Part shown: one piece after another, positions 1-64,000 of the stretch
Layout: every line of letters starts with the position of its first letter
How positions within the stretch are numbered: the first letter of the stretch is position 1
Made by a program: the position numbers and the translations under genes
DNA from: Trichosphaerium sp. ATCC 40318
Lineage: Eukaryota > Protista > Tubulinea
NCBI GenBank assembly: GCA_038496445.1
Contig: JALMLS010000120.1
Span: 1-64,000, forward strand
Reading direction: 5' to 3'
Length of the DNA: 64,000 bases
Notes under the pieces: generated by a model
Database searches by the model: none
Seen by the model: only the letters and a program-made list of their open reading frames with translations
What the model was told of the DNA's origin: nothing

Positions 1-1108
1 GTTGTTGTATCTACTAATCTACGAGTTCGTAAACTATAGCATGGGTTCTACTTTGTTCCGGTACGTATAGGATAAGACAGGGTCTACTTAATCTTAAAAA
101 TGTGAGAAACTACAGATAATTGTCCTTGAGATATTACGAACTTATGGTTTGTTGCTACGCGCAAGAAGAGCAATTTCTGAAATAAAATAATACTACCCAT
201 AAATACTCGGGTATTGAAAAAAATGAGTTTTCTAGCTGTAGAAGTCCAAAAAGAACTAGTCTTTGAAGTGTAGTGTATTTTTATAAGTGCTGGTGCATAT
301 TAGAGAGTTGTCGGCTTGGTTTTGGGTATTGGTTTAAAAATCAGTGAAAATAAGTCAACCAGCATTTGACTTAGGTCCTTAAGTCCTTTGATTTTATTAA
401 TCATTTTACGGAACAACCATCACCCACACATAGGTAAACATCTAATTACTTCGATTAATACACTACCCGTGGCCTGGCACTCAATTTTTCGTAGGCTGAC
501 GACATAGTTAAGTCCCAAAACCAAAACCAAAAAAGAATTAAAACAATGGGAAGCATTTTTGTATGTTCAAGTGTCGCTGAAGCCAATGTCGGATACATGA
601 ATTGTGGTCTATGTAAATGCTGTCTTTGCTTGGATATGAAAATAGTAGACAAGAACATAAAGGCTTTTGTTTGTTGTACAACAAAACCAGTACAACCTGT
701 TTTAGAGGGTAAAATAAGAAACGCTTATAAATAACACTAAGCGCCAACTTTTTTTGGAAAGCACGGCGCCAGTCGATTCAAAGTTGTAAAAAGTTAATAA
801 AGTAGAAACTTTCTAGTGATTATCATTTGGCGGTCTGTTTGTCCGGTTTAGCTATTTAACAAAAAAGATCTAACGACTTAAATGACTTCTAGTAGCTTGA
901 AATTTTTTCTGTTTTCATTGCAGAACCTGGTACAGAAGAGACGCCTAAAGTTTACATAGGTGCTCACATGATTTGCTTGCATTCATACACATGCTGCTAA
1001 AATACAAAGCAACAAGTACAGATCTTTAGTTGGTAAAATATTGTCCGTTTCAGTCAAGTTGGTCTAGTTATTTCGTCATTTGTTTTTTTCTCATAAAAGT
1101 GCTCCAAC

Positions 1109-1232
1109 TGTAAGAGGTATAAGTGTACGGGTATCCGAGTGGTAGTGAACTCCGTAGTGTATTTATTGTGTCCCCTTAAGGGGGTTTTGTACAAGGTTAA
1201 GTCATAATAAATCACGTGTTGTGTATCTTACA
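1109..1232 (-). repeat. 3' LTR (124 bp)
   Basis: Identical to 8513-8636; TG...CA ends with 7-bp terminal inverted repeat. Confidence 0.97.
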
Positions 1233-1251
1233 GGACTCCCTTTCTTCTTAA
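1233..1251 (-). promoter_or_regulatory. Polypurine tract
   Basis: Minus strand AAGAAGAAAGGGAG lies just before the 3' LTR. Confidence 0.8.
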
Positions 1252-1369
1252 GCTAGCGTCTCGTTAGTCGATCCATCTCTTCCATATCTATCATCTTCAG
1301 CTCTTGGCTCGGAAACCTTCATAACCGTGGACCAGTACTTGTACTGGAGGTCGATTTAGCCTCACTGTA

Positions 1370-4300
1370 TTATTGATCTCCAGACAACGCTAGTGCAACA
1401 TCTAATGCGAAGCGATCTTCAAAGTGTTCGATGAGATCATCTAACCATTCTCTGACCTCTTCTTTGGTTCTCAATTTCTTTAACTCTTTTGTCATCCTTC
1501 CTTGAATGTAGGCATCTCTAACGTATGGAGATCCTTTACCAATCAAATTCTTCAATCCTGATTTGATCTTCGTTGCTTTCATCTTGGGGGCTACAGCTGC
1601 TATATCTTTGAGTAATCCTAGTAATAGATCCGTCCTATGTGCTTTATTCCTTGTATTTATGCGTCTGTGGGTCTTCTGTGTTTGTATCTCTTGCGTAACT
1701 ACCCCTTTTTTGAGTGTATCTGCCAGGTCTTCTGTCAATTGTATGTCTTTTGTTGGTTCTACATAGTCGTCATCGCCTATCTTTCGTATCTCTTCATCGC
1801 TTTCGAATTTGTTAAAAATAAATGTTTCATCCTCTGGTCTCAGGAATGAATCTATGAACGGTTTAACCCTTTCCACATTGATGACTCTGCTCATTCTGCT
1901 GTCTTCTGGTAAATTTAGTAGGCATGTGGTTGGTCCAGGTCTACTGAGTATCGTGTAGGGTCCTCTCCATTTGCAGGTAAACTTTCCTTCATCTTCTTGT
2001 CGGTATGGTACACTGAGCCATACTAGTTGACCTGCTTTGTAATCTACGAATCGTCGTTTTTTGTTGTAATATCTCGCTTGATCTTTCTTCGCTTTCAGTA
2101 TGGCTTTCTTCGCTATCTGGTATGAGTATCTCAATCTATGTGCCAGTACATCTGCCCAGTGAGACATCTTGTATTTATCTGGTATCTGTACTTTATCTTC
2201 TGATAACATATCTAGTGGTATGCGTGGTTCTCTTCCAAACATAAGCATAAAAGGCGAGTACTTGGTAGAATGATGTACTGCAGTCCGATATGCGTACAGC
2301 GCGTATGGGATCCAATAATCCCAATCGTTTTGTTGCGCATTTACGAATGACTTCAGTATTTCAACGATAGTGTGGTTGAACCGTTCGGTTTGTCCATCCG
2401 TCTGTGGATGAAACGCTGTGGTTCTTTTCGGGTGGATGTATAGCATGTTCGTCACTGTAGATAAGAACTTTCCCGTGAAATCTTTGCCTTGATCGGTTAA
2501 TACCTGTTTGGGTAGACCGTATCTGAAGCAGAATTCTTTAACGAATACCGGTGCTACGTCTGTGGCGTGATGACTGACCAATGGATATGCGTCCGACCAT
2601 TTGGTGAAGTGATCTGTGATCACCAGCATGTACTTATATCCCCTTGCTGTTTGTGGTAGCGGTCCTACTATGTCCATGGCTACCACTTGCATCGGTTCTA
2701 GGATAGGGAAGTTCACTGTGAATCCACCTTTAGGTAATCTTGGCGTCTTAGCCTTCTGGCATTTTTTGCATGATTCACACCATTCCCTCACATCTGCGTA
2801 CATGTTGGGCCAGTAGAATCGCTCACTAAGCCTTTGGTACGTTTTAATGAAACCAAAGTGTCCTGCGAATGGTGCATCGTGGCCTTGTCTCATCACGAAA
2901 TTCTGCAGCATACTTGGTACGTATATTTTGACGCGTCTGTTGCTGGCCTTTCCCTTGTGCCTTTTATCCACTTGATATAGGATATGTGTATCATCATCAT
3001 ATCCCAGGCCCTTGACTTTTGTTATGAATGTGGAGCGTCTGAATCCGTTCTCTCTGCGTGTCCATTCGGGTATGGTGCCTTTGATTATGAATTGTATGTA
3101 CGCTCTGATATCTGGATCTGTTTTCTGACATTCACTCCAGTCGATCGGTTCTGTTTTTTGTACTGTTTGCTTCAGTTCTTCACTGTCATCGCTTCTATCT
3201 ACTTGGTGGCGTGTTTCTGTGTGATCTTCATCTTCTATGTGATTTAGTTCTTCGCCTGATGATAGTGGAGGTCTTGTGAGGGCGTTGGCGTCTAAGTGTT
3301 TGGAGCCACGTTTGTATTTGAGTTTGAAGTCATAGTTCTGTAACTCTAGTAACCATCTAGCCACTAATGCTCTCGGGTTCTTTAGGTTCTGAATGTATTC
3401 CAACGGTTTATGGTCTGTATACACCATCAAGGTGAATTGAGTAAGGGATATATATCCTGCAAACTCTTTTATTGCCGATATGACTCCTAGCGTTTCTCGC
3501 TCTATTGTAGAGTATTTCCTCTGCGTAGCTGTAAAAGCTTTGCTAAAATAGGCGATCACGTGCTCTCTTCCATTTATTCGTTGTACTAGTGTAGCGCCCA
3601 ATGCTACTTGTGATGCGTCTACATGCACTTCGAATGGCAATGTGAAATCTGGATGTTGTAATATCGGTGGTGATATCAGCATCTCTTTTAGTGTTTCAAA
3701 TGCCTTTTGATGTTCTTCTTGCCATTTCCATTCGACGTCTTTACGTTTTAACTTGTTTAGTGGGCTCGCGATGTGTGCATATCGGTGTACGAATCGTCTG
3801 TAATATCCAGTTATCCCCAAGAATCGTTCCACCTCTGTGATATCTCTAGGTGCCGATGCATCTCTGATCGTCTTGATGATGCGTGGGTTGGTAGCTATTC
3901 CGTTAGCTGTCACTACATGTCCAAGGAATTCTACTTCATCTTTGAATATGACCGTCTTGTCTGCTTTCAGTTTGATGTTATGTTCTCGCAATCTTTGGAA
4001 CATGAAGTTGAGATGTACTAAGTGTTCTTCGAATGTACTGCTGAACACGATGATGTCATCTACATAACAAAGACACACTTGCCATAACAGTCCTGATAGC
4101 ATGAGGTTCATGTGTCTCTGGAACGTGGCTTGCGCATTCTTCAAACCGAATGGCATTCCTAACCATTCGTATAATCCCCATGGTGTTGCAAATGCTGTTT
4201 TGGACCGATCTCTCTTCGCCATCGCTATCTGCCAGTATCCAGAGATAGCGTCAAAGAGTGAGAAGAACTTGGCTCTGGACAATGCTTCAAGTAGTTCAGT

Positions 4301-6200
4301 GATTCGTGGTAATGGGTGTACATCTTTCTTGGTTACTTTGTTAAGCTCCCTGTAGTCGATGCAGAATCTCCATGTACCATCCTTCTTTTTTACTAACACT
4401 ACGGGCGCCGACCATTGCGATTTAGATTCTTGTATCACTCCCATTTTCAGCATCTTTTCCACTTCGTCTTTCACAATTTGGTACTTCTGAGGTGGTAAAG
4501 GTCTGTATGGTATGTGTACCGGTCTTGTTCCCTCTTTGGTGTCGATATAATGCTCTGTGCCTTTTGCATCTGCCGGTTGTTCTAATTTTGATGTAAATAC
4601 GTCTAGATTATCGGCCATGAATGTGTAGGCTACTTCTTTCTGTTCCTCTGATATGTTACTTCCCTCCATTTTGAACATGTGTTTCGCTTTCGCTACATCT
4701 TCTTGTGTCACTTTTTTGCACGATATCTTGATGTTCTTCATCTCTTTTTCGTAATCTATATCCAGAGATGTGACTTCTTCGTCGTCTGTGATAGTGCGAA
4801 AGCTGGCAATGTTGCATCCCTTCTTTATTATTCGCGTACGGTTTGACATATTCATCACTTGTGTAGGTACCATGAATCTGTTAACCACATTGCAACAGGT
4901 TCGAGCCAGTTGTATGCCCAATTTATTGAATACTACATCGTTGCCATTGACGTCATCGTGTTTGTGTGCTTCTACTATTCCTGTTTTCGCTGTCACCGGA
5001 GATGATAGTCGTGCCCAGAATACGCATTGTGAGTATTTGGGTATTTTGACTCGTCCTTCTGTGATAACGTGTGTTTCATCTGGCTTCGCTGCTGCCTCTC
5101 TGATTCTGTCGATATGAGTGATCTCGCCTTTGGCATTTGTGATGACCTCGTCTTTGAAGTCGAGTTTGAGTCCAAATTCTTTGATCATGTTGAGGCCCAG
5201 TAATAATTTGTATCTGAATTTCTTGACGACGTGAAATAGTACGTTGCGTTTATCTGTTCCGATTGTAATCGGTACTGTCGCTGTTCCAATGATCGGTAGC
5301 GGCTTGTTGTTTGCTGCGAATACTTTTGCGTGATTGTTGGTTCGCATCGCTCTCCGTTTGCTTATTCGTCGCAGAGTATCGTGACTGATGATGCTGCATG
5401 TCGCTCCAGAGTCTATGACGGCCGTGGTGTCTTTTATGTTTCCAATCATCACTTTAGCGGTGGTAATCTTGTATGAGTACTGCTTCTTAACAGGGCCGTC
5501 TGCAATAGCGTTAACACTGTCATCGTTAAGTAGTCGAGTGTGTTCTATGCAATGGTTATGCCTTTTGCCCTCTAATGGTGTCTGTACGCTTGTCTTAGGC
5601 GTCTGGGCTTGTTCACCGTCATTTTCACTGAGCAACAAAGCAACGCCGTTCATATGCGAGCGATTCGATTGTCTTTGTGCTAGAGCGCGGTTAAAAGAGT
5701 AATTATGCCCAGTGGGCGAGACAACAACAGGGTAATTCCAAATTCTTTTATTTATCTCCACAGTGTTCACACCATTGTAACGACTAGGACATCTCACTGC
5801 AGAATGATCACGGCCGCCACAGATCTGACATATGCGCTTCTCTTCGCTATCGTCTCTTCGACTATCTCTTCTGTCTCTGTCATCGCGTCTGTGGTAGTAT
5901 CTATCGTCTCGTCTCGACTTGTCGTCGCGTCTGTATCTATCACGTCTGTCTCTATCGCGTCTGTCTCGATCATCTCGCCGGTATGAGTCATCTCGTCTGT
6001 CTCTGTCGCGTCTGTCGTTATCGAGGCGTCGTCTCTTGTCTCTGTCGTAGCGGTCGTCTTCGGCACGTGGTCGAGGGCGTCTGTCCAAAGGTCGTTTGTC
6101 TCTGTTGGTGGGTCTTCTATCTCGGCGATCTTCTGCTCTTCTGTCTTTGTTTCGATCGTGATTGTACGTCTCTGGTCGGCGTGGGTTGGATGGGTTGTCT
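1370..6200 (-). CDS. pol: Gag C-terminus (RD-rich tract, CCHC knuckle) plus Pol (aspartic protease, RT, RNase H, integrase)
   Basis: CQICGGRDHSAVRC knuckle; VIDSGATCS protease; WRFCIDYRELN, MPFGLKNA and YVDD in RT; VDAS/ERE/TDHKPL in RNase H; HHCC, MDIVGP, TDQG, GQTERFN and GPY in integrase. The frame is open back to the insertion junction at 6200. Confidence 0.96.
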
Positions 6201-7231
6201 CAGTGGTAAAATGAAAACAGGATTTTGGATATAAATCCCACTAAATTCCTTTGTTTTAGGGATTTTTAAGGTAATTTGTGAAGAATTCTTATTTTTATTT
6301 TTTTTTATGGCAGGATTTTTGATAGAATTACCATAATATTCCCTTAAATATGGAATTTTCAGAATTATTGTACAAAATCCAGCAAATAATGTTCTAATTT
6401 AGTTAGGGTTAGGGTTAGGGCTAGGGTTGAGGTTTATGAAAGTACAAATTAAGTTAGGGTTAGGGTTTAGTTTTATATTTGCAAAAAACCATTGACACCT
6501 TAGGTACATAGGTTTTTCTAGCGAACAATATCCACATGCTATTATTAAAGGTGCAAAAACCAATGGTACAGGTTAAAGTGCGTTAATCCAAAAAGTAACG
6601 GAGAACGCGTTTTAGGTGGTTTGAAAAATCACTTAAACATAACTATCTCTTACTTATCTGTTTTAGGATGATTAAAGCATTGCAACAGCCTTATTACACC
6701 ATTAAAGAATGTATTTAAAGCATTAACTCCAAGTACGTTGTTTTTAAAGCTTATTTCCACTTAATTTATCAAAAAACCCTACGCGTTCTTAATTTAGCAT
6801 TTACAAACGCATTAATTATTGTTCAGGCTCTCAAAACCAAATGCGATCAAATTACTTCTTTCGTTTATGAAGACACGATGTATTTAACTTGTACGTGTTA
6901 TTTAGGATGTTTGTATTTGTAATGATCAATAAATAAAATGACTTTGCGTTAAATCTGAACCAAAGTATCGAATAATATTTTGTGTAATTTATAAAGTATT
7001 TTTTATTGAAATCTACAAAAAATACATTAAGAAATGCTATAAAGAATACATAGAGAATTCTATATAAAATACATATGCAATTCCAAAAGTAATACTCTAA
7101 GAATTCTATGGGTAATACTTACGGAATTTCATATAAATTCAATGGGAATGAAGGAAGAGTTTTTCCGTCTACTTTTCCCATAGGAAAATAGGGTGGATTA
7201 CTTAAAAATTCCCATTTCTATTTTACTACTG
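6201..7231. mobile_element. Non-autonomous TIR DNA transposon (EnSpm/CMC-like), 1031 bp, inserted in gag
   Basis: Imperfect TIRs CAGT(G/A)GTAAAAT; 2-bp TSD CT (6199-6200 and 7232-7233); AT-rich with no long ORF; GAATT-type subterminal repeats; removal restores the gag-pol frame. Confidence 0.88.
6403..6465 (+). repeat. Telomere-like TTAGGG repeats inside the nested element
   Basis: (TTAGGG)3-CTAGGG-TTGAGG at 6403-6432 and (TTAGGG)2 at 6454-6465. Confidence 0.85.
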
Positions 7232-8474
7232 CTCGCATTGGTTTGGGCGCTTTAGGATTGTTTCGTGTTTGTTTTATCTTGGGTGTGATGATAGCGTTCA
7301 CCTCCTCTTCCTCCATGTTGTTGTTGCTCTTGCGTTCTCTCTCCTTCATTAACTTGAGCATCTTTAACTTGTCTCTGTGTTTCTGCTCTGCCGCTGTAGC
7401 CAGTTTGATGAGTTCCTCGTATTCCATTTTGGTGTTGTCGTAATGTCCGTAGTGCTTCTTTACCTTGATCTGTAGTGCTGGTAGCATGGCTGTGAAGAAT
7501 ATACGCGTCTTCTCTTCGACTGGTTGTCGCGCCATGTTTGCCCAACGATCAATATAGGCACGGAAATCTTCAACTGACTGACCAATAGACTGTTGTGCGG
7601 CTTGGAGTTTTCTATATGCTTCCTCTGTACCCCGTATGTATTGAAAGTGTCTGATGAGTGCCAGTATCGCTTTGGCTGGTTCTGTTGTATCGAGGTTGCT
7701 GACCATCGTGTAGGCGTCCTCCTGGGTGAATTTGGCCAATAAGAATAGATATCCAGCTTTGTCGATGTTGTATGTATCAACCATCTGTCGTAATCTGGTG
7801 AGAAACACGTACATCGATCGAACTGATATATTTTTTCCAAACACAGCCGACTTCTCTGGTACTTTGCCTGCCTTGCCCAATCGAATAGACTTACTCCAAT
7901 CATTGCCCACAATCTTTCCTTCGGTGTTCTTGACAGCGTATGGTAAGAAGCTGTATATGTGTTTGAGCTCTTCTTCTGAACACTCCAGTGAATGTAGCGT
8001 ATCTAGCGTGCCTCTTTCGTATGCTGATACGCTGGATGTGCTTTCGTGTACTTCTCGTCGTACTCGATCTATGGTATCCTCGTTATCGGTGTCATCGCTA
8101 TCATCTGAACCATCAGGCGTCTCGGTGTTTTTGGTGTCGGGTCCTTTGTTTTTCTCAGTTCTGTTTTTTGTTATCTTCCGTCTCTTCTTCTCCTTAGTGT
8201 GTTCTGTGGTGTTGGAGGCGCGCTTGCGTATCTTCTTGGGCGTACTAGTGAGCGTGGGTTTCCTGTTGGTACGTTTCGGAGCGGTCGTGTTTCCTTTGGA
8301 GGCGGCGCCAGCCGCCTTGTTTGGTGGAGCTTCTTTAGAGTTCTCTTCATCGGAGCTCATTGGTACTTTTATCACATCATCTTCGCTCTCGCCATTATCT
8401 TCGTTGATAGACTTTTCTTCGTTATCCCCCTGTGTATCATCACCCTCTTTAAGGGTAGCGTCATTGTCGTTCAT
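7218..8474 (-). CDS. gag: Gag N-terminal/capsid part, truncated by a stop codon inside the nested element's TIR
   Basis: 418-aa ORF starting just after the PBS; capsid-like motif QQSIGQSVEDFRAYI. Confidence 0.88.
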   Translation of the reverse strand: MNDNDATLKEGDDTQGDNEEKSINEDNGESEDDVIKVPMSSDEENSKEAPPNKAAGAASKGNTTAPKRTNRKPTLTSTPKKIRKRASNTTEHTKEKKRRKITKNRTEKNKGPDTKNTETPDGSDDSDDTDNEDTIDRVRREVHESTSSVSAYERGTLDTLHSLECSEEELKHIYSFLPYAVKNTEGKIVGNDWSKSIRLGKAGKVPEKSAVFGKNISVRSMYVFLTRLRQMVDTYNIDKAGYLFLLAKFTQEDAYTMVSNLDTTEPAKAILALIRHFQYIRGTEEAYRKLQAAQQSIGQSVEDFRAYIDRWANMARQPVEEKTRIFFTAMLPALQIKVKKHYGHYDNTKMEYEELIKLATAAEQKHRDKLKMLKLMKERERKSNNNMEEEEVNAIITPKIKQTRNNPKAPKPMRAVVK

Positions 8475-8484
8475 ATTGCGTAAA

Positions 8485-8510
8485 GGTTCGAATCCGGCTC
8501 AGTGTCGCCA
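8485..8510 (-). promoter_or_regulatory. Primer binding site complementary to a tRNA 3' end
   Basis: Plus strand GGTTCGAATCCGGCTCAGTGTCGCCA (T-loop through CCA), 2 nt from the 5' LTR. Confidence 0.9.
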
Positions 8511-8512
8511 AA

Positions 8513-8636
8513 TGTAAGAGGTATAAGTGTACGGGTATCCGAGTGGTAGTGAACTCCGTAGTGTATTTATTGTGTCCCCTTAAGGGGGTTTTGTACAAGG
8601 TTAAGTCATAATAAATCACGTGTTGTGTATCTTACA
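8513..8636 (-). repeat. 5' LTR (124 bp)
   Basis: Identical to 1109-1232. Confidence 0.97.
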
Positions 8637-9283
8637 CAACACTGCTTCCAGAGCGAAAATAACTGGTTAAACGGACAATATTAGATAGAAAAATACAAAA
8701 ATGAAGTAGAACATTGTTTTCTATCTTTACAAATTAGGTCAATTTTTGATGTACTTTTGGAGTCATTAAAGTCGACTTAAGCAAAGTCATTTAGGTTGTC
8801 AAAAACTGGATAGAGCTAACTCACTAAAAGACGAAGACGCAACTTTCCTGTCATACACGCCTAACGCCAGCATTGCGAACTTGTCAGTGTATAGTATTTC
8901 TTCATAATTTTAATCGATTTTGATCCTACACGCTACATTATCTGGTGTGATATACAAACTCTGTTCAATCGAACATTTTATCGCTGAAGCTTGTATTTCA
9001 GAAAGCCATTCGCTATGGCTGTAGCTCTACAATATCCAAAATTGTGAGTTGTAAATAGAGGCGGTACTTAGTTCTTGCAAGATCTTACACTTTGATACTT
9101 CTGCCAAACACCTGTAGCAAACTTGAACGATACGGACAATATGTGTATAAGTATAGAATCCTATGTGTCAACCAAAACATGTTAAACAGCCGATAACAGA
9201 TTTCGTTGCTGAGGTTCTTAGCAGTTAAGCCGGACCACGACCTCTAACCACACATTGGTCTGCCGCGCTGTACATGCGTAACA

Positions 9284-10710
9284 ATGGAGGAAAAAGAATG
9301 CTGTTTGTCGCCTTTAGAGTCATTTCCACACGAGATTCTGGTGTTAATATGCCACAACCTTAATGTCGAGCATTTCCTTGCTCTTAGCGTAACTTCAAAA
9401 GAGTTTAACTAGTTTTCAGCCGACAATATTTTATGGCAGCGTCTTTACGCCCAAACCTTCATAACGGAACCTAGAGGTAGCGTTTAAAAGGAACAACACG
9501 TGATTTACAATAAACTATACAAGGTGACAACATTAAGGACGCTTTCATCTGCGAATGGAAGAACAAGGTACCGTTCTAACGAAAACCACAAAAATTCGTC
9601 ACTTCAAAGTACAAACATCATTTAACACACTTAGTTGCTGTTACTTAAAATTGACAGGTCCGTATGTCATGCTGACTTATACCTCTCATCTGGTTTTGCA
9701 GTTCTTCTTATGAACAAGACGATGTCATCAACTTACGTTCACCAATGTTGAAACTGTCTAAAAAGCAAAACAAGAAGTTAAAGTCATCGCACTACAGTAA
9801 CTCTATCTTTGCTTCCCAGTTTTTTCTTATTTTGTTTTCAAATCTGAAAAACAAGCACATGATTTACTTGTATTTAGATTAGATGCTGCTTTTTTGGATT
9901 AATAGCTTCAGGATGTGTAAGTTTGTCTAAAAGGAGATTTGTTACAAGCACAACAATATGGCGTGTTAAATCTTTTCAATAGTTTTCGACATGGTTTTTT
10001 TAAGCCACTTTATTTGACTGCTTACTCACTTTGCTTTATTTTTCTGTCTCTAACGAATATTTCCAAGACTTCTATAATATTAAGATATACGTACAATTCT
10101 TTTAGTGGTAAATACGATCCTACTATTGGCACGAATTCATACAAAAAAGCATCAATCAAAACTCTTTTGCAAAAACCATTACCCTTTGCTTATTTGTCAA
10201 TTAGAAGATACAATCCTTATATCTACCTTGAAAGGAGATTTTTATTCTTATATGGACATCACAGATACATCTGGTATGTTTAGGTACTGCGAGAGTTTCA
10301 CCATTTTATCATTTATTTTTTTGTAGTTTTGCGTCCGTGCATCTTGTTCGCCATTTTGATATATTTTTCCTTGTGTACTCCATAGCGCATAAACGTAGTT
10401 TTGAAGAGCTTTCATATTACAGATACGTTATCATGGGTACTACTCAGAGACATGTAGCCATTCTAGTACGTGTAGAAAATGTGTCTTTGCACATATTAGC
10501 AAAATGACTTTTTGTGTTCACATGTGATGTTAGGTGGCAAACAAGTCCGATTTAGAAGATGAAAGACAAGTATCATATGAAGAGGGAAAAGCGCTTGCGG
10601 AGGCATGGGGTATACCATTTGTAAGAGTGAGTTGTAAGACAGGAAAGAATATTCAAAATCTTTTCTCGCTTGCAGTTGACGAATACCTAGTTAAGGTGTT
10701 GGAACAATAA
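9284..10710 (+). pseudogene. F-box plus Ras-like GTPase fusion, multi-exon, with an in-frame TAG
   Basis: Exon 1 LESFPHEILVLICHNLNVEHFLALSVTSKEFN*FSADNILWQRLY (TAG at 9410-9412). Downstream YDPTIG, DITDTSG, LVYSI..RSFEE and VANKSDLEDERQVSYEEGKALAEAWGIPF; no CAAX. Confidence 0.75.
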
Positions 10711-10920
10711 TCATTATGTACGTTTATCTCATGTACCTAAGTACAGTATCTAATATTTGCCTGTTAGTGATAAACCGATAAAACCCCAAGCTATCAAAAT
10801 GGAGCTCTTTCAACGACTTTTATAAGCAAAATGTAAAACAATAAAAATTGTGAGTTAAAGTGTTATGCAAACCACAATGCACGTGCAAACTCATTTTCGC
10901 TAAAAAATCTGCTCGGTTAA

Positions 10921-13154
10921 TTTCGTTCGGGCTAGTAAAAAAAAAATTAGGACTAGTAACACCAGTAAAACTTCGTCAAAACGGCGCAAAAACTATCGGA
11001 AACGCATCTCACAAACATGAGAGGCCTCCTGCGAGAGCATCTTGGCAAAAACAAAAGAAAAATTGCCCGAAAGCGGAAGAACGCAACTTCAACACGTGCA
11101 GCAACTAAAAAACGTAAACTAGACAATAAACAGAAACATTTAACCGATCTACGAGAAAAATTGAATTACATGACTGAAAACAGCTGGAAGGTTCTTCCAG
11201 ACGCAAAAATATCGCTACCAGAGTGTTTACAAATATCAGGCCCTAACTTGGGTTATTTTGAGCGCATTCAATCTAACAGTGTGCTCACCTACACAAAACA
11301 AGTCTATCTACGTTTAATAAAAAAAACCATTTGGAATCACGTGTTTTACCATACGGAAGAAAAGCGGAAACAACTTGTTGCAATTCCGAACAACCAATCC
11401 GAACTATAACACATGGTGGAACACGCCAATCAAACCTAAAGAGGTCATGAAATTCATAGGAACATTGTGGATTTGGGAGCAAAGCAGTGGAGAAAAAAAC
11501 TATGTGCGAGCATGTAATCAATTCATCAAAGCAAAACCAACTTGGTTAAGGAACAATGAGTTGCTAGCACGAACAAGATTTTGCATCATTAAAGCATGTT
11601 TGACATCTGATATTCAAGAACTATGCACTTTATTGAGCGAGGCATTCATGGAAGGTTGGTTGCCGGGTGATATTTCAGCGATAGATGAAACAATTTTCAA
11701 ATTTCTGGGTAAAAGTCTGTATAAAATGGTCATCCACAGCAAACCGAATCCAACTGGTTTGATGATCTATGTACATGTACATGCAATGTTCTCTGACAAG
11801 TATGGCAGGAAACCTTACATACTTGGTATTGTTCCTCACTGGGGACCTGGTACACCGGTGGGCCCGCTAGATGCTGCCAAAAAATTAATAGTTAAATTTG
11901 AGGAGTTTTACAAGTATACACCTCATGTGGTGATGGATTCTAGATTTATGGAGTCACATCTTGTGGAATGGATAGCAGTGAATTGTCAGCAAAGTAAAAC
12001 TGGTGGCATTACCGCTGCTATACCGAAGACACACAAAACAAAAATATTTGATATACTTGAATACAATGTGCCATGTAATAGATGGAGAATAGCAACAAAC
12101 TCAGAGGTAAAGTGGCATCATTCATGCGCAAAAAGGTAGATAATGACAAAATAATTGAATGGCAACTTCTTGGATATGGCTGGAACACTGGTGAACCGAA
12201 ACAATCAATACCTTCAGCCACTTTAGCAGATTACAAAAAAATGTGTAAACTCAGCCAAAACTTTTTGGTTCATTTGTCGAGAAAATGTGGTAGCAAAGGT
12301 ATTGGCAACAATGAAACACTAGCCCAAGAGTTATGTGATTTCACACCAGAAAAGATATTGGCATTATCGGAGAAGCAACAGCAACACACAACTTTAAACA
12401 ACCAACAACAAAATGTAGCACAAACTGACGAATTACATTGCATTGAAGATTGCCTACATTACAGAAAAGAATTGCCTGGTAAACCAATGATTAAATACGA
12501 TTACTGTGACATATGGTTCCATGCTGAATGTCTCAATTGGGACGATAAAACTCTAGAGAAAAATTCTGCATTTGAACAATGGTTTTGCAATTCATGTCAA
12601 AAACACTATACAAACGTTTTGAAAGGACATGCTCACCTGACTCCAAAAATGTTGGGAAACAAGAAAAAATCATTCTTACAAAGCTATTGCACCAAGCTAG
12701 GCCTAAAAAAGCAAGGTAACATTAGTACGCTCATTGACAGATTGACAAATGCTACAAATCCTGAGTGTTTAGACAATATTCAGACCCAACTGGAAAACTT
12801 TTTGGGTACTCCACGGGATGACAAACCTATTCTTCACAAGTTCTATCATGATAATTTTGCGGCTGTTGATAAGGCTAATCAATTGAGTTGGTCAAACACC
12901 ACGCCCGGCCGGATTCAAAGCAATGAGTGCCGTATGACTTTGGGTTTACTAAAACTGACTTTAACATGTACACATACAATTTGTGATTCCATCCTTGAGG
13001 ATGATGCGTTGGACTTTTCCGCTTTACACTACCTAATAGCAACAGAATTGTTTACAGGAGAGCTTTTTGAGCTCAATTAAATTTATTGTAAGTTCACGTT
13101 GTGTGAAATAAAATTTTACTAGTCCTAATTTTTTCAGTTACTAGTCCTAATGAG
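10921..13154 (+). mobile_element. piggyBac-superfamily DNA transposon
   Basis: TTAA at 10917-10920 and 13155-13158; inverted ends each with two copies of a TTAGGACTAGTAA-type motif; internal transposase. Confidence 0.9.
11017..13080 (+). pseudogene. piggyBac transposase with two frameshifts and internal PHD and SAP domains
   Basis: Three overlapping ORFs; SAIDET...SKPNPTGL, VMDSRF and FYHDNFAAVDKANQL match the DDD motifs; frameshifts near 11380 and 12105. Confidence 0.85.
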
Positions 13155-13270
13155 TTAATGACTTGTCGACTTATTTATCTTATTCTTGGAACTCAAAGTT
13201 GCCTTAATGCCATACATTATTCTTATCAACAGCCACGCAACACTCTCGTAAACAAGTAATTATTCACCAT

Positions 13271-14890
13271 ATGAGAAAATACAACGACATTAGCAATAAA
13301 AAGAAGAAACTGAACTCTAAAAACATTCCCCTGTCACTCACTTCCTTTCCAAACGAAATTCTGGCATTAATTTTTAATAATCTATCTTATTCTCGCCGTG
13401 CGAGTGTGTTAGTTTGTAAAAAATTAGCAGATATTATCTGGTATCACGTGGGATTCTCTCGCATAAATATATGGTCACGAGAGCAAATTGACTTTGTTTC
13501 ATCTCGTGGGAGTCTGATTCGAAACACACCAATCAATATCATCAATTTCGAAGATATTCAGGACGACGACATTATTCCTCTTGCTGGTATTCATACTCTC
13601 AGCATAGCAAAGTACTACGACATCACTTCGTATGGCATCCAATTTCTCGCTGGTATTCATACGCTTAGATTGAAGCAATGTTACTTGGCTGATGAGGGAT
13701 TAAGTACTCTCGATGGTCTACATACTCTCGAGATGGATCAAGTTATAGGTGTTACACATTCAGGATTCTCATCTTTTAGCCAACTTCACACATTGAGGAT
13801 AACACAAATCATCGCAACGCCTCAAATGTTCAAAGAAATAGGCGCACTTGGGTTACATACATTCTATTCTAAGTATGTAAACATTTCTGATGATGATGTC
13901 AAAGAACTCGTTGGCGTCAAGGAACTCAGTATTATAGGAGCATCAGGCTACTCTGTTTATGGTCCGTCAAAAGATCCAGTCTCGTCTAAGGGTATAGCAT
14001 CACATGCTGGAGTACAAAAGCTCTGCATTGATATTTGTTTGAGCAAAAAAGCAATACAGGCACTTTCTGGAATCCACACAATACAACTAGCTATGGGAAA
14101 CGTTTTTCAATCACGTGACTTTAGTTTAGAAGGTATAACCGGCGCACATATGGTAACTATACTTAAACACAGGGTAACTGCATTCGCTCTAAAGAGTTTA
14201 ATGACAGTACCAGTACATACGATAAAGCTAAGATGTCAGGTACTTAACCAAGCATTCCAATACCTTGCTGGAGCACATACCATTGATATCTGTCACACAA
14301 ACATAACTGACAAAGAAATCGGCTTTCTGAGCGGTGTTAAGAAGTTATTACTTGATGGTACAAGAATCACAGGAACCAGGTTTGATGCTCTTTCAGGTAT
14401 TCATACTATATCCCTGAATAGCTGTACATTACTAAAAGATGAGAATGTAGCTAAGCTCGCAGGTGTACACACAATAGCACTTGCAAAATGCTCACTGTTA
14501 ACTGATATATCTTTCAAAGCATTGTCTGGTGCTCACACCATTGACCTATCTAATACCGCAGTTACTGATGAAAGTCTTAAAGCGCTTGCTGGAGTTCATG
14601 CAATCAGTATTAGAAAGACAACTGTAACAGATGTCGGAATCAAAGCTCTGGCTGGTGTTCACACCATTGATCTTGATAGTACTTTAGTATCAGATGATGG
14701 TCTTCTCGCGCTGAAAGGGTTATCCATTTTATGCATGCATAACTGTAAGAACATTACCGAAGCAGGTGTTAATAGCCTGGGTCATGTTGATAAGTTTTTT
14801 GGAAGGGAAGATGCAGTTTATCATGGATACAGTGAGGCCAGATATACAGGATCTCAACTACTGGAGAGGAGTATTCATACGCTTTCTTAA
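13271..14890 (+). CDS. Intronless F-box/LRR protein
   Basis: LTSFPNEILALIFNNL...VCKKL F-box followed by many ~22-aa LAGxHTIxL..TxVTDxG repeats. Confidence 0.88.
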   Translation: MRKYNDISNKKKKLNSKNIPLSLTSFPNEILALIFNNLSYSRRASVLVCKKLADIIWYHVGFSRINIWSREQIDFVSSRGSLIRNTPINIINFEDIQDDDIIPLAGIHTLSIAKYYDITSYGIQFLAGIHTLRLKQCYLADEGLSTLDGLHTLEMDQVIGVTHSGFSSFSQLHTLRITQIIATPQMFKEIGALGLHTFYSKYVNISDDDVKELVGVKELSIIGASGYSVYGPSKDPVSSKGIASHAGVQKLCIDICLSKKAIQALSGIHTIQLAMGNVFQSRDFSLEGITGAHMVTILKHRVTAFALKSLMTVPVHTIKLRCQVLNQAFQYLAGAHTIDICHTNITDKEIGFLSGVKKLLLDGTRITGTRFDALSGIHTISLNSCTLLKDENVAKLAGVHTIALAKCSLLTDISFKALSGAHTIDLSNTAVTDESLKALAGVHAISIRKTTVTDVGIKALAGVHTIDLDSTLVSDDGLLALKGLSILCMHNCKNITEAGVNSLGHVDKFFGREDAVYHGYSEARYTGSQLLERSIHTLS

Positions 14891-15343
14891 AATGTTTACT
14901 TTGCAAAGGTTGAGGGGAGTATTTGCGCTTTAATAAACATATGTTTTAATGGATGTGTTGTTACAATTCCGTGGGTAAAAAAGAACTAGACTTGACGATA
15001 AGTCATGTAAATAGCTTAAAGGCTCAATCTGCGCCTGAGCTATTTGTCAGGAACCTGTGTTCCTTTGCTTCCAAAAACTCCGTAGTCATTGCCGATCTGG
15101 CCTGGTACAAATTACTGGAGTCTTCATTTTTGTACATCAGTGAGAGTTGTACAAGCATTAAATATTTGGCGTATTTGGCACCATGTTTTTGAGTTTTGTT
15201 CGGTTCGTAAGTGTTTAAATGAGACGACAGTACTCTTATTTTGCTTCTGTTGTGCTATTGTTGTACGATAGTCGGTTTTTATTTTAATTTTTTTTTGTAC
15301 ATGCTGGAAGCGGGTTTTTTTTTCTTTGTGTTTTCTTTTGAGT

Positions 15344-17932
15344 TTACATTGTAAACTTTGCGTTTTTCTTTTTCTTCATGTTCTGTTTCTCCTCTCTTAA
15401 TAGTCTCATTTTTTCACTAATCTCCTCAGGAGGATACAAGTAGTTTGTAGGAATAATATAATTCTTTGTAGAGTTTTTCCTAAACGAGCAAAACAAGTCA
15501 GTAAAATAGAGTCATCAAAAAGCCAATGCTTTTACAATGAAAAAAAAAGAATGTTTCTTGAGAACCCATAAGGTTTTGGGTTTGTCAAAATCAGAGGTTG
15601 TTACAACTACTTACTTGAGCTTATTTTCATATCTTTTACGACTATTCTTAGCAAGTATCCATCGACGTTGATTGATGTTAAGAATTTGTTCACGAAGTAG
15701 ATTACCTAAGGAAAAATGAGTTCTACTGCACTATGTCTTGAACTCAAATTAGTAGGACTTGACTGTACCTTTTGGTTTTAAGTTTATCAATTTACCAGGA
15801 AGCTCTTCAGGAAGCAAAACTTCATCGAAGTCTTCAACTTCGAATCTTCAAAAAAAAATTAACACGTGATCTTAAGGTATAAAAAAGACTAAAAGATACT
15901 TACCTTCCTCCTTTATGCGATGGTACCACCTTCTTAGGTTTTGGTGTATTACGTTTCTTGACTTCTTCTGGATCCATGAATTTATCAACGATTTTATCAA
16001 CTCTGTAATGAACCAGTAAGAATATAAAAATGAAAACAAACCAAAATAACAAGCGAGAAGTATGCGATGATTTTGAGCTTAAGTCACGTGTAAAATTCAA
16101 AAAACATATCAAGTCGAGATATCAAAAATAAGTAGATCCAGAAATATTGGCACGTGTATAAATAAACTGAAACTACAATAAAAAAAGAAAGGAAAAAAAA
16201 ATCTTGTGTTTGAAGTTGTTTTTTGGTGTATTTCTCTTATTTAATTGCGCGTATACGTACTTGTCCCATTGTTCCTTCTTTTCTCTCAAATATTTCTTAC
16301 GTAAATTATTTCTATGCCTTTCTGTAATAGACACATTGACTCGATAAAACTTTCCATTTGGATTTTGTTTTAGTACAAACTTGAAGTTCTTTTTCCGGTC
16401 TCTGTAGCTACGATCCTGAGGTTTCGGTTCAAAGTGATCCTTTGGAATCTCTAAAGCAGTTTGTAAATAAAAGGAATAGCAATAGTAGATTTACAACCGT
16501 CAACTGTCAGTAACACAAAAATGTTTTCAAAAAAAAAGGTGTAAAAATGTTTGGAGAACGTACCAGCATCATATTTCTCTAACCCTTTGATCTCATGTCC
16601 TGGTTTAAACTCATGATTCTTAAACCTACGTTGTCCATACAACTTTTTATTACCGGCCTTACTACAAATGCGTAAGAACAAGTTTAAAACAAATCAAGAA
16701 AAAAAACAATGTGTTTTTTTGAACTTACTCAGTGTATGTAAAGTGCTCATATAGTTTTTCATTTCTTGCTTCAAGGTCTGTGACTTGTTTTGCAACATGT
16801 TCTAAAATAATTTAGAGATAGATTTAAATAATATTACAACGCTTTGAAGTCATTGGTGGCAATTCAAAACAAAAAACAAGAAAGTGATTTGTTTGCTAAA
16901 AAGTGTCATTGTGACATGTTGACATACCCATTGCTTTTTTATGATCAACCGCGTCTGGGTTGTATGATTGACCAGGAAGTGGCTTAGCTTTTGTACCAAC
17001 GTTAGAGACATCAGTTACAGGTGGTTTATACTTCCGTTTCTAAAAAACAAAGAAACTCAGCAACGAAACAAGTAAAAACTAAAACAAAACAAAATAAAAA
17101 TCTGACTTCCTACGCACGTTGTATGTCTTCATTGAGTTCTGATCAGCCTGATTATCTACAACCCACCTCTCGTCTACATCTACAAATTGTTTAAATAGGT
17201 GTTCTTAATCAAGGAAGCAATAAAAAGAATTTTTTTTCGATTTTTTGAGAAATACCTTTCATTTTTTTAGATCTGTGGTAAACCTTTCTTGAATCATTTC
17301 TAAAGTCTTTTCCCCATAGATCATACGCTTTAAACGATTCTTGATCAACTTGTGCAGCGATATTTCTCTCTGCAAAGTGTAATTCCCTTTTACGCTTTTT
17401 GGAGCCAATCTTTGTTTGTTGTTAGCTCAATGGAAGCGTATACGCGAAATGGAGAAAAAAAAGTGTAAAAACAACTAAATGGCGAGGAAACTACGCGTAC
17501 TTGTTTGTTTTGCGATAGAAGCTCCTTAATCTTACCCACTTCTTTTTCGTAGCTCGTTTGCCTATTTTTTGTAACGTATTAGACCGTTTAACCGTTATGT
17601 CGCGTATTACGCACTTTTTATACGTGGTAGGCGTAATATTAGGCTTCGTATTCGGGTGTGGTATGATATCAATACCGCGGCGTGGTTTATCCTTTACATA
17701 GTCTCTTCGCTGGCTTCTATTTAGCTTGCTCCCTATTAATGTGAATATTGCGAATTTCTGGAGAAGTTGTACGATCTGGGCTTGGTGGGCGATTAATAGG
17801 CGCATTCAGTGCCCGTTCTGTGGCAATAATTTCAACCTCATCACAAGCACGTCTGGCGAATTTTGCAGCCCGTTTCTTCTTCCTTCTCGTTTTACGAGCG
17901 GTTTTAGAACGCAAACTCGGTTTACGACCCAT
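15344..17932 (-). CDS. NOP53: Ribosome biogenesis factor NOP53/GLTSCR2 homologue, multi-exon
   Basis: PLPGQSYNPDAVDH and EVLLPEELPGKLINLKPK|GNLLREQ...QRRWI motifs; basic N-terminus. Confidence 0.75.
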
Positions 17933-18980
17933 TTCTGCAAAATTACAGTTTAACCTTCACTTAAAAACCCAACTATGTTAAGTTGTGCAATTGTGTACAT
18001 AACAATAAATCAATATGTACTATGCTAATACGACTCTAATTGAAAAGAGATTCAACAACATTATAAGCGCCTACCTCTATACAACAATGGTAGAGGCCTT
18101 TTCAGTTGATACCATAAGGTCTTGCCCAATTTATACGTTCTTTTCCTTTGTGTCTTCTTTGTACAATGTTTGGAGCGCTTGCTTGCTTCTCGGTATGGAA
18201 TCTGCTGGAGTACACGAGACGCCATACAAATAAATCATGAAGTGTGACAAGTGACACTCTATAAATTGTACCAGAACTAAATCGTAACTGGCAATTTTGC
18301 TCAACGCTTTAACTATTTCCGTTTCCCGTACCATATTTATTAAAGTTCACAAATACTCCGCTCAACTATTACAAAGTAGATATTGTATTAGACCAGGCTA
18401 ACACCTGCTTCAGTAATACTCGATTAGGTTTTCGTTCTGTATAACATGCAAAAGTGGTCAAAGGTATCACATACAATGTACAGTACTCTATGAGAAATAA
18501 TGTTATGCGTAACAAAAAGGATGATGGCAAGTCATGCATTTTTTTTCTAAGGAGGAATCGAACCTCCATTATTTGAACTAAATCAAAGATGATACCATTA
18601 CACTATTAGATGAAGCACGAACTCGTATATATATTGCATCCTTGTATATTGTTTGTACAGAATTGACTATAAGACATACAAACAGAATATAAAAAATATA
18701 TTGTGGTTTTCATTTCCGAGAAATTAATAAGAATGTATTTCCATTCTATGTAGGACTCGTCGATTATTACGTACAGTATACAGTATTAAAGAATAAGGTG
18801 AAACGCTTACTGCGGAAAAAGCCAATGAGGGTACGAGAACAGTATCACTTGAGTACAATTGAAAAATATTTTACTATCTTTTTTGCGACTCCATTGTCAA
18901 GCATGTATCGTCCGCTATGTACTGTATTGGTGTATTTTATTTAATATACTATTTTACAACATAACCCACCATTTTTTTAA

Positions 18981-19920
18981 TCACATAGTATTAATACTTC
19001 TATCGTCAGCCATCAACAAGGGTTGTATCTCATTATCAAAACTTTTTCTAATTTTAGTCCAAAAAATCATTTGCTTTAACGAGTTACCACAAATAGTCAA
19101 CGTAGCACATGTTAAAATACCCAAAGAGAATGAAGTCCAATTACCAAGATAATTAGGTACATAATGAGCACAAGAATCCTTAGGACAAATAGACTTCAAC
19201 TCTTGTTGCAAACCATTAGGTGATGATACTTGTGTAGCATAAAGAATATAAGCTAACACGGGAATCATAAAGACAATAGTTACAAGATTTATTATCCTAG
19301 TAAACCTATGAAACCAAGCAGCCACCCATTGAATAACAGCCTAAATAAGTAAATCAGGTGAGTTTCTTTTTGATTATTTTCTGATCACGTGACAAAATAT
19401 GAAAACCACAAAGGGAATACATGGGTTGTTAACAAAGTACGTACCACAATGAAGAAAATACCAAAAACTGGGTACGCAAGCGTCTGAATAAGGCGTCCTT
19501 CAATGTTAAAGTCGTTTTCGTTAAAATGGCATGTTTGAAGTATTACTGCGCCTGTTAGAGGAAGTACAGATAGTATAAGCGTTGCTATTGATATCAATAC
19601 AGCCATAGAGGCATATAATGCTGAATTTGTTGCTAGCGTCCCGTATAGCTCTACTACGCTATCGTATTTCGTTTTCTTCTTGTTTGTTTCATTTGCCATG
19701 TTTATAGCGCTATTTACGACGCTCCCCGCGCCGACCACGTGCCTTATTGCTTCCATTGTGGCCCAAAAAATTGTCAACAGAGCCAGACTTAATAATTCAT
19801 TTGTGGAGCACAACTCTCACAAGGTGCGTTGCTTTTCACGCAATGTGATTGGTTGTGAAGCGAATTGCAAACTCATGAGCTTTGCTCGTGTACACCAAGC
19901 ATCTATTGGTATAATGCTCT
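18981..19920 (-). CDS. Multi-pass membrane protein of unknown function, possibly a pseudogene
   Basis: Two hydrophobic ORFs joined by an intron; an in-frame TGA lies just upstream of 19813; start uncertain. Confidence 0.45.
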
Positions 19921-20278
19921 AAAAAAGAAATTAATAATGTTTCAATAGGCTTTTTTTAATGTGCTCAAGAGCTAGGTTCGAAAATAACCTACTAGCCGTT
20001 ATCCCACAAACCTGAGCCTTGAACAGATGAGCCAAGATATTAAATAGAAGGTCTTGTCCGGCGCTAAATGATAAAGTTACTGTCAACTTTAGTATAGCAT
20101 AAATACCACGTGTACAGCACGACCTTTCGTAAATTAGCGACTGTTGGAATTAAACATTCCAATTCTATTTTCTTTTAGCGTTCGGCTTCCGGTTCAACTA
20201 CCTGTAATTCTGTTAAGTCAAGACAAACGTACCAAGTTAAGGTGATTCTTGAACTTCATTAGGCTAAACAAGGTGATT

Positions 20279-21350
20279 ATGCTCCCAAACAACGCTCCCT
20301 TACGCCTTGAAAAAGTTACAATTATTATTCTTGGAGATGGAGCTGTTGGTACGACATAACAGCCTCTTACTGTTAATCAACGTTAATATTACGCATTTCA
20401 GGTAAAACAAGCTTAGCTATACGTTACCAGTACAAACGGTTCCCAACCGAATACGGTACCTCTCTATTTAACTGCAATCGCTTATATTGTTTAGTGCCAA
20501 CAGTATTCGACGATTACAGGTATAAACGTGTTAAATTGATTGTTTACAAACCCTAAAAACATGTTTGTTCAGAGATGCAAACGCTAAGTTTTTAGGCAGA
20601 ACTTTATGTTTACGTTCGTTTTCTTACTTTATTCTCATTTAATTGTTTAATTCTACAATAAAAAGAGTTATTGGATACTGCGGGTACAAAGGAGCTAGAA
20701 AATGCCTTGATTTTTGGATATGCTGTAAGTTAATTAAACCCTAAAATTTCTTGTTTCAGAAGTAGAAGTATCCTCTTCCGTTTGCACGGGGTACCATCAC
20801 TGTGTTGTCATCTAATATATTTTTAGATAGCTCATGTTGCTTTGATATGTTTTAGTATTGTTTCAAGGAGTAGTTTTAAAGCTGTTAGATTCAGGGTACA
20901 AAGGAATTAATCAATACAAAAAAGTTGAAAACTACAAAGCCATTACAACTTAACATATGCTCAGTGGGCAGTTGATGTGGATCAAAATAGCCCCAACGAT
21001 ACACCTATCATTCTTGTAGGTCTGAAAACGGATTTAAGAAATTCACAAGATGACAGTGTTTCAAGAGAGGAAGGCGAAGATATGGCAAGAACTATTAAAG
21101 TACAAGAAACAACTAATTTTTTCTTTTATTCTACCGCTTCGTTTTACTTAAACTAGGCGCACTCATATGTGGAATGTAGTCCTATGACAGGACAGGGTGT
21201 TGACTCAGGTAATGAACATCTATTTGTAACAATGCTTTACAAAGAATTTGACTTGTTGTAGTATTTCATGAAGCGATATTGGCAGTGCTGAATAAAAGAG
21301 GATTCTTCAAAACACATCAATATACTTACTCTAAATGTGTTTTAATGTGA
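20279..21350 (+). CDS. Rho-family GTPase, multi-exon, atypical DTAG-T
   Basis: GDGAVG|KTS, EY|VPTVFD, WDTAGT, LICFS, IILVGLKTDLR, YVECS and CAAX CVLM. Confidence 0.88.
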
Positions 21351-21560
21351 CCCCAATGAAACTCAAAATCTATGTAGTGAACCTTTGTAAATACTCACGT
21401 AACTACTTCTTACAATTTGTGTTGGTGTTTTTTAAGGGCCCTTAAGAGCTCAATTTAAGGTGAGCAACCATAAAAAGCACGTGCTGCCTTAAAAAAATTA
21501 AGTTAAATTGGTTCTGTTTTATTCACTGTACAAGCGCTCTGTAGAAGTCTTTTTTGTTTG

Positions 21561-24311
21561 TTAAGGTTTCATTAGTCCCTGAACTGATTGTACCTGTACA
21601 GGAGCAGTTTGTGTTCTTTCTGACTTTGTCATACGCAGTGGAAATATAGTTTTTGGCTTTAAGAATAAAAGTAGTAATATGACGAAAACAAGTATCACAA
21701 TAAAGCCCAACACGCCACCAATCAATGAGTATTGTAATGACCTATTTTCTTCCCCGTTTTCTTCGTTGCACGTGTTAATATCAAATACCGCCCAAAGTCT
21801 ATTTCGTGACTCTATTTCAATGAATTAGTGAGCGACAAGTTTGATTGATTAAAGCTCCAAACTACTTACGCTCTCCAACTCCATCTCTTTGACATGGAAT
21901 ATCAGTAGTTATAGTCATATTACTAGTATCTATTACACAGTTCTCAGAAACGTTCATTAATACTACACGTTCAACCACTTGAGCTTCTTTCAGGTTAATG
22001 GTTGATCCTAAAACAAGGCATTAGAAAAACAGTACAACTCCTGTGCATACCTGACATATTAGCACAGCCCTTTACAATAAATTCAGTTCCGGCAGTCATT
22101 ACTATTACTCCCGAATCCCAAGTCAAGTTTCCTGAGAAAGCATGTGAGTAAACTTAACAACACTGATAGCAAGAGGCGGTTTACCTTTAATGACAACCTT
22201 TGATGTATCTTGAAAATCAATAAGGTCATTCACCACAATGTTACTCCCTAAGAAGCATTCTCCGTTGGTGCAATTGAAGATTTTAACTAAGTTGTTTTGA
22301 ATCACTGGCGATTCAGCAGGTTGCAACGTCATTATTGGTTGTTCTGTTTGAGGAACGGAGGGAACAGGTTTCAATGTAGGTGGAATTGTTGTTGTAGTTA
22401 CTGGAAGTGTTGTTGGTATACCTCCTAATATTGGAGGTTGCTCTGTTGATGAAAATACAGGCGCAATTGTTGGACTATACGTTGATGGTGAATTCACAGG
22501 CGCAATTGTAGGACTATACGTTGATGGCGAATTCACAGGCTCAGTTGTTGGCCTATACGTTCCTGAACCGAGTGGTACTACTCCACTATCTTCGGATAAC
22601 CAAAGATCTAAGTAGAAGTCAAATATTTCAATTTTGGTGCGCAGCAGAAGCTCTTTCTTTTTTTGTTCGTTTTTGGCATAACGCACAGTTACTTAGTTTG
22701 TACACAAAAATTTGGTTTCCGCTAGTAACAAACATATTTCCGTTTCCATCAAAACCAGAAGCTCTTGCTTGTTCGCTTGTAAGCCGTGAGGCTAAGACAT
22801 GGCCTTTACTGGGTTAACACGGAAGAAAACGAATAGAAGTCAACACGTGACAGTTGATGTTTTTTTTTTAAGATGCTAATAGTACCTGTTATGTTCATAA
22901 CGTATACTCCTTTAGTTCCAGCAGCTAAGAATATATCTTTGCTTGGATGTGAGTACAATGCAGCTTCATCAAAGTTTTCGTTTGGAGGTGCATCAAAGGA
23001 AAAGGCTACCGTATCGTAGTCACCTTGTATCAATTAAGTTAGTTATCTTGCTGTTAAGTTTTTGGCGGTGTTATTATACCTTTCATGAAACCATATATTG
23101 TCTGTCTTGTAGCTGACAGGACAATACCACTTGAGAAAACAGTAACGCTCTAGTATTTACTATAAGATATACGTTGTGTTTCGTAGGTTTAGTTCACCTA
23201 AGACATACTTGTGGTGAACTACTTGAAGCTACTTCTGGTGTAGTATACGTTCCCTTATATCTATCTTAAGGAGAAAATCAGCGTAACAATTAACTAAGCC
23301 AACACAAGGCCAAATCACTCTATTTCTTCTTTTTTTCTTTGTTCGTTTTGCGTACAATTATTAATGTCGTATTGCTGAATACCGCCATCAAAAAAATCAC
23401 CGGGTACTCCATGAATAGAAACAAATATATTTTGTTCACTCTTGTCAGTACAGATCTGTTTGTAGTTGCCATTAAGTGCTCCAGCCAAATCAAATCCACT
23501 CACCCATTGGTTCAGATTATTGAACTTGACCTAAAGCAAATGAATCAGTGTCAATCAAGTACAATGCAAGTTTACGATGTCTGTAGATTGTCCTCCTGTA
23601 GCGAACCAACCCTGACAACTCGTACAAGTTACTATACCTACAAACCCTTCATGAGAACAAAATAAAAACTAACAGAAAACGAGACGGATATAATACCCTG
23701 TGGATGATTGTATCTGAAGCCGTAAAAGGTATCAGCTTCCGTCCAAGTTTCAAGCTCTCCAACTTGTACTTCTAAAAGGAATATCAGAAAATCAAAAAGA
23801 CTACGCTCCGAAATGGACATGTAGACATACCTTTAATGATATCGTAAAAAATAACAACATTCCTTGACGAGTCTGTAATTGCTACTAATCCTTCACTTGT
23901 AATCGCTATATTTTGCACGTGTCCAACAGTAAAATTATATAGTGGTTCCGCGTATATCCCATCTTAACATGGTAGTAAGTATCACCCAATACGTATTGTA
24001 ATCTTGAAAAAAACTTGGCAAGCAAAAATAGACAACGAAAAGAATCAGACGCGTTTTTGAAGAGAATGCCGGTTCGAGCACGTGATTTACTCCGGGAAGA
24101 ATTTATGAGTTAGGGAGTTATAATTATTGGCAGGTTCCACCCATAAACGTGGTGAGCGAATATCTACGCCTAAAAACTTGAAATGTATTTCTAAAAAACG
24201 TGCTTTTCAGTTTCCTTCCAAAGGGTAAATCAAACTACACTTACCATCACCTGAAGCATTTGTATGTACGAAATAAAGTACGAAAATAAATAATAGAGGA
24301 CGTATGTACAT
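21561..24311 (-). CDS. Type I membrane glycoprotein (signal peptide, beta-rich ectodomain, P/T/S stalk, TM)
   Basis: MYIRPLLFIFVLYFVHTNA signal; PVNSPSTYSPTIA tandem repeats; LIGGVLGFIVILVFVILLLLFL TM followed by KPKTIFPLR. Confidence 0.7.
22455..22560 (-). repeat. 39-bp coding tandem repeat (~2.5 copies)
   Basis: Encodes repeated PVNSPSTYSPTIA. Confidence 0.8.
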
Positions 24312-24833
24312 AATAAGCGCTGTTTGACTGTGAAATCTGTAAATACTGAAAAAAAAAAAACCGGAAAAAAGTTATCTCCGAAGAGTGTTAGCCTTTCTTG
24401 AGTAAACGATGTACATCAGAACTTCTTGTTCCACAAAATTACGACAATACACAAACAGACTGTATTGAAAATTGTGATACGAACTTACACGTCCGTGGAA
24501 TATTCTTTATTACTTCGCTATGGAATTATGTACTTAACTTACTCAAATATAAAGTATGCTATGGTTCAACAACACAACCAAAAAATTCTACTTTACACTA
24601 ACTTCACGTCGAATACATTTCAAGTTTTTCGTTGACGTGAAGTGTCGCAATAAATACCCATGTGAACCTACACAATGGCAAGTCTTGTAGTTTATTTTAA
24701 GACTCAAGTTGTCAATGTACGTTGATACAGCAGCGTCAGATTCATATTACCAATTCACAGCCTTCTTAATCAGAACAGCGCTATAATTATTCTTCGTATG
24801 TTTAATTATTATTATTAAAGAACAAATTTGCAG

Positions 24834-27370
24834 TTATTTACGTATATAAGATAAATCAGGTGAGCGAGTTTGAGGATGTACGTGATTTGGAGGGGTGTTG
24901 AACTGAGGTCTTTGGTAGTTGCTTTGTACACTATAACCAAGAGGTTGTTGAGGAGGAGCAGAGAAGTTCATTGGAGTATAATGAGGACTAAGAAGAATAA
25001 GAGAACAGAAAACAAAGATTACACCCAAAAAAAAAACCAAACGTACCTTGCTCGGTTAAAATCAGTTGGATGAACATGAGGTCTTCCATATGGTATCTGA
25101 TTAGATCCAGCGTAATGAGGTTGAGGTTGACGTTGAACTTGAGGATTAGAAGGTGGCGGTGTATTATAAGAATTGCGAAGATGATTATTACTATTATTGA
25201 CCTGGAGAGGTTGGCTCGCACCCTGAGAATAAACCCTAAAGTAAAAAAAAATCAGAAAAAAGCTCGTAGTTTACTACAGCTCAAATCGTTCAAATTATCC
25301 AAAGATTTGTTCCCCCAAACCTTGAAAACACCGTGTTTACAAGTGAAATAAAACGTAGTGTTTATGTGCGCGTAGGGGGAAGAAAAAAGTAGGATTTGAA
25401 CGAATAGAACTGAAAAACGCATAAAAGTCATCACGTGATTTTTTTGTAAAAATTGTTGGTTGAGAGTATTCGTTTTGGTAAGAGTTGCTAAGGGTAAACA
25501 ACGTGCCTGGCAATCATTGTGTTGACTTCATCATGTTTTTTACTTTGGAGTAAATACTTGTAAAGGACAGTTAAGTCTTCTTCTACTTTTTGATTGTTTG
25601 AGAGATCTGTGTAATGCCCAAGAACACTCATTTGTTCGTTTTGAGGAAGTGATTGAAGAACACCTTTTATAACCTGTCTAATCATAGCATCAAGTTGATA
25701 AACAAGCTAAAAATAACAGAGCGTAAGAATCAAAAAATCAAAATACACCAAAAACACGAAGCGAAAAAGGTTTTTCGTGAGTAAAAAATAGCCGTACCTC
25801 ACGTGCTTTTGGGCGTTTCATTGGATTAACGTTGACACAAGGTAATACTAAATCAGAAGACTAAATAAAAGGGTAAGTAACAACTAGAAAGATTGACAAA
25901 CGCATGCTTTTATTTGGGAATAAACAAAAAAAAAGTACCTGGAATCGTTGTGGTAGTAAACAACGAGCAGTGCGTTGGTCCCAGTAAGGTAGCTTTAATT
26001 CAAAAATTTCATATAACACAAGACCGAGACTGTATATATCAGCAGAGTAGTCATAGTGGCCACCCATCTTAACCTCTGGAGCCATCCTAAAAACAATGAG
26101 AAAGTTTATAATCAACAATCATTCGAGCTTTAAAAAATATACGTACCACAATGGAGTACCACTGTTTTGTGTCATTAGACATTGTGCAGGTACCTGCTGT
26201 CCTGTCTTACTACCAATTTTACGTGCAGATCCGAAATCAGTGTATTTACAAGAGAAATCAGCAGCAACAAGTATGTTCATAGATTTGACATCTCGATGTA
26301 ATACACCCTCACTGTGAATAAACGCAAGACCAAGACAACAGTGTCTAGCCATACGCATACGATGTAATAAACTTAATTTAGTCTTTTTCCTAGGGAACCA
26401 AAATAAGTTGTCGAACAAATAGCAAGAGAATCAAAGCGACTGGTAAGCAGGTTTTTGTTTTGTTCCCTATTTCCGGAAATACGTACACATGAAGCTGATC
26501 ATAAAGACTTCCATTTGGCATAAATTCCATTACAATTGTAAGTATTTTATTAGTAGTAGCATATCCATAAATCTTAGCTACATAATCGTTCTTGGTCCTC
26601 CTAAAACAAACAATTAAAAAAAAGAATAAGAAATTCTGAAAAAAAAATCAAACTTGCTGTGCGTCGTGCCGCCAAATTATTCTAATAGCTACTTTCATTG
26701 GCCAATATTAAAAATTCACGTGATAGAAAATTCATGAGAAAAAAAAACACTCTCATGAAGATTGCTATTAAAAAATGCTCAAAATAAACCCGTACGCCAT
26801 CAAATCGACTTCTTTCTGCCATTCTGGCACTGCATTAGGTACATGTATTTCTAAATCTTTAATGACCACTTGACCATGAATCCCTGCCGCTGTTCCTTTG
26901 AATACTATACCATAACTACCTAATAAAAGGGTTAAACTAGAAGCCCAAAAAAAAATATTGGCACGTGATCAAAACAAGTAAAACAAAATTCTCCGTTTGC
27001 TCAAAAAACAAGGATTACTTTCACCACATTCATTTAGTTTATTGGAGTTGTACTAAGAAAATAAAACAACAACGCGTTGTGGATTGGTGAGAAAAAAGTT
27101 CTCAATTATTTGCGTAGTGCACGTCACAATCATACTGTTGTCCTTGCAATAATGCGTCGAAAGCAAGAAACAACCCAAACGATGATGTAAAAATAAAAAT
27201 TAATGCCACAAACTAGTTTAGGTTGTGGCATTCGCATTCTCTTTCATATAGCTTGGCGTTGTATGTACCTTTAGCGAGATGTGGAAATTCGCGTTTCAGT
27301 TGGTGTGCAGCGAACTGTATCAATCCTCCTTGGTTTTGTCGTACAGGTTGTTGAGGACGAGCGTCTGTAA
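24834..27370 (-). CDS. TKL-type protein kinase with P/Q/N-rich tail; 5' end uncertain
   Basis: GSYGIVFKG, VVIK, VMEF, LHRDVKSMNIL, DFG, GTPLW|MAPE and DIYSLG. Confidence 0.88.
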
Positions 27371-27813
27371 ACGAAAGATAAGCATACGGGTAACTTTGGC
27401 GGGTATGACGTAAAATACAACAACCACGTCATGTAAACATAAAAAACAAGCTTTTGGATGGAGCTAATGCCGTTTTTCAACAAAACATTCAGCAAGCTAC
27501 AAATAACGGCAACACAAGTGCGCGGTGTAGTTAAACCAAGCGTTAATTTGGGAATTAAAAATCGTACAAGCCATTTTATTCCGTTTAGGCGCTAATGAAC
27601 TAGAGTTGTGCAAGGCCTATGGTTGTAAGCGATGAACGCGTTAACTATTTAATGACTGGCTTTTGACCTTTTCTTGTCGGCTTTTTTGACATTTTGTTGG
27701 GCGACGAACTGCTGAATAATCCCACTAGCGAGGTACACGACCATTATACGTTTTTGAGACCTTAGTGCAAGTGTAACCTTATTTAGAAACGGAGTTGATA
27801 CCAGTTGAAGGAA

Positions 27814-30111
27814 ATGTCATACATACTCACCAGTAGAACGTTGCTTCGTAAGGTAACTTTGTTTTCTGGACTTGTTTACTTGCGATCGTCCTCCCGCTCA
27901 CTCCATTGTAGCCATATCGTAATAAGAATACTATTCGCACTTCCAAACGTCATGTCGCGCATTGGGGCGAGGATAAGCTAACATGGGCCGTGCTTACGCC
28001 TAGGACAATAGGAAAATCAATGCAAGGCGGTGTAGTGACTCGTTTGCTCTCAACGCCAGGTACAAAAACTTTTTAACCAAAAAAGTAGTCCAACTGCTCT
28101 GCATTACTCTTAGCGGCATCATACGCGAAAACGATAGCGCTAACCGTTATATAATGCAATTATTATCGTTTTGCTTATTGGCGACTTTAGGTCTTGAAAT
28201 AGTAGGCGCACGCATGTATGCACCATCACGTACGCTCTAGATTCCTTTTGCTTCAAAAAATAACAGCCCACCAAGAGGAATTTGTTTCAGAGATGATGGC
28301 TGCGCATAACAAGTATTCAGAAGACAAAGAAAACGCTGAAGCAATAAAAGATTTTGTAGAGCTTAACTTTGGACAAGAAAAATCTAATGCACCTTACCCA
28401 AATCACTGCATGCTGTGCTTGCTAAAAGGTACTCATATCCGCTCTTTGCATTACCCCTCTTTTAACAGCATAGAGCGCTTGGCGTTTATGCCATTGGGAT
28501 TTTATTTGCTCGCTTGTCATCCGTGCACAGTCCACACAAACTTTTACGTTTTTTTTGAATATTTTTTTTGTAACTGGAATGTTTAGGTCCTGATGCTCTT
28601 AACACTGTAAATAGTGTTGCCGGTCCTCATTTCCCATCACCTGCAGGATTTGGTATGCCTTTGGGAGACATAGGATGACCATTGCTTTTGCATTCTAACT
28701 TGATGATAGGTCGTACTATTCGTGGTACTTTTGGTGAATATAAAAAAATTGATGGCAAAGTTTTGCGGTTTCAGCCAAGTATATTTGTCCCTGATAATGA
28801 ACGCCTAAATGACGCTTTTCTTGAGTTATTTGGTACTTCATTAGCTTGTTTATTTTGTGTTCTTTGCTAATTGTAATTTAGCCAAGTACGCTGAGAAGGA
28901 CGGAGGGATTTTGGTACGCAATGTACTTTAATACTATGATGTTTAAAATAATGACATTTCCTTTTTTTCTAAATAGTCAAATGAATGGTATGAGAAAAAC
29001 TACCCTGATACAAATGGTAAGCTTTAAAAGAGATAGACGAGTAAATTAATTGTTTTTTTCACCTTTTTTTTTGACTTTTTATGTTTTAGGTGATGGAATC
29101 CTTGATAAACATGAAACATCGCTTGTTATGATAAAACCTGATTCCCTTGAACGACCTTCTTCATTACCTGGACATATTATGGATTTACTTGGTACTTAAA
29201 GAGTTCAATTTTGTTGGCAGTTTTTTTTTAATTCATTTTTTTTTTCAGGTACTACTGGTTTGACAGTTGTTGGTACAAGGCTTATTTCTATGTCCCTAAA
29301 TGACGCCAAAAACTTCTATGGATTTTTGGAGGGTGTATTCGAAAAGAAATTACGTCCAAAAGGCAAGCATGGAGACACTAACGCTTTTTTTCGTTTGACA
29401 ACTATTTTTTTTTTGGTTTCGTTTTTTTTTCTTAAACTTGTTCACGTATTAATGGTGGTTTTAGTTCAACAGACAATTAAAAAGCAGTTAAGTAATGCTT
29501 TCGAGTTTGAAGTTACAGACGAAGAGATTGACTCTGTAACTGATATTTTCCAAAAGAAGAATGCTAAAAAAGAAGTAACGAGCATTATGGAGTATATGTC
29601 TGGGTACGTGATACTTTTGTTTTGGAGCATGTTATCCCATAATATTCTTATTTTTTCTTCATAGATTGGATATAGATAAAGTAACTGATCCTGACGCTCC
29701 AGGTCCAGCTAAATGCTGGGCGTTGTTGTATAGAGGCGAAAAAGCGATATCAAGTACCAATCATCAACTTTTTTTTTGCGGTTTAGTGTTTCTTCATTTA
29801 ACGATTTCTCTACTTAGCTATGAGGAATAAACTTGGCAGTACTGATCCAAATAAAGCTGATGAAGGGTCTATACGTGCAGACTATGGCAAAGATATTATG
29901 CGTAATGGTGCACATGCTAGTGACTCTGAAGAAAAGTAAGTTTTTTTTTGTTTCAGTTTTGCACCTTTTGGTTAAATGGTTTTGTTTTTTGGTTTTAATA
30001 CTTGTGTTCACTAGTGCAATACGTGAGAGAAAGATAATTGGTTTAATGGAAGATACATCTTCATACGAGAAAAAGATAATTAAAAGTTATTTAGATCATG
30101 TAAGCAAGTGA
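27814..30111 (+). CDS. Two-domain nucleoside diphosphate kinase, multi-exon, with a basic N-terminal presequence
   Basis: Domain 2 has SLVMIKPDS and GSTDP..A..GSIRADYG...RNGAHASDS. Domain 1 has GRTIRGTFG but no NxxH motif. Confidence 0.85.
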
Positions 30112-30530
30112 TAAAAACTTGTAAAAAAAAAAAGTCAGAAGAAAGTGTCAAATGATTTACTTTATTTGTTTGTCATGTTAGATTGTTATAACATCATGTT
30201 ACCATTGTTAAATATATTGCTCCTCTGAATCATTGATTCTTTGGTTACATACGACATATTGATAATGTTGCACTGGCAATACCTTCGCACTGACAAATTA
30301 CAAACAATGCTAGTACTATGTTGTGCATAACAATACCTTGTCTACCTGTGGCAATGATAAACAAAGACATAAACAAGAGCAATGTAATTTTAAGTGAAGT
30401 GCACTGTCCATCAAGTACAGTACTTATTATTGCAGTAGCATTTATTTTATGCTGGCGTTGTGGTTACTATATAGATATACACTCGCTTAATCACATCTAT
30501 AGCGGGATACTTTCGCATTAGTACCAATCG

Positions 30531-30884
30531 TCATGAAACCATTATAAGTATTACATCTTCCAGCACTAGGTGTTCTCTGATTGCATCGTTTACCGCAGTT
30601 TTTCTTGCCTGGTATGTGGTCATACTATACTTAGAAGTGAGTCGAAAGTTGAACAGCGTAGACAATGGAGAAGTGCATACGCCATCATAACTCGTTTTAG
30701 GGCAAGATCCCCAAATGTCAGAGCAAAAAGTTCCCGAACCTCCCTCAGTTTTTTCATACAGCCTTGAACACCATTTGCCTATGCACGCTTCTGCCTCTTC
30801 GTCATTTCCTGATACAGGACATGCGAACATAATGAGTACAAAAAGAATAGCCAAGGATAGCGTAGGTAAAGATAAGTTGCTCAT
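30531..30884 (-). CDS. Small secreted Cys-rich protein
   Basis: Hydrophobic signal peptide and 5 Cys in the predicted mature part. Confidence 0.55.
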   Translation of the reverse strand: MSNLSLPTLSLAILFVLIMFACPVSGNDEEAEACIGKWCSRLYEKTEGGSGTFCSDIWGSCPKTSYDGVCTSPLSTLFNFRLTSKYSMTTYQARKTAVNDAIREHLVLEDVILIMVS

Positions 30885-32290
30885 TGTGAGTGATAATAAT
30901 TTTTTGAGTGAAAAGGTGTAGAGAGTTTTTCAAGAGTTTGTCCGATGTAATCCCGATTTCACATAACACGAAACTACACGACTCTCATGACTGTACACGA
31001 GGACCACATACCTAAGGCAAATGTTGCCTGTTGAAATAAGCCAAAACTGGTACAGCGAACAACGTCAGCTGCCTGTTGTATTAAGGAATGTAACAACATC
31101 CGCAAAAAAGGTTGTTATCTTTTTGTAGCACATATAGTGGTTTATTTTTGTGATTGCTTTATTATGTACAGATGTACTAGATGAGGTGTTGAAGGCCTTG
31201 GCAAGTGTGTAATCTATTAAAACCCAGCGTCAATCAAAAAATGCGAGCTAGAAAAATGTACAGTCAATATAGAAATACTACATACACTACCTCTCTACTT
31301 TCGCTACCTTTTAGTAGCACTGTACTGGTAGTTTGCTCTCGCTTGCAAACGCCAAAGTGCCTTAAAATAGGCCCATACTATAGGTTGCTTTGTTGATTTG
31401 TAGTAGCAATAAATAGAGCATCAAACAACGACAGTAAGTAGTCGAGGAATTCGTGATTCATAGCAAGTCTCTGGTTTTTATCAATGGCAAGTATTTGCAA
31501 AATGCTATCAAGGTGAGACTTTTTTTGTTAGAAAATAGTTGTTCTCAACTTGCTGATTTGAACGCGTGATATGTCCGAAAGAGAAAAATCAAGCCGTTAT
31601 ATACCTACAAGCACTGATACGTGGATTACTTGTAAATATATAAACCGAGAAGGTTGAGAAATAGAGTTGTACATTAGAATGACCAACTTTTTTTGTGGGA
31701 TTCCAAAGGATAATGCGTAAATGTTAATACCCGCCCAATACTTCTATGTGTAAACGAAAGCCTAAACTGGGAGTTATCCAGCAGTGCATTATCATTTGAA
31801 TACGAAGTACTAAGACCAACTCGCAACCTTATCACGACAGCAACAGGATAGCAAGCAGAAATCACCCACCTCACCCTCATGGTTGTATAAAAAATATCCC
31901 AGTGTCCTTTTCTTAAACTCACATACGTGGTGTCAAAACACTTCCAGTGCCTCCCTTTTTCGATAAATCCCAAACGCTCGCTCTGCGCTCAAGCTATCTG
32001 TCAGGGACAGATATGTTCCTTTCCTCCCAAAGATCATCTAGCTATCTCAGGTTGGTTGATTGAGGATGTGGTCTAAACACAGACATAATTTCAAAGGGAA
32101 AAGCTATGTACGAATAAAATTTTAAGACGTAAAATGCGTACGTAAGTTTTTTTGCCAGGCAAAAACAAACTGCTTACTTTTTTCACAATGCAAGTTAAAC
32201 TAACCATTTTTTATTAAACTTATACAAGTACTGGCGCTGATCAAGTCAAAAATCCACCCAAAGCCTAGGTACTTTGTTATTCGCAATGCC

Positions 32291-34275
32291 TTAATAACCA
32301 GCCACATCTAGAGCTCTGGACACCATCACATTTTTGAAAACATCACATAAGTTGACAGAGAAGTGAAGAATTGAGTAGTAATGAAAATATGAGTTTGCTG
32401 TAGTCATTGTGCTGCTTTCCTCTTCATCTGTGACTGCTCCTTCATACATATGAGAAGTGAATAATAGCTGTAGGTACTCAAAAATAGAGTCCATTGTGTC
32501 TAGAAAGAAAGCGTTAGCTAAAGAGCTTGGTCCATTCTCAAAATTCAAATAGAAAAGGGGTAAAGGATTACCTTCAGGGCAATCTGGGAACTTCTCACAG
32601 AACTCACTAGGTACTATATGGTCGTCTTTGTAGATAAATATAGCCATACTACAACCTTTAGTTTTATAAAGGATATTACACCACAACGAGAACTCATGTA
32701 TTGATCTGTGTAGTTTTGTGCCGAAGATTGGATCATGTACACGGTATTCACCAAGTACAATGTTGTACATTATTAAACAATCGTTTCCGTATGCAAGTTT
32801 ATCTTGTATGACGTTTTGGAATAGTGTGTGAGACATTGAAGGGTACATAGTCAACCTAGGAAAAATATAAAGACCAATCACATTACAGTTTTTTTTTTTC
32901 CACTTGTACATCATATCAGTACTTGACATATTACTAATATATTCAAGAGGTTTGTCAGTATGTAGGAGTGTACAACACATGTTTTCAATATGTTCTGGTA
33001 TCACTGTGTATTCTTTATCCAGTATCATTGAAGCAGCTCCTTCGAAACTACCACATTGAGATTGTTAGTACTCCAAGAAAGGACAGAAAATACATACTAT
33101 TTGGCTCGCTCATCATCTTCAACATCAATTGTTTCAAGGCCTTCAGCAATCAGTTCTTGAGCAATTGAAGACTTAATTACCTCTGCAAATTTACTCTAGG
33201 TATCACGTGTAAGTTGTGGTGTAAGTGTAAGTTGTGGTGTAAGCTAACAAAGGTGTTCTTCGAACCTCAGGATTGTCTGTTGATGCCTTCAAAGCAACAG
33301 AAAGTGTGTATTTTTGAATACATCTCTTGAACGGAGAAAAGTCTGGTGCCACTATTGACCTTGCAAAACCTCCCATGCACATGTGTATATTGTTTCCAAG
33401 GAAAAGGACATTCATTCGATACTGTTTTTTTTCCCTTTTAAGTATAGAGGAGATTTTTCGGTCAGGTAAGTTTTGATGTTTCATTCTTTTCTTCATGCGG
33501 TTTGTGTGCTTTCGCTTGGAGAGTGTCTTCTGAACCGTGTATGGATTCAAACCGGCTTTATAATACTTGTTTAAGAATGCATATGTGCTAGCTCTGCTCT
33601 TGATAATCAACAGTAAGTCATAAACAGGTAATAGTACAGCGTATCAAAAAATAGACCCAACTTACTCTACTGACTTCGAATAGCCACGTGAACTGACTCT
33701 GGCAATACTTCGAATACGGCTTTGCTGTTTGTGATATCGCAAGAATACATTTGGCATCTAGAAAGCTTATCACGTGCCATACAATCTCGGTTGGGAGCTC
33801 TAAAGAACAAATGAAAAAGGTTATTTCAAACATCAGAGAAGTTGTTGGAATCTCATTCATTACCTGTGAAGTTAGTGAATGTCGTCACCTTGGCGTTTAT
33901 GGAAATGGTATTGGTGGAATTGTGTATACGCTTCTTGTACCGGAGAGATACGAATGGGTCATTGTGAGAGACGATGTATTGATGAACACTAAAAGTTCAA
34001 ACGGTTTAATGTTTGCCCCATTCACAAGAAAACTGTAAAACCGCAAAAAACGTAATTAATGCGTTTGTTGTAGCTTTGAGAACAAAAAACGAGCGACAAG
34101 CTTCACATACTGTTGACATGCTTCCAATATTGATACAGACGCAAAATTAGGTCGTTTACTGACCCGCCAAGCCAATATATCTTCAAGAACCTGTTTTTTC
34201 TAAACAAACGGCTTAGATCCAAGTCTAAAGAGCCAAAACAACCTTTCGCAATACCAAGATGTCGTACGCTTCCAT
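32291..34275 (-). CDS. G-gamma-like / F-box / degenerate G-alpha fusion protein, multi-exon
   Basis: F-box LELPTEIVWHVISFLDAKCILAISQTAK..; G-alpha-like segments in order: KREKKQYRMNVLFLG, AKYF..MILDKEYT, KLHRSIHEFSLWCN, SMAIFIYKDD, KFPDC, DVFKNVMVSRALDVAGY. Confidence 0.65.
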
Positions 34276-34943
34276 TACTTGACTGTGGTTTATGGTATTG
34301 ACTTTATTTGTACACAAGATTTACTACAATTCTACTTCAATTTTAAGTTTTGTCTCTTTTGGGTATTTGCGCCCCTTTGTAACTGCTTTATCACGTGATA
34401 AGCTTTGTTCGTACAGTATATCGCACGTGTTCCTATAAAACATAAGTTACATTTATCGTACCGTTAAGGGAATGTAGTATCAACACCAAACTACCACGCA
34501 ATACGTTCAACAACCTTGTATTTGTTGCTCTACTTTGTGTTACTGGTGCCAAAATATAAGTTCATTGTTTTCACACTGACACATTTGTAGCCACTCACAC
34601 AACGTCGTGGTGTAGTAGAAATTGATCCGGATTTACTGTAAATTGTCAAGAGAAACACGTTTTTATTGTTTTGATCTTAGTCTTGGGAAAGAACATGACC
34701 GAATAGTTTCATTTCGTTGGTTCTTGTCCATTCTACAAGACGTTCAACTTTATCCTTACGGTCTCCGCTCATTTCCAAACCGAGACGCTCAAGACGCTCA
34801 TCAAGACCGTTGGCATCAAGGGTAGAATACTCCCAGATAAGTACCTAAAGAAGAAACCAGTAAACTGCTTTTGTGAATTCCTATTCTGACCAGGCAATAA
34901 GATACATTGTAGTACTACAATTTTTTTTGCTGAACGATTGATT

Positions 34944-36268
34944 TTATTGTATGTTACACCGCTTTCCTTTTACTTTTTTCACTTTTGCGTATGTTGCATG
35001 ACGAATAGCTTCATCAAAAGCATTTTTGAAACCAATACAAGTAAGCGCTGACATTTCAAGATATTTTGCAACATGCCACTTTTGGGCTATACTAAGACCT
35101 TCATCGTACTGTACTGATGAAGGATCTAGAAAAAAAAAAGTTAATGTCGTGTCCAAACAATCAAGTTTTCTTCGTTTTGTATGTCGTACCATCCTTTCTT
35201 AAATCGGCTTTAGTACCAACAAGTAGTATGGGTACGTCTGGTAAGTTTCTTCTGACTTCAGGTATCCAGTTATTGATAGCGTTATGTAACGATTGTCTAT
35301 TAACAAGGGAGAAACAAACCATGATAATATCCTGGTGTTTATACGCTATTTGTCGAAGTCTATCATAATCTGATCCTCCTGGCATATCTACTATAGCAAG
35401 CTGTATTATCTGTCCATCGCACATGATATTAGCTGGGTAACATTCCATGACACTTGGTATCTGAAAGAAAAAAAAAATCAAAAAAAAGAGGTCATTCAGT
35501 AGGTATGGAATTCCATTCAGATTTAAAATGTGACGTCAGTGTAAATCGTACGGTGACTAAATTAACGTCATAAGACTACGTACATATTCTCCAGGGAAAG
35601 CATTGGTTGTATAGCTTATAACAGCGCAAGTCTTTCCTAAACTGAATAAAAAAGTTGTTCACCAAAAGTTTTTTTGACTTTCTCCTTTTTCTTGAACAGA
35701 AAAACAAAAAAATCACGTGCCTACAGCAACATCTCCCACAAGTGCTAGGTTTACTTTATGAGCATACTAGTTTCGGTTTCCATAATGAGTACATACAACA
35801 ATATTTTTAGCGCACGTGACGCACCTGCATGCCTTCTTGAGCCACAATGCCTTTTTCACCAGACCATTTCAGCAACGAAACTTTAAACAACCCTTTTTTA
35901 AAATGATTAGACGACAATCAAAGAAAATGTCAATGGTTTGATACCTTTGTAGTGTTTTTGGTTTTTCATATCCTTGAATCAGATTAGAAACTGTTTAAAT
36001 ACCATTACAGACGCTCACCTCAGGTGATGGAGCCTCCCAGGACCTTACACCAGGGAATTCAAGTATATGGCGTTCCCAAAGCGTATTTTTTGTTGTAAGG
36101 TTCTCCCAATGCCAAGAGACAAAGCACAGTGAACATAAATCGTACCTAGACTCGTTAAAAACGAAAACGGGTTTTTTTGTTGATTCGCCTAACAGCGTAC
36201 CACTCTACATTGGAGAAAACCTCAAGCCAGATTATATCAGGAAGTGTTTCCCACGTTAAACCAGACAT
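34944..36268 (-). CDS. F-box plus Rho/Rac GTPase fusion with CAAX, apparently intact
   Basis: Spliced model: MSGLTWETLPDIIWLEVFSNVEWYDLCSLCFVSWHWENLTTKNTLWERH..., then VGDVAVGKTC, YTTNAFPGEYIPSV, DMPGGSDYDRLR, LVGTKADLR, YLEMSALT and RCNIQ*. Confidence 0.85.
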
Positions 36269-36399
36269 TACGTTTTGGAGGTTTGACAAGTCTTTTTTGT
36301 TCAAGACCTGCAAACGGTCCCTTTGACAGGTCTTTCACTCTTCTATCTGACCTTATATATTTTATAAAACAACACGTGATTATATCCAGGTGAGCTGTA

Positions 36400-37450
36400 C
36401 GATTGGTTCTTTTTACGCAATGTCCACTTGTAATTTCCTGATACCTGTACGATCTATTCTAACTGAAGAAATACCAAGCATGGTAGTTCGACCAGTGTTA
36501 GGATCAACCTGACCCATTTCTGGTGCAAGCTTGTGTATTGAGTAAATACGTGGATACATCACCGCTGTAGCAAGTTCTAAATAGATAATATAAGCAAAAT
36601 AGCATATTCAACACATAATAGCAGTTAAGAGGAAGTATTTGGGATGTCAAAGCGTACATCGGGCATAGATATATATGAGGGTAATGATACCTATAATACA
36701 GCAGATCATGTAAGTATACCGAGTGTAAGAATTTGCATGTCGTACAACCAACAAGGTTGTTTTTATAATAAGTGACTAACGTTTGATTCTAGCCAGTATA
36801 AGTGATGAATGTGATAATGCCTTGCTCTAAAAGGAAAGTTTTAAATTTTCCTATTTTTTTCTAGTTTGTTGTTTGAGCCACAAAGTCATTTTCTTCATTT
36901 AATTCTGTATCGCCATTTTCGACTAGAAATTAGATACAGATTTACCATAGAAGAAGAGGGGCCATTTGTACTTTGTGCAGATAATGCTCATATTGTTGTG
37001 TCGTACGACAATACATTTGATGTGTGCAGAAAAAACTCTTGCAACCCTTCAATCATTCGAATGCTTTACATGTAATTCAATAAAGAAGATCTCTTGATAA
37101 CCATACTGTGGTTCTTAATGCCGTTCAAGGAGAAATAGGTGTTTTCAAACTCGCAATTAGCCGATAATGTCAGCCTATATTCAGGTAATAATTGATCAGA
37201 AATAAAATTTATTCGCTGTGGAAATTGTATCAGAGGCGAGTCTCAAACTGTCCAGACACTACCAGATATGACTTGCATTGTTTTTGTTACCACACTCAAC
37301 CCATTATGCGTACCAAACTTTAAACTCCCATACCAACTGTTTTCTCACTTATCAGGCGAGAAAGGTGACGAACATCAGGATTTTACCTTAAAATGAATGT
37401 TGAAGGCAAATGTGCTTCCGCCACAAATAGTCAATCTATTGTTGTGTTGT
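36400..37450 (-). pseudogene. Degraded Sec24-like fragment
   Basis: VMYPRIYSIHKLAPEMGQVDPNTG resembles the Sec24 C-terminal YPRL motif; flanked by many stops; boundaries approximate. Confidence 0.35.
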
Positions 37451-37918
37451 GACACAACCTTATCGTTGTGTTGTGTATTTGTCATTCTTGTAACAAGTTT
37501 AGAATACAAAGCGGGTGATTAGCAACCATGCTGTTGAAAGAAAATTGTGTATCGATGCTTGAACATATAGTGATTGTGAGATTGGTTGATTCCGTAAGGT
37601 GTGCAGCTTGGTCATTCAATAGCAAAGTGAAAAGGTAGAAGATGATTTTGTTATAGTTGGAATAGTATTTTGACTGTTCTATTGTCGATGGCAGTCACGT
37701 TATTAATAATTAACAATCATCATTAACGAAGTGAACTGCACTTTCTTGCTGAACAAAACGGCTTAACTGGAACATTATTGCGTAATTGCAAAGCCTGGTA
37801 AAAGTCTACAATATTAAATAATAATATTGATAACTTGACTGCCGTCGACAATAGGAACAATAAACACATTACCACAAACAAGCAAATGTAGTTTGGTAAT
37901 TTTTTATTTTCAAAGATT

Positions 37919-39001
37919 TCACATGGGTTTTTCTACTTGTCCTGGTACAGCAAAAATTGAAGGACAAGTAGAGAAATGAGTCATATCATTAAAGTAAGTA
38001 AATTGTGGTTCAGATAAAGTAATAGGTGGCAGTGATCGAAATAATACTGTTAACTCCCTTTGTAGTGTAGAGAACACATTAACTAAAGATGGATCATCTT
38101 TTGTTTTTAGATATGGATAACCAAGAGATATATGGAATGCATAACGCCTTGAATTGGGTATTTTCGAAGCCTTAAAGCAATGAGTTAGAACAACCAACAA
38201 AAAAAGAAAAATAGCACTTTTTTCAAATGGCAGAGAGCAGACTGAGTGCAATGACATTAATTTATGCTAAAATTCACAGAAGAATAGATTTCAGTTGCAA
38301 CGCTTCTTTTGTTGTATCTTACCTTTCCTATTTGTTTTCTTAATCCTCTTATTCTCTGCTCTTCATTTCGGTTTGATGTTACCAAGTTAACTCCAATACA
38401 CTGCTCCTGACGAATACCAAAGGTCTTGAATGCCATTTTAAAAGAAGAAGGTTTTTCTTTCTGTATCTCAAAAATATTTGATGTTCTTGACACAATCGTA
38501 TCAACTGCTTCTTTAAAAGTAGTATCAGAATCAAACCCAGCGCTTTTCCATTTAGATGTCAGTCTATTTTTATCATTTTCTGTGAACAAGCTGAAGATTG
38601 TCATGTGGAAACTTGATTGAGGTAGCATAGAAAAACAAGATCCAACAGGACTTTTGTTTATAGTATTCTGAGCTTCACAGAGAGCATCATACCATATAGG
38701 ATGTGTTTCTTTCTTTATAAAGCATATAACAGTAGTACCAGGGAATCTTCTATAGCTTCCATCCTCATTTAGTTTCCTTCCAACTGCATAAGCATAGTCT
38801 CGTTTTTTCTTGCCAACATCAGAATTCGTTTGTTGTTGCCTTTGTTGGGTATTATTTTGTTTTCTTTTGTACGTCACCTGGTTATTAGCACCAGATGGTC
38901 CCCATGGAGATGATCCTGATGACTCTGTTGAGTTAAATAAACAAATCGCTTATTTTGAAGAGTTATGATTGCGTACTATTGTTGGAAGGCCCAAACGACA
39001 T
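37919..39001 (-). CDS. 2H phosphoesterase, DUF1868/LigT-like
   Basis: KLNEDGSYRRFPGTTVIC, LPQSSFHMTIF and YAFHISLGY give two HxT/S motifs. Confidence 0.8.
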
Positions 39002-39397
39002 TTACTGATAAGGTGCTTATGTGAGGTGATAAATCAAAGCGATTTGACCAACGTCTACTAGTATTTTCTGAAATTTTTTCGAATTTTCATTTAATCACGG
39101 TACACGTGTCAAGTTACTCAACTACGTAGATGTCGATCATAAGTAATGCATCTAAAGATAGTTTTTACTTATGGACTGCGTTTGGAAGCACTCTTGCAAC
39201 AGCATTGCTATTTCAAGTTTTTTTCTTCGAATAAGCGAGTATCAGCGCTTGACACAGTACACAATAACCAGGTTCATACAATCTCTTGATATGTTAAGAC
39301 TACATATCATGTGAACGATTTTATACGAGACAGAATATTTTTACTGATCGTGATAAAGTAAACCACTTTATTAAAACTTGAGATAGTTGTTTTTTTT

Positions 39398-40962
<1,565 letters not shown>

Positions 40963-41403
40963 CGAATCACTGCTTGTTTGAATGTGTAGTAATGCGTTTG
41001 ACTTTCAAAATGCACCAAACTACTAACACTTGGTCGTTTGGCTACATATCAGCCTTGTAAGTGCAGTGATTGATTGGTTTTGAGTAAGGTCTGTATTATA
41101 CACTCAAAGTATACAAAGAGGTTACTCCAATATCTTCTCATTATTTTCTTAGTAAGAGGCGATTCCACAACAATGTCAATGATATGTGGGTTGTGTAGCA
41201 GTCCGTATTGTTATGCATGTTTCACTCCTCGTAGCTGTCTAATCATGAACCCTGTTATTGAGACCTCTGTGATTTTGTACGGAATCTTCGGGAAGATTTT
41301 CTAAAAAATAACTAACTAGAAGAGTATTGACTGTGTATCACATTGTTAGCTACTGAAAGAACACAACAATTCTCCTAACGATAATACGAAACTAGCTACT
41401 TCT

Positions 41404-42507
41404 ATGGTGCGTTATGTATATAAATAAGACAACATTTGTATAGTACAACGGTCAATTGTTGCTGCTAGAGTTAGAAACCAAAACATTTCGTAAGAGAATT
41501 CACCAATTTTGATGTAGAGCAAGGACGAGAGTAAATCTATCATTGTTATTATTGATCCAGTCTCAAATCAAGAATATGAGATTGAAGAAGCTTTATATGA
41601 CCTCGTTGTAACGCTTGGTACAAATCATGCTTTTTGACTTGCTTCTCTAGCACAAAATAATCTGGCTAATGATTTACCGTTAGAGAAAAAAAAAATAGAG
41701 TCATGTGCTGACAGCCGTTCTCGAGTACATAAGAGACAACTTACGAAACTCCGGAACAAATTAGAAGCTTTCGCAGCCCAAGCGGAGTGTACGAAGAGTG
41801 AACGAAAGAGCCAACACGTCATTGAAGAATTAAACCAAACAATCGTTGATCAAAAGGCACGTGATTATTTTAGAACCAGTGGATTTCAAAATCGAAAGTA
41901 AACTGTGTTCTTTCTTACATCAAGCGAAGTTCGTTGTGTGTGTTCGTTCTTACACTAAGTTTAGGCAGTGATTCGTAAACTACGAAATGCGTTGGTTATT
42001 TTGAAAACGAACTGCGATGCCAAACTTGAGAACCTTTCAAACCACAAAAACAATCAAAACGTGACTGTAAAGCGACCCCATATTGAACAGTACGTCAATC
42101 CCTCTCAACAACCGAAGAAACGTAAACGTGGACCCGTGATGGCAACAGTCATTGATACAAAACCATCAATGCCAAACACCAAACGTCAAAGGTTATCGAA
42201 TAGCCAAAAAGAAAGCAACAAAAGTACCATTAACGTACCTCAAATTTCATGTCACGGTAACTCTCCTTTGTACCTTCCTGGTCGTCAGCATGTAAAGTTT
42301 GAGAGATTCTATGAACGTACAACAATCATTGCACCTGATCTTCCATCACTCTCAAATCCTTGTTCAATCAAGCAACTCAAGGCAAACTCAAAGCCAAGTT
42401 CAAAACCACAACAAAAGAAGATTGTATCAAAACCAAAGTCAAACAAGCCCAATGTCAGAACAAGGAGCAAAACGCGACTCAACAGCCAAAAAATTGGTAG
42501 TAGTTAA
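41404..42507 (+). CDS. Unknown coiled-coil/basic protein, paralog A; start uncertain
   Basis: Multi-exon; near-identical copy at 51633-52707. Confidence 0.6.
41506..42504 (+). repeat. ~1-kb direct duplication, copy 1 (copy 2 at 51730-52703)
   Basis: Long runs of identity with in-frame indels and more diverged introns. Confidence 0.9.
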
Positions 42508-42639
42508 TTGCACTAGTAGTCATGTACACAATCCTAAAATAGCTCTATTTATACTAATAAACAACCTTCCTTACTAATAGCCTCATACTTCTTTCTTCCC
42601 CAAAAACTGCCAGTCATATTTACATGTAGCAGCTGTGAA

Positions 42640-43088
42640 GCGTAGAGTAAATGGTAGTGATTTGAAAGAGCTTTCAGGAGTTTATTCAAATAGCCTTGAA
42701 GAATGTGACATTATTGCAGATGACGATATCCAGGCATTAAAAGGTGTTTACTATTAATCTTGGTATTACTTCAGCTACTGACAAAGGTGTACAAGCGCTC
42801 AAAGGTGTACATACCATCTACATTCGTTGTTCAAAAGTCACGGATAAGGGTATATCAGCACTCAAAGGAGTACACACAATAGGGTTAAGTACCTTGCTGG
42901 TATCACCGGTAAAATCTAAAGGTATCAAATCTTTATTAGGAGTTCATGCAACTTCGGTTGTGGACAATTCAGATACAATAGAAGGTATAAATGCCGTGAA
43001 GAAAGCTACACTGAAAATAAAAATACGCTTAATTGTAGTCATTCAAGTGTTGGCAGAAAACTCATATATTTTGCAACTTAATTTGTAG
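42640..43088 (+). pseudogene. LRR fragment related to 13271-14890
   Basis: KGVHTIYIRCSKVTDKGISALKGVHTI repeats; frameshifted and lacking the F-box. Confidence 0.7.
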
Positions 43089-44325
43089 CCACACCAAATA
43101 CAATTAAAAAATTATATCTACAACGCACAAGATAGCATCCTTGAATTTCCGAAGAAGTACCTCAAATACTGTGCACTGCTGTTTGATGGAAAGAAATGGT
43201 ACTAAATTATTTGGTATTTGAATTAACACAGGTCATCTATAAAAAGTTATAGATACTCCGTTTGTGGGAAGTTGGTGTTAGCAATCAAAAAATGGCTTAG
43301 TTACATGCTAATGAAATTAATGGCTCAGCTCGGCTGGGCTTTTTCAGGCATAAAAACTCGGCTTTTCCGGCAGAGACAAAGTCTCGAGACTTTTACAGCG
43401 GTGCAAATAAAGGCAAGAGAAACAGGTTTACTCTCTTACCCTCCTCCCTTACCTCTCTTTCGTTGTTTAGGACGTCCTTTCAATAAACAAGCTATCGCGA
43501 TCTCAACGCTGCGCCTGAGCACCTCTTTCTTTGCGATTCCGTTGAGCCTTTTCTCTTTTGGCGGTTCTGGTAGGCTGTTATTTGCGTGTGCATTTTATCG
43601 CCAATCACGTCCCAGTTCAATCTGTCTTCTGTCACTGTCCAGTTTTTAGCTTGGCCAAGGAAACAAATTACTCTGCATGTAGGTGTTAACATACGCTCTT
43701 GCTTCTTATCACTTTACTGCGCTAAAGTACACTGTTGCAAGTATTACAACAGCCTCAGTTGTATTTTAAGACAGAAAACTGTTGATGCTAAGTATGTTTC
43801 AATAGTATGTCAAAATAATTTTGTGCAACTATTAGTTTTGCATGTCACGTGTTGTGTACAAAACGCACAGCTGAAAAACTGAACCACTTGACGTATCCAA
43901 AAAAAAACGTTAGGAGTTGTAGTGAAACTAAATAAACGGCTCTGGTAAATGACTTAGATGTGAAATCTGTACCGACTTTGTGACTTATCCAGCTTATCCG
44001 GCTACTTTTTTAAGTGCAACAATTACCTAAAATGACAATATTGCCGGCCAAATGCCGAGAAATTTCATACGTTTTAGGAGATCATGTGGTAAGTACTTAT
44101 ACACTACCATTACGTGCAACCTGGAAAAATACGGCTACCAAAAAAGTACGAATTCGTCCACTAAATTTCCTATATCTAGGATATTTCTAGTTGTTTTCAA
44201 AAGTTCATTGTTCAGCAAGAATCTTATATTCATACTGATTCAAACTTGGTGTGTTGTGTGATTTTTAGTTAAGTTAGTTTATTGGACTAAGGTAAGGTAC
44301 GGAAAGTTCCTTAGAACTCTAACAA

Positions 44326-45760
44326 ATGGCAACGCAACACCTACTCCTGGTTGCACTATTCTGCGCTACACTTGTATACTGTGATCCGTGCACATATTGG
44401 ATTGGACCAAATGGAAGTGACACTGTACGTCACAAGGCCTTAAGCCTAAACTAATGCTAATAGTCTCTTTTTTGTAGACAGGTGACGGATCGCGTTCCAG
44501 CCCTTTTGCAACAGTACAAGGTGCGTTTACGCTATCTACAATTGTATCTAAACAACGTTTTAGGCGCTCAAAAGCACATGGAGAACCTACCTAAGGTATT
44601 ATGCTTTGAACAAGGAAACTACCCAAGTACGTGGTTATATGCTCGTAAAATACGTTTAATTGCGTTGTAGCACCTCAAGTATGGGCTGATACAGACGCAG
44701 TAAGGTTTCAAGGTAAAGGAGCAGTTGTAGAGTCTCTTGTACGTTGTCTACCTTTAAACAGCTTACGCTGTGAAAAACCAATCTTCGTTAACCTTTGTGT
44801 TAGTTTCTTAACAGCACCCAGTACAGAGGGCTTTCAGCAACGATATATGACCTGAACATTAAAAATGTGAGAGCTACAGGCCTCAATGTCTTGTCACTCA
44901 AGTCTATGACATGTGATATTATTACCACTGACGTTGTTACTCTTAACGCTATCAAATCAACCCTTGGATATGAGAAAGGATTGACACTATTGCTAGCAAG
45001 TGATACAGTATCTGTAGAGAATTCCCAAGTGTACGGAGAGACAATCATGCTTGGATTAATCACTAGCACTTTGGTTGTTAATTCCTCGACGATAACAACC
45101 ACAAAGGATATTAACCTTGGATCAGGTAAAGTGTAGTTTGTTCAAAAAAAACCTCACGTGCTTTGTTTGTAGATGATATAACACTCGAACGCAGTACCAT
45201 TACTACACCTCCTAAAACAGATATTGTATCTGAAATGACATTCTTTTCGATGTTTAATAGCGTACTCGATAATGTTGGTGTAAGTCGCTTCAAGTTAAAG
45301 TACTTTAACGAAAGGCAAAAAACACTTACTTTTCTTTTTAGGGGAGAATATTTTTTAACAAGTTCTCGACTGGTGTTAATATAAACATTATTTCTTCAGA
45401 AATAAAGGGAACCACAATAGATCCTATAACTAGAATGCTTGGAGAACTATCAAACACAGTTTTTAGTAATTGTGAAGCATACGTATGAAGGACGCTAGTC
45501 GTTTACGAGTAATTTGTTTTTGTTCCTTATTTTTGTTTTTTATTCTGAACGTCATCACATACTTGCTTTGTTCCTCATACCTCTTTAGAATGGTAACCCA
45601 GCTATTAAAAGTTCTGACAGAGACGATATGGTTGTAAAGGATAATCAACCATGCAAGGTCACAAGTACGTTGTCATTTTAGTGCCGTTTGATTAGTATTT
45701 ACTTTCGTTTTGTAGCATGTCAGCCTGGTTTTTGCTCACCATACAATTTATTCCTTTGTG
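44326..45760 (+). CDS. Secreted beta-helix-like protein; 3' part appears degenerate
   Basis: Signal MATQHLLLVALFCATLVYC; YWIGPNGSD|GDGSRSSPFATVQ motif; S/T/V/N-rich exons. Confidence 0.5.
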
Positions 45761-47197
45761 AAAAGTGTAATAACAGTAGTCTTACTATTCAGTAAAATCA
45801 CAAATCACAGTCTTTACTCTTTTATATGCCTTGTAAAGCAGAGCTCCCATATTTTTTCCTGTTCCTTCAACGTGAGACTATCTTTGAATGAATCATTTCG
45901 ATGTTTTAGTATTAGTAAGCTAGCAGTTGATGTAATGACGTTTTAACGTTTTGGATGATGTCATCAAATCCATAATATTTCGAGAAAAATGGTGCAAACC
46001 GACGTTATCGGGTAGTTAAGTCAGTTTTTGCCGATTAACAATAAATCTATCGTTATTTTAAGCATTTTTGCTGTTGTCATATCTCAACTGTTGGTTACAA
46101 CACGTGTTGTACATCCTCTAACTGATAGTGTTCAATTAACCGCAACAACCATCGGAGTAGATGCGGAGCAAGCTCAGTCCCTTACAAATGTATTCGAAGG
46201 AATGAGAACAACAAAAGCAATAGTGACGGCCAAACCTGAAATGTCTCCAACGTCCTCTACCAACACCTGTCACCTTCATATTAGAGCCAATCTGCGCATC
46301 AGCCTCGATTGTATGTGAGCACACCTTCACTGCAGGCGGACAAATGGTTGCAGCAAGTGGCGTTACTACTGTGGTACAACCTCAAACATACTTAAGCAAT
46401 GGCTGACAGAGGTGTAGGAACATGTCACTGTGCTCATTCCGCCAGAGATAGGAACAGTACTGCCAGCATCAATAGAATGTGACGCTGTATGTATTATATC
46501 ATTCCTAACTGTACTACAATAGGGAATTGTTGAGGACGGCAGAAACGGCCTCGTACCTACACCTGAGTGTCAATTTGTTTTTTTTGCTACAGGTACTGTA
46601 TAATTGCATTGCTTACAACATGGCTGAATCTAGTATTTAGGACCTGCTACAGCTGAGCTTAGCGCCAGTATTGTTGAGAGGACACACGTATGTTTCAAGT
46701 TGAGCTATAGAGATAGCCACTTAATGAGTCTTTAGGGGACCGTGTCCTGATTTTTAATACTGATTGCTATGCGCGCAGACAGCTCCTATCAAGTGCTAGG
46801 TGAGTGATGTGTAGTAAAGATAGTACTTTTATCGTAGATCTTATATCAAAGTGTTAAAAATCTCAGCTGAGATTACTCATGATTTACATGGCGTTTCTGT
46901 ACTGCACCAGGTTTCATAAATAAATGCGGAGATACGGGCATGTACACAGACCTTTCATTGTCATTACTGAAAACCTAAGATACAAATGGCTTTGACCTTT
47001 GAAACAGATCAGGTGCCAGAACAGCACCAAACGTCTTATGCTTTCAAGTTACAACAATTAAGTATTTAAGTCAATGTGAACCACAGTGGCCTCTTATTTA
47101 TCATGAATTCATTCCGGATAAATATTTCCCCAGTTTGTGAATGCTGTCGTAAGTCATACCAATTCTTCTCTATTTAATCGACCTTATTAGCATTACA

Positions 47198-48837
47198 ATG
47201 GCTCTACGATACTCAACTCGAAAAACGTTTCAAAAACCTCAAAGAGAAAGTGTACAGACGAAAGTACAACAACAAACGTTTTCGACATCTCCAACACAAA
47301 AAGAAAAGGAAGATACTTCCATCAGAGCAGCCTTTATACGTGATAAAGCACCTAAAACGAGTATGAAATATAACTTCTTGGGAAACAGCGGTATTAAAGT
47401 ATCAGAGCTTTGTATGGGTAAGAGAAAGAAAATCACGTGTTTTTTTTATTCTTTTTTGGACTTTTGCCGTAAATTGCTTTTTTTTATTCTTTGGGTTGAT
47501 GTGTTACCACTATGTTAGGTACCATGACTTTTGGTAACGCAAAGAATATGGAGTTTAATCTTCCTACAATATCAACAAAGGACAGCTTTACGCTTATGGA
47601 TAGATTTGTTGAGGCGGGAGGTAATTTTTTTGATTCTGCCAACAGTTATGGAAAGGGTGAGAGCGAACGTGTTGGTACGTTAATAATCTCTAATAAAAGT
47701 AAGGCTAAATACAATTATAGTCGGTCAATGGATAAAAGAACGTAATAATCGTGATGAGATTGTACTTGCGACGAAAGGCACGTGATTAATCAAAAAAAAA
47801 AAGTTGACTACTACTTTATTTTTGTTGGCCTTTGTTCACCTTTACTAGGATTCTTTCGTTTTGGAAATGGACCTAATAACGTTGGGTATAATCGTTCTTT
47901 TATAACGCGATCTCTTAATGACTCTTTGGAGCGTCTTGGCGTTGACAACATTGATCTCTACCAGGTGCATATTCGTATTGCTTTCTGAGTACTGATGGTT
48001 TTGTCAACAGGTCCATGGGTTTGACTATGGAACGCCTATCAGAGAACTGCTTACTACACTCAATACTTTCATTGATCAAGGAAAAATATCATACATTGGG
48101 ATCTCCAACTGGCCAGCATGGGCTATTCAAAAGGCCGCAGATATTGCAAAATACGAAAACCTCAATGGTATGTTCCTCCTTTAGCTACCTCTAAAACTGG
48201 TTAGGTATCATTTCCTTGCAAGCTCAGTATAACTTGCTTACTAGAAGCCCTGAATACGAGCTGTTAGAAGCAACAAAAGTACGCAAAGCGTGATATTGTT
48301 AAACATTTCTAATCAAGTTTGCAATAAGTCAAATAACATTGGGTACCTTCCTTGGTCACCTCTAAAAGGTGGGTGGCTCTCTGGACGGTATGAGCGTGGT
48401 ATGAAGAAACCAGAAGAAGGTCGTGTTGCTTGGGCTGAAAAAGTTGGTTGGTCAGAGACAGCGTGGACAGTACTTGCCAACGATCAGTAAGTTAAATTTG
48501 AGAAAATACATACTATTATGAATTCTGCATTCTCATTTCGCCTAGCACGTGGGGTGTTATTGATGAACTCAAGAAAATATCTCAAGAGATTGATCGACCT
48601 GTGGCACAAGTGGCATTACGCTGGGTCATGCAGAAACCTGGTATTTCTTCAACACTCATTGGAGCTACAAAGATGAAACACCTCGAAGACAACATTGGAG
48701 CCACCGAATTTGAGCTTACAGAGGATCATATGAAGTCTTTGGATCATGCATCAAGTGTACCTCTTCCTTACCCTTATAACCTCCTTGAGGGTGTGCGTAC
48801 ACTTCACGGACGTGGAAGAGACGACAGATTGGACTGA
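47198..48837 (+). CDS. Aldo-keto reductase with a probable mitochondrial presequence
   Basis: LGNSGIKVSELCM|GTMTFG, GGNFFDSANSYG, SLERLGVDNIDLYQ|VH, IGISN, WSPLKGGWLSG and AQVALRW. Confidence 0.95.
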
Positions 48838-48939
48838 AAAATAAAATAAAAAAGTCACAACTAGTCAAGATATCTTCGGCTAAACAAGTTTATTAACCGA
48901 ATAAAATTGTGCGTTTAAAGAGAAAACGAGATCAAACCT

Positions 48940-50421
48940 ATGGAAGCTAAGCGCAATCGTAAAGTAGTTATACCTGAGGGTGCATTGAATCCAATACATG
49001 TTCCAGAACTAGCTTGTAAGATATTTCAATATTGTACCAATGATACTCAACTAGCACTATCCCGTACTACTGTATGTTCAGAATACGTTGAGAACCCTGA
49101 AAAGTCACAAGCTCTCTTTAAGGGTTATAACATCAATGTATCGAAGCATATGGAGGTATTTGTAGATGCAACCCCTCAAATTCTCGAAGCACGTGAATGG
49201 AGAATGCAGTAAGTCGCCTCACAAGTGACTTGAGATACTATCCAGACTTGTTTCGTTACAGATTTGAAGAAGTAGATATCAATAAGAATCCCGGCTATGT
49301 ATAAGAATATAGCAGATAAGGCTTACAAGTTTTATATTCAAGTTAACTTCGAAAAGTAGCTGCACGGGATAAGTAATACACAAAAAAAAGTTCATTTTGT
49401 GTCTAGGTTCAAAGAACTGTTGGAAGGTGATGAGGAGTATGATAGTGATTATGAGGATTGTCGCGAGCAACGTCAAAGTATACTTCAGCATATTTCTGTA
49501 TTTGTTGAAGCTAAAGGAATACATGATAAGGAAATGAAAACTGTACATCCACCTCGGTTTTTATAGTTTGTTTTCAAACCCAAAAAAATTGATTGTTCTC
49601 TTAGAATTATCACAAAGTCGTATTTGGTCCTAAAAAGAATCCTCTCGCTTTAATTTCAGCGACAGGCGTATTAATACCATTTAACACAGCTAAATTAATG
49701 ATGAAATTACGCAAGTTACAGAAACAAAGGTCTGAAGGAATTTATGTCGAATTTCATGATACTCTCAGAGATGCTTTTTTGAAAAACCAGTTTACAAAGG
49801 TAGAGTCTAACGTCTGTGGTTCAATTTGGTTTATTTTAATGACTTGACTTCAGGGTGAAAAATTCGCTTATCCATTAGTGCAACAGTACACAGTTGCTGA
49901 ATTGAACAGTGGTAACCTTGACTTTCTGAAAGGTACATATATATTTTGTTTTCAAGTCACTTAAACTTGTTTGCTTTTAGGTGAAGATGCGATGATGTTG
50001 ACTACCTTAAACCGCCTCCAACTGACGGTAACTATAGCACCTATTATAGAAATAATTATGGACCACCCAAGACCTACACATGTTGGTATGTACATAGTAC
50101 AATACTTGCCACTCGCTTTTTTTTCCTCTTTTTTTCTTTGTTCCTGATTTTGACTCTTTTGTAGGAAGTAAATTCTACAAGCCTGCTTATACAGGCCAAG
50201 AAGAGGATTATAAAAGCATTGAAAAGTTCTTGGAAGAACTTGAAATGGAAGAAACTGATTTCTTTTGGCTTAAAGCAATGCCCAAAAAACTTATGTTAAT
50301 ACATGCAGAAGTAGATGTGTTTGATGATGAGATTGAGCGATACTTCAATCACACCTATAGAGCACATCCAATACTCATCGCTACAGTCAATGATAAAACA
50401 CTAATTAAACAGTGGAAATAA
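48940..50421 (+). CDS. Unknown multi-exon protein with an F-box-like N-terminus
   Basis: HVPELACKIFQYCTNDTQLALSRT; downstream exons splice in frame. Confidence 0.5.
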
Positions 50422-50459
50422 ACTTATATGTAATTTGTACACTACCCAAAGCCACGTCT

Positions 50460-51323
50460 TTATACTGTAAGATTGAGGGTTTTGGAGGTTTTCTCCTTAA
50501 GATTTAGGCAGGTTTATATTTGGACAGCTACGTTCTGTGTATCTCAACAGTGCCAGCCTCTGCTTTAACTTTCTCATCGGTTACTGTTCTCAGGTACACG
50601 AATAGTATGTGCTCTTCTGCCTCTTTCATTTGAAAGTACATTAATCTTGTGTACAAGCTATTTGTTATTAAGCTACAACCATCCAAATTGATAGTAAGTA
50701 CAGTCAAACCTCATCTGTTATATTTGAACGTGATAAATACAACTGTCAGTGCCTTGACACCTTCATTTGTTTTTGATTTACAACTGGACAAGTCAATGGG
50801 TGTCATACATACCTGCCAAAGCCTTGAAATTCACATTTGCTATTGTTTATACAAGGAAAGCAATGGACTACCATACTTCAGCTCACCTTCATTTTTAATT
50901 CTGGTGCGATTGTATCTAATAGAGTTGAGAACAAATAATTCGCAACAGATGGCATGTTTCGGCTGAAAAAAATACGATTGTTAAGGCGAGCGAGGAGAAG
51001 AATAAAAGAGTAAACATTTACGAAACATCCTGTATCGTGTGAATAGTCTCGTGGTACATTTGGAAGTACGACACGGATATCTTTTGATATTCTAAGAAAA
51101 ATACGGAGTAGACGGCAAGACATTCGACACTCTGACAAGACACATACACGTGATATTTACGAAGTACACATTTAATCATAATTAATAAGGACGTGTACTT
51201 CCCTTGTTTCAGATTATGCTCTACTGTTTCAGTGGGTAGCGCAACAAGCTCGAAAATGCTGATTTGTACTTTCTGTCGCTTTTTCTTCCATTTCGTTAGT
51301 AAGCGCTCGTTTCGTTGCGCCAA
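50460..51323 (-). pseudogene. Possible F-box-like gene or remnant
   Basis: LVALPTETVEHNL...CRMSCRLLR; no clear ATG; boundaries approximate. Confidence 0.3.
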
Positions 51324-51632
51324 TTAAAAATTTACTGTAAAACTTTCGCGTACCTCCCACTGTCAGGTTTTGAGTAGGTTTCTGTTTCAGTCAACACGTT
51401 GGTTTGTACAGCTCCTCTCCATTACAATACACTGTAACAGCACGCATGGCTGCCTTTTTGTATAATGTTCTCTCAATGCAAGCAAATGCAAGCTGAAAGT
51501 ATATGACACGTGGATCTAAAACGTTATCATACGATCACGAAAAAAAAATAAAGAACACATTTAGCAAATTGTATCACAACCTAAGTCAGTCTGAAAGATT
51601 AAACATAACAACACCACAAAAATAAACCCACT

Positions 51633-52707
51633 ATGGTGCGTAACAAGGTGTAAAACTTTACCACACGGAAAGCTTTTGCTGCGCGTTGTGTATTAAGAAA
51701 AAGTTGTCTAAATGAAAAACAGTGTTGATATTTTGATGTAGAACAAGGGCGAGAGTAAATCTATCATTGTTATTATTGATCCAGTCTCAAATCAAGAATA
51801 TGAGATTGAAGAAGCTTTATATGACCTCGTTGTAACGCTTGGTACAAACCATGCTTTCTGACTCACTTCTCTAGCTCTTGATTTAACACAAAATAATCTG
51901 GCTAATGATTTACCGTTAGAGAAAAAAAAAATAGAGTCATGTGCTGACAGCCGCTCTCGAGTACATAAGAGACAACTTACGAAACTCCGGAACAAATTAG
52001 AAGCGTACGAAGCCAAAGCGGAGTGTACAAAGAGTGAACGAAACAACGAACGAAAGAACCAACACGTCATTGAAGAATTAAACCAAACAATCGTTGATCA
52101 AAAGGCACGTGATTAATTTTCGTGGGCATTGGTTTTACACCAAGCGAAAATATGTTGTGTTGTGTTAGCTCTTACACTGGAGTTTTAGGCAGTGATTCGT
52201 AAACTACGAAATACGTTGGTCGTTTTGAAAACGAACTGCGATGCAAAACTCGAGAACCTTTTACATCACAATCGAAACGTAACTGTAAAACAATCCCATA
52301 TTGAACAGTACGTCAATTCCGAACAACAATCGAAGAAACGTAAACGTGGACCCGTGATGGCAACAGTTATTGATACAATACCACCAATGCCAAACACCAA
52401 ACGTCAGCGTTTGATGAATAGCCAGAAAAGCGTCAATGTAGAACAAACCTGTCAATCTCGTAACTCTCCTTTGTACCTTCCTGGTCATCAACATGTAAAG
52501 TTTGAGAGATTCTATGAACGTACGACAATCATTGCACCTGATCTTCCATCACTCTCAAATCCTTGTTCAATCAAGAAGCTCAGGGTAAACTCAAAGCCAA
52601 GTTCAAAACCACAACAAAAGAAGAGTGTATCAAAACCAAAGTCAAACAAGCCCAATGTAAAAACAAGGAGCAAAACACGACTCAACCCAAAAATAGCTAG
52701 TAGCTAG
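51633..52707 (+). CDS. Unknown coiled-coil/basic protein, paralog B; start uncertain
   Basis: Duplicate of 41404-42507 with the same intron positions. Confidence 0.6.
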
Positions 52708-52853
52708 ATAACTCTGTCAGATACCGGCATCCTATAGCAGTTCTGTGTATACAAATAAACTGTAGATTTTGAACACTAAGCTGTATTCTTACACTTCAAG
52801 AGTAATTTGTGAAGGGTCACAACAGTGGATGTACTTATTTTATTATCAAACAT

Positions 52854-53037
52854 GTCGACTTCCATGTAAACGTTTCCGCCTCTGTGCGGACTTTATGTAA
52901 GCGAGAGGCAAAAAAGCCGAAAACTGTGCGAGTAAAAAGTTCTGTATATGACATGAAACTCGCACAATATTCGGCATTTTTGCCTCTCGCTTACATAAAG
53001 TCCACACAGAGGCGGAAACGTTTAAGTGGAATTCGAC
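52854..53037. repeat. 184-bp foldback (80-bp arms, 24-nt loop): MITE or hairpin RNA
   Basis: 52854-52933 is the reverse complement of 52958-53037 with about 7 mismatches. Confidence 0.9.
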
Positions 53038-53204
53038 TTATTGTCTGGCATTGGAAGTATTTGTTGACCGTACTCAAAAGATAGGAAGTTAAGCAATCTA
53101 TTGGTGTACCATACATTTATCAAACTCGAAAAGTAACAGACAGGCGTTATGAGTACAAGTAAATTTTAATAAGTTTGTTAGAATAATTACTTTCCAAGCA
53201 TTCT

Positions 53205-55528
53205 TTAATTTACAGTGTTGTTTAGTAATAGCTTGTTCGAATAGTATAGATTGATTGCAGTGTTATTTACGTTGATACCTGGGCACAGTGTAAAAATGTT
53301 GAAGGTTCTTTGGCAGGTTTTTTCCTTTTTTTTTTTCTACAAGAAAATCGTTAGAGCATGCTTGAAACTAATACAAAGAGTTTCTCAAGTAGTTCACAAT
53401 TCAAATATACTACCACTTATAGTATTCCCCAACATAAATTTGTCTAGAAAACTATACAGGACAATGTTGCTGACAGGAAAGCTGTCTAACAAGCCAATAC
53501 TTAAGGTGGCCAACTTGACTTATGTACGTTGTTTTCATACCTTGACTACTTATAATTAATGGTAACCCTTTCCTTCCTTTCATTACTATTGGATCACCTT
53601 TACCATCTACTTTTTTCTCAAATAGTATATCCTCAATGTTGCTATTGTTTAGGAGTATTTGATGGAACAGTTTGTAAAAGGCAATATCCAGCTTGATCCA
53701 TCCTGTATTGTCCATGTTTATTATCACTTTTCTGATATTCTTGGAATCATAAAGGGCCATATATACTATAAAGGGTCCAGGATTCATCGAGCTATTACCA
53801 CCAATGTGTAACACCTGAGTATCTGTATTCTCATGGAACAAATAATCACAAAAGTTCTTGCTATTCTTCAAAAAAAAGTAAGGTTGTCAAAATCTGGTAA
53901 CACGTCGCTAATACTCCAATATTAAATCGTACCAATACTAATCCTTTGATATTATTTTTACCATAGAAACTAAATTTATCTATTCGGGAAGCTGTTTGTA
54001 TTGCAGCATGATGATAAACCATAAACCTTAACAAGAAAAAAGTGAGAAAAAAATACATCTGAAGTCAAAACTCGATATCCGCTGGGGTACTTACGAGTTA
54101 ATTTTTTGAATATAGCGGTAGGCTCTCAACGCTGCTATATTTTTTGCCTCTCTTTTTTGTGTTGCCCAACCCTTGCGTACAATAGTTTTTACTTTTGTAG
54201 CGCACGTGATCTAAACAAACGCGGTTTTTTTTTTTGACTACTGATGATTGTTCTGTACCTTAGCTTTCCATAACTGTGGTCCTATTTGCTCTGAATCAAA
54301 TGTATAATTGTCAGATGCTTTCTTCCAAAACCTTGGAACTTATAAAGGGTCAATGCGTTAAAAAATAAGATAGATATTGAACAAACTTGTTACAAGCGAA
54401 AATATTAGAACCTTGGTACAGTGTATGCAACGCTTGAATTGGGTTTTTCCTTTCATCGCATCCCTTCAATATAAAGCAGTACATAGCCTGCCGATTTTTG
54501 AAGTTAGTTGTGTTATTTATCCTTTCTTAAATAGTGAACAAAACGCACGTGAGTTTTCCAATTTTTGTTGCTTAAGTTTTTTTTGTCAGCAAAATCTCTT
54601 TGTGATACCTCTTGCCACAGGTGCTAAACAAACGTTACCTTCTAGGAAATTACATCACAAATATAATGGTCATTTACCTCGGTGTCTATGACCATGTGTA
54701 GTTTCCTACTGGTCATAGAAAGTGAAACAATAGACGTAATGTCCATGTGTGGAACAATATAGAATTGCCACGTTTCTATCGGCATCTTCTCTGTTGTTGA
54801 TAGTCCAATCCACGCTTCTTCTTCCTTCTTGACCTCCAGATCTAAGAGGTGATCAAGTGCTAACTTGGCAAGCAAATGTTCGCAAATTTTTTTGGTTGAA
54901 GCTGCTTGATTTGATTTGATAACAACGTCATTAAACAAGGTAACTGTGGAGCAAAGACATTAGTTACAGATGAACCACGATTAAACACTAAGGCATCAAC
55001 AAGCTACAACAGCACGTACTTTGTCCTGTAAACGGAGATGAGCCAGAACAAGTGTATTGTGGAAGAGGTTGTTTAAGTTTCTGAAGGTATTCATTGAGTT
55101 TGCCTTTGTGGTTATCTGTACACGTGCTGACAAGTACAGGTTCTTCTAAAATACGTTCAGTTAATGTTTTACTCCTTCCTTCCTCATTTTCTGCAAAATT
55201 AGACGCATTTGACGGTATTTCAGAGGTGCAGAGGTGTTTTTCGCTAGAATCGTGGTTTTCCTCCTTTTTATCATTCTCTTTGCTCTGTAGCGAGGCCAGC
55301 GCTGTTTTGGCCGCGTTGTGTTCTGATTCTTTTTTCTTTGCTTTCGGATCACTCTCATACGTAGTCTCATTCACTTTTACAGTTGCCTATACTACAATAA
55401 ACCCATTGGAACGTTTTTCCTAAACGTACAATCCAAAGATCGTCTGTGCGTCTCTGAGCGGAATAAACTGGAAGTGGTACACCACAACGCTGGCAATGCT
55501 CTTGTAGTTTACTTTTCCAGGTCGCCAT
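53205..55528 (-). CDS. dsRBD-dsRBD-F-box-dsRBD-LRR-like protein, multi-exon; 3' end approximate
   Basis: WKSKLQEHCQ..PLPVY..KKKESEHNAAKTAL; HKGKLNEYLQK..PLPQY..TKKICEHLLAKLAL; MPIETWQFYIVPHMDITSIVSLSMTSRKL; NPIQALHTLYQ..GWATQKREAKNIAALRA. Confidence 0.78.
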
Positions 55529-55651
55529 AACGCCCTGTTATCCTTTTAGCCTCAGCTAGGAACATATATTCAAGTCAAGGTTGTTCTTTCAACCATATTT
55601 TGTTCCAAACAGAAATAACTGATAATCTCTGTTGTTTATACATTGTTTATT

Positions 55652-58600
55652 TTAATGTTTATAATGATTATAAAGTTTTACACCAACGTATGCTCCAAGT
55701 GATAATACAATAATAAGACTAAGATAGAAAACGTTAGAAGAGAAAAAAACTTATCAAAGCTGAAGTAAAAAAAAACAACAATATTTAACAAACACGTGCC
55801 CAATTATTATTGCTGCTATGAGCACACGATCAATTGTAGATTCTTTTCCTGGGATTTCAGGAGTTCCATTTACATCAAGAAGAAGCCTTCCCATACTATG
55901 ATTACCATCTATAACTGCTGAATTCTCGAATTCTAAAATTAAAGTAAAAATCAGTTTAAAAAATTCCATTGTTACGCACTCCACTCGGCCCAAAGGCGTC
56001 CGCCAACCAAGTATTTAGATACATCTAGCTTATTAACTTGTAGTCTAAAACCAATACTTTCATTTCCCACCATTTGTGGTATTGTAAGTGTCTGTTTAAT
56101 AGAGCCCTAAACTCAATTAGAAACGAAGGAAAAAATACTGTACATACCCCAATGTCAGATAGAGCGTTAAAATTAAAAACTTTCAACATCAAGTTCCATG
56201 GATATGTAGTCACATTTGTGACGGAAAACTAGTGCAAGAAAGGTAAGTAACAAACAAAAAAAACATATCTGCCAAATTTTCTTTGAAAATAAGAAAGAAA
56301 TGAGAATTTAAGTTTTTATCAACACTGTTTACCTTACTATCAACAACATCATAATGGAACATTGATTCGTTAACATTACTTCTACCTTTAATTTTAGGTA
56401 AATGACAGTTCACCTTGACCTCAAAATCAAGTACTGCGTCCTAAGCATCAAAAGCGTTAAAACACAATTTTTGGTATTTCAAAAAAAAAAAAGAACACTG
56501 CGTACCATGTCACATTCCAAGTCTGCTTTATCCCCATCAAGATGTATTTTATATTCTTCCAAGTATTCAAGTTCTCTAGAATCATGACACTCTATATACA
56601 AAGTAAGAGAGGCCACAAATCAGAGCAACGTGGTAAAAAGTCAGTTTTCATCCTAAAACTTACGTTTGTGCTGACTTGAAGTGACTGTTAAGCCACATGA
56701 AAACTGTCTAGGCTTCTTACACTTGGAACCTTCCTAATAAATCTATCAGTACCGTAAAAAATGTTTAAACCAGTAGGTGGCTGGCAGGTGAGTTGCCGTA
56801 CGTAATCAATTGGACAAATACAACCCTCGCGTGTTTGTGTTTGATAGCAAAAGGCTAAACAGTCACTGGTATGCTTCTGCCATACGCATTGGACACCACT
56901 ACGTCATCTGTATAAGAAAAAAGCCACGAGTAAATAAAACAATACCCTTTACAACCCAAATCAATCGTCGTGCAAGATGTATTCAGTATACTTTGGCCAA
57001 CACAAACAATCTACAAATAAAATATAAACATTGCAACACAATAAAACAAACGCTTCTGTACCTGAGATATTGCACAACCTTCTGGAATAGTTGGTGTAGT
57101 GAAAGGAACAAACGTATTTCCACATTGAAGCTAAAAAATATAAGCACGTAGAGATAACCTGTTACGCACTTGTGCAACTCTACAAAGCGTTCCATTATCA
57201 CCAATACGTATCGAATTATCTTGGCATATGACCTAAAAAGGGTTTAACACAAGTTGCTAAAAAACAAAGCTAAAATACCTCTTGAATGTTCCAACAAGAC
57301 GCAAGAGATTGGTTGAACTTATCAGCGTCTATACCACGATTAAGACCACAATCAATCTCAAGAAATATTAGTAATCAGTAACCTAACCCTACAAGTTTGT
57401 ACAGTCTTAAGCCTACAATCATTAGGCTTGCCAGCTTCGCAAGCAATTGTTTTATCCTACATAGAACGTAAACTTTTTCATGTTCTCCAATGTTGGCTTC
57501 AAACGAACGCACTTGTATCTCTGTACACCCAAGTAAGTTACCTTGGTCATTCGTCTTTGGACATTCTTTCTAATACAAAGTTTACAAACCAACACTCATA
57601 CTACAAAAAGCAAGAGTACCTTGTACCAAGTACATTGTTCATCAACATGAAGTTCTGGACAAGGCTTATCTCGAGTAACACAATCACTGCTGTCAGGTAC
57701 TTGGTCCTTTTCTACTACTTTGCCATCGCATACCATCTAATCAAATAAGCACTTGTAGGTATATAATTTTGAAGCACCTCTTGTGTACTACACCTATACT
57801 CCCATGCTTGATAACCAAATATTGTAAAATTATTATTACACCGGACTTGAGCAAAGCAACTATTGTTTGTATTGAAAACTATCTCTTTGAACCTTGTGGG
57901 ATCTGATACTTCTTCAATACCACAAAAAAACTAGGATTTGTTACAAATGACCGAAGGAGAAAGTCTCAGAATCGATTCTTTGACATTTGAACGGGTTTTT
58001 TTCCGTCAGAATTTCAGCGTACTTTTTCTATTTTACAATCATCTGTTGGGTATGTGTAATAAGACGTTAGGTCCTCAACACGCGTAAAGCAGTCTAAAGA
58101 GAGAACGGTACACTCGTCCAAATTAATATCGGCGATGTCGCTCTCTGTTCTATTTGTTACGTTTACCGTTACGCCGTTACAATCAAAGGCGTAAACAGTG
58201 CACCATTTGCCTGTACATTTGTCTACCTACATAAAAATGAATCTTTACCGTGTAAATGGCGTCAAGAAGGCGCGAATGTATAAAATTAGGCGTAATTGAA
58301 CATTTGGGAAAATAACACCTATTCTACGTACTTTGGAGGTGACATTTCCAATAATACCAATGCCATTACAAGGTTCTTCAACCTCAGTCGCGTTTTCCGC
58401 CGGTAAATCTTCTAAAGATCGCTTCCGTCGCGTGGAAAGTGTTTTTGGGGAATATGGAGCAGGAAAAAACACTTTTCTGGCTGTTGTAATTGTGGCATGT
58501 AACGATTCTACCATAGGGTTCACCTTCTCAGCGTAGACATTGTTTATAGTGTCTGACGGCCACCCTGTCGTGAAATAATCCAACACCGTCTTAAATTCGC

Positions 58601-58676
58601 CTATATCTCTGACACTTGCGTTGGTAGGTACGATCAAAGCAACAAGCAGGCAGAATGTGAACGCTACCCAACGCAT
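55652..58676 (-). CDS. Cys-rich type I membrane protein with many short exons
   Basis: Signal MRWVAFTFCLLVALIVPTNA; RRKR furin-like site; Cys-rich exons; TM VLIAAIIIGLIIVLSLGAYVGV. Confidence 0.65.
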
Positions 58677-58903
58677 TGTTACCAAACGCGCGTTTTGCTA
58701 TTTGTTTTCACAACCAAAATGAGGCACAAAACTGCAGGCAAAAAAAAAACCGTTGTTCAACAATTTTCTTCCACCTCCGTATTTTTAGACATAGCGCACA
58801 GAACTATACTTGGGAGCCTCGGACTTTACCGTAGTACACCCCCTCTAGCTGTTGCGTCTAACCACGAATACACCGAAGAAATAACAACTCAATTTGTAAA
58901 ACA

Positions 58904-61131
<2,228 letters not shown>

Positions 61132-61590
61132 CCCTTCTCATGTGCTAATTTAGTTTCACTTTAAAAAATCTAAAAGAGAAAAAAAACCAAAAAAAAACCC
61201 ATAAAAACGATAACGTTACCTACCAAGAAAAAGGTTTCGGTTGTAATAAATTGTAAATTATCACTCAATAAATACCGTCATAAATTAGGACTAATAACTG
61301 CCTTTTCTGTGATGGTGCACTAAACGATCTTAATTTGCTTTTTGTAGGTAACTAAATTAATCTCATCACAACAATGCTTTGGTGCCTTTGTGGGCAGTAT
61401 GGATAGCAAAAGTAGGTGGCAACAGTTTCTAATGGTGTATTTGTAAGATGTGAATGAACTAGTCAGTGTTGGAGTACGCAGTAGAAAAGTATTAAACAGT
61501 TATTTAGACATATTGTAACTGAACGGGAAGAGAATAACAAAATGGTGTATTTATTTATTTAGATATTTAGTTGTGAAATACTCAGGCGGT

Positions 61591-62228
61591 TTATTCTGCT
61601 TTTGACTCAGAGCGTTTTTTCGACTTCGAATTATCAGTGCCGTTCTGTATCAAGCCTAATAATATTATGGCCGTTGAGCCAATCATCCCAATAGTAACAG
61701 GACCCAAAAGAAGAGTCTGAACGATCAACTCTTGAAGATCACTAAAGGGGAGATCAGACAAGGTTTTCTTGTATAAAATACGGGCCTAGCCGGCGTCTTA
61801 GATGGCGTAGAGTTCGGTAAGAGCTTGAAATTGGTACCAAAAACGGCACATAGCATATAAGCAACCACGTGTAGGTAGGTTCCTATGGAGAAAAGTAGTT
61901 GGAGTTTATTGTTTTAATGGGAAAAAAAAACTGATAAAAAAGTAAAGCCTAAAACGTGTCATTCACGTGTACCTGCCATGAGAAGCCATACCATTAAGTG
62001 GCGCATGGTTTTACCAAGGTTTAGGTAAGGTACCATTAAACCAACTACACATATCCAGGTGCCGTTTAGTACGGCCTCAATGTGACCACCAACGGCTGCC
62101 CTGTAGCTGTTGTAGAAACCGAAAGCAGCTCCAAGGCCTGTTATGGTCAATCCAAGGAAGAATAATAGAGCTCCCATGAAGAAGAGTCTTTTTTGGACTC
62201 TTAGAACGTCTGGTGATGGTGCTAGCAT
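61591..62228 (-). CDS. Four-TM protein of the styrene-oxide isomerase (StyC)/HpdD-like family
   Basis: GALLFFLGL..G and RAAVGGHIEAVLNG..VGLMVPYLNL motifs; two introns. Confidence 0.65.
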
Positions 62229-62406
62229 TGATGGTTATTGTGAATTGTTTGTATTAATTGGCAAACTTGATCATCATGTTTTAAGTCAGGAGCTTTCTTT
62301 TTCACAGAACTGAATCCTTTTCGCAATAAACCGACTTGAAGTGTAATAAAAATTTGATGATCTCAATAGTTTTCATATATTATGACAAATGACGTCACCA
62401 TGCTAA

Positions 62407-62900
62407 GTGTATGAAATTACAAACTTGATTTGCCAAAAAAGGGAAGCGAAAAATCAATGGTATGAGGACAGTAAGATGCGGAGACAATGTCATTGTGTAA
62501 ATAGCATCATTGAAGGCGAGGAACGTTTTTGGCATCCCAATGGTATGTTGGAAAGGTGTTGTAATTTTGTAAACCGTGTACTTCATGGAGAGTATAAATG
62601 ATGGAGTGACAGTGGAAAATTAGTCTTACACTGTAATTATACTATGCGGAGAATATGGCACCACAACGTACAGCTGTGGAAGCAAGAAAATGTCACGAAT
62701 TGCAAACTTGAAGGAGTAAAAAAAATGGTTCAATAATGGATAATTGCATGTGAGTTTTAATTATATGGCATGGCTGATGGAGAGTATAAAGAATTGTATA
62801 AAAGTGGTCAATTAAGAGCACATAGCTACTTCATCAATAATAAACAAGAAGGAGTGTTCCAGAAATGGCATGACAATGACAGGTTGTAGGAGCAATCAAA
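62407..62900 (+). pseudogene. Degraded MORN-variant (YwqK-like) repeat gene
   Basis: FWHPNG, LHGEYK*W and DGEYKELYKSGQL repeats broken by stops and frameshifts. Confidence 0.7.
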
Positions 62901-63478
62901 TTATCAACGGAGAGCTTACCAGGTACAGTAAAGGCTACGGAGGAACAGTCTAATTAAGGTAACTGTGAACTAGAAGGAGAACAATAAGTTTGTTTTGCCA
63001 TTACATATTATGGGATAAACTTTGTTGGAACAACAGACAAGTTTCCAACTATTAACGCAAAAAATAAAACAGTTTTGGAATGTTGATACTAAAATTAGTC
63101 CTGAGATATTTTTGTTCAGAGCAACAAAGTTGAGGCTTGTTTACAATATAATTCTGCACCATAAACTTGCTGACATGATACATACGAAACCCTTCACAAG
63201 TCAGAACTCATTGCCTAAAACAGTAGAAAACGCAAACTGGCAAAATTACAGTATCGTCCTTATTCACAGTATATGCTCGAGTGAAGGAGTAGAAGTTTAC
63301 AGGAGTACCGCAGCATATCCTTTATCATGTCAAGAGACCTTGATGTGAACTATTTTATCCGGACTCCGTGAATAACCAGCTGTTTTGGGAAGAAAAATTA
63401 TCGACTTAAATTGGCGTTAAGCCACTTACAATTGTGTTAGTTGTTACGCACAATTATCACGTCGTCGCTGTATTTTTC

Positions 63479-64000
63479 ATGGAAGAAACGACTATTGCGT
63501 CAGAACCTCATTCTGAAACGAAAATTACAATTTCGGTTAAACAGCCTCAAATCATCATAACAGCGTTACCGAGCGATGTACAAAGGTTAATATGTACTCT
63601 GGACTCTGAAATATTCATGAAATACCACCTCCTATCCAAACAAGCGGCGATTAGAACTCACTTCAATAGCGCTCTTGAGAAGGACGGTTTATGGATATCT
63701 TGGTACCCAACAGGCGAAATAAGACAACACTGGCGTAGAGACGGTACTTGTAAGCGCTGGTACAAGAATGGGAACATACAATTCGAACATTCCCAGCGAA
63801 ACGGTAAATCCAACGGTATTTTCAAGTTATTCAGAGAAAGTGGAAGTCTCGCCATAGAGGTTGAAATGAAGGATGGTTTACAGGATGGTATGTTAAAAGA
63901 GTATTACGGAGACTTTCCAAGGAGGTTGGCAAGACCTTTGGGAAGATTAAACGAGAGAGAACAAGAAAAAACACCGGAAGATCCAAACGGAAGACTCAGG
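63479..64000 (+). CDS. Intronless F-box-like plus MORN-variant repeat protein, running off the window end
   Basis: Open frame from ATG 63479: TALPSDVQRLIC, then DGLWISWYPTG, DGTCKRWYKNG, NGIFKLFRESG and DGMLKEYY. Confidence 0.75.
   Translation, partial: MEETTIASEPHSETKITISVKQPQIIITALPSDVQRLICTLDSEIFMKYHLLSKQAAIRTHFNSALEKDGLWISWYPTGEIRQHWRRDGTCKRWYKNGNIQFEHSQRNGKSNGIFKLFRESGSLAIEVEMKDGLQDGMLKEYYGDFPRRLARPLGRLNEREQEKTPEDPNGRLR

What the first reader, a model, noticed from the sequence alone, without database searches (positions are those of the whole stretch)
9284..36268. Candidate system: SCF adaptors built from F-box plus switch-defective G proteins (Ras, Rho/Rac, G-alpha)
Seen: three loci within 27 kb join an F-box to three different G-protein classes, and two of them are adjacent and co-oriented (36268-34944 and 34275-32291). 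All three lack the catalytic switch-II Gln (DTSG-M, DMPG-G, no DVGGQ). Established: F-boxes recruit substrates to SKP1-CUL1, and RhoBTB is a precedent for a GTPase domain in a cullin adaptor. Inference: hydrolysis-dead G domains may act as baits that send effectors, GEFs/GAPs, G-beta, receptors or pathogen effectors for ubiquitination. I cannot establish novelty without a database search.
Basis: partly seen in the sequence, partly recalled or inferred. Interest (0 to 1): 0.9.

Follow-up and report, generated by a model that had tools for sequence, protein, structure and literature searches.

The report
F-box genes fused to small GTPases
Two genes here join a ubiquitin-ligase docking motif (F-box) to a crippled Rac or Ras switch domain, and the Rac one is expressed; the third, 'G-alpha' fusion could not be confirmed, and such fusions are already described in Naegleria and trypanosomes, so these are new examples, not a new system.

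Summary
Partly confirmed.

- **Gene 2** (36268-34944, minus strand) is an intact, spliced 280-aa F-box-Rac fusion. RNA contigs support six of its seven introns directly. The F-box passes Pfam's thresholds. The G domain aligns without gaps to human Rac1. It carries G12V and DMPGG in place of DTAGQ, has almost no Rho insert, and keeps a polybasic CaaX tail.
- **Gene 1** (9284-10710, plus strand) is an F-box-Ras-like gene. Its P-loop lysine is Cys and Gln61 is Met. It has one in-frame TAG inside the F-box. No RNA check was possible for it.
- **Gene 3** (34275-32291, minus strand) is an expressed 522-aa protein with a near-threshold F-box. Its 'G-alpha' part got no support from Pfam, a search of 1.84 billion proteins, PDB sequences, atlas features or motif shuffle tests. 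I treat that domain as an orphan.

The 'local system' reading is not supported. The window holds five F-box genes with varied partners. Unchecked first-reader notes of this scan list F-box fusions to Ras, Rho, Rab-like, Arf-like and EF1A-like GTPases on other pieces of this genome.

The architecture is already published. [quoted passage not shown] Related cases are TbFRP, ARF-family fusions and RhoBTB.

Verdict: new members of a known kind, of moderate interest.

The parts
34944..36268 (-). Gene 2: F-box-Rac fusion, 280 aa. Exons 36268-36201, 36145-36019, 35972-35945, 35892-35825, 35766-35721, 35636-35584, 35460-35190, 35125-34944.
   Evidence: Splice joints in RNA contigs of X1, X2 and X6; open frame. 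Intron 36018-35973 is inferred: contigs stop exactly at its donor and acceptor, but the joint was not listed.
36019..36268 (-). Gene 2 F-box, split by intron 36200-36146.
   Evidence: Joined 50 aa score 33.4 bits on Pfam F-box-like (cut-off 24.3) and 31.0 bits on F-box (cut-off 20.5). The E1-E2 joint is seen in X1 and X6.
35637..35720 (-). GC-AG intron (donor GCACGT) that splits the P-loop GDVAVG|KT of gene 2.
   Evidence: Joint 35635->35720 in X1, X2 and X6, with 4 ambiguous letters. Only the GC-AG placement keeps the frame.
35374..35388 (-). Gene 2 switch II: DMPGG in place of Rac1 DTAGQ (T58M, A59P, Q61G).
   Evidence: Ungapped phmmer alignment to Rac1 residues 33-122.
34947..34958 (-). Gene 2 C-terminal CaaX (CNIQ), preceded by a polybasic stretch.
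   Evidence: Translation. The last exon aligns to Rac3/Rac1 residues 137-191, including the tail.
9284..10710 (+). Gene 1: F-box-Ras-like gene, 274 codons. Model exons 9284-9476, 9524-9567, 9635-9657, 9702-9776, 9883-9916, 10068-10128, 10205-10283, 10327-10465, 10534-10710.
   Evidence: Model built from frames and splice sites, with no RNA check. Pfam Ras matches three co-linear pieces: profile positions 13-40, 68-108 and 111-159. The last exon is nearest to Rap2A/RalA.
9410..9412 (+). In-frame TAG at codon 43, inside the gene 1 F-box.
   Evidence: Same frame on both sides. The Pfam F-box alignment runs through it without a gap when it is read as X.
10129..10204 (+). Inferred GC-AG intron (donor GCACGA) in gene 1. 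It restores YDPTIEDT and the Ras beta2-beta3 length.
   Evidence: Enumeration of all possible introns. It has the same donor type as the RNA-supported GC-AG intron of gene 2.
10264..10278 (+). Gene 1 switch II: DTSGM (Gln61 to Met). The P-loop at 9896-9916 plus 10068-10070 reads GLIASGC|T (Lys16 to Cys).
   Evidence: Translation of the model.
32291..34275 (-). Gene 3: F-box protein of 522 aa with unclassified flanks. Exons 34275-34243, 34199-34111, 33988-33864, 33799-33666, 33598-33266, 33195-33098, 33047-32291.
   Evidence: Splice joints in X1, X2 and X6; open frame. The E5-E6 joint is known only from a contig about 9% divergent.
33666..33799 (-). Gene 3 F-box exon.
   Evidence: Pfam F-box-like 23.6 bits (cut-off 24.3), F-box 20.3 bits (cut-off 20.5), F-box_4 21.9 bits; E=4e-5. 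X6 contigs with no mismatches join this exon to the next one.
32294..33598 (-). No recognisable family.
   Evidence: No Pfam match at E<=1. One spurious repeat hit among 1.84 billion proteins. No PDB match. Atlas leads are weak and are not G-alpha. Motif tests gave p=0.75, 0.03 and 0.47. AF2 mean pLDDT 36.

Best explanation
These are members of a dispersed, fast-evolving family of F-box proteins whose second module is a GTPase-derived domain. They are not a local three-gene system.

Gene 2 is the clear case. It has an N-terminal F-box, a linker of about 50 aa, and a Rac-derived G domain. The guanine-binding motifs are kept (GxxxxGKT, TKxD, SAL). Val replaces Gly12 and Gly replaces Gln61. The Rho insert is almost gone. 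The tail is polybasic CaaX.

Shown: the architecture, the splicing, the open frame and the motif states.

Inferred from textbook Ras/Rho biochemistry: the domain binds GTP, hydrolyses it poorly, and sits on membranes by prenylation.

Inferred from the F-box family: the N-terminus binds Skp1. The protein would then bring Skp1-Cul1 to whatever recognises the GTP-form Rac surface, or bring that partner to the ligase, much as RhoBTB does for Cul3.

Gene 1 is the Ras-type counterpart. It has lost the P-loop lysine and Gln61, so it is probably a nucleotide-poor pseudoGTPase. In this assembly a nonsense codon interrupts it, so it is a dying copy or a null allele.

Gene 3 is an expressed F-box protein whose partner domain is an orphan.
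For: - Gene models and splice joints.
- Pfam F-box above cut-off for genes 1 and 2 and just under it for gene 3.
- Pfam Ras matches.
- Rac1 alignments that show DMPGG and the shortened insert.
- Rap2A/Ral is the nearest match for gene 1.
- Variant counts in gene 3 from divergent RNA contigs are 10 synonymous to 14 non-synonymous, more synonymous than drift would give.
- The window holds five F-box genes with different partners (Rac, Ras-like, orphan, LRR, dsRBD).
- Unchecked same-genome notes list further F-box-GTPase fusions.
- Published precedents: Naegleria F-box-Rab/Rho/Ran/G-alpha, TbFRP, F-box/BTB-ARF fusions.
Against: - No binding, nucleotide or ubiquitination data exist.
- No single contig spans from the F-box exons to the GTPase exons of gene 2. 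The chain rests on consecutive joints, and one of them is inferred.
- An X6 contig has 71 unplaced letters upstream of gene 2 exon 1, so the 5' end may be incomplete.
- The effector loop of gene 2 (YIPSVMECY against Rac1 YIPTVFDNY) and its missing insert mean that classic Rac effectors may not bind.
- Gene 1 has a stop codon and no RNA support.
- The F-box of gene 3 is marginally below Pfam's cut-offs.
- The protein collections held no close relative of this organism, so the size and spread of the family could not be measured.
Confidence: 0.55

Rival explanations
1. The GTPase is the cargo, not the bait. The F-box is a built-in turnover or regulatory handle. It makes a constitutively active Rac or Ras short-lived through autoubiquitination within SCF, so activity is set by synthesis and degradation instead of by GAPs.
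For: F-box proteins are commonly unstable within their own SCF (general knowledge). The TbFRP authors link its F-box to the rapid proteolysis they observe. A GTP-locked Rac would need some GAP-independent off-switch.
Against: It does not explain why the effector loop and insert region diverged, or why gene 1 lost nucleotide-binding residues. No half-life data exist.
Confidence: 0.25
2. The proteins form a non-SCF Skp1 complex at membranes. Like yeast Rcy1 (F-box plus CaaX; recalled from memory, not checked here), gene 2 would bind Skp1 without a cullin and act in trafficking or cytoskeletal control rather than in ubiquitination.
For: Gene 2 combines an F-box with a polybasic CaaX tail.
Against: Nothing specific supports it, and genes 1 and 3 have no CaaX.
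Confidence: 0.1
3. Gene 3 really is a very degenerate G-alpha. The locus pair would then couple Rho-type and heterotrimeric-type pseudo-switches to SCF.
For: One motif (TKLHRS..F..WCN....SMAIFIYKDD against the G-alpha alpha3-beta5-NKxD stretch) beats shuffles at p=0.03. Naegleria has F-box/G-alpha combinations. The low-confidence AF2 model has alternating strand and helix.
Against: The Pfam G-alpha model does not match either large exon at E<=1. phmmer against 1.84 billion representatives and against PDB finds no G-alpha. Atlas features point weakly to papain-like peptidases instead. The N-terminal and C-terminal motifs are at chance, p=0.75 and 0.47. The 'G-gamma-like' N-terminus is also at chance, p=0.26.
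Confidence: 0.15
4. The fusions are neutral products of rampant exon shuffling in an F-box-rich genome, and some or all are non-functional.
For: Gene 1 has a premature TAG. Naegleria F-box-Rab-like clades show birth-and-death with disrupted copies. Gene 3 is only moderately constrained.
Against: Genes 2 and 3 keep open frames of 280 and 522 codons across 7 and 6 introns. Chance retention would be about 1e-6 and 1e-11 at 3 stops per 64 codons. Both are transcribed and correctly spliced in several runs. Gene 2 keeps all its guanine-binding motifs.
Confidence: 0.1

Closest known systems
Naegleria F-box-GTPase fusions (Herman et al. 2021, PMC8296547, Additional file 4)
   Same: An F-box is joined to Ras-superfamily domains (Rab-like, Rho, Ran, G-alpha). 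The families are large and divergent, some members are disrupted and some carry CaaX. The authors propose GTPase-dependent ubiquitination.
   Different: The organism differs: the genes here are intron-rich, and same-genome notes mention Roco proteins, which Naegleria lacks. A Ras-type partner with an F-box is seen here, whereas Naegleria's Ras fusion is with BTB. Common origin or convergence could not be tested.
RhoBTB proteins (Cul3 adaptors with an atypical Rho domain; e.g. RhoBTB3 targeting cyclin E, PMC3812982)
   Same: A non-cycling Rho-type domain sits in the same polypeptide as a cullin-docking module.
   Different: The docking module is BTB for Cul3, not an F-box for Skp1-Cul1. In RhoBTB the Rho domain is N-terminal. 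RhoBTB is much larger and has no CaaX.
TbFRP of Euglenozoa (FYVE-F-box-Ras-like GTPase, PMC3593210)
   Same: The F-box lies N-terminal to a Ras-like G domain in one protein. A link to ubiquitin-dependent turnover has been proposed.
   Different: TbFRP has a FYVE domain for PI3P targeting. Gene 2 would be targeted by prenylation instead, and its G domain belongs to the Rac subfamily.
Atypical GTPase-deficient Rho proteins (Rnd, RhoH) - from general knowledge, not checked here
   Same: Natural substitutions at the positions of Gly12 and Gln61 leave the protein constitutively GTP-bound and regulated by expression and degradation.
   Different: They have no F-box, and they retain the Rho insert.
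ARF-family proteins fused to F-box or BTB, and TRIM23 (Vargova et al. 2021, 10.1101/2020.10.31.363457)
   Same: GTPase domains have been recruited repeatedly into ubiquitin-ligase architectures.
   Different: The GTPase family is ARF rather than Rho or Ras.

Membership tests
F-box proteins (Pfam PF00646 / PF12937) | The sequence matches the F-box profile above the curated cut-off. | tested here: met
   Gene 2 scores 33.4 and 31.0 bits. Gene 1, read with X at the TAG, scores 38.6 and 25.4 bits. Cut-offs are 24.3 and 20.5.
F-box proteins (gene 3) | The sequence matches the F-box profile above the curated cut-off. | tested here: inconclusive
   23.6 bits against 24.3 and 20.3 against 20.5. Three F-box models are hit, E=4e-5.
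SCF substrate receptors | Binds Skp1 and assembles with Cul1-Rbx1. | not testable with these tools
   This needs pull-down or two-hybrid tests with the organism's Skp1.
Rho family (gene 2) | A Ras-like G domain that is most similar to Rho/Rac/Cdc42. | tested here: met
   Pfam Ras E=2e-17. The best PDB matches are Rac1 and Rac3, E=1e-24, ungapped over residues 33-122. The nearest atlas clusters are Rac/ROP/RHO3.
Rho family (gene 2) | A Rho insert helix between G4 and G5 (Rac1 residues 123-136). | tested here: not met
   Exon 7 ends at Rac1 residue 122 and exon 8 resumes at Rac1 residue 137, with only 4 residues (D-P-S-S) between them.
Rho family (gene 2) | A C-terminal CaaX prenylation box. | tested here: met
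   The protein ends KVKKVKGKRCNIQ, which aligns with the Rac3 tail. Prenylation itself was not tested.
Active (cycling) small GTPases | Gly12 and catalytic Gln61 are present. | tested here: not met
   Gene 2 reads GDVAVGKT and DMPGG. Gene 1 reads GLIASGCT (no Lys16) and DTSGM. The biochemical consequence is inferred.
Ras family (gene 1) | A Ras-type G domain with the YDPTIED switch I, NKxD and SAK motifs. | tested here: met
   Three co-linear Pfam Ras matches. YDPTIED, NKSD and SCK are present. The nearest solved relatives are Rap2A and RalA. The model has no RNA support and contains one in-frame TAG.
G-alpha subunits (gene 3) | A match to the G-alpha profile (PF00503) or to any G-alpha sequence. 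| tested here: not met
   No Pfam match at E<=1 for the 111-aa and 251-aa exons. No G-alpha was found among 1.84 billion representatives or in PDB.
G-alpha subunits (gene 3) | The G1-G5 motifs (GxGxxGKS, RxxT, DVGGQ, NKxD, TCAT). | tested here: not met
   None is present in the 522-aa translation.
G-alpha subunits (gene 3) | A fold made of a Ras-like domain plus a helical domain. | tested here: inconclusive
   The single-sequence AF2 model has mean pLDDT 36 and is unusable. No homologues were available to build an alignment.

The most novel reading that the evidence does not exclude
Gene 2 encodes a GTP-locked, prenylated Rac that serves as the substrate-recognition module of a membrane-bound SCF ligase. 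Anything that docks on 'active Rac' would be ubiquitinated: GAPs, effectors, or microbial toxins and effectors that target Rho proteins. The many F-box-pseudoGTPase genes noted across this genome would then form a diversified set of decoy ligases.
Probability: 0.2. Interest if true: 0.65.

Novelty: new member of a known kind. Interest (0 to 1): 0.35.

Why it matters
Cullin adaptors that use a frozen GTPase as their recognition surface are well studied only for RhoBTB-Cul3. The F-box versions described in Naegleria and trypanosomes have no known substrates.

Gene 2 offers a compact 280-aa, transcript-supported example. It combines natural G12V and Q61G-type changes with a membrane anchor, so it is easy to test for Skp1 binding, GTP loading and interactors under cullin inhibition.

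This analysis also corrects one over-reading, the 'G-alpha' label. The same reader applied that label to several other loci of this genome.

Tried and rejected
1. **Gene 1 frameshift.** I first read gene 1 as having a frameshift between YDPTIG... and ...DITDTSG. Enumerating all possible introns showed a GC-AG intron (10129-10204) that removes it, so I dropped the frameshift.
2. **TAG as a sense codon.** Rejected. A 1572-codon retrotransposon frame in the same window has no internal TAG. All three genes end in TAA, which is uninformative.
3. **A short intron that skips the TAG.** The only GT..AG candidate is 31 nt long and shifts the frame.
5. **G-gamma-like N-terminus of gene 3.** No Pfam match, and p=0.26 in a shuffle test.
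6. **Papain-like peptidase for the gene 3 C-terminus.** Atlas scores were only 0.82-0.88, below the tool's own 0.9 lead threshold, with no Pfam match. I keep it as a weak lead only.
7. **Identifying the organism or close relatives.** The F-box-LRR ORF finds only distant hits, at most 47% identity over about a third or less of its length. Exact look-up found nothing.
8. **Whole spliced proteins.** They could not be submitted to the large searches. They have no reference and are too long to type, and exon-sized queries are outside the length window of the search for homologous proteins. The database spread of F-box-Rac architectures was therefore not measured.
9. **Reads.** Read laying could be used once, so gene 1 has no RNA test.

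Full report
**Nature of the sequence.** The window is eukaryotic, about 37% G+C. Its genes are cut by many short introns of 43-151 nt. ORF lists alone therefore show only exon fragments, so I rebuilt the three genes.

**RNA evidence.** One search for sequencing runs and one laying of contigs on 32200-36350 were allowed. Four runs held the stretch.
- Some contigs were identical to the window. Many were 90-95% alike, that is, paralogues or relatives.
- The contigs gave canonical GT..AG joints on the minus strand for both adjacent genes.

**Gene 2 (36268-34944, minus strand).**
- The joints give eight exons and an open 280-codon frame.
- Six of the seven introns are seen directly in contigs.
- The seventh, 36018-35973, is inferred. 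Contigs from X1 and X6 stop exactly at its donor, another X1 contig starts at its acceptor, and only this splice keeps the frame.
- The intron that splits the P-loop (35720-35637) is GC-AG. It is supported in three runs.
- No single contig runs from the F-box to the G domain, so the fused transcript rests on a chain of joints plus the unbroken frame.
- An X6 contig has 71 unplaced letters upstream of exon 1. An in-frame TGA at 36337-36335 suggests they are untranslated.

**Domains of gene 2.**
- The F-box is split by an intron. Its second half alone scored E=3e-4.
- The joined 50 residues score 33.4 bits on F-box-like and 31.0 bits on F-box, above both curated cut-offs.
- The large exon scores E=2e-17 on Pfam Ras.
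- It aligns without a gap to human Rac1 residues 33-122 at E=1e-24. There DTAGQ is DMPGG and Thr35 is Ser.
- The last exon aligns to Rac1/Rac3 residues 137-191, including the tail.
- Only four residues stand where Rac1 has its 14-residue Rho insert.
- The P-loop reads GDVAVGKT, which is Gly12 to Val by Rac1 numbering (textbook sequence).
- TKADL and SAL are kept. The protein ends in a polybasic stretch and CNIQ.
- In short, this is a Rac-derived domain that should still bind guanine nucleotide. It has the two classic hydrolysis-blocking changes, a changed effector loop, no insert helix, and a membrane anchor. The biochemical consequences are inferred, not tested.

**Gene 1 (9284-10710, plus strand).**
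- I first saw two defects: an in-frame TAG and an apparent frameshift. Listing every possible intron revealed a GC-AG intron, 10129-10204. Its donor GCACGA resembles the verified GCACGT of gene 2.
- Splicing it yields YDPTIEDT and exactly the Ras spacing up to DITDTSG.
- The nine-exon model reads 274 codons with a single stop: the TAG at 9410-9412, inside the F-box.
- Read with X at that stop, the F-box scores 38.6 and 25.4 bits.
- Three co-linear pieces match Pfam Ras. The last exon is nearest to Rap2A and RalA.
- The P-loop is GLIASGCT (Lys16 replaced by Cys). Switch II is DTSGM. NKSD and SCK are kept. There is no CaaX.
- TAG is unlikely to be a sense codon, because a 1572-codon frame in the window has none.
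- Gene 1 is therefore a pseudoGTPase-type F-box-Ras gene. In this assembly it is a null allele, a young pseudogene or an assembly error.

**Gene 3 (34275-32291, minus strand).**
- It has seven exons and 522 open codons.
- Contigs with no mismatches join exons 1-3, and also join the F-box exon to the next exon. A divergent contig joins the last three exons.
- The F-box scores 23.6 and 20.3 bits, just under the cut-offs of 24.3 and 20.5, with three F-box models hit.
- Ten synonymous against fourteen non-synonymous differences in the divergent contigs suggest moderate constraint.

**The 'G-alpha' claim for gene 3.** Everything downstream of the F-box failed every test for G-alpha.

| Test | Result |
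|---|---|
| Pfam on the 111-aa and 251-aa exons | no match at E<=1 |
| phmmer against 1.84 billion representatives | one hit, a repeat protein aligned by composition |
| PDB sequences | nothing relevant |
| Atlas features | weak scores of 0.82-0.88, for papain-like peptidase clusters, not G-alpha |
| Single-sequence AlphaFold | mean pLDDT 36 |
| Metagenome locus scan | no relative |
| 'G-gamma-like' N-terminus noted elsewhere | p=0.26, and no Pfam match |

I treat this domain as an orphan and give the G-alpha reading about 15%.

**Context.**
- An HMM built from the window's own F-boxes finds five F-box genes in 64 kb. Their partners are Rac, Ras-like, the orphan domain, LRR and dsRBD.
- An unfused Rho-like gene with DTAGT lies at about 20.3-21.3 kb.
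- Genes 1 and 2 have different intron positions in both the F-box and the G domain, so they are not recent copies of each other.
- Unchecked first-reader notes list F-box fusions to Ras, Rho, Rab-like, Arf-like and EF1A-like GTPases, and to many other domains, on other pieces of this genome.
- The phenomenon is therefore genome-wide. The 27-kb span is not a functional unit.

**Mechanism.** My best reading, at about 55%, is that gene 2 is a Skp1-binding adaptor whose recognition surface is a GTP-locked, membrane-anchored Rac. This parallels RhoBTB on Cul3. The rivals are:
- the F-box is a turnover handle for an otherwise unswitchable GTPase (25%);
- a non-SCF Skp1 complex like yeast Rcy1, recalled from memory (10%);
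- neutral shuffling products (10%, most plausible for gene 1).

**Comparison with what is known.**
- The Naegleria fowleri genome paper (PMC8296547, Additional file 4) reports the F-box as the most frequent extra domain on Ras-superfamily GTPases. [quoted passage not shown] Some clades carry CaaX and some members are disrupted. The authors point to GTPase-dependent ubiquitination.
- TbFRP of Euglenozoa is a FYVE-F-box-GTPase protein.
- ARF-family members fused to F-box or BTB are noted across eukaryotes.
- The architecture and the idea are therefore published, though no substrate is known for any of them.

**Verdict.** These are new members of a known kind. Interest is 0.35. It comes mainly from the clean, testable Rac example and from correcting the G-alpha label.

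**Limits.** Spliced proteins could not be submitted whole to the big searches. The collections contain no close relative of this organism. Family size, spread and origin therefore remain unmeasured.

Noticed in passing
window ~20280-21260 (+): An unfused, multi-exon Rho-like gene: GDGAVG|KTS, VPTVFDDY, LLDTAGT (Gln61 replaced by Thr), LVGLKTDL, and a short insert region. No F-box exon lies upstream.
   Followed up: partly
window 34399-34863 (-), between genes 2 and 3: A copy of the last exon and 3' UTR of a highly expressed gene (contig depth 96-167), ending in a SAP-like peptide. RNA contigs leave the window sequence exactly at the acceptor at 34844/34845. Their upstream 30-mer is nowhere in the 64 kb, so the transcribed parent probably lies elsewhere.
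   Followed up: partly
window 35637-35720 (-) and 10129-10204 (+): GC-AG introns with donor GCACG in two G-domain genes. The first is supported by RNA in three runs; the second is inferred.
   Followed up: partly
window 1370-8474 (-): A Ty3/gypsy-type retrotransposon with an uninterrupted 1572-aa ORF (Zn-knuckle, protease, RT and integrase motifs) and a separate 418-aa gag-like ORF.
   Followed up: no
window 11375-13080 (+): Transposase-like ORFs followed by a PHD finger (E=4e-5) and a weak SAP match, as another first-reader note says.
   Followed up: partly
window 41968-42507 and 52192-52707 (+): Two clearly paralogous ORFs of 179 and 171 aa, about 10 kb apart. The first ORF has no Pfam match; the second was not scanned. 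This points to a local segmental duplication.
   Followed up: no
window 54645-54959 (-): The F-box of the dsRBD gene noted by another reader is weak on Pfam (16.2 bits, E=0.01), but it aligns with the other four F-boxes of the window.
   Followed up: partly
window 36334-36350 (-): An X6 contig covering gene 2 exon 1 carries 71 further letters that do not lie on the stretch. This may be an extra 5' exon. An in-frame TGA at 36337-36335 suggests it is non-coding.
   Followed up: no

What the first reader, a model, noticed from the sequence alone, without database searches (positions are those of the whole stretch)
32291..34275. G-gamma-like / F-box / pseudo-G-alpha triple fusion
After the F-box, G-alpha landmarks appear in the right order, but the P-loop GAGESGKS, switch-I Arg/Thr, DVGGQ and NKxD Asn are all lost while the frame stays open. 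The spliced N-terminus ASVSILEACQHVHQYIVSHNDPFVS resembles the G-gamma/GGL motif (VSxA..L..Y....DPL). One chain carrying both partners of G-beta could clamp G-beta and deliver it to SCF (inference). Caveat: joining the GGL part needs a 25-nt intron (33888-33864), shorter than the other introns I measured here.
Basis: partly seen in the sequence, partly recalled or inferred. Interest (0 to 1): 0.85.

Follow-up and report, generated by a model that had tools for sequence, protein, structure and literature searches.

The report
F-box gene with possible dead G-alpha
This is a real, expressed, fast-evolving F-box (ubiquitin-ligase adaptor) gene whose long C-terminal part may be a badly eroded relic of a G-protein alpha subunit, but the claimed G-gamma-like head is at chance level and the 25-base intron is not needed.

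Summary
I rebuilt it as 9 exons and 480 aa with ordinary GT..AG introns of 43-122 nt. RNA contigs confirm five of the eight introns, including the junction that gives ...EACQ-H-VHQY.

A normal 64-nt intron (33863-33800) joins exon 3 to the F-box in frame. Direct RNA proof of this junction is missing.

- **F-box:** probable. Pfam F-box-like scores 22.3 bits, E 1.2e-4, just under its cut-off of 24.3.
- **G-alpha:** standard searches do not see it (Pfam, PDB phmmer, 1.8 billion representatives, ESM Atlas, my own G-alpha HMM). A C-terminus-anchored profile alignment beats shuffles (0/1000, z about 3.7-3.9; block shuffles p about 0.003-0.01). It pairs G-alpha-specific segments in order. This is suggestive, not proven.
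- **G-boxes:** all absent.
- **Context:** F-box-Rho and F-box-Ras fusion genes lie in the same window. First-stage notes of this scan, which I could not test, report F-box-G-alpha genes on other DNA of this genome.
- **Not done:** the spliced protein could not be folded, because it has no reference.

The parts
34243..34275 (-). Exon 1 (ATG 34275; MEAYDILVLRK)
   Evidence: First ATG after an in-frame stop. The X1 RNA contig runs 39 nt upstream of the 34243 junction.
34200..34242 (-). Intron 1, 43 nt, GT..AG
   Evidence: Joint 34199->34243 in an X1 contig.
34111..34199 (-). Exon 2
   Evidence: X1 contig piece 34111-34199.
33989..34110 (-). Intron 2, 122 nt, GT..AG
   Evidence: Joint 33988->34111 in X1.
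33864..33988 (-).
   Evidence: X1 contig covers 33887-33988. In relative B the adjoining 30 letters differ by 3 synonymous and 2 conservative changes in this frame (loose end at 33909). Model.
33800..33863 (-). Intron 3, 64 nt, GTAATG...CTTTAG (predicted, not seen spliced)
   Evidence: Keeps the frame from exon 3 into the F-box. Relative B has a 2-nt insertion behind 33850 and diverges strongly beyond 33837, as expected for non-coding sequence.
33666..33799 (-). Exon 4: F-box
   Evidence: Pfam F-box-like 22.3 bits, E 1.2e-4; F-box 19 bits.
33599..33665 (-). Intron 4, 67 nt, GTAAGT..AAG (predicted)
   Evidence: no read joint.
33266..33598 (-). Exon 5: linker plus putative beta1/P-loop remnant (NVLFLGNNIHMCMGG) and start of the helical-domain-like part
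   Evidence: Contigs of X1 and X2. N-half profile score z 1.8.
33196..33265 (-). Intron 5, 70 nt
   Evidence: Joint 33195->33266 in X1.
33098..33195 (-). Exon 6
   Evidence: X1 and X2 contigs.
33048..33097 (-). Intron 6, 50 nt
   Evidence: Joint 33047->33098 in X2.
32910..33047 (-). Exon 7 (AKYF...EYTVIP segment, aligned to the G-alpha sakYY...dYvPt segment)
32856..32909 (-). Intron 7, 54 nt, in frame (predicted)
   Evidence: GT..pyrimidine tract..TAG; not covered by reads.
32572..32855 (-). Exon 8: best G-alpha-like stretch (YNIVLGEY, RSIHEF...CN, SMAIFIYKDD)
   Evidence: The top hhalign local hit falls here, P 0.064; alignment.
32500..32571 (-). Intron 8, 72 nt, in frame
   Evidence: X2 contig jumps from 32572 to about 32489 with 10 diverged exon letters between (table 5c).
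32291..32499 (-). Exon 9 with stop (alpha4/beta6/alpha5-like end, ...LDVAGY*)
   Evidence: X1 and X3 contigs cover 32225-32473; alignment.

Best explanation
This is a lineage-specific, transcribed, rapidly evolving F-box protein gene of 9 exons and 480 aa. Residues 83-126 form an F-box, which by established knowledge of the family docks on SKP1 in an SCF ubiquitin ligase (inferred here, not shown). The 354 residues after it are the substrate-recognition part. They are most likely a heavily eroded G-alpha-derived pseudo-GTPase that can no longer bind nucleotide: the P-loop, switch II and the G4 Asn are gone. It would serve only as a fixed protein-binding surface. The 82-residue N-terminal extension comes from three spliced upstream exons and has no recognisable family. 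The gene belongs to a local set of F-box-GTPase-fold fusions, with F-box-Rho directly upstream and F-box-Ras 23 kb away.
For: Gene model and splicing. F-box. G-alpha signal: C-anchored profile alignment 3.3 bits against -23 +/- 7 for shuffles (0/1000), with block shuffles reaching it in 3-10 of 1000. The result holds for gap-open penalties of 3-8 bits. The tail ranks first against 55 real decoy windows (z 3.5 against a maximum of 3.2). The reversed sequence and reversed profile score -33 and -17. The alignment pairs G-alpha-specific segments in order and with matching spacing, and the tail is 354 aa. The hhalign top hit is the alpha3-beta5-alphaG-alpha4 block. Context: Ras-family Pfam E 1.4e-17 behind an F-box at 34944-36268, and an F-box plus Ras-like exons at 9290-10720. 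F-box/BTB fusions to ARF-family GTPases are described as recurrent lineage-specific inventions (PMC8358228). Listed differences to relatives are 10 synonymous and 18 non-synonymous with the frame intact.
Against: No significant G-alpha match from Pfam on any exon, PDB phmmer, phmmer against 1.8e9 representatives, ESM Atlas or my G-alpha HMM (-0.6 bits; Forward score no better than shuffles). hhalign gives P 0.064, probability under 1%. The alignment deletes switch II and part of the beta2/beta3 region, which questions an intact Ras-like core. AF2 on the only referable stretch (unspliced ORF, single sequence) gave pLDDT 41, and Foldseek matches were meaningless. The F-box score is slightly below Pfam's gathering cut-off. 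The exon 3-exon 4 junction is not seen in reads.
Confidence: 0.5

Rival explanations
1. An F-box protein whose C-terminal 354 aa are an orphan, lineage-specific domain unrelated to G-alpha. The landmark resemblances are chance plus generic alpha/beta periodicity.
For: All standard homology searches are blank. One real decoy window reached z 3.2. For the C-terminal 129 aa the reversed sequence scored nearly as well (5.5 against 8.3). The hypothesis was chosen after seeing the sequence.
Against: The co-linear signal survives block shuffling (p 0.003-0.01) and several gap settings. Spacing and total length match G-alpha. Two other F-box genes in the window carry GTPase domains.
Confidence: 0.35
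2. One reading: a GGL/G-gamma-like head, an F-box and a pseudo-G-alpha in one chain, clamping G-beta and delivering it to SCF.
For: VS and DPF stand at the same 18-residue spacing as VS...DPL in G-gamma (read directly from the sequence).
Against: Pfam G-gamma is absent on the exon pieces. The G-gamma profile was vertebrate-only, which limits its reach.
Confidence: 0.04
3. A decaying or functionless duplicate: transcribed at low level, with the reading frame open by recency rather than by selection.
For: Low contig depth, 2-6. The non-synonymous excess is close to neutral (10 synonymous, 18 non-synonymous). There are no homologues anywhere. The relative's RNA contig keeps intron 3.
Against: 480 codons across 9 exons stay open with eight canonical splice sites. 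Correctly spliced contigs exist in two organisms about 8% apart. Synonymous changes are enriched relative to the roughly 1:3 neutral expectation, most clearly in exon 8 (6 synonymous, 4 non-synonymous).
Confidence: 0.1

Closest known systems
F-box proteins (SCF substrate adaptors; Pfam PF00646 / PF12937)
   Same: An LPxEI...L..L F-box motif followed by a variable C-terminal recognition region, in a fast-evolving lineage-specific gene, as in expanded F-box families.
   Different: The F-box is preceded by an 82-aa extension. The C-terminal region matches none of the usual partners (LRR, WD40, Kelch, FBA). The Pfam score is just under the cut-off.
Heterotrimeric G-protein alpha subunits (PF00503)
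   Same: The length (354 aa) and the order and spacing of weakly similar segments: the end of the helical domain (Y..x13..Y.P), the alpha3-beta5 block ending in xKxD, FP..-alpha4, a beta6-like YFHYYSIL, and a C-terminal ...L...G.x end.
   Different: No significant profile match. G1, G3 and G5 are absent and the G4 Asn is replaced. About 12 residues of switch II are missing. There is no N-terminal lipidation motif. It is fused behind an F-box.
RhoBTB proteins and the F-box/BTB-ARF fusions noted by Vargova et al. 2021 (PMC8358228)
   Same: A GTPase-fold domain, often switch-defective, joined to a cullin-RING-ligase adaptor domain. The neighbours in this window (F-box-Rho, F-box-Ras) follow the same principle.
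   Different: Those use small GTPases of the Ras superfamily. A G-alpha-type domain behind an F-box was not found in the papers I searched.
Plant extra-large G proteins (XLG), a precedent for G-alpha-like domains with degenerate nucleotide motifs (from my own knowledge)
   Same: A G-alpha-like domain with eroded G-boxes and a long N-terminal extension, acting mainly through protein binding.
   Different: XLGs remain readily recognisable as G-alpha by sequence and carry no F-box.
G-gamma / GGL domain (PF00631)
   Same: Only a VS...DP[LF] spacing in a probably helical stretch.
   Different: Profile scores are at chance and there is no Pfam hit.

Membership tests
F-box proteins | Sequence match to the F-box profile (PF00646 / PF12937) | tested here: inconclusive
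   F-box-like 22.3 bits (cut-off 24.3), E 1.2e-4; F-box 19.0 bits (cut-off 20.5); consensus LPxEI..I..L....L present. Probable, but marginally below the curated thresholds.
F-box proteins | Binding to SKP1 / assembly into SCF | not testable with these tools
   Needs co-IP, two-hybrid or multimer modelling with the organism's SKP1.
G-alpha (PF00503) | Significant match to a G-alpha sequence profile | tested here: not met
   Pfam gives no hit on any exon at E up to 10. My HMM from 55 G-alpha ORFs scores -0.6 bits with --max. hhalign P 0.064. Only a non-standard C-anchored alignment gives z 3.5-3.9.
G-alpha (PF00503) | Nucleotide-binding G-boxes (GxGESGKS, RxxT, DxxGQ, NKxD, TCA) | tested here: not met
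G-alpha (PF00503) | Ras-like fold with an inserted all-helical domain | not testable with these tools
   The spliced protein has no reference and could not be submitted. AF2 of the unspliced 245-aa ORF gave pLDDT 40.9 and meaningless Foldseek hits.
G-gamma / GGL (PF00631) | Match to a G-gamma profile across the two-helix domain, including the DPLL region | tested here: not met
0.2 bits against an HMM of 48 G-gamma proteins. The local score equals the null mean. Pfam is blank on the exon pieces.
G-gamma / GGL (PF00631) | Obligate pairing with a G-beta propeller | not testable with these tools
   Needs multimer modelling or co-IP.
GTPase-CRL adaptor fusions (RhoBTB-like principle) | A recognisable GTPase-fold domain in one chain with a cullin-adaptor domain | tested here: inconclusive
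   Met for the neighbour gene (Ras family E 1.4e-17 behind an F-box) and seen by eye for the gene at 9290-10720. For this gene the GTPase nature is only suggested.

The most novel reading that the evidence does not exclude
The genome carries a system of cullin-RING-ligase adaptors built from switch-dead GTPase folds (F-box-Ras, F-box-Rho, F-box-G-alpha, G-alpha-BTB). This gene would be its most eroded G-alpha member. A nucleotide-free G-alpha shell would act as a permanent decoy that captures natural G-alpha partners (G-beta-gamma, receptors, RGS/GoLoco proteins or effectors) and hands them to SCF for ubiquitination.
Probability: 0.15. Interest if true: 0.75.

Novelty: new variant of a known kind. 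Interest (0 to 1): 0.4.

Why it matters
If the C-terminal domain really is a dead G-alpha, this would be an F-box adaptor that uses a heterotrimeric-G-protein fold as its substrate-binding module. That would link G-protein signalling directly to SCF-mediated degradation. It would extend the RhoBTB principle to G-alpha and show how far a GTPase fold can erode while staying in use. If it is not, the gene is one more orphan member of a fast-evolving F-box repertoire. The corrected gene model also shows that no exceptional 25-nt intron is needed in this genome.

Tried and rejected
- **Pfam on every exon and ORF piece**: only the F-box.
- **PDB phmmer on the two largest ORFs**: noise.
- **phmmer of the 245-aa ORF against 1.8e9 representatives**: one repeat-junk hit.
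- **ESM Atlas on the ORF and on exon 8**: scores 0.82 and 0.72, which is noise.
- **AF2 single sequence of the unspliced 245-aa ORF**: pLDDT 41. Foldseek against PDB gave TM about 0.2, which is meaningless.
- **Folding the ORF with a G-alpha alignment as MSA:** rejected as circular.
- **Paralogues in the window:** tblastn of the spliced protein against the window found none beyond a weak F-box-region hit (E 0.34) at 9278-9595.
- **Naming the organism:** tried through the 2H-phosphoesterase ORF (no hits) and the retrotransposon pol (best about 40-50% identity to scattered animals and plants). It stays unknown.
- **Literature:** searches for F-box/G-alpha fusions found none. Only ARF-F-box/BTB precedents turned up.
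- **Alternative splices from exon 3:** donor 33953 or 33888 joined to acceptor 33800 gives stops in frame (read directly).
- **Intron positions against human GNAI genes:** three of ours lie within 1-2 residues of GNAI exon borders as I remember them, but the phases differ and I could not check the borders with any tool. I do not count this as evidence.

Full report
**The gene.** Reading the minus strand and laying public RNA contigs on 31500-35500 gives a nine-exon gene:

- exon 1: 34275-34243
- exon 2: 34199-34111
- exon 3: 33988-33864
- exon 4: 33799-33666
- exon 5: 33598-33266
- exon 6: 33195-33098
- exon 7: 33047-32910
- exon 8: 32855-32572
- exon 9: 32499-32291

The protein is 480 aa. All eight introns are GT..AG and measure 43-122 nt.

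Contig joints confirm five introns. Introns 34242-34200, 34110-33989 and 33265-33196 are seen in run X1, which matches the window exactly in its main pieces. Introns 33097-33048 and 32571-32500 are seen in run X2, a relative about 8% diverged. Contig depth is low (2-6).

**The 25-nt intron.** It is not needed. If exon 3 is read on through 33888-33864 (VTTFTNFT), a standard donor CAG|GTAATG at 33864/33863 and a pyrimidine-rich acceptor ...TTCTTTAG| at 33800 remove 64 nt. The frame then enters the F-box exactly at E-LPTEIVW.

- The shortest confirmed intron here is 43 nt.
- Relative B has a 2-nt insertion behind 33850 and loses similarity beyond 33837. That suits an intron.
- The 30 letters upstream of 33909 in B differ from the window by three synonymous and two conservative changes in the exon-3 frame.
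- No read joint covers exon 3 to exon 4.
- The X1 contig ends at 33887, the last base shared by both models, with no continuing contig.
- B's contig keeps the intron at exon-like depth.

My odds are about 0.7 for the 64-nt intron, 0.1 for the 25-nt intron and 0.2 for an unspliced form.

**F-box.** Exon 4 matches Pfam F-box-like (22.3 bits, E 1.2e-4; cut-off 24.3) and F-box (19.0 bits; cut-off 20.5), starting at its first residue. It is probable, though marginally sub-threshold.

**G-alpha: standard methods.** None of them sees it.

- Pfam finds nothing on any exon at E up to 10.
- PDB phmmer gives only noise.
- phmmer of the 245-aa ORF (exons 7-9 with two in-frame introns) against 1.8 billion representatives returns one repeat artefact.
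- ESM Atlas look-alikes are at noise level.

For a targeted test I fetched 120 metagenome loci carrying the GAGESGKST pattern. From them I took 55 full-length G-alpha ORFs and built an HMM. With filters off, the spliced protein scores -0.6 bits with no real alignment, and the tail's Forward score is no better than shuffles. The best local hhalign hit lies exactly on TKLHRSIHEF...MAIFIYKDD...FPDCPE...FEYLQLLF against alpha3-beta5-NKxD-alphaG-alpha4, but with P 0.064.

**G-alpha: anchored alignment.** A diverged full-length relative may carry signal too thin for local methods, so I aligned the 354-aa tail to the profile with both C-termini anchored.

| Test | Result |
|---|---|
| Real tail | 3.3 bits |
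| Residue shuffles | -23 +/- 7; 0 of 1000 reach the real score; z 3.7-3.9 |
| Shuffles of 10-30-residue blocks | 3-10 of 1000 reach it |
| Reversed sequence / reversed profile | -33 / -17 bits |
| Gap-open penalties 3-8 bits | result holds |
| Gap-open penalty 11 bits | result fades |
| 55 real non-G-alpha windows, each z-scored on its own shuffles | maximum 3.2, against 3.5 for the tail |
| C-terminal half alone | z 3.0 |
| N-terminal half alone | z 1.8 |

The alignment pairs these segments in order:

- AKYF...(13)...EYTVIP with sakYY...dYvPt
- YNIVLGEY with ydqvLaEd
- RSIHEF..WCN with RmeEal..icN
- SMAIFIYKDD with tsiiLfLNKkD
- FPDCPE..FEYL with the pre-alpha4 and alpha4 segment
- SYFHYYSIL with eiythvtcA
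- ...ALDVAGY with ...LkesGll

About 12 residues of switch II are deleted. The G1, G3 and G5 motifs and the G4 Asn are absent.

This is real but modest evidence, with p of about 0.003-0.01. It is not corrected for the fact that the family was chosen by looking at this same sequence.

**Structure.** The only referable stretch is the unspliced 245-aa ORF as a single sequence. It gave pLDDT 40.9 and meaningless Foldseek matches.

**GGL.** From 48 of the hits I built a profile.

- The 82-aa N-terminus scores 0.2 bits.
- The best gapped local score equals the shuffle mean; 873 of 2000 shuffles do as well.
- Pfam shows no G-gamma on the exon pieces.

The profile is vertebrate-only, which limits its reach. 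Even so, nothing supports a GGL domain or the single-chain G-beta clamp.

**Context.**

- The gene directly upstream on the same strand (36268-34944) is an F-box (LPDIIWLEVF) followed by a Rho-like domain. Pfam Ras scores E 1.4e-17, with DMPGG in place of DTAGQ.
- At 9290-10720 on the plus strand an F-box is followed by Ras-like exons (YDPTIG, DITDTSG, NKSD).
- First-stage notes on other windows of this genome mention F-box-G-alpha genes with recognisable G-boxes and G-alpha-BTB fusions. I could not test those.
- F-box and BTB fusions to ARF-family GTPases are described as recurrent lineage-specific inventions (PMC8358228).

This context raises the prior that the tail is GTPase-derived.

**Selection.** Of the 28 differences to relatives listed, 10 are synonymous and 18 non-synonymous. 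That points to weak constraint with an intact frame, as is typical of fast-evolving F-box genes.

**Verdict.**

| Reading | My odds |
|---|---|
| Real, expressed F-box gene | about 0.9 |
| C-terminal domain is an eroded G-alpha relic | about 0.5 |
| GGL head | under 0.1 |
| 25-nt intron used | about 0.1 |

The mechanism, an SCF adaptor that uses a nucleotide-free GTPase shell as its binding module, is inferred from the F-box family and from the neighbouring genes. It is not shown.

Noticed in passing
window 34944-36268 (-): F-box (MSGLTWETLPDIIWLEVF...) fused to a Rho-like GTPase. One exon matches Pfam Ras at E 1.4e-17. Switch II reads DMPGG instead of DTAGQ, G4 reads TKAD, and the C-terminus is CAAX-like (CNIQ).
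   Followed up: partly
window about 9290-10720 (+): Another F-box (FPHEILVLICHNL...) followed by Ras-like exons (YDPTIG, DITDTSG, NKSD, SCKTG). This is a third F-box-GTPase-type gene in the 64-kb window.
   Followed up: partly
window 34399-34863 (-): A strongly expressed terminal exon (contig depth about 100-140) encoding a SAP-like ...ERLGLEMSGDRKDKVERLV... end, with its stop at 34677. It lies between the two F-box genes. Transcripts continue upstream of 34844 with sequence that is not in the window. Either the intron is very long or the expressed copy is elsewhere.
   Followed up: partly
window 33421: Contigs of two different organisms (X1, X2) both match down to 33421 and then continue with the same 255 unrelated letters, which are absent from the window. 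Unexplained; possibly a short chance match in an A-rich stretch.
   Followed up: partly
window 33887: The X1 contig covering exons 1-3 ends exactly at the last base shared by the 25-nt-spliced and the unspliced sequence. No continuing contig exists on either path, so this may be coincidence or a graph branch.
   Followed up: no
window 1370-6088 (-): An intact 1572-aa Ty3/gypsy-type pol ORF (protease, RT, RNase H, integrase). The closest database proteins are only about 40-50% identical.
   Followed up: partly
window 38257-38877 (-): An ORF with a 2H-phosphoesterase domain (DUF1868, E 1.4e-15) and no word-sharing homologues in the 5.8-billion-protein collection.
   Followed up: partly

Follow-up and report, generated by a model that had tools for sequence, protein, structure and literature searches.

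An F-box and a small GTPase domain of the Rac type are both encoded on the minus strand of the window (the whole 64-kb stretch of DNA that was analysed), between positions 36268 and 34944. The question that this locus raises is whether the two are joined in one transcript and one protein and, if so, what such a protein might do. An earlier note on the same DNA had described an in-frame fusion with activating-type substitutions and a membrane-targeting tail, and had read it as a bait for Rac effectors. The sequence features that it listed are all present, on the minus strand (36268–34944). The gene is real, transcribed and lineage-restricted, and its fully spliced mRNA encodes a fusion protein of 281 residues.

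Gene structure

Among the splice models tested, eight exons on the minus strand (36268–34944) join into a single 843-nt frame of 281 amino acids, running from an ATG at 36268 to a TAA at 34946–34944 (−). The proposal that an F-box is spliced in frame to a Rac-like domain therefore holds, with an F-box that is recognized by Pfam, but eight exons are needed rather than a simple two-part splice. No ATG is present between the upstream in-frame stop and 36268. The F-box begins four residues into the open reading frame (ORF), which ends 13 residues past helix α5, and the order of domains in the 281-residue protein is F-box (approximately residues 5–50), a linker of about 45 residues, the Rac-like G domain and a polybasic tail with CNIQ. 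The introns measure 55, 46, 52, 58, 84, 123 and 64 nt in the 5′ to 3′ direction; six are of the GT–AG type and the 84-nt intron is GC–AG.

The N-terminal half of the F-box (MSGLTWETLPDIIWLEVFSNVE..) is encoded, together with the start codon, by exon 1 (36201–36268, −). The second half (..YDLCSLCFVSWHWENL..) and the start of the linker are encoded by exon 2 (36019–36145, −), which ends at the donor GAG/GTGAGC. The F-box is separated from the GTPase by two linker exons that together contribute 32 residues: exon 2.5 (35945–35972, −; 28 nt, DMKNQKHYK-), which has an in-frame internal ATG at 35969, and exon 3 (35825–35892, −; 68 nt, GLFKVSLLKWSGEKGIVAQEGMQ). Intron 4 (35767–35824, −; 58 nt, GT–AG) follows and contains an in-frame TAA. 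Strand β1 and the beginning of the P-loop (YAHKVNLALVGDVAVG) are encoded by exon 4 (35721–35766, −), and the remainder of the P-loop and helix α1 (KTCAVISYTTNAFPGEY) by exon 5 (35584–35636, −); intron 5 (35637–35720, −; 84 nt, GC–AG) splits the P-loop between G15 and K16 (GDVAVG/KT). Exon 6 (35190–35460, −) encodes switch I (IPSVMECY), switch II (DMPGGSDYDRLR), α3 and the G4 motif TKAD, and exon 7 (34944–35125, −) encodes the shortened insert region, α4, the G5 motif SAL, α5, the polybasic stretch, the CAAX box CNIQ and the stop codon. An AATAAA read from the sequence at 34943–34948 (−) overlaps the stop codon and is likely to be the polyadenylation signal.

Transcript evidence

RNA contigs from three runs (X1, X2 and X3) were placed on positions 34700–36500 of the window, and six of the seven junctions were seen in these contigs on the window's own sequence. 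The junction between exons 6 and 7 was seen in run X1, that between exons 5 and 6 in all three runs, and that between exons 4 and 5, which removes the GC–AG intron, in runs X1 and X2 (35635/35720, with four ambiguous letters at the joint). The junction between exons 3 and 4 (35766/35825) was found in run X1 only. Run X2 shows the junction between exons 2.5 and 3 (35892/35945), with which run X1 is consistent, and also that between exons 1 and 2.

The same gene is represented by L001, a 930-nt metatranscriptome contig from JGI sample 3300016894 which encodes the protein P0002 and is 92–100% identical to the window in each exon. Its layout is exons 1, 2, 2.5 and 3, the retained 58-nt intron 4, and exons 4 to 7; its 3′ end lies about 30 nt downstream of the AATAAA, at window position 34914. 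The joints of exons 1 and 2, of exons 2.5 and 3 and of the P-loop intron (GTAG/GAAAG) are thus also present in this variant. The remaining junction, between exons 2 and 2.5 (CCTGAG/GATATG; window 36019 to 35972), is spanned by none of the X1–X3 RNA contigs on the window and was seen only in L001. Contigs of run X2 end at 36018 and near 35974, overshooting one splice site by a single letter and the other by about two, roughly where a branch between spliced and unspliced forms in the assembly graph would break contigs. Since L001 spans exons 1 to 7, including CCTGAG/GATATG, the F-box exons and the GTPase exons lie on one RNA, as the earlier note had supposed; this RNA retains intron 4, and run X1 shows the removal of that intron.

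Several other joinings were considered. Joining exon 2 directly to exon 4 is in frame (249 residues) yet without RNA support, an internal exon 2 donor at 36051 joined to exon 3, although in frame, conflicts with L001, and exon 2 joined directly to exon 3 is out of frame. For the P-loop intron a GT–AG placement was rejected, as splice-like ends are obtained with the GC..AG placement alone, the join of which is common to three contigs.

The splicing of intron 4 is leaky, as the intron is spliced out in run X1 (joint 35766/35825), kept in L001, and processed at alternative sites in run X2 (35797/35744, with a 9-nt deletion), a form that also reaches the TAA. Because this TAA is in frame, retention of the intron uncouples the F-box ORF from the GTPase. 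Contig depths of 2.7–11 are insufficient for a weighing of the isoforms. Two RNA contigs (L001 and one of run X2) extend to the 5′ end, and each breaks off at 36266, which leaves them 2 nt short of the ATG. Neither trans-splicing nor an additional exon further upstream is accepted as the cause of these ends, as there is no AG acceptor before 36266; most likely, transcription starts sharply here and leaves only a very short 5′ untranslated region.

The F-box

When exons 1 and 2 of the L001 variant are spliced, the product matches the Pfam profiles F-box-like (PF12937; 29.0 bits, cut-off 24.3) and F-box (PF00646; 28.1 bits, cut-off 20.5). The match spans the junction between the two exons and covers profile positions 1–45 of 47; the window differs from L001 in this region by one residue (L45V). 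Exon 2 alone gives E-values of 3e-4 and 3.5e-3 with the F-box and F-box-like profiles, respectively, and the single exons remain below the cut-offs. That the cut-offs are passed only after splicing argues that the F-box is not a chance motif. An F-box, the element through which a protein is attached to an SCF ubiquitin ligase, followed by a binding domain is the canonical order of F-box proteins, and the predicted layout, with the F-box N-terminal and a putative binding module C-terminal, supports an assignment as an FBXO-type substrate receptor.

The Rac-like G domain and the C-terminal tail

The G domain matches the Pfam Ras profile (118.7 bits; E = 2e-17 for exon 6 alone) and is approximately 50% identical to Rac1 of animals, fungi and amoebae. 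The closest solved structures by sequence are Rac3, Rac2 and Rac1 (E of about 1e-50), ahead of Cdc42 (1e-43). An AlphaFold model of the G domain of the L001 variant (mean pLDDT of 83) superposes on Rac1 with a TM-score of 0.84, and its best Foldseek matches are all Rac1 or Rac3. The Rho insert between β5 and α4, one of the features that define the Rho family, is 10 residues short relative to Rac in the alignment, and its helix is absent from the AlphaFold model, in which only coil occupies the insert position.

The canonical Rac residues G12, T35, Q61 and W56 are all replaced. Relative to Rac1, the P-loop and switch I carry G12V, T35S (T35G in L001), F37M, D38E and N39C, and strand β3 and switch II carry W56V, T58M, A59P, Q61G and E62S, with further changes in α2. 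In an alignment of 38 Rho-family proteins, mostly Rac-type, 74 columns are conserved at 90% or more; 24 of these are altered here, among them G12 and columns in both switch I and switch II. Alignment with Rac1 bears out the valine at G12 in GDVAVGKT, the serine at T35 in IPSV of the window and the glycine at Q61 in DMPGG that had been noticed earlier; G12 and Q61 are replaced in both variants. The nucleotide-binding motifs GxxxxGKT, DxxG, TKxD and SAL are kept (the first three as GDVAVGKT, DMPGG and TKAD), as is F28.

Substitution of the equivalents of Ras residues 12 and 61 with intact nucleotide-binding motifs is the pattern of the GTPase-deficient Rho proteins Rnd, RhoH and RhoBTB. In Ras and Rho proteins the replacement of G12 or Q61 abolishes both intrinsic and GAP-stimulated hydrolysis. 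To judge from its sequence, the G domain most probably has nucleotide bound and does not cycle, as in Rnd, RhoH and RhoBTB; A59P and T58M might impair nucleotide binding.

The C-terminus consists of KVKKVKGKRCNIQ followed by the stop codon, which is a polybasic region and CAAX box as in the Rho/Rac family. This tail, also described in the earlier note, is identical in both variants. CNIQ is also the CAAX box of human Rap2A, where it is farnesylated.

Two functional claims of the earlier note find no support in the comparison. The first was that T35S would alter effector selectivity, but this position is serine in one variant and glycine in the other, so that the substitution is no conserved feature. 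The second was that the protein is a bait for Rac effectors; this is unsupported, as three of the four residues at the core of the effector loop are substituted (F37M, D38E and N39C) and W56 and the Rho insert are lost. A GTP-locked, membrane-bound SCF receptor can still reasonably be inferred.

Comparison of the two variants

Run X1 contains both window-type and L001-type exon 7 (depths of 8.7 and 7.2, respectively), and runs X2 and X3, which bear the same organism label, contain one variant type each. L001 is therefore taken to be an allele, a recent paralogue or a strain variant and not a distant orthologue. The 64-kb window holds one copy of the gene.

Of the 843 coding nt, 39 differ between the window and L001, none of the differences being an indel or creating a stop, and the 58-nt intron 4 differs by two indels. 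At the level of codons there are 28 nonsynonymous and three synonymous differences. For the whole gene dN is 0.049 and dS is 0.044 (dN/dS of about 1.1 with NG86; 0.58 with YN00), from which it follows that the G domain is under weak purifying selection or none. By the NG86 method the F-box gives a dN of 0.0076 and a dS of 0.031 (dN/dS of about 0.25), and the G domain a dN of 0.061 and a dS of 0.043 (dN/dS of about 1.4). The excess of nonsynonymous differences (28 versus three) looked striking, but the whole-gene NG86 ratio is 1.1 and the binomial P is 0.08; positive selection is therefore not claimed.

The differences are unevenly placed. Exon 7, from α4 to α5, is the most divergent exon, with differences at 16 of 182 nt, and codons 147–204 (174 nt, from switch II to α3) have no nucleotide differences at all (P = 0.004). 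The polybasic–CAAX tail is the same in protein sequence, and residue 35 is serine in the window and glycine in L001.

Observations on the fusion itself fall on both sides. Against it, the sole contig that covers the whole gene, L001, keeps intron 4, which ends the F-box ORF; in its favour are the coding frame without indel or stop, the F-box dN/dS of about 0.25 and the identical tail.

Homologues and related architectures

A search with exon 6 against 1.84 billion cluster representatives gave a sole close match, P0002, which is the G-domain fragment of the L001 variant. A word-index search with P0002 returned, beyond P0002 itself, canonical Rac only, and among the matches listed in a metagenome scan there was likewise canonical Rac only (45–52% identity). 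No F-box-like motif was found in the N-terminal extensions of 39 length-matched Rho matches, and the F-box plus linker as a query gave no match. The same architecture was not found outside this organism group in the searches made, which do not amount to an exhaustive architecture census, and no description of an F-box–Rho or F-box–Rac fusion was found in the literature searched, again not exhaustively. Fusions of a small GTPase with a ubiquitin-ligase adaptor are already known (RhoBTB, TbFRP and the ARF–F-box proteins).

RhoBTB is similar in that a Rho-family G domain with noncanonical catalytic residues, presumed to be non-cycling, shares one polypeptide with a cullin–RING adaptor. It differs in that its adaptor is a BTB domain (CUL3), C-terminal to the G domain, whereas the adaptor here is an F-box (SKP1–CUL1) on the N-terminal side; the protein described here is also small (281 residues), keeps the polybasic–CAAX tail and has lost the greater part of the Rho insert. 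When the exons and the two L001 ORFs were scanned with Pfam, only F-box and Ras/Roc matches were found and no BTB domain.

TbFRP of Euglenozoa, a 63.8 kDa protein, has the order FYVE, F-box and Ras-like GTPase; its authors proposed a role for the F-box in turnover (PMC3593210). TbFRP also places an F-box N-terminal to a small GTPase in one membrane-targeted protein, as is predicted here, but reaches the membrane through a PI3P-binding FYVE domain rather than a CAAX tail, and its GTPase is Ras-like rather than Rac-derived. The gene described here has no Pfam match to FYVE.

ARFs anchor to membranes through an N-terminal myristoyl group and amphipathic helix and not through a C-terminal prenyl group. 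TRIM23 and lineage-specific fusions in which an ARF-family GTPase is combined with an F-box or a BTB domain are described in PMC8358228. They show that small GTPase domains have repeatedly been recruited into ubiquitin-ligase architectures, although they belong to the ARF rather than the Rho family and follow another membrane-anchoring logic.

Rnd1–3 and RhoH share the substitutions at the equivalents of Ras residues 12 and 61 and a presumed regulation by abundance, and Rnd also has a farnesyl-type CAAX box. Unlike the protein described here, they are without a ligase adaptor and have both the Rho insert and a switch I that is closer to the canonical one. Prenylation is known among F-box proteins, FBXO10 being an example (PMC11042265). 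FBXL2, FBXO10 and Legionella AnkB resemble the predicted protein as SCF receptors anchored to the membrane by a C-terminal CAAX lipid, but their binding modules are LRR, ankyrin or other repeats, whereas here a whole Rac module comes with its CAAX box.

Proposed function and alternatives

The reading that we prefer, to which we assign a probability of about one half, is that of a membrane-tethered SCF receptor in which a frozen Rac-like domain would serve as the substrate-binding surface. The F-box would dock the protein onto SKP1–CUL1, and the polybasic region and CNIQ tail, probably farnesylated, would hold the assembly at the (plasma) membrane. The G domain would still bind nucleotide, as the intact G1, G3, G4 and G5 motifs suggest, and would be unable to hydrolyse GTP, as G12V and Q61G suggest; it would then be a permanently 'on', non-switching pseudo-switch similar to Rnd, RhoH and RhoBTB. 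The G domain would provide substrate binding within the membrane-tethered SCF ligase and would be likely to select proteins that recognize the surface of a Rac-like protein in its GTP form, such as GAPs, effector-like proteins or foreign Rac binders; canonical Rac effectors would not necessarily be among them.

The alternative that survives best, although we consider it rather unlikely, is that the G domain is a constitutively active, membrane-bound, Rac-like module that itself signals, with the F-box acting as a turnover handle through SCF autoubiquitination, so that activity would be set by synthesis and degradation and not by the GTP cycle. The activating-type substitutions G12V and Q61G fit this alternative. 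Control by abundance is textbook knowledge for the GTPase-deficient Rnd3, RhoH and RhoBTB, and F-box proteins are commonly unstable within SCF. An equivalent role of the F-box was suggested for TbFRP by its authors (PMC3593210). However, the heavily altered effector loop (F37M, D38E, N39C and T35S/G) and the loss of the Rho insert make signalling through the normal Rac effectors doubtful, and so rapid an evolution of the G domain is not typical of a core signalling switch.

Somewhat less probable again is a recent chimera on which no function has been selected: the gene would be one of many F-box fusions that exon shuffling has produced in this genome, and it would be weakly transcribed and drifting. 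An overall dN/dS of about 1, with 28 nonsynonymous and three synonymous codon differences, would be expected of such a gene, and the absence of homologues elsewhere in the searches made, the leaky splicing and the several other F-box genes in the same window all point the same way. Yet the 843-nt frame has acquired no indel where the 58-nt intron has two, the F-box and CAAX tail are conserved, every nucleotide-binding motif is kept, the 174-nt block from switch II to α3 is invariant (P = 0.004) and both variants are expressed in run X1.

We regard it as improbable that the products are for the most part uncoupled. On this account most transcripts would not encode the fusion: intron 4 retention or alternative splicing would yield an F-box-only peptide of about 100 residues, and a 216-residue GTPase without the F-box may start at 35969 in exon 2.5. 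L001 does keep intron 4 with its in-frame TAA, the X2 form (35797/35744) meets the same stop, the in-frame internal AUG at 35969 would yield a protein with a complete G domain, and the first AUG is uncovered by the RNA contigs. Set against these points, intron 4 is spliced out in run X1, the scanning model predicts that the AUG at 36268 is used first, the junction of exons 2 and 2.5 is in frame with the 843-nt frame open in both variants, no contig begins at exon 2.5, and depths of 2.7–11 are too low for any weighing of isoforms.

The least probable alternative, which we consider quite unlikely, is that the SCF receptor serves as an 'integrated decoy': through its resemblance to Rac it would capture foreign proteins aimed at the host Rac and ubiquitinate them at the membrane. 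Mimics of GAPs or GEFs from bacteria or giant viruses would be conceivable captives, as would Rho-modifying toxins. The changed residues include sites on which known Rho-modifying toxins act (T35, N39/41 and Q61), which is consistent with a decoy. Also consistent with it are a G-domain dN/dS of at least 1 alongside a conserved F-box and tail, the co-expression of two divergent variants in one culture and the other F-box genes in the window.

Genomic context and implications

Other segments of the window encode similar domains. An F-box exon at 9284–9409 (+) has a Ras-family exon about 1.1 kb downstream, at 10534–10707 (+); a second F-box exon belongs to the adjoining gene (33678–33827, −). A single-exon F-box–LRR gene lies at 13271–14890 (+), and its look-alikes are giant-virus and Chlamydiota clusters. 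A Rho-like gene at approximately 20300–21200 (+) has DTAGT in switch II. The neighbouring ORF at 32294–33028 gave no match when searched. The nearby genes with F-box and G-protein segments hint at a lineage-specific adaptor repertoire.

The evidence so far concerns architecture and transcription only. If the preferred reading, a membrane-tethered SCF receptor with a frozen Rac-like surface, is true, a non-hydrolysing Rho-type G domain would have been wired to a cullin ligase more than once in evolution: through BTB and CUL3 in RhoBTB, and through an F-box and CUL1 in the gene described here, where the membrane anchor of Rac would have been kept. The protein would be a compact natural analogue of engineered 'bait–E3' degraders and, at 281 residues, a tractable model for the use of a frozen GTPase surface as a substrate receptor.

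Divergence between the two expressed variants

The difference between the two expressed variants of the F-box-Rac gene is not spread evenly along the coding sequence. From switch II to α3 the two are identical (0 of 174 nt differ), and in exon 7 (34944-35125) they differ at 16 of 182 nt. The exon 6 (35190-35460) contig assembled from RNA run X1 carries just four of the seven differences present in L001, the 930-nt metatranscriptome cDNA contig of the second variant. Taken together, this mosaic pattern and the mixed X1 contig suggest that alleles or paralogues have recombined or undergone gene conversion, or that the assembly is chimeric.

Sequences surrounding the F-box-Rac gene

On the minus strand, the F-box-Rac stop codon is followed after 100 nt by a terminal coding exon (34684-34844; ..LDERLERLGLEMSGDRKDKVERLVEW.. 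and its stop codon), SAP-like on visual inspection. Its RNA depth of 96-138 is far above that of the F-box-Rac gene. Contigs from three RNA runs (X2, X3 and X4) extend upstream past 34844 by about 240-255 nt, and this additional sequence has no match anywhere in the window with up to three mismatches allowed. Either the remainder of the gene is far off or the exon is a duplicated 3' fragment.

Two paralogous plus-strand ORFs of 179 residues (41968-42507) and 171 residues (52192-52707), 10 kb apart, are basic and rich in Ser and Lys, and have the sequence MIRKLRN.LV.LKTNCDAKLENL... in common. An uninterrupted minus-strand ORF of 1572 residues (1370-6088) was assigned by eye as a Ty3/gypsy-type polyprotein with protease, RT, RNase H and integrase; it adjoins a Gag-like ORF of 418 residues (7218-8474).

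Other F-box and small GTPase genes

The gene neighbouring F-box-Rac, on the minus strand, has an F-box exon (33678-33827) that scores 21.1 bits with PF00646, whose cut-off is 20.5, and a C-terminal ORF of 245 residues (32294-33028). The 'pseudo-G-alpha' label given to this gene in the earlier note is unconfirmed, since the ORF has neither a Pfam match nor a homologue in a word-index search. A single-exon plus-strand F-box-LRR gene (13271-14890; 539 residues) has as its closest ESM Atlas clusters by features mostly giant-virus (Nucleocytoviricota) F-box/LRR proteins; a Chlamydiota LRR cluster was found only through a structure search with one of these matches.

The plus-strand Rho-like gene at ~20300-21200 has canonical GDGAVG and PTVFDDY motifs and a switch II of DTAGT, with Thr at Q61; a motif scan found no F-box exon upstream of it. 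On the same strand, a partial F-box exon (9284-9409; Pfam E about 2e-4, slightly below the cut-offs) precedes Ras-family exons (10020-10707; Pfam Ras, 42.9 bits) in which the P-loop appears degenerate (..NISKTS..) and switch II apparently reads DTSGM. In a putative gene model, these exons probably constitute a second F-box-small-GTPase fusion.

Follow-up and report, generated by a model that had tools for sequence, protein, structure and literature searches.

A Trichosphaerium gene predicted to combine double-stranded RNA-binding domains with a divergent F-box-like segment

A series of minus-strand ORF pieces near one end of a 64,000-nt stretch of the Trichosphaerium sp. ATCC 40318 genome (contig JALMLS010000120.1, positions 1 to 64,000; the window) raises the question of whether a single protein can join double-stranded RNA-binding domains (dsRBDs) to an F-box and, if so, whether such a protein might couple dsRNA to ubiquitination. 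An earlier note on this DNA had proposed one gene for two dsRBDs, an internal F-box, a third dsRBD and a tail resembling leucine-rich repeats (LRRs). The gene model, the evidence for each domain, related genes in the same genome and the functions that the protein might have are considered in turn.

Gene model and transcription

The surrounding DNA is AT-rich and eukaryotic in character (GC ~0.33-0.42), and the gene region contains no long spanning ORF. Checking exon by exon gave a ten-exon coding region (Table 1) in which all nine introns are GT-AG and in frame. The extent originally given, 53205-55528, does hold one minus-strand gene, with the coding region itself running from 55528 to 53263. 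The predicted 523-residue product consists of dsRBD1, an acidic linker, a degenerate dsRBD2, a divergent F-box, dsRBD3 and an orphan alpha/beta tail, in that order.

Table 1 Features of the predicted gene in the window.
Feature	Position in the window	Strand	Remarks
5' untranslated leader	55529-55563	-	X3 contig has loose end at 55563 beside template-switch adaptor
Coding region	55528-53263	-	10 exons; 523 codons plus TAA at 53265-53263; frames and splice sites checked for each exon
Exons 1-5	55528-55430, 55386-55020, 54943-54678, 54623-54549, 54487-54412	-	
Exons 6-10	54338-54259, 54210-54095, 54026-53933, 53865-53541, 53336-53263	-	
Intron 1 (predicted)	55429-55387	-	43 nt; GTACGT..AG; required for open frame
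Intron 2 (predicted)	55019-54944	-	76 nt; GTACGT..AG; required for open frame
Intron 3	54677-54624	-	Splits F-box; cDNA-confirmed
dsRBD1	55288-55519	-	Pfam dsrm on both halves; split by predicted 43-nt intron 1
dsRBD2 (probable)	54843-55110	-	Degenerate; split by predicted 76-nt intron 2
Divergent F-box (MP-x-E ... LW)	54606-54785	-	Split by cDNA-confirmed intron 3
dsRBD3 (probable)	54112-54445	-	Exons 5-7; introns 5 and 6 cDNA-confirmed; GPxx loop and KRxAK motif
Tail, ~165 residues	53263-54026	-	Exons 8-10; orphan alpha/beta domain with basic stretch at end
Start of 3' untranslated region in cDNA	53256-53262	-	X1 contig 1 runs to 53256

Contigs from four public RNA runs (X1-X4) were aligned to positions 53000-55800. 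Those of X3 and X4 carry SMART template-switch adaptor sequence and are therefore taken to derive from cDNA. Six splice joints are present in cDNA contigs (53336/53541, 53865/53933, 54026/54095, 54210/54259, 54338/54412 and 54623/54678) and a seventh, 54487/54549, was deduced from an 11-base loose end of a cDNA contig, so that seven of the nine splices (introns 3-9) are represented in cDNA contigs of two runs, one of them also in a third run (X1, X2 and X3 in all). These contigs chain exons 3-4, 4-7 and 7-10, which places the F-box, dsRBD3 and the tail on one transcript; exons 3-10 are thus a single gene and not the two separate genes that had been specified beforehand as evidence against the proposal. 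Transcripts of the gene were found in runs from three studies. The transcript start is likely at 55563, which leaves 35 bases before the ATG (55528), and one X4 contig extends to 55659.

dsRBD1 and dsRBD2 can be assembled only by removing introns 1 and 2, and these are spliced in none of the cDNA contigs that cover them (X3, X4). X3 record 10 and X4 records 11 and 12 read through them (window 54933-55659), and the same sample in which they are unspliced shows removal of downstream introns. Retention of introns 1 and 2, which may be the main state in the X3 and X4 samples, would end translation after 53 codons. Both introns are nevertheless taken as real because each parts two dsRBD halves lying in different frames and, for intron 1, because a 51-nt GTACGT..AG intron interrupts a paralog (see below) just behind the corresponding D-L-W-A/I, matching in codon and phase. 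The proposed order of two dsRBDs, F-box and dsRBD accordingly stands on cDNA for the F-box and dsRBD3, and depends on predicted introns 1 and 2 for dsRBD1 and dsRBD2. One of the unspliced contigs over the 5' third of the gene has the template-switch adaptor at 54933, oriented as for the start of a plus-strand RNA; retained introns, antisense transcription or an artefact of library preparation could account for these contigs.

X2 contains a variant of the gene that departs from the window sequence at nine of the 275 bases compared in the acidic linker (55033-55307); four of the five changes listed alter the protein there, and the last splice is common to both forms. By its sequence, this variant is from a related or diverged strain, or a sister species, with the same gene, and it suggests that the acidic linker is fast-evolving.

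Domains of the predicted protein

Domains were scored on single-exon pieces, with a cut-off of 23 bits for Pfam dsrm (PF00035). For dsRBD1, exon 1 matches dsrm profile positions 1-21 (E 0.024), while the whole of exon 2, with its best stretch on profile 34-66, reaches 35.7 bits (E 1.4e-8), above the cut-off, as is the 29.2 bits obtained in a six-frame search of the genome; its prediction as a dsRBD is solid. In dsRBD3 the second half, encoded by exon 7, corresponds to profile 36-65 (21.9 bits, E 2.6e-4) and falls below the cut-off because introns split the domain; a GP loop is contributed by exon 6 and a helix of the N-P-x-x-x-L type by exon 5. Alignment with Xlrbpa dsRBD2, R2D2, PKR and RDE-4 places QKREAK against the K-x-x-A-K of those proteins, which in Xlrbpa and R2D2 is the RNA-contact stretch, and the domain is a probable dsRBD. 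For dsRBD2, also intron-split, Pfam recognises the first half (profile 2-24) with 15.4 bits and E 0.029, below the cut-off, and the second half has no Pfam match, giving a weak match to the family's own helix-2 profile (hhalign P 0.008; 47% identity over 19 residues). Its length (~63 residues) and order of elements fit a dsRBD, and it is probably a degenerate one. Among the three dsRBDs originally proposed, therefore, dsRBD1 exceeds the family cut-off, dsRBD3 is probable and dsRBD2 is a degenerate form detected by Pfam in its first half alone.

The RNA-contact regions of dsRBDs are a Glu in helix 1, a GPxH loop and a KKxAK motif at the start of helix 2. In dsRBD3, GPQL and KREAK are present and the helix-1 Glu is absent. 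The helix-1 Glu and the KK pair occur in dsRBD1 as well as in dsRBD2, but these two domains lack the GPxH loop and have Glu in place of the last Lys of the motif; the KK-x-x-E pattern of dsRBD1 is that of the Pfam consensus and is kept in both paralog lineages, and dsRBD2 additionally lacks the Ala-Ala of helix 2. Judged by these losses of the GPxH loop and, in dsRBD2, of the helix-2 alanines, dsRBD1 and dsRBD2 may not bind RNA.

The F-box segment begins M-P-x-E, with Met-Pro for the canonical Leu-Pro and Leu where Trp is usual, and the next exon begins H-L-W-Q-E, the usual F-box ending. Against the Pfam F-box profile (PF00646/PF12937), residues 65-87 of exon 3 cover positions 15-37 with 15.6 bits (E 0.016), short of the cut-off of 20.5; this score comes from the exon 3 piece alone of a domain interrupted by intron 3. 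For closer comparison, 20 F-boxes from the same genome that pass the Pfam cut-off served as a reference set. An hhalign comparison of the segment plus paralog with this set, spanning 33 columns that begin at the conserved Pro, gave a probability of 79.7% (E 1.5e-5). An HMM built from the set finds this ORF at E 0.21 among 1,489 ORF pieces and two other F-box genes in the window at 1e-5 to 1e-6; its main value is that it also hits the corresponding segment of the paralogs, with E 0.065-0.084. All of the best 10 named ESM look-alikes of a 45-residue piece belong to the F-box family (top score 0.91), and a model of this piece (pLDDT 74) has two helices by DSSP. Foldseek returned no match for this very small model, exon 3 had no match among PDB sequences, and a direct protein search of its own genome with exon 3 found itself alone and no similar F-box. 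The internal F-box originally proposed is thus borne out by remote homology (hhalign and ESM) and falls short of the Pfam cut-off. The segment very probably has an F-box fold, and that it would still bind SKP1 is, from its sequence, somewhat probable.

The tail has no Pfam match, including none to any Pfam LRR at E up to 10. Exhaustive HMMER searches with the tail exon against 1.84 billion representatives, which do not include the protein itself, yielded no true relatives, and viral contigs and metagenomes scanned with the tail alignment contained none. Five HMMER matches were rejected as spurious, being bacterial WD40 or adhesin repeats with a short DG-x-GDPIV-x-KG stretch. The corresponding DG-K-GDPIV-M-KG of exon 9 (53575-53610) resembles a repeated motif of bacterial WD40-STAND proteins, the repetition of which produces misleading E-values (down to 5e-6 in the exhaustive search with exon 9). 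An AF2 model of exon 9 with the two paralogs (pLDDT 65) is beta-alpha-beta-alpha-beta, with strands ~28-33 residues apart. Shape searches with the tail (Foldseek PDB, VIA-align, ESM Atlas) gave generic alpha/beta matches and no clear fold, LRR proteins (a designed LRR, COI1, NLRP3, tropomodulin) ranking no higher than unrelated folds (Z ~5). The description of the tail as LRR-like was not upheld, given the lack of a Pfam LRR, the weak AF2 model and the lack of an LRR-specific fold match. Periodicity and weak ESM feature look-alikes that include LRR_6 clusters (0.90-0.92) are hints that the tail, as modeled, possibly contains a few RI-type repeats. The Trichosphaerium sp. genome has been described as having a mean intron size of 75 nt and as containing many putative giant-virus transfers, with F-box and MORN as the commonest domains (PMC10521059); the empty viral scan gives no support to a giant-virus origin of the tail, and the gene itself contains nine introns.

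Paralogs and the F-box repertoire

Two paralogous copies, 97% identical to each other, lie in opposite orientations ~40 kb apart on another contig (C14). They have dsRBD1, the F-box-like segment, dsRBD3 and the tail in the same order, without dsRBD2, and are ~46-50% identical to the window gene in domain cores and 46% identical in the tail. Helix 2 carries RKKEAE in their dsRBD1 and GKKAAR in their dsRBD3. The F-box segment is weaker still in the paralog: Pfam does not detect it, LP is missing and helix 3 is shorter; the LW that closes the F-box is kept across the intron in both lineages. That the domain order and the basic motifs of helix 2 have survived such divergence is an argument for constraint. 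The second copy has ~1.16 kb inserted in the tail exon (C14 ~506489-507646), after which similarity resumes, and from its sequence is probably a disrupted copy. Searches of the 1.84 billion representatives, viral contigs and metagenomes with the tail found no orthologues outside Trichosphaerium with which constraint could be tested.

At least 1,398 F-box candidate loci are present in 70 Mb of the genome, and all 150 of those scored pass the Pfam cut-off; genome-wide matches to dsrm at E 0.01 or better number five. SKP1 genes are also present, and the very large F-box repertoire implies an active SCF system. Within the window, ORF pieces at 9248-9409 and 48919-49209, both on the plus strand, weakly match the own-genome F-box HMM (E 0.017 and 0.085, respectively) and may be additional F-box exons.

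Possible functions of the protein

F-box proteins of SCF ligases (FBXL/FBXO, e.g. Skp2) are similar to the predicted protein in having a ~40-residue, three-helix F-box-like segment followed by possible substrate-holding domains. Here, however, the F-box occupies a central position, with a divergent sequence (MP for LP) and a score below the cut-off, and its partner domains are dsRBDs, which were found described for no F-box protein. The multi-dsRBD Dicer cofactors (Arabidopsis HYL1/DRB2/DRB3, Drosophila R2D2/Loquacious, C. elegans RDE-4, Xenopus Xlrbpa) likewise have two to three tandem dsRBDs, and among proteins of solved structure they come nearest to the dsRBD pieces; their helix-2 lysine motif is kept in dsRBD3, but none has an F-box or this tail, and the exon pieces resemble them weakly (E 0.002 to 0.4). 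Plant FBW2 and polerovirus P0 are F-box proteins that direct ARGONAUTE1 to degradation and have no dsRBD; the likeness to these is one of idea only, an F-box acting on RNA silencing, with no sequence relation. A full-text literature search found no description of an F-box and a dsRBD in one protein, in agreement with the original statement that no characterised protein is known to have this architecture. The combination is new, within two well-known families.

As the most likely mechanism, with a rough probability of 0.45, this lineage-restricted Trichosphaerium gene would encode a dsRBD-bearing SCF substrate receptor. The F-box would dock onto SKP1 of an SCF-type ubiquitin ligase; the lysine-rich helix-2 motif that dsRBD3 and probably also dsRBD1 retain would bring this ligase to dsRNA, or to RNA-protein particles containing dsRNA; and the tail and/or degenerate dsRBD2 would select the target for ubiquitination. 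Favoring such a receptor are the open ten-exon frame, the seven splices in cDNA, the three methods that detect the F-box, the dsrm matches in exons 1, 2 and 7 (one of them above the cut-off), the aligned RNA-contact motif of dsRBD3, the paralogs, the SKP1 genes and the F-box repertoire, while the divergent, sub-cut-off F-box, unspliced introns 1 and 2, the losses from the RNA-contact regions of dsRBD1 and dsRBD2, a tail with no recognisable substrate-binding fold and the lack of orthologues in other organisms weaken the case. From the domains we infer that the protein may have a role in RNA silencing or virus defence. A stronger version, in which the adaptor reads dsRNA directly and proteins on viral intermediates, retroelement RNPs or Dicer substrates are ubiquitinated, is distinctly unlikely; it would amount to a dsRNA-to-ubiquitin route for defence or control of silencing, invented in an amoeba heavily exposed to giant viruses.

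The closeness of the dsRBD pieces to plant DRB2/DRB3/HYL1 and fly R2D2, their nearest relatives of solved structure, and an F-box that is sub-threshold here and missed by Pfam in the paralog would also suit an ordinary Dicer-partner dsRNA-binding cofactor (HYL1/DRB, R2D2, Loquacious or RDE-4 type), the F-box being an eroded helical linker unconnected to SKP1 or a ligase. This appears rather unlikely, as three different methods converge on one stretch of 36 residues as an F-box, the own-genome HMM also picks out the corresponding stretch of the paralogs, and the closing LW persists across the intron in both lineages. If the F-box is accepted, the dsRBDs might instead be of type B, binding a dsRBD protein or Dicer-like enzyme for degradation, with RNA not the cue. 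Absence of the GPxH loop from dsRBD1 and dsRBD2 and of the dsRBD2 helix-2 alanines would be expected of such domains; retention of the GP loop and KRxAK motif by dsRBD3, and of the consensus KK-x-x-E of dsRBD1 in both paralog lineages, makes this quite improbable.

With so many F-box candidate loci in the genome, domain shuffling alone could yield a protein of this kind, and the gene might merely have been thrown up by unchecked shuffling of F-box exons and now be drifting, with scarcely any function or none and a mostly mis-spliced 5' end. Introns 1 and 2 unspliced in every covering contig, one paralog copy broken by a ~1.16 kb insertion, a linker with 9 changes per 275 bases in the copy from a related strain (four of five listed changes non-silent) and the failure to find relatives of the tail among protein representatives, viral contigs or metagenomes are all compatible with drift. 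A frame that is open across 523 codons and ten exons, domain cores ~46-50% identical to those of an old paralog with RNA-contact motifs intact, and transcripts in runs from three studies are not readily explained in this way, and we give drift little credence.

If the F-box of the proposed SCF receptor binds SKP1 and its dsRBDs bind duplex RNA, the protein would be an F-box receptor cued by RNA structure and not by a protein degron, and would provide a simple, testable link between dsRNA sensing and ubiquitin in a protist; we know of no F-box receptor for which RNA structure is the recruiting cue. This significance is tempered by the putative function and by the protein having been found so far in one organism. 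Given a very large F-box repertoire, capture of copies of binding domains may be a general route to new degradation adaptors. Elsewhere in the window, ORF pieces on the plus strand at 59488-60837 contain protein-kinase motifs (GxGxxG...AMK, then DWWSLG) and probably represent a spliced Ser/Thr kinase gene ~4 kb upstream of the dsRBD/F-box gene, on the opposite strand.
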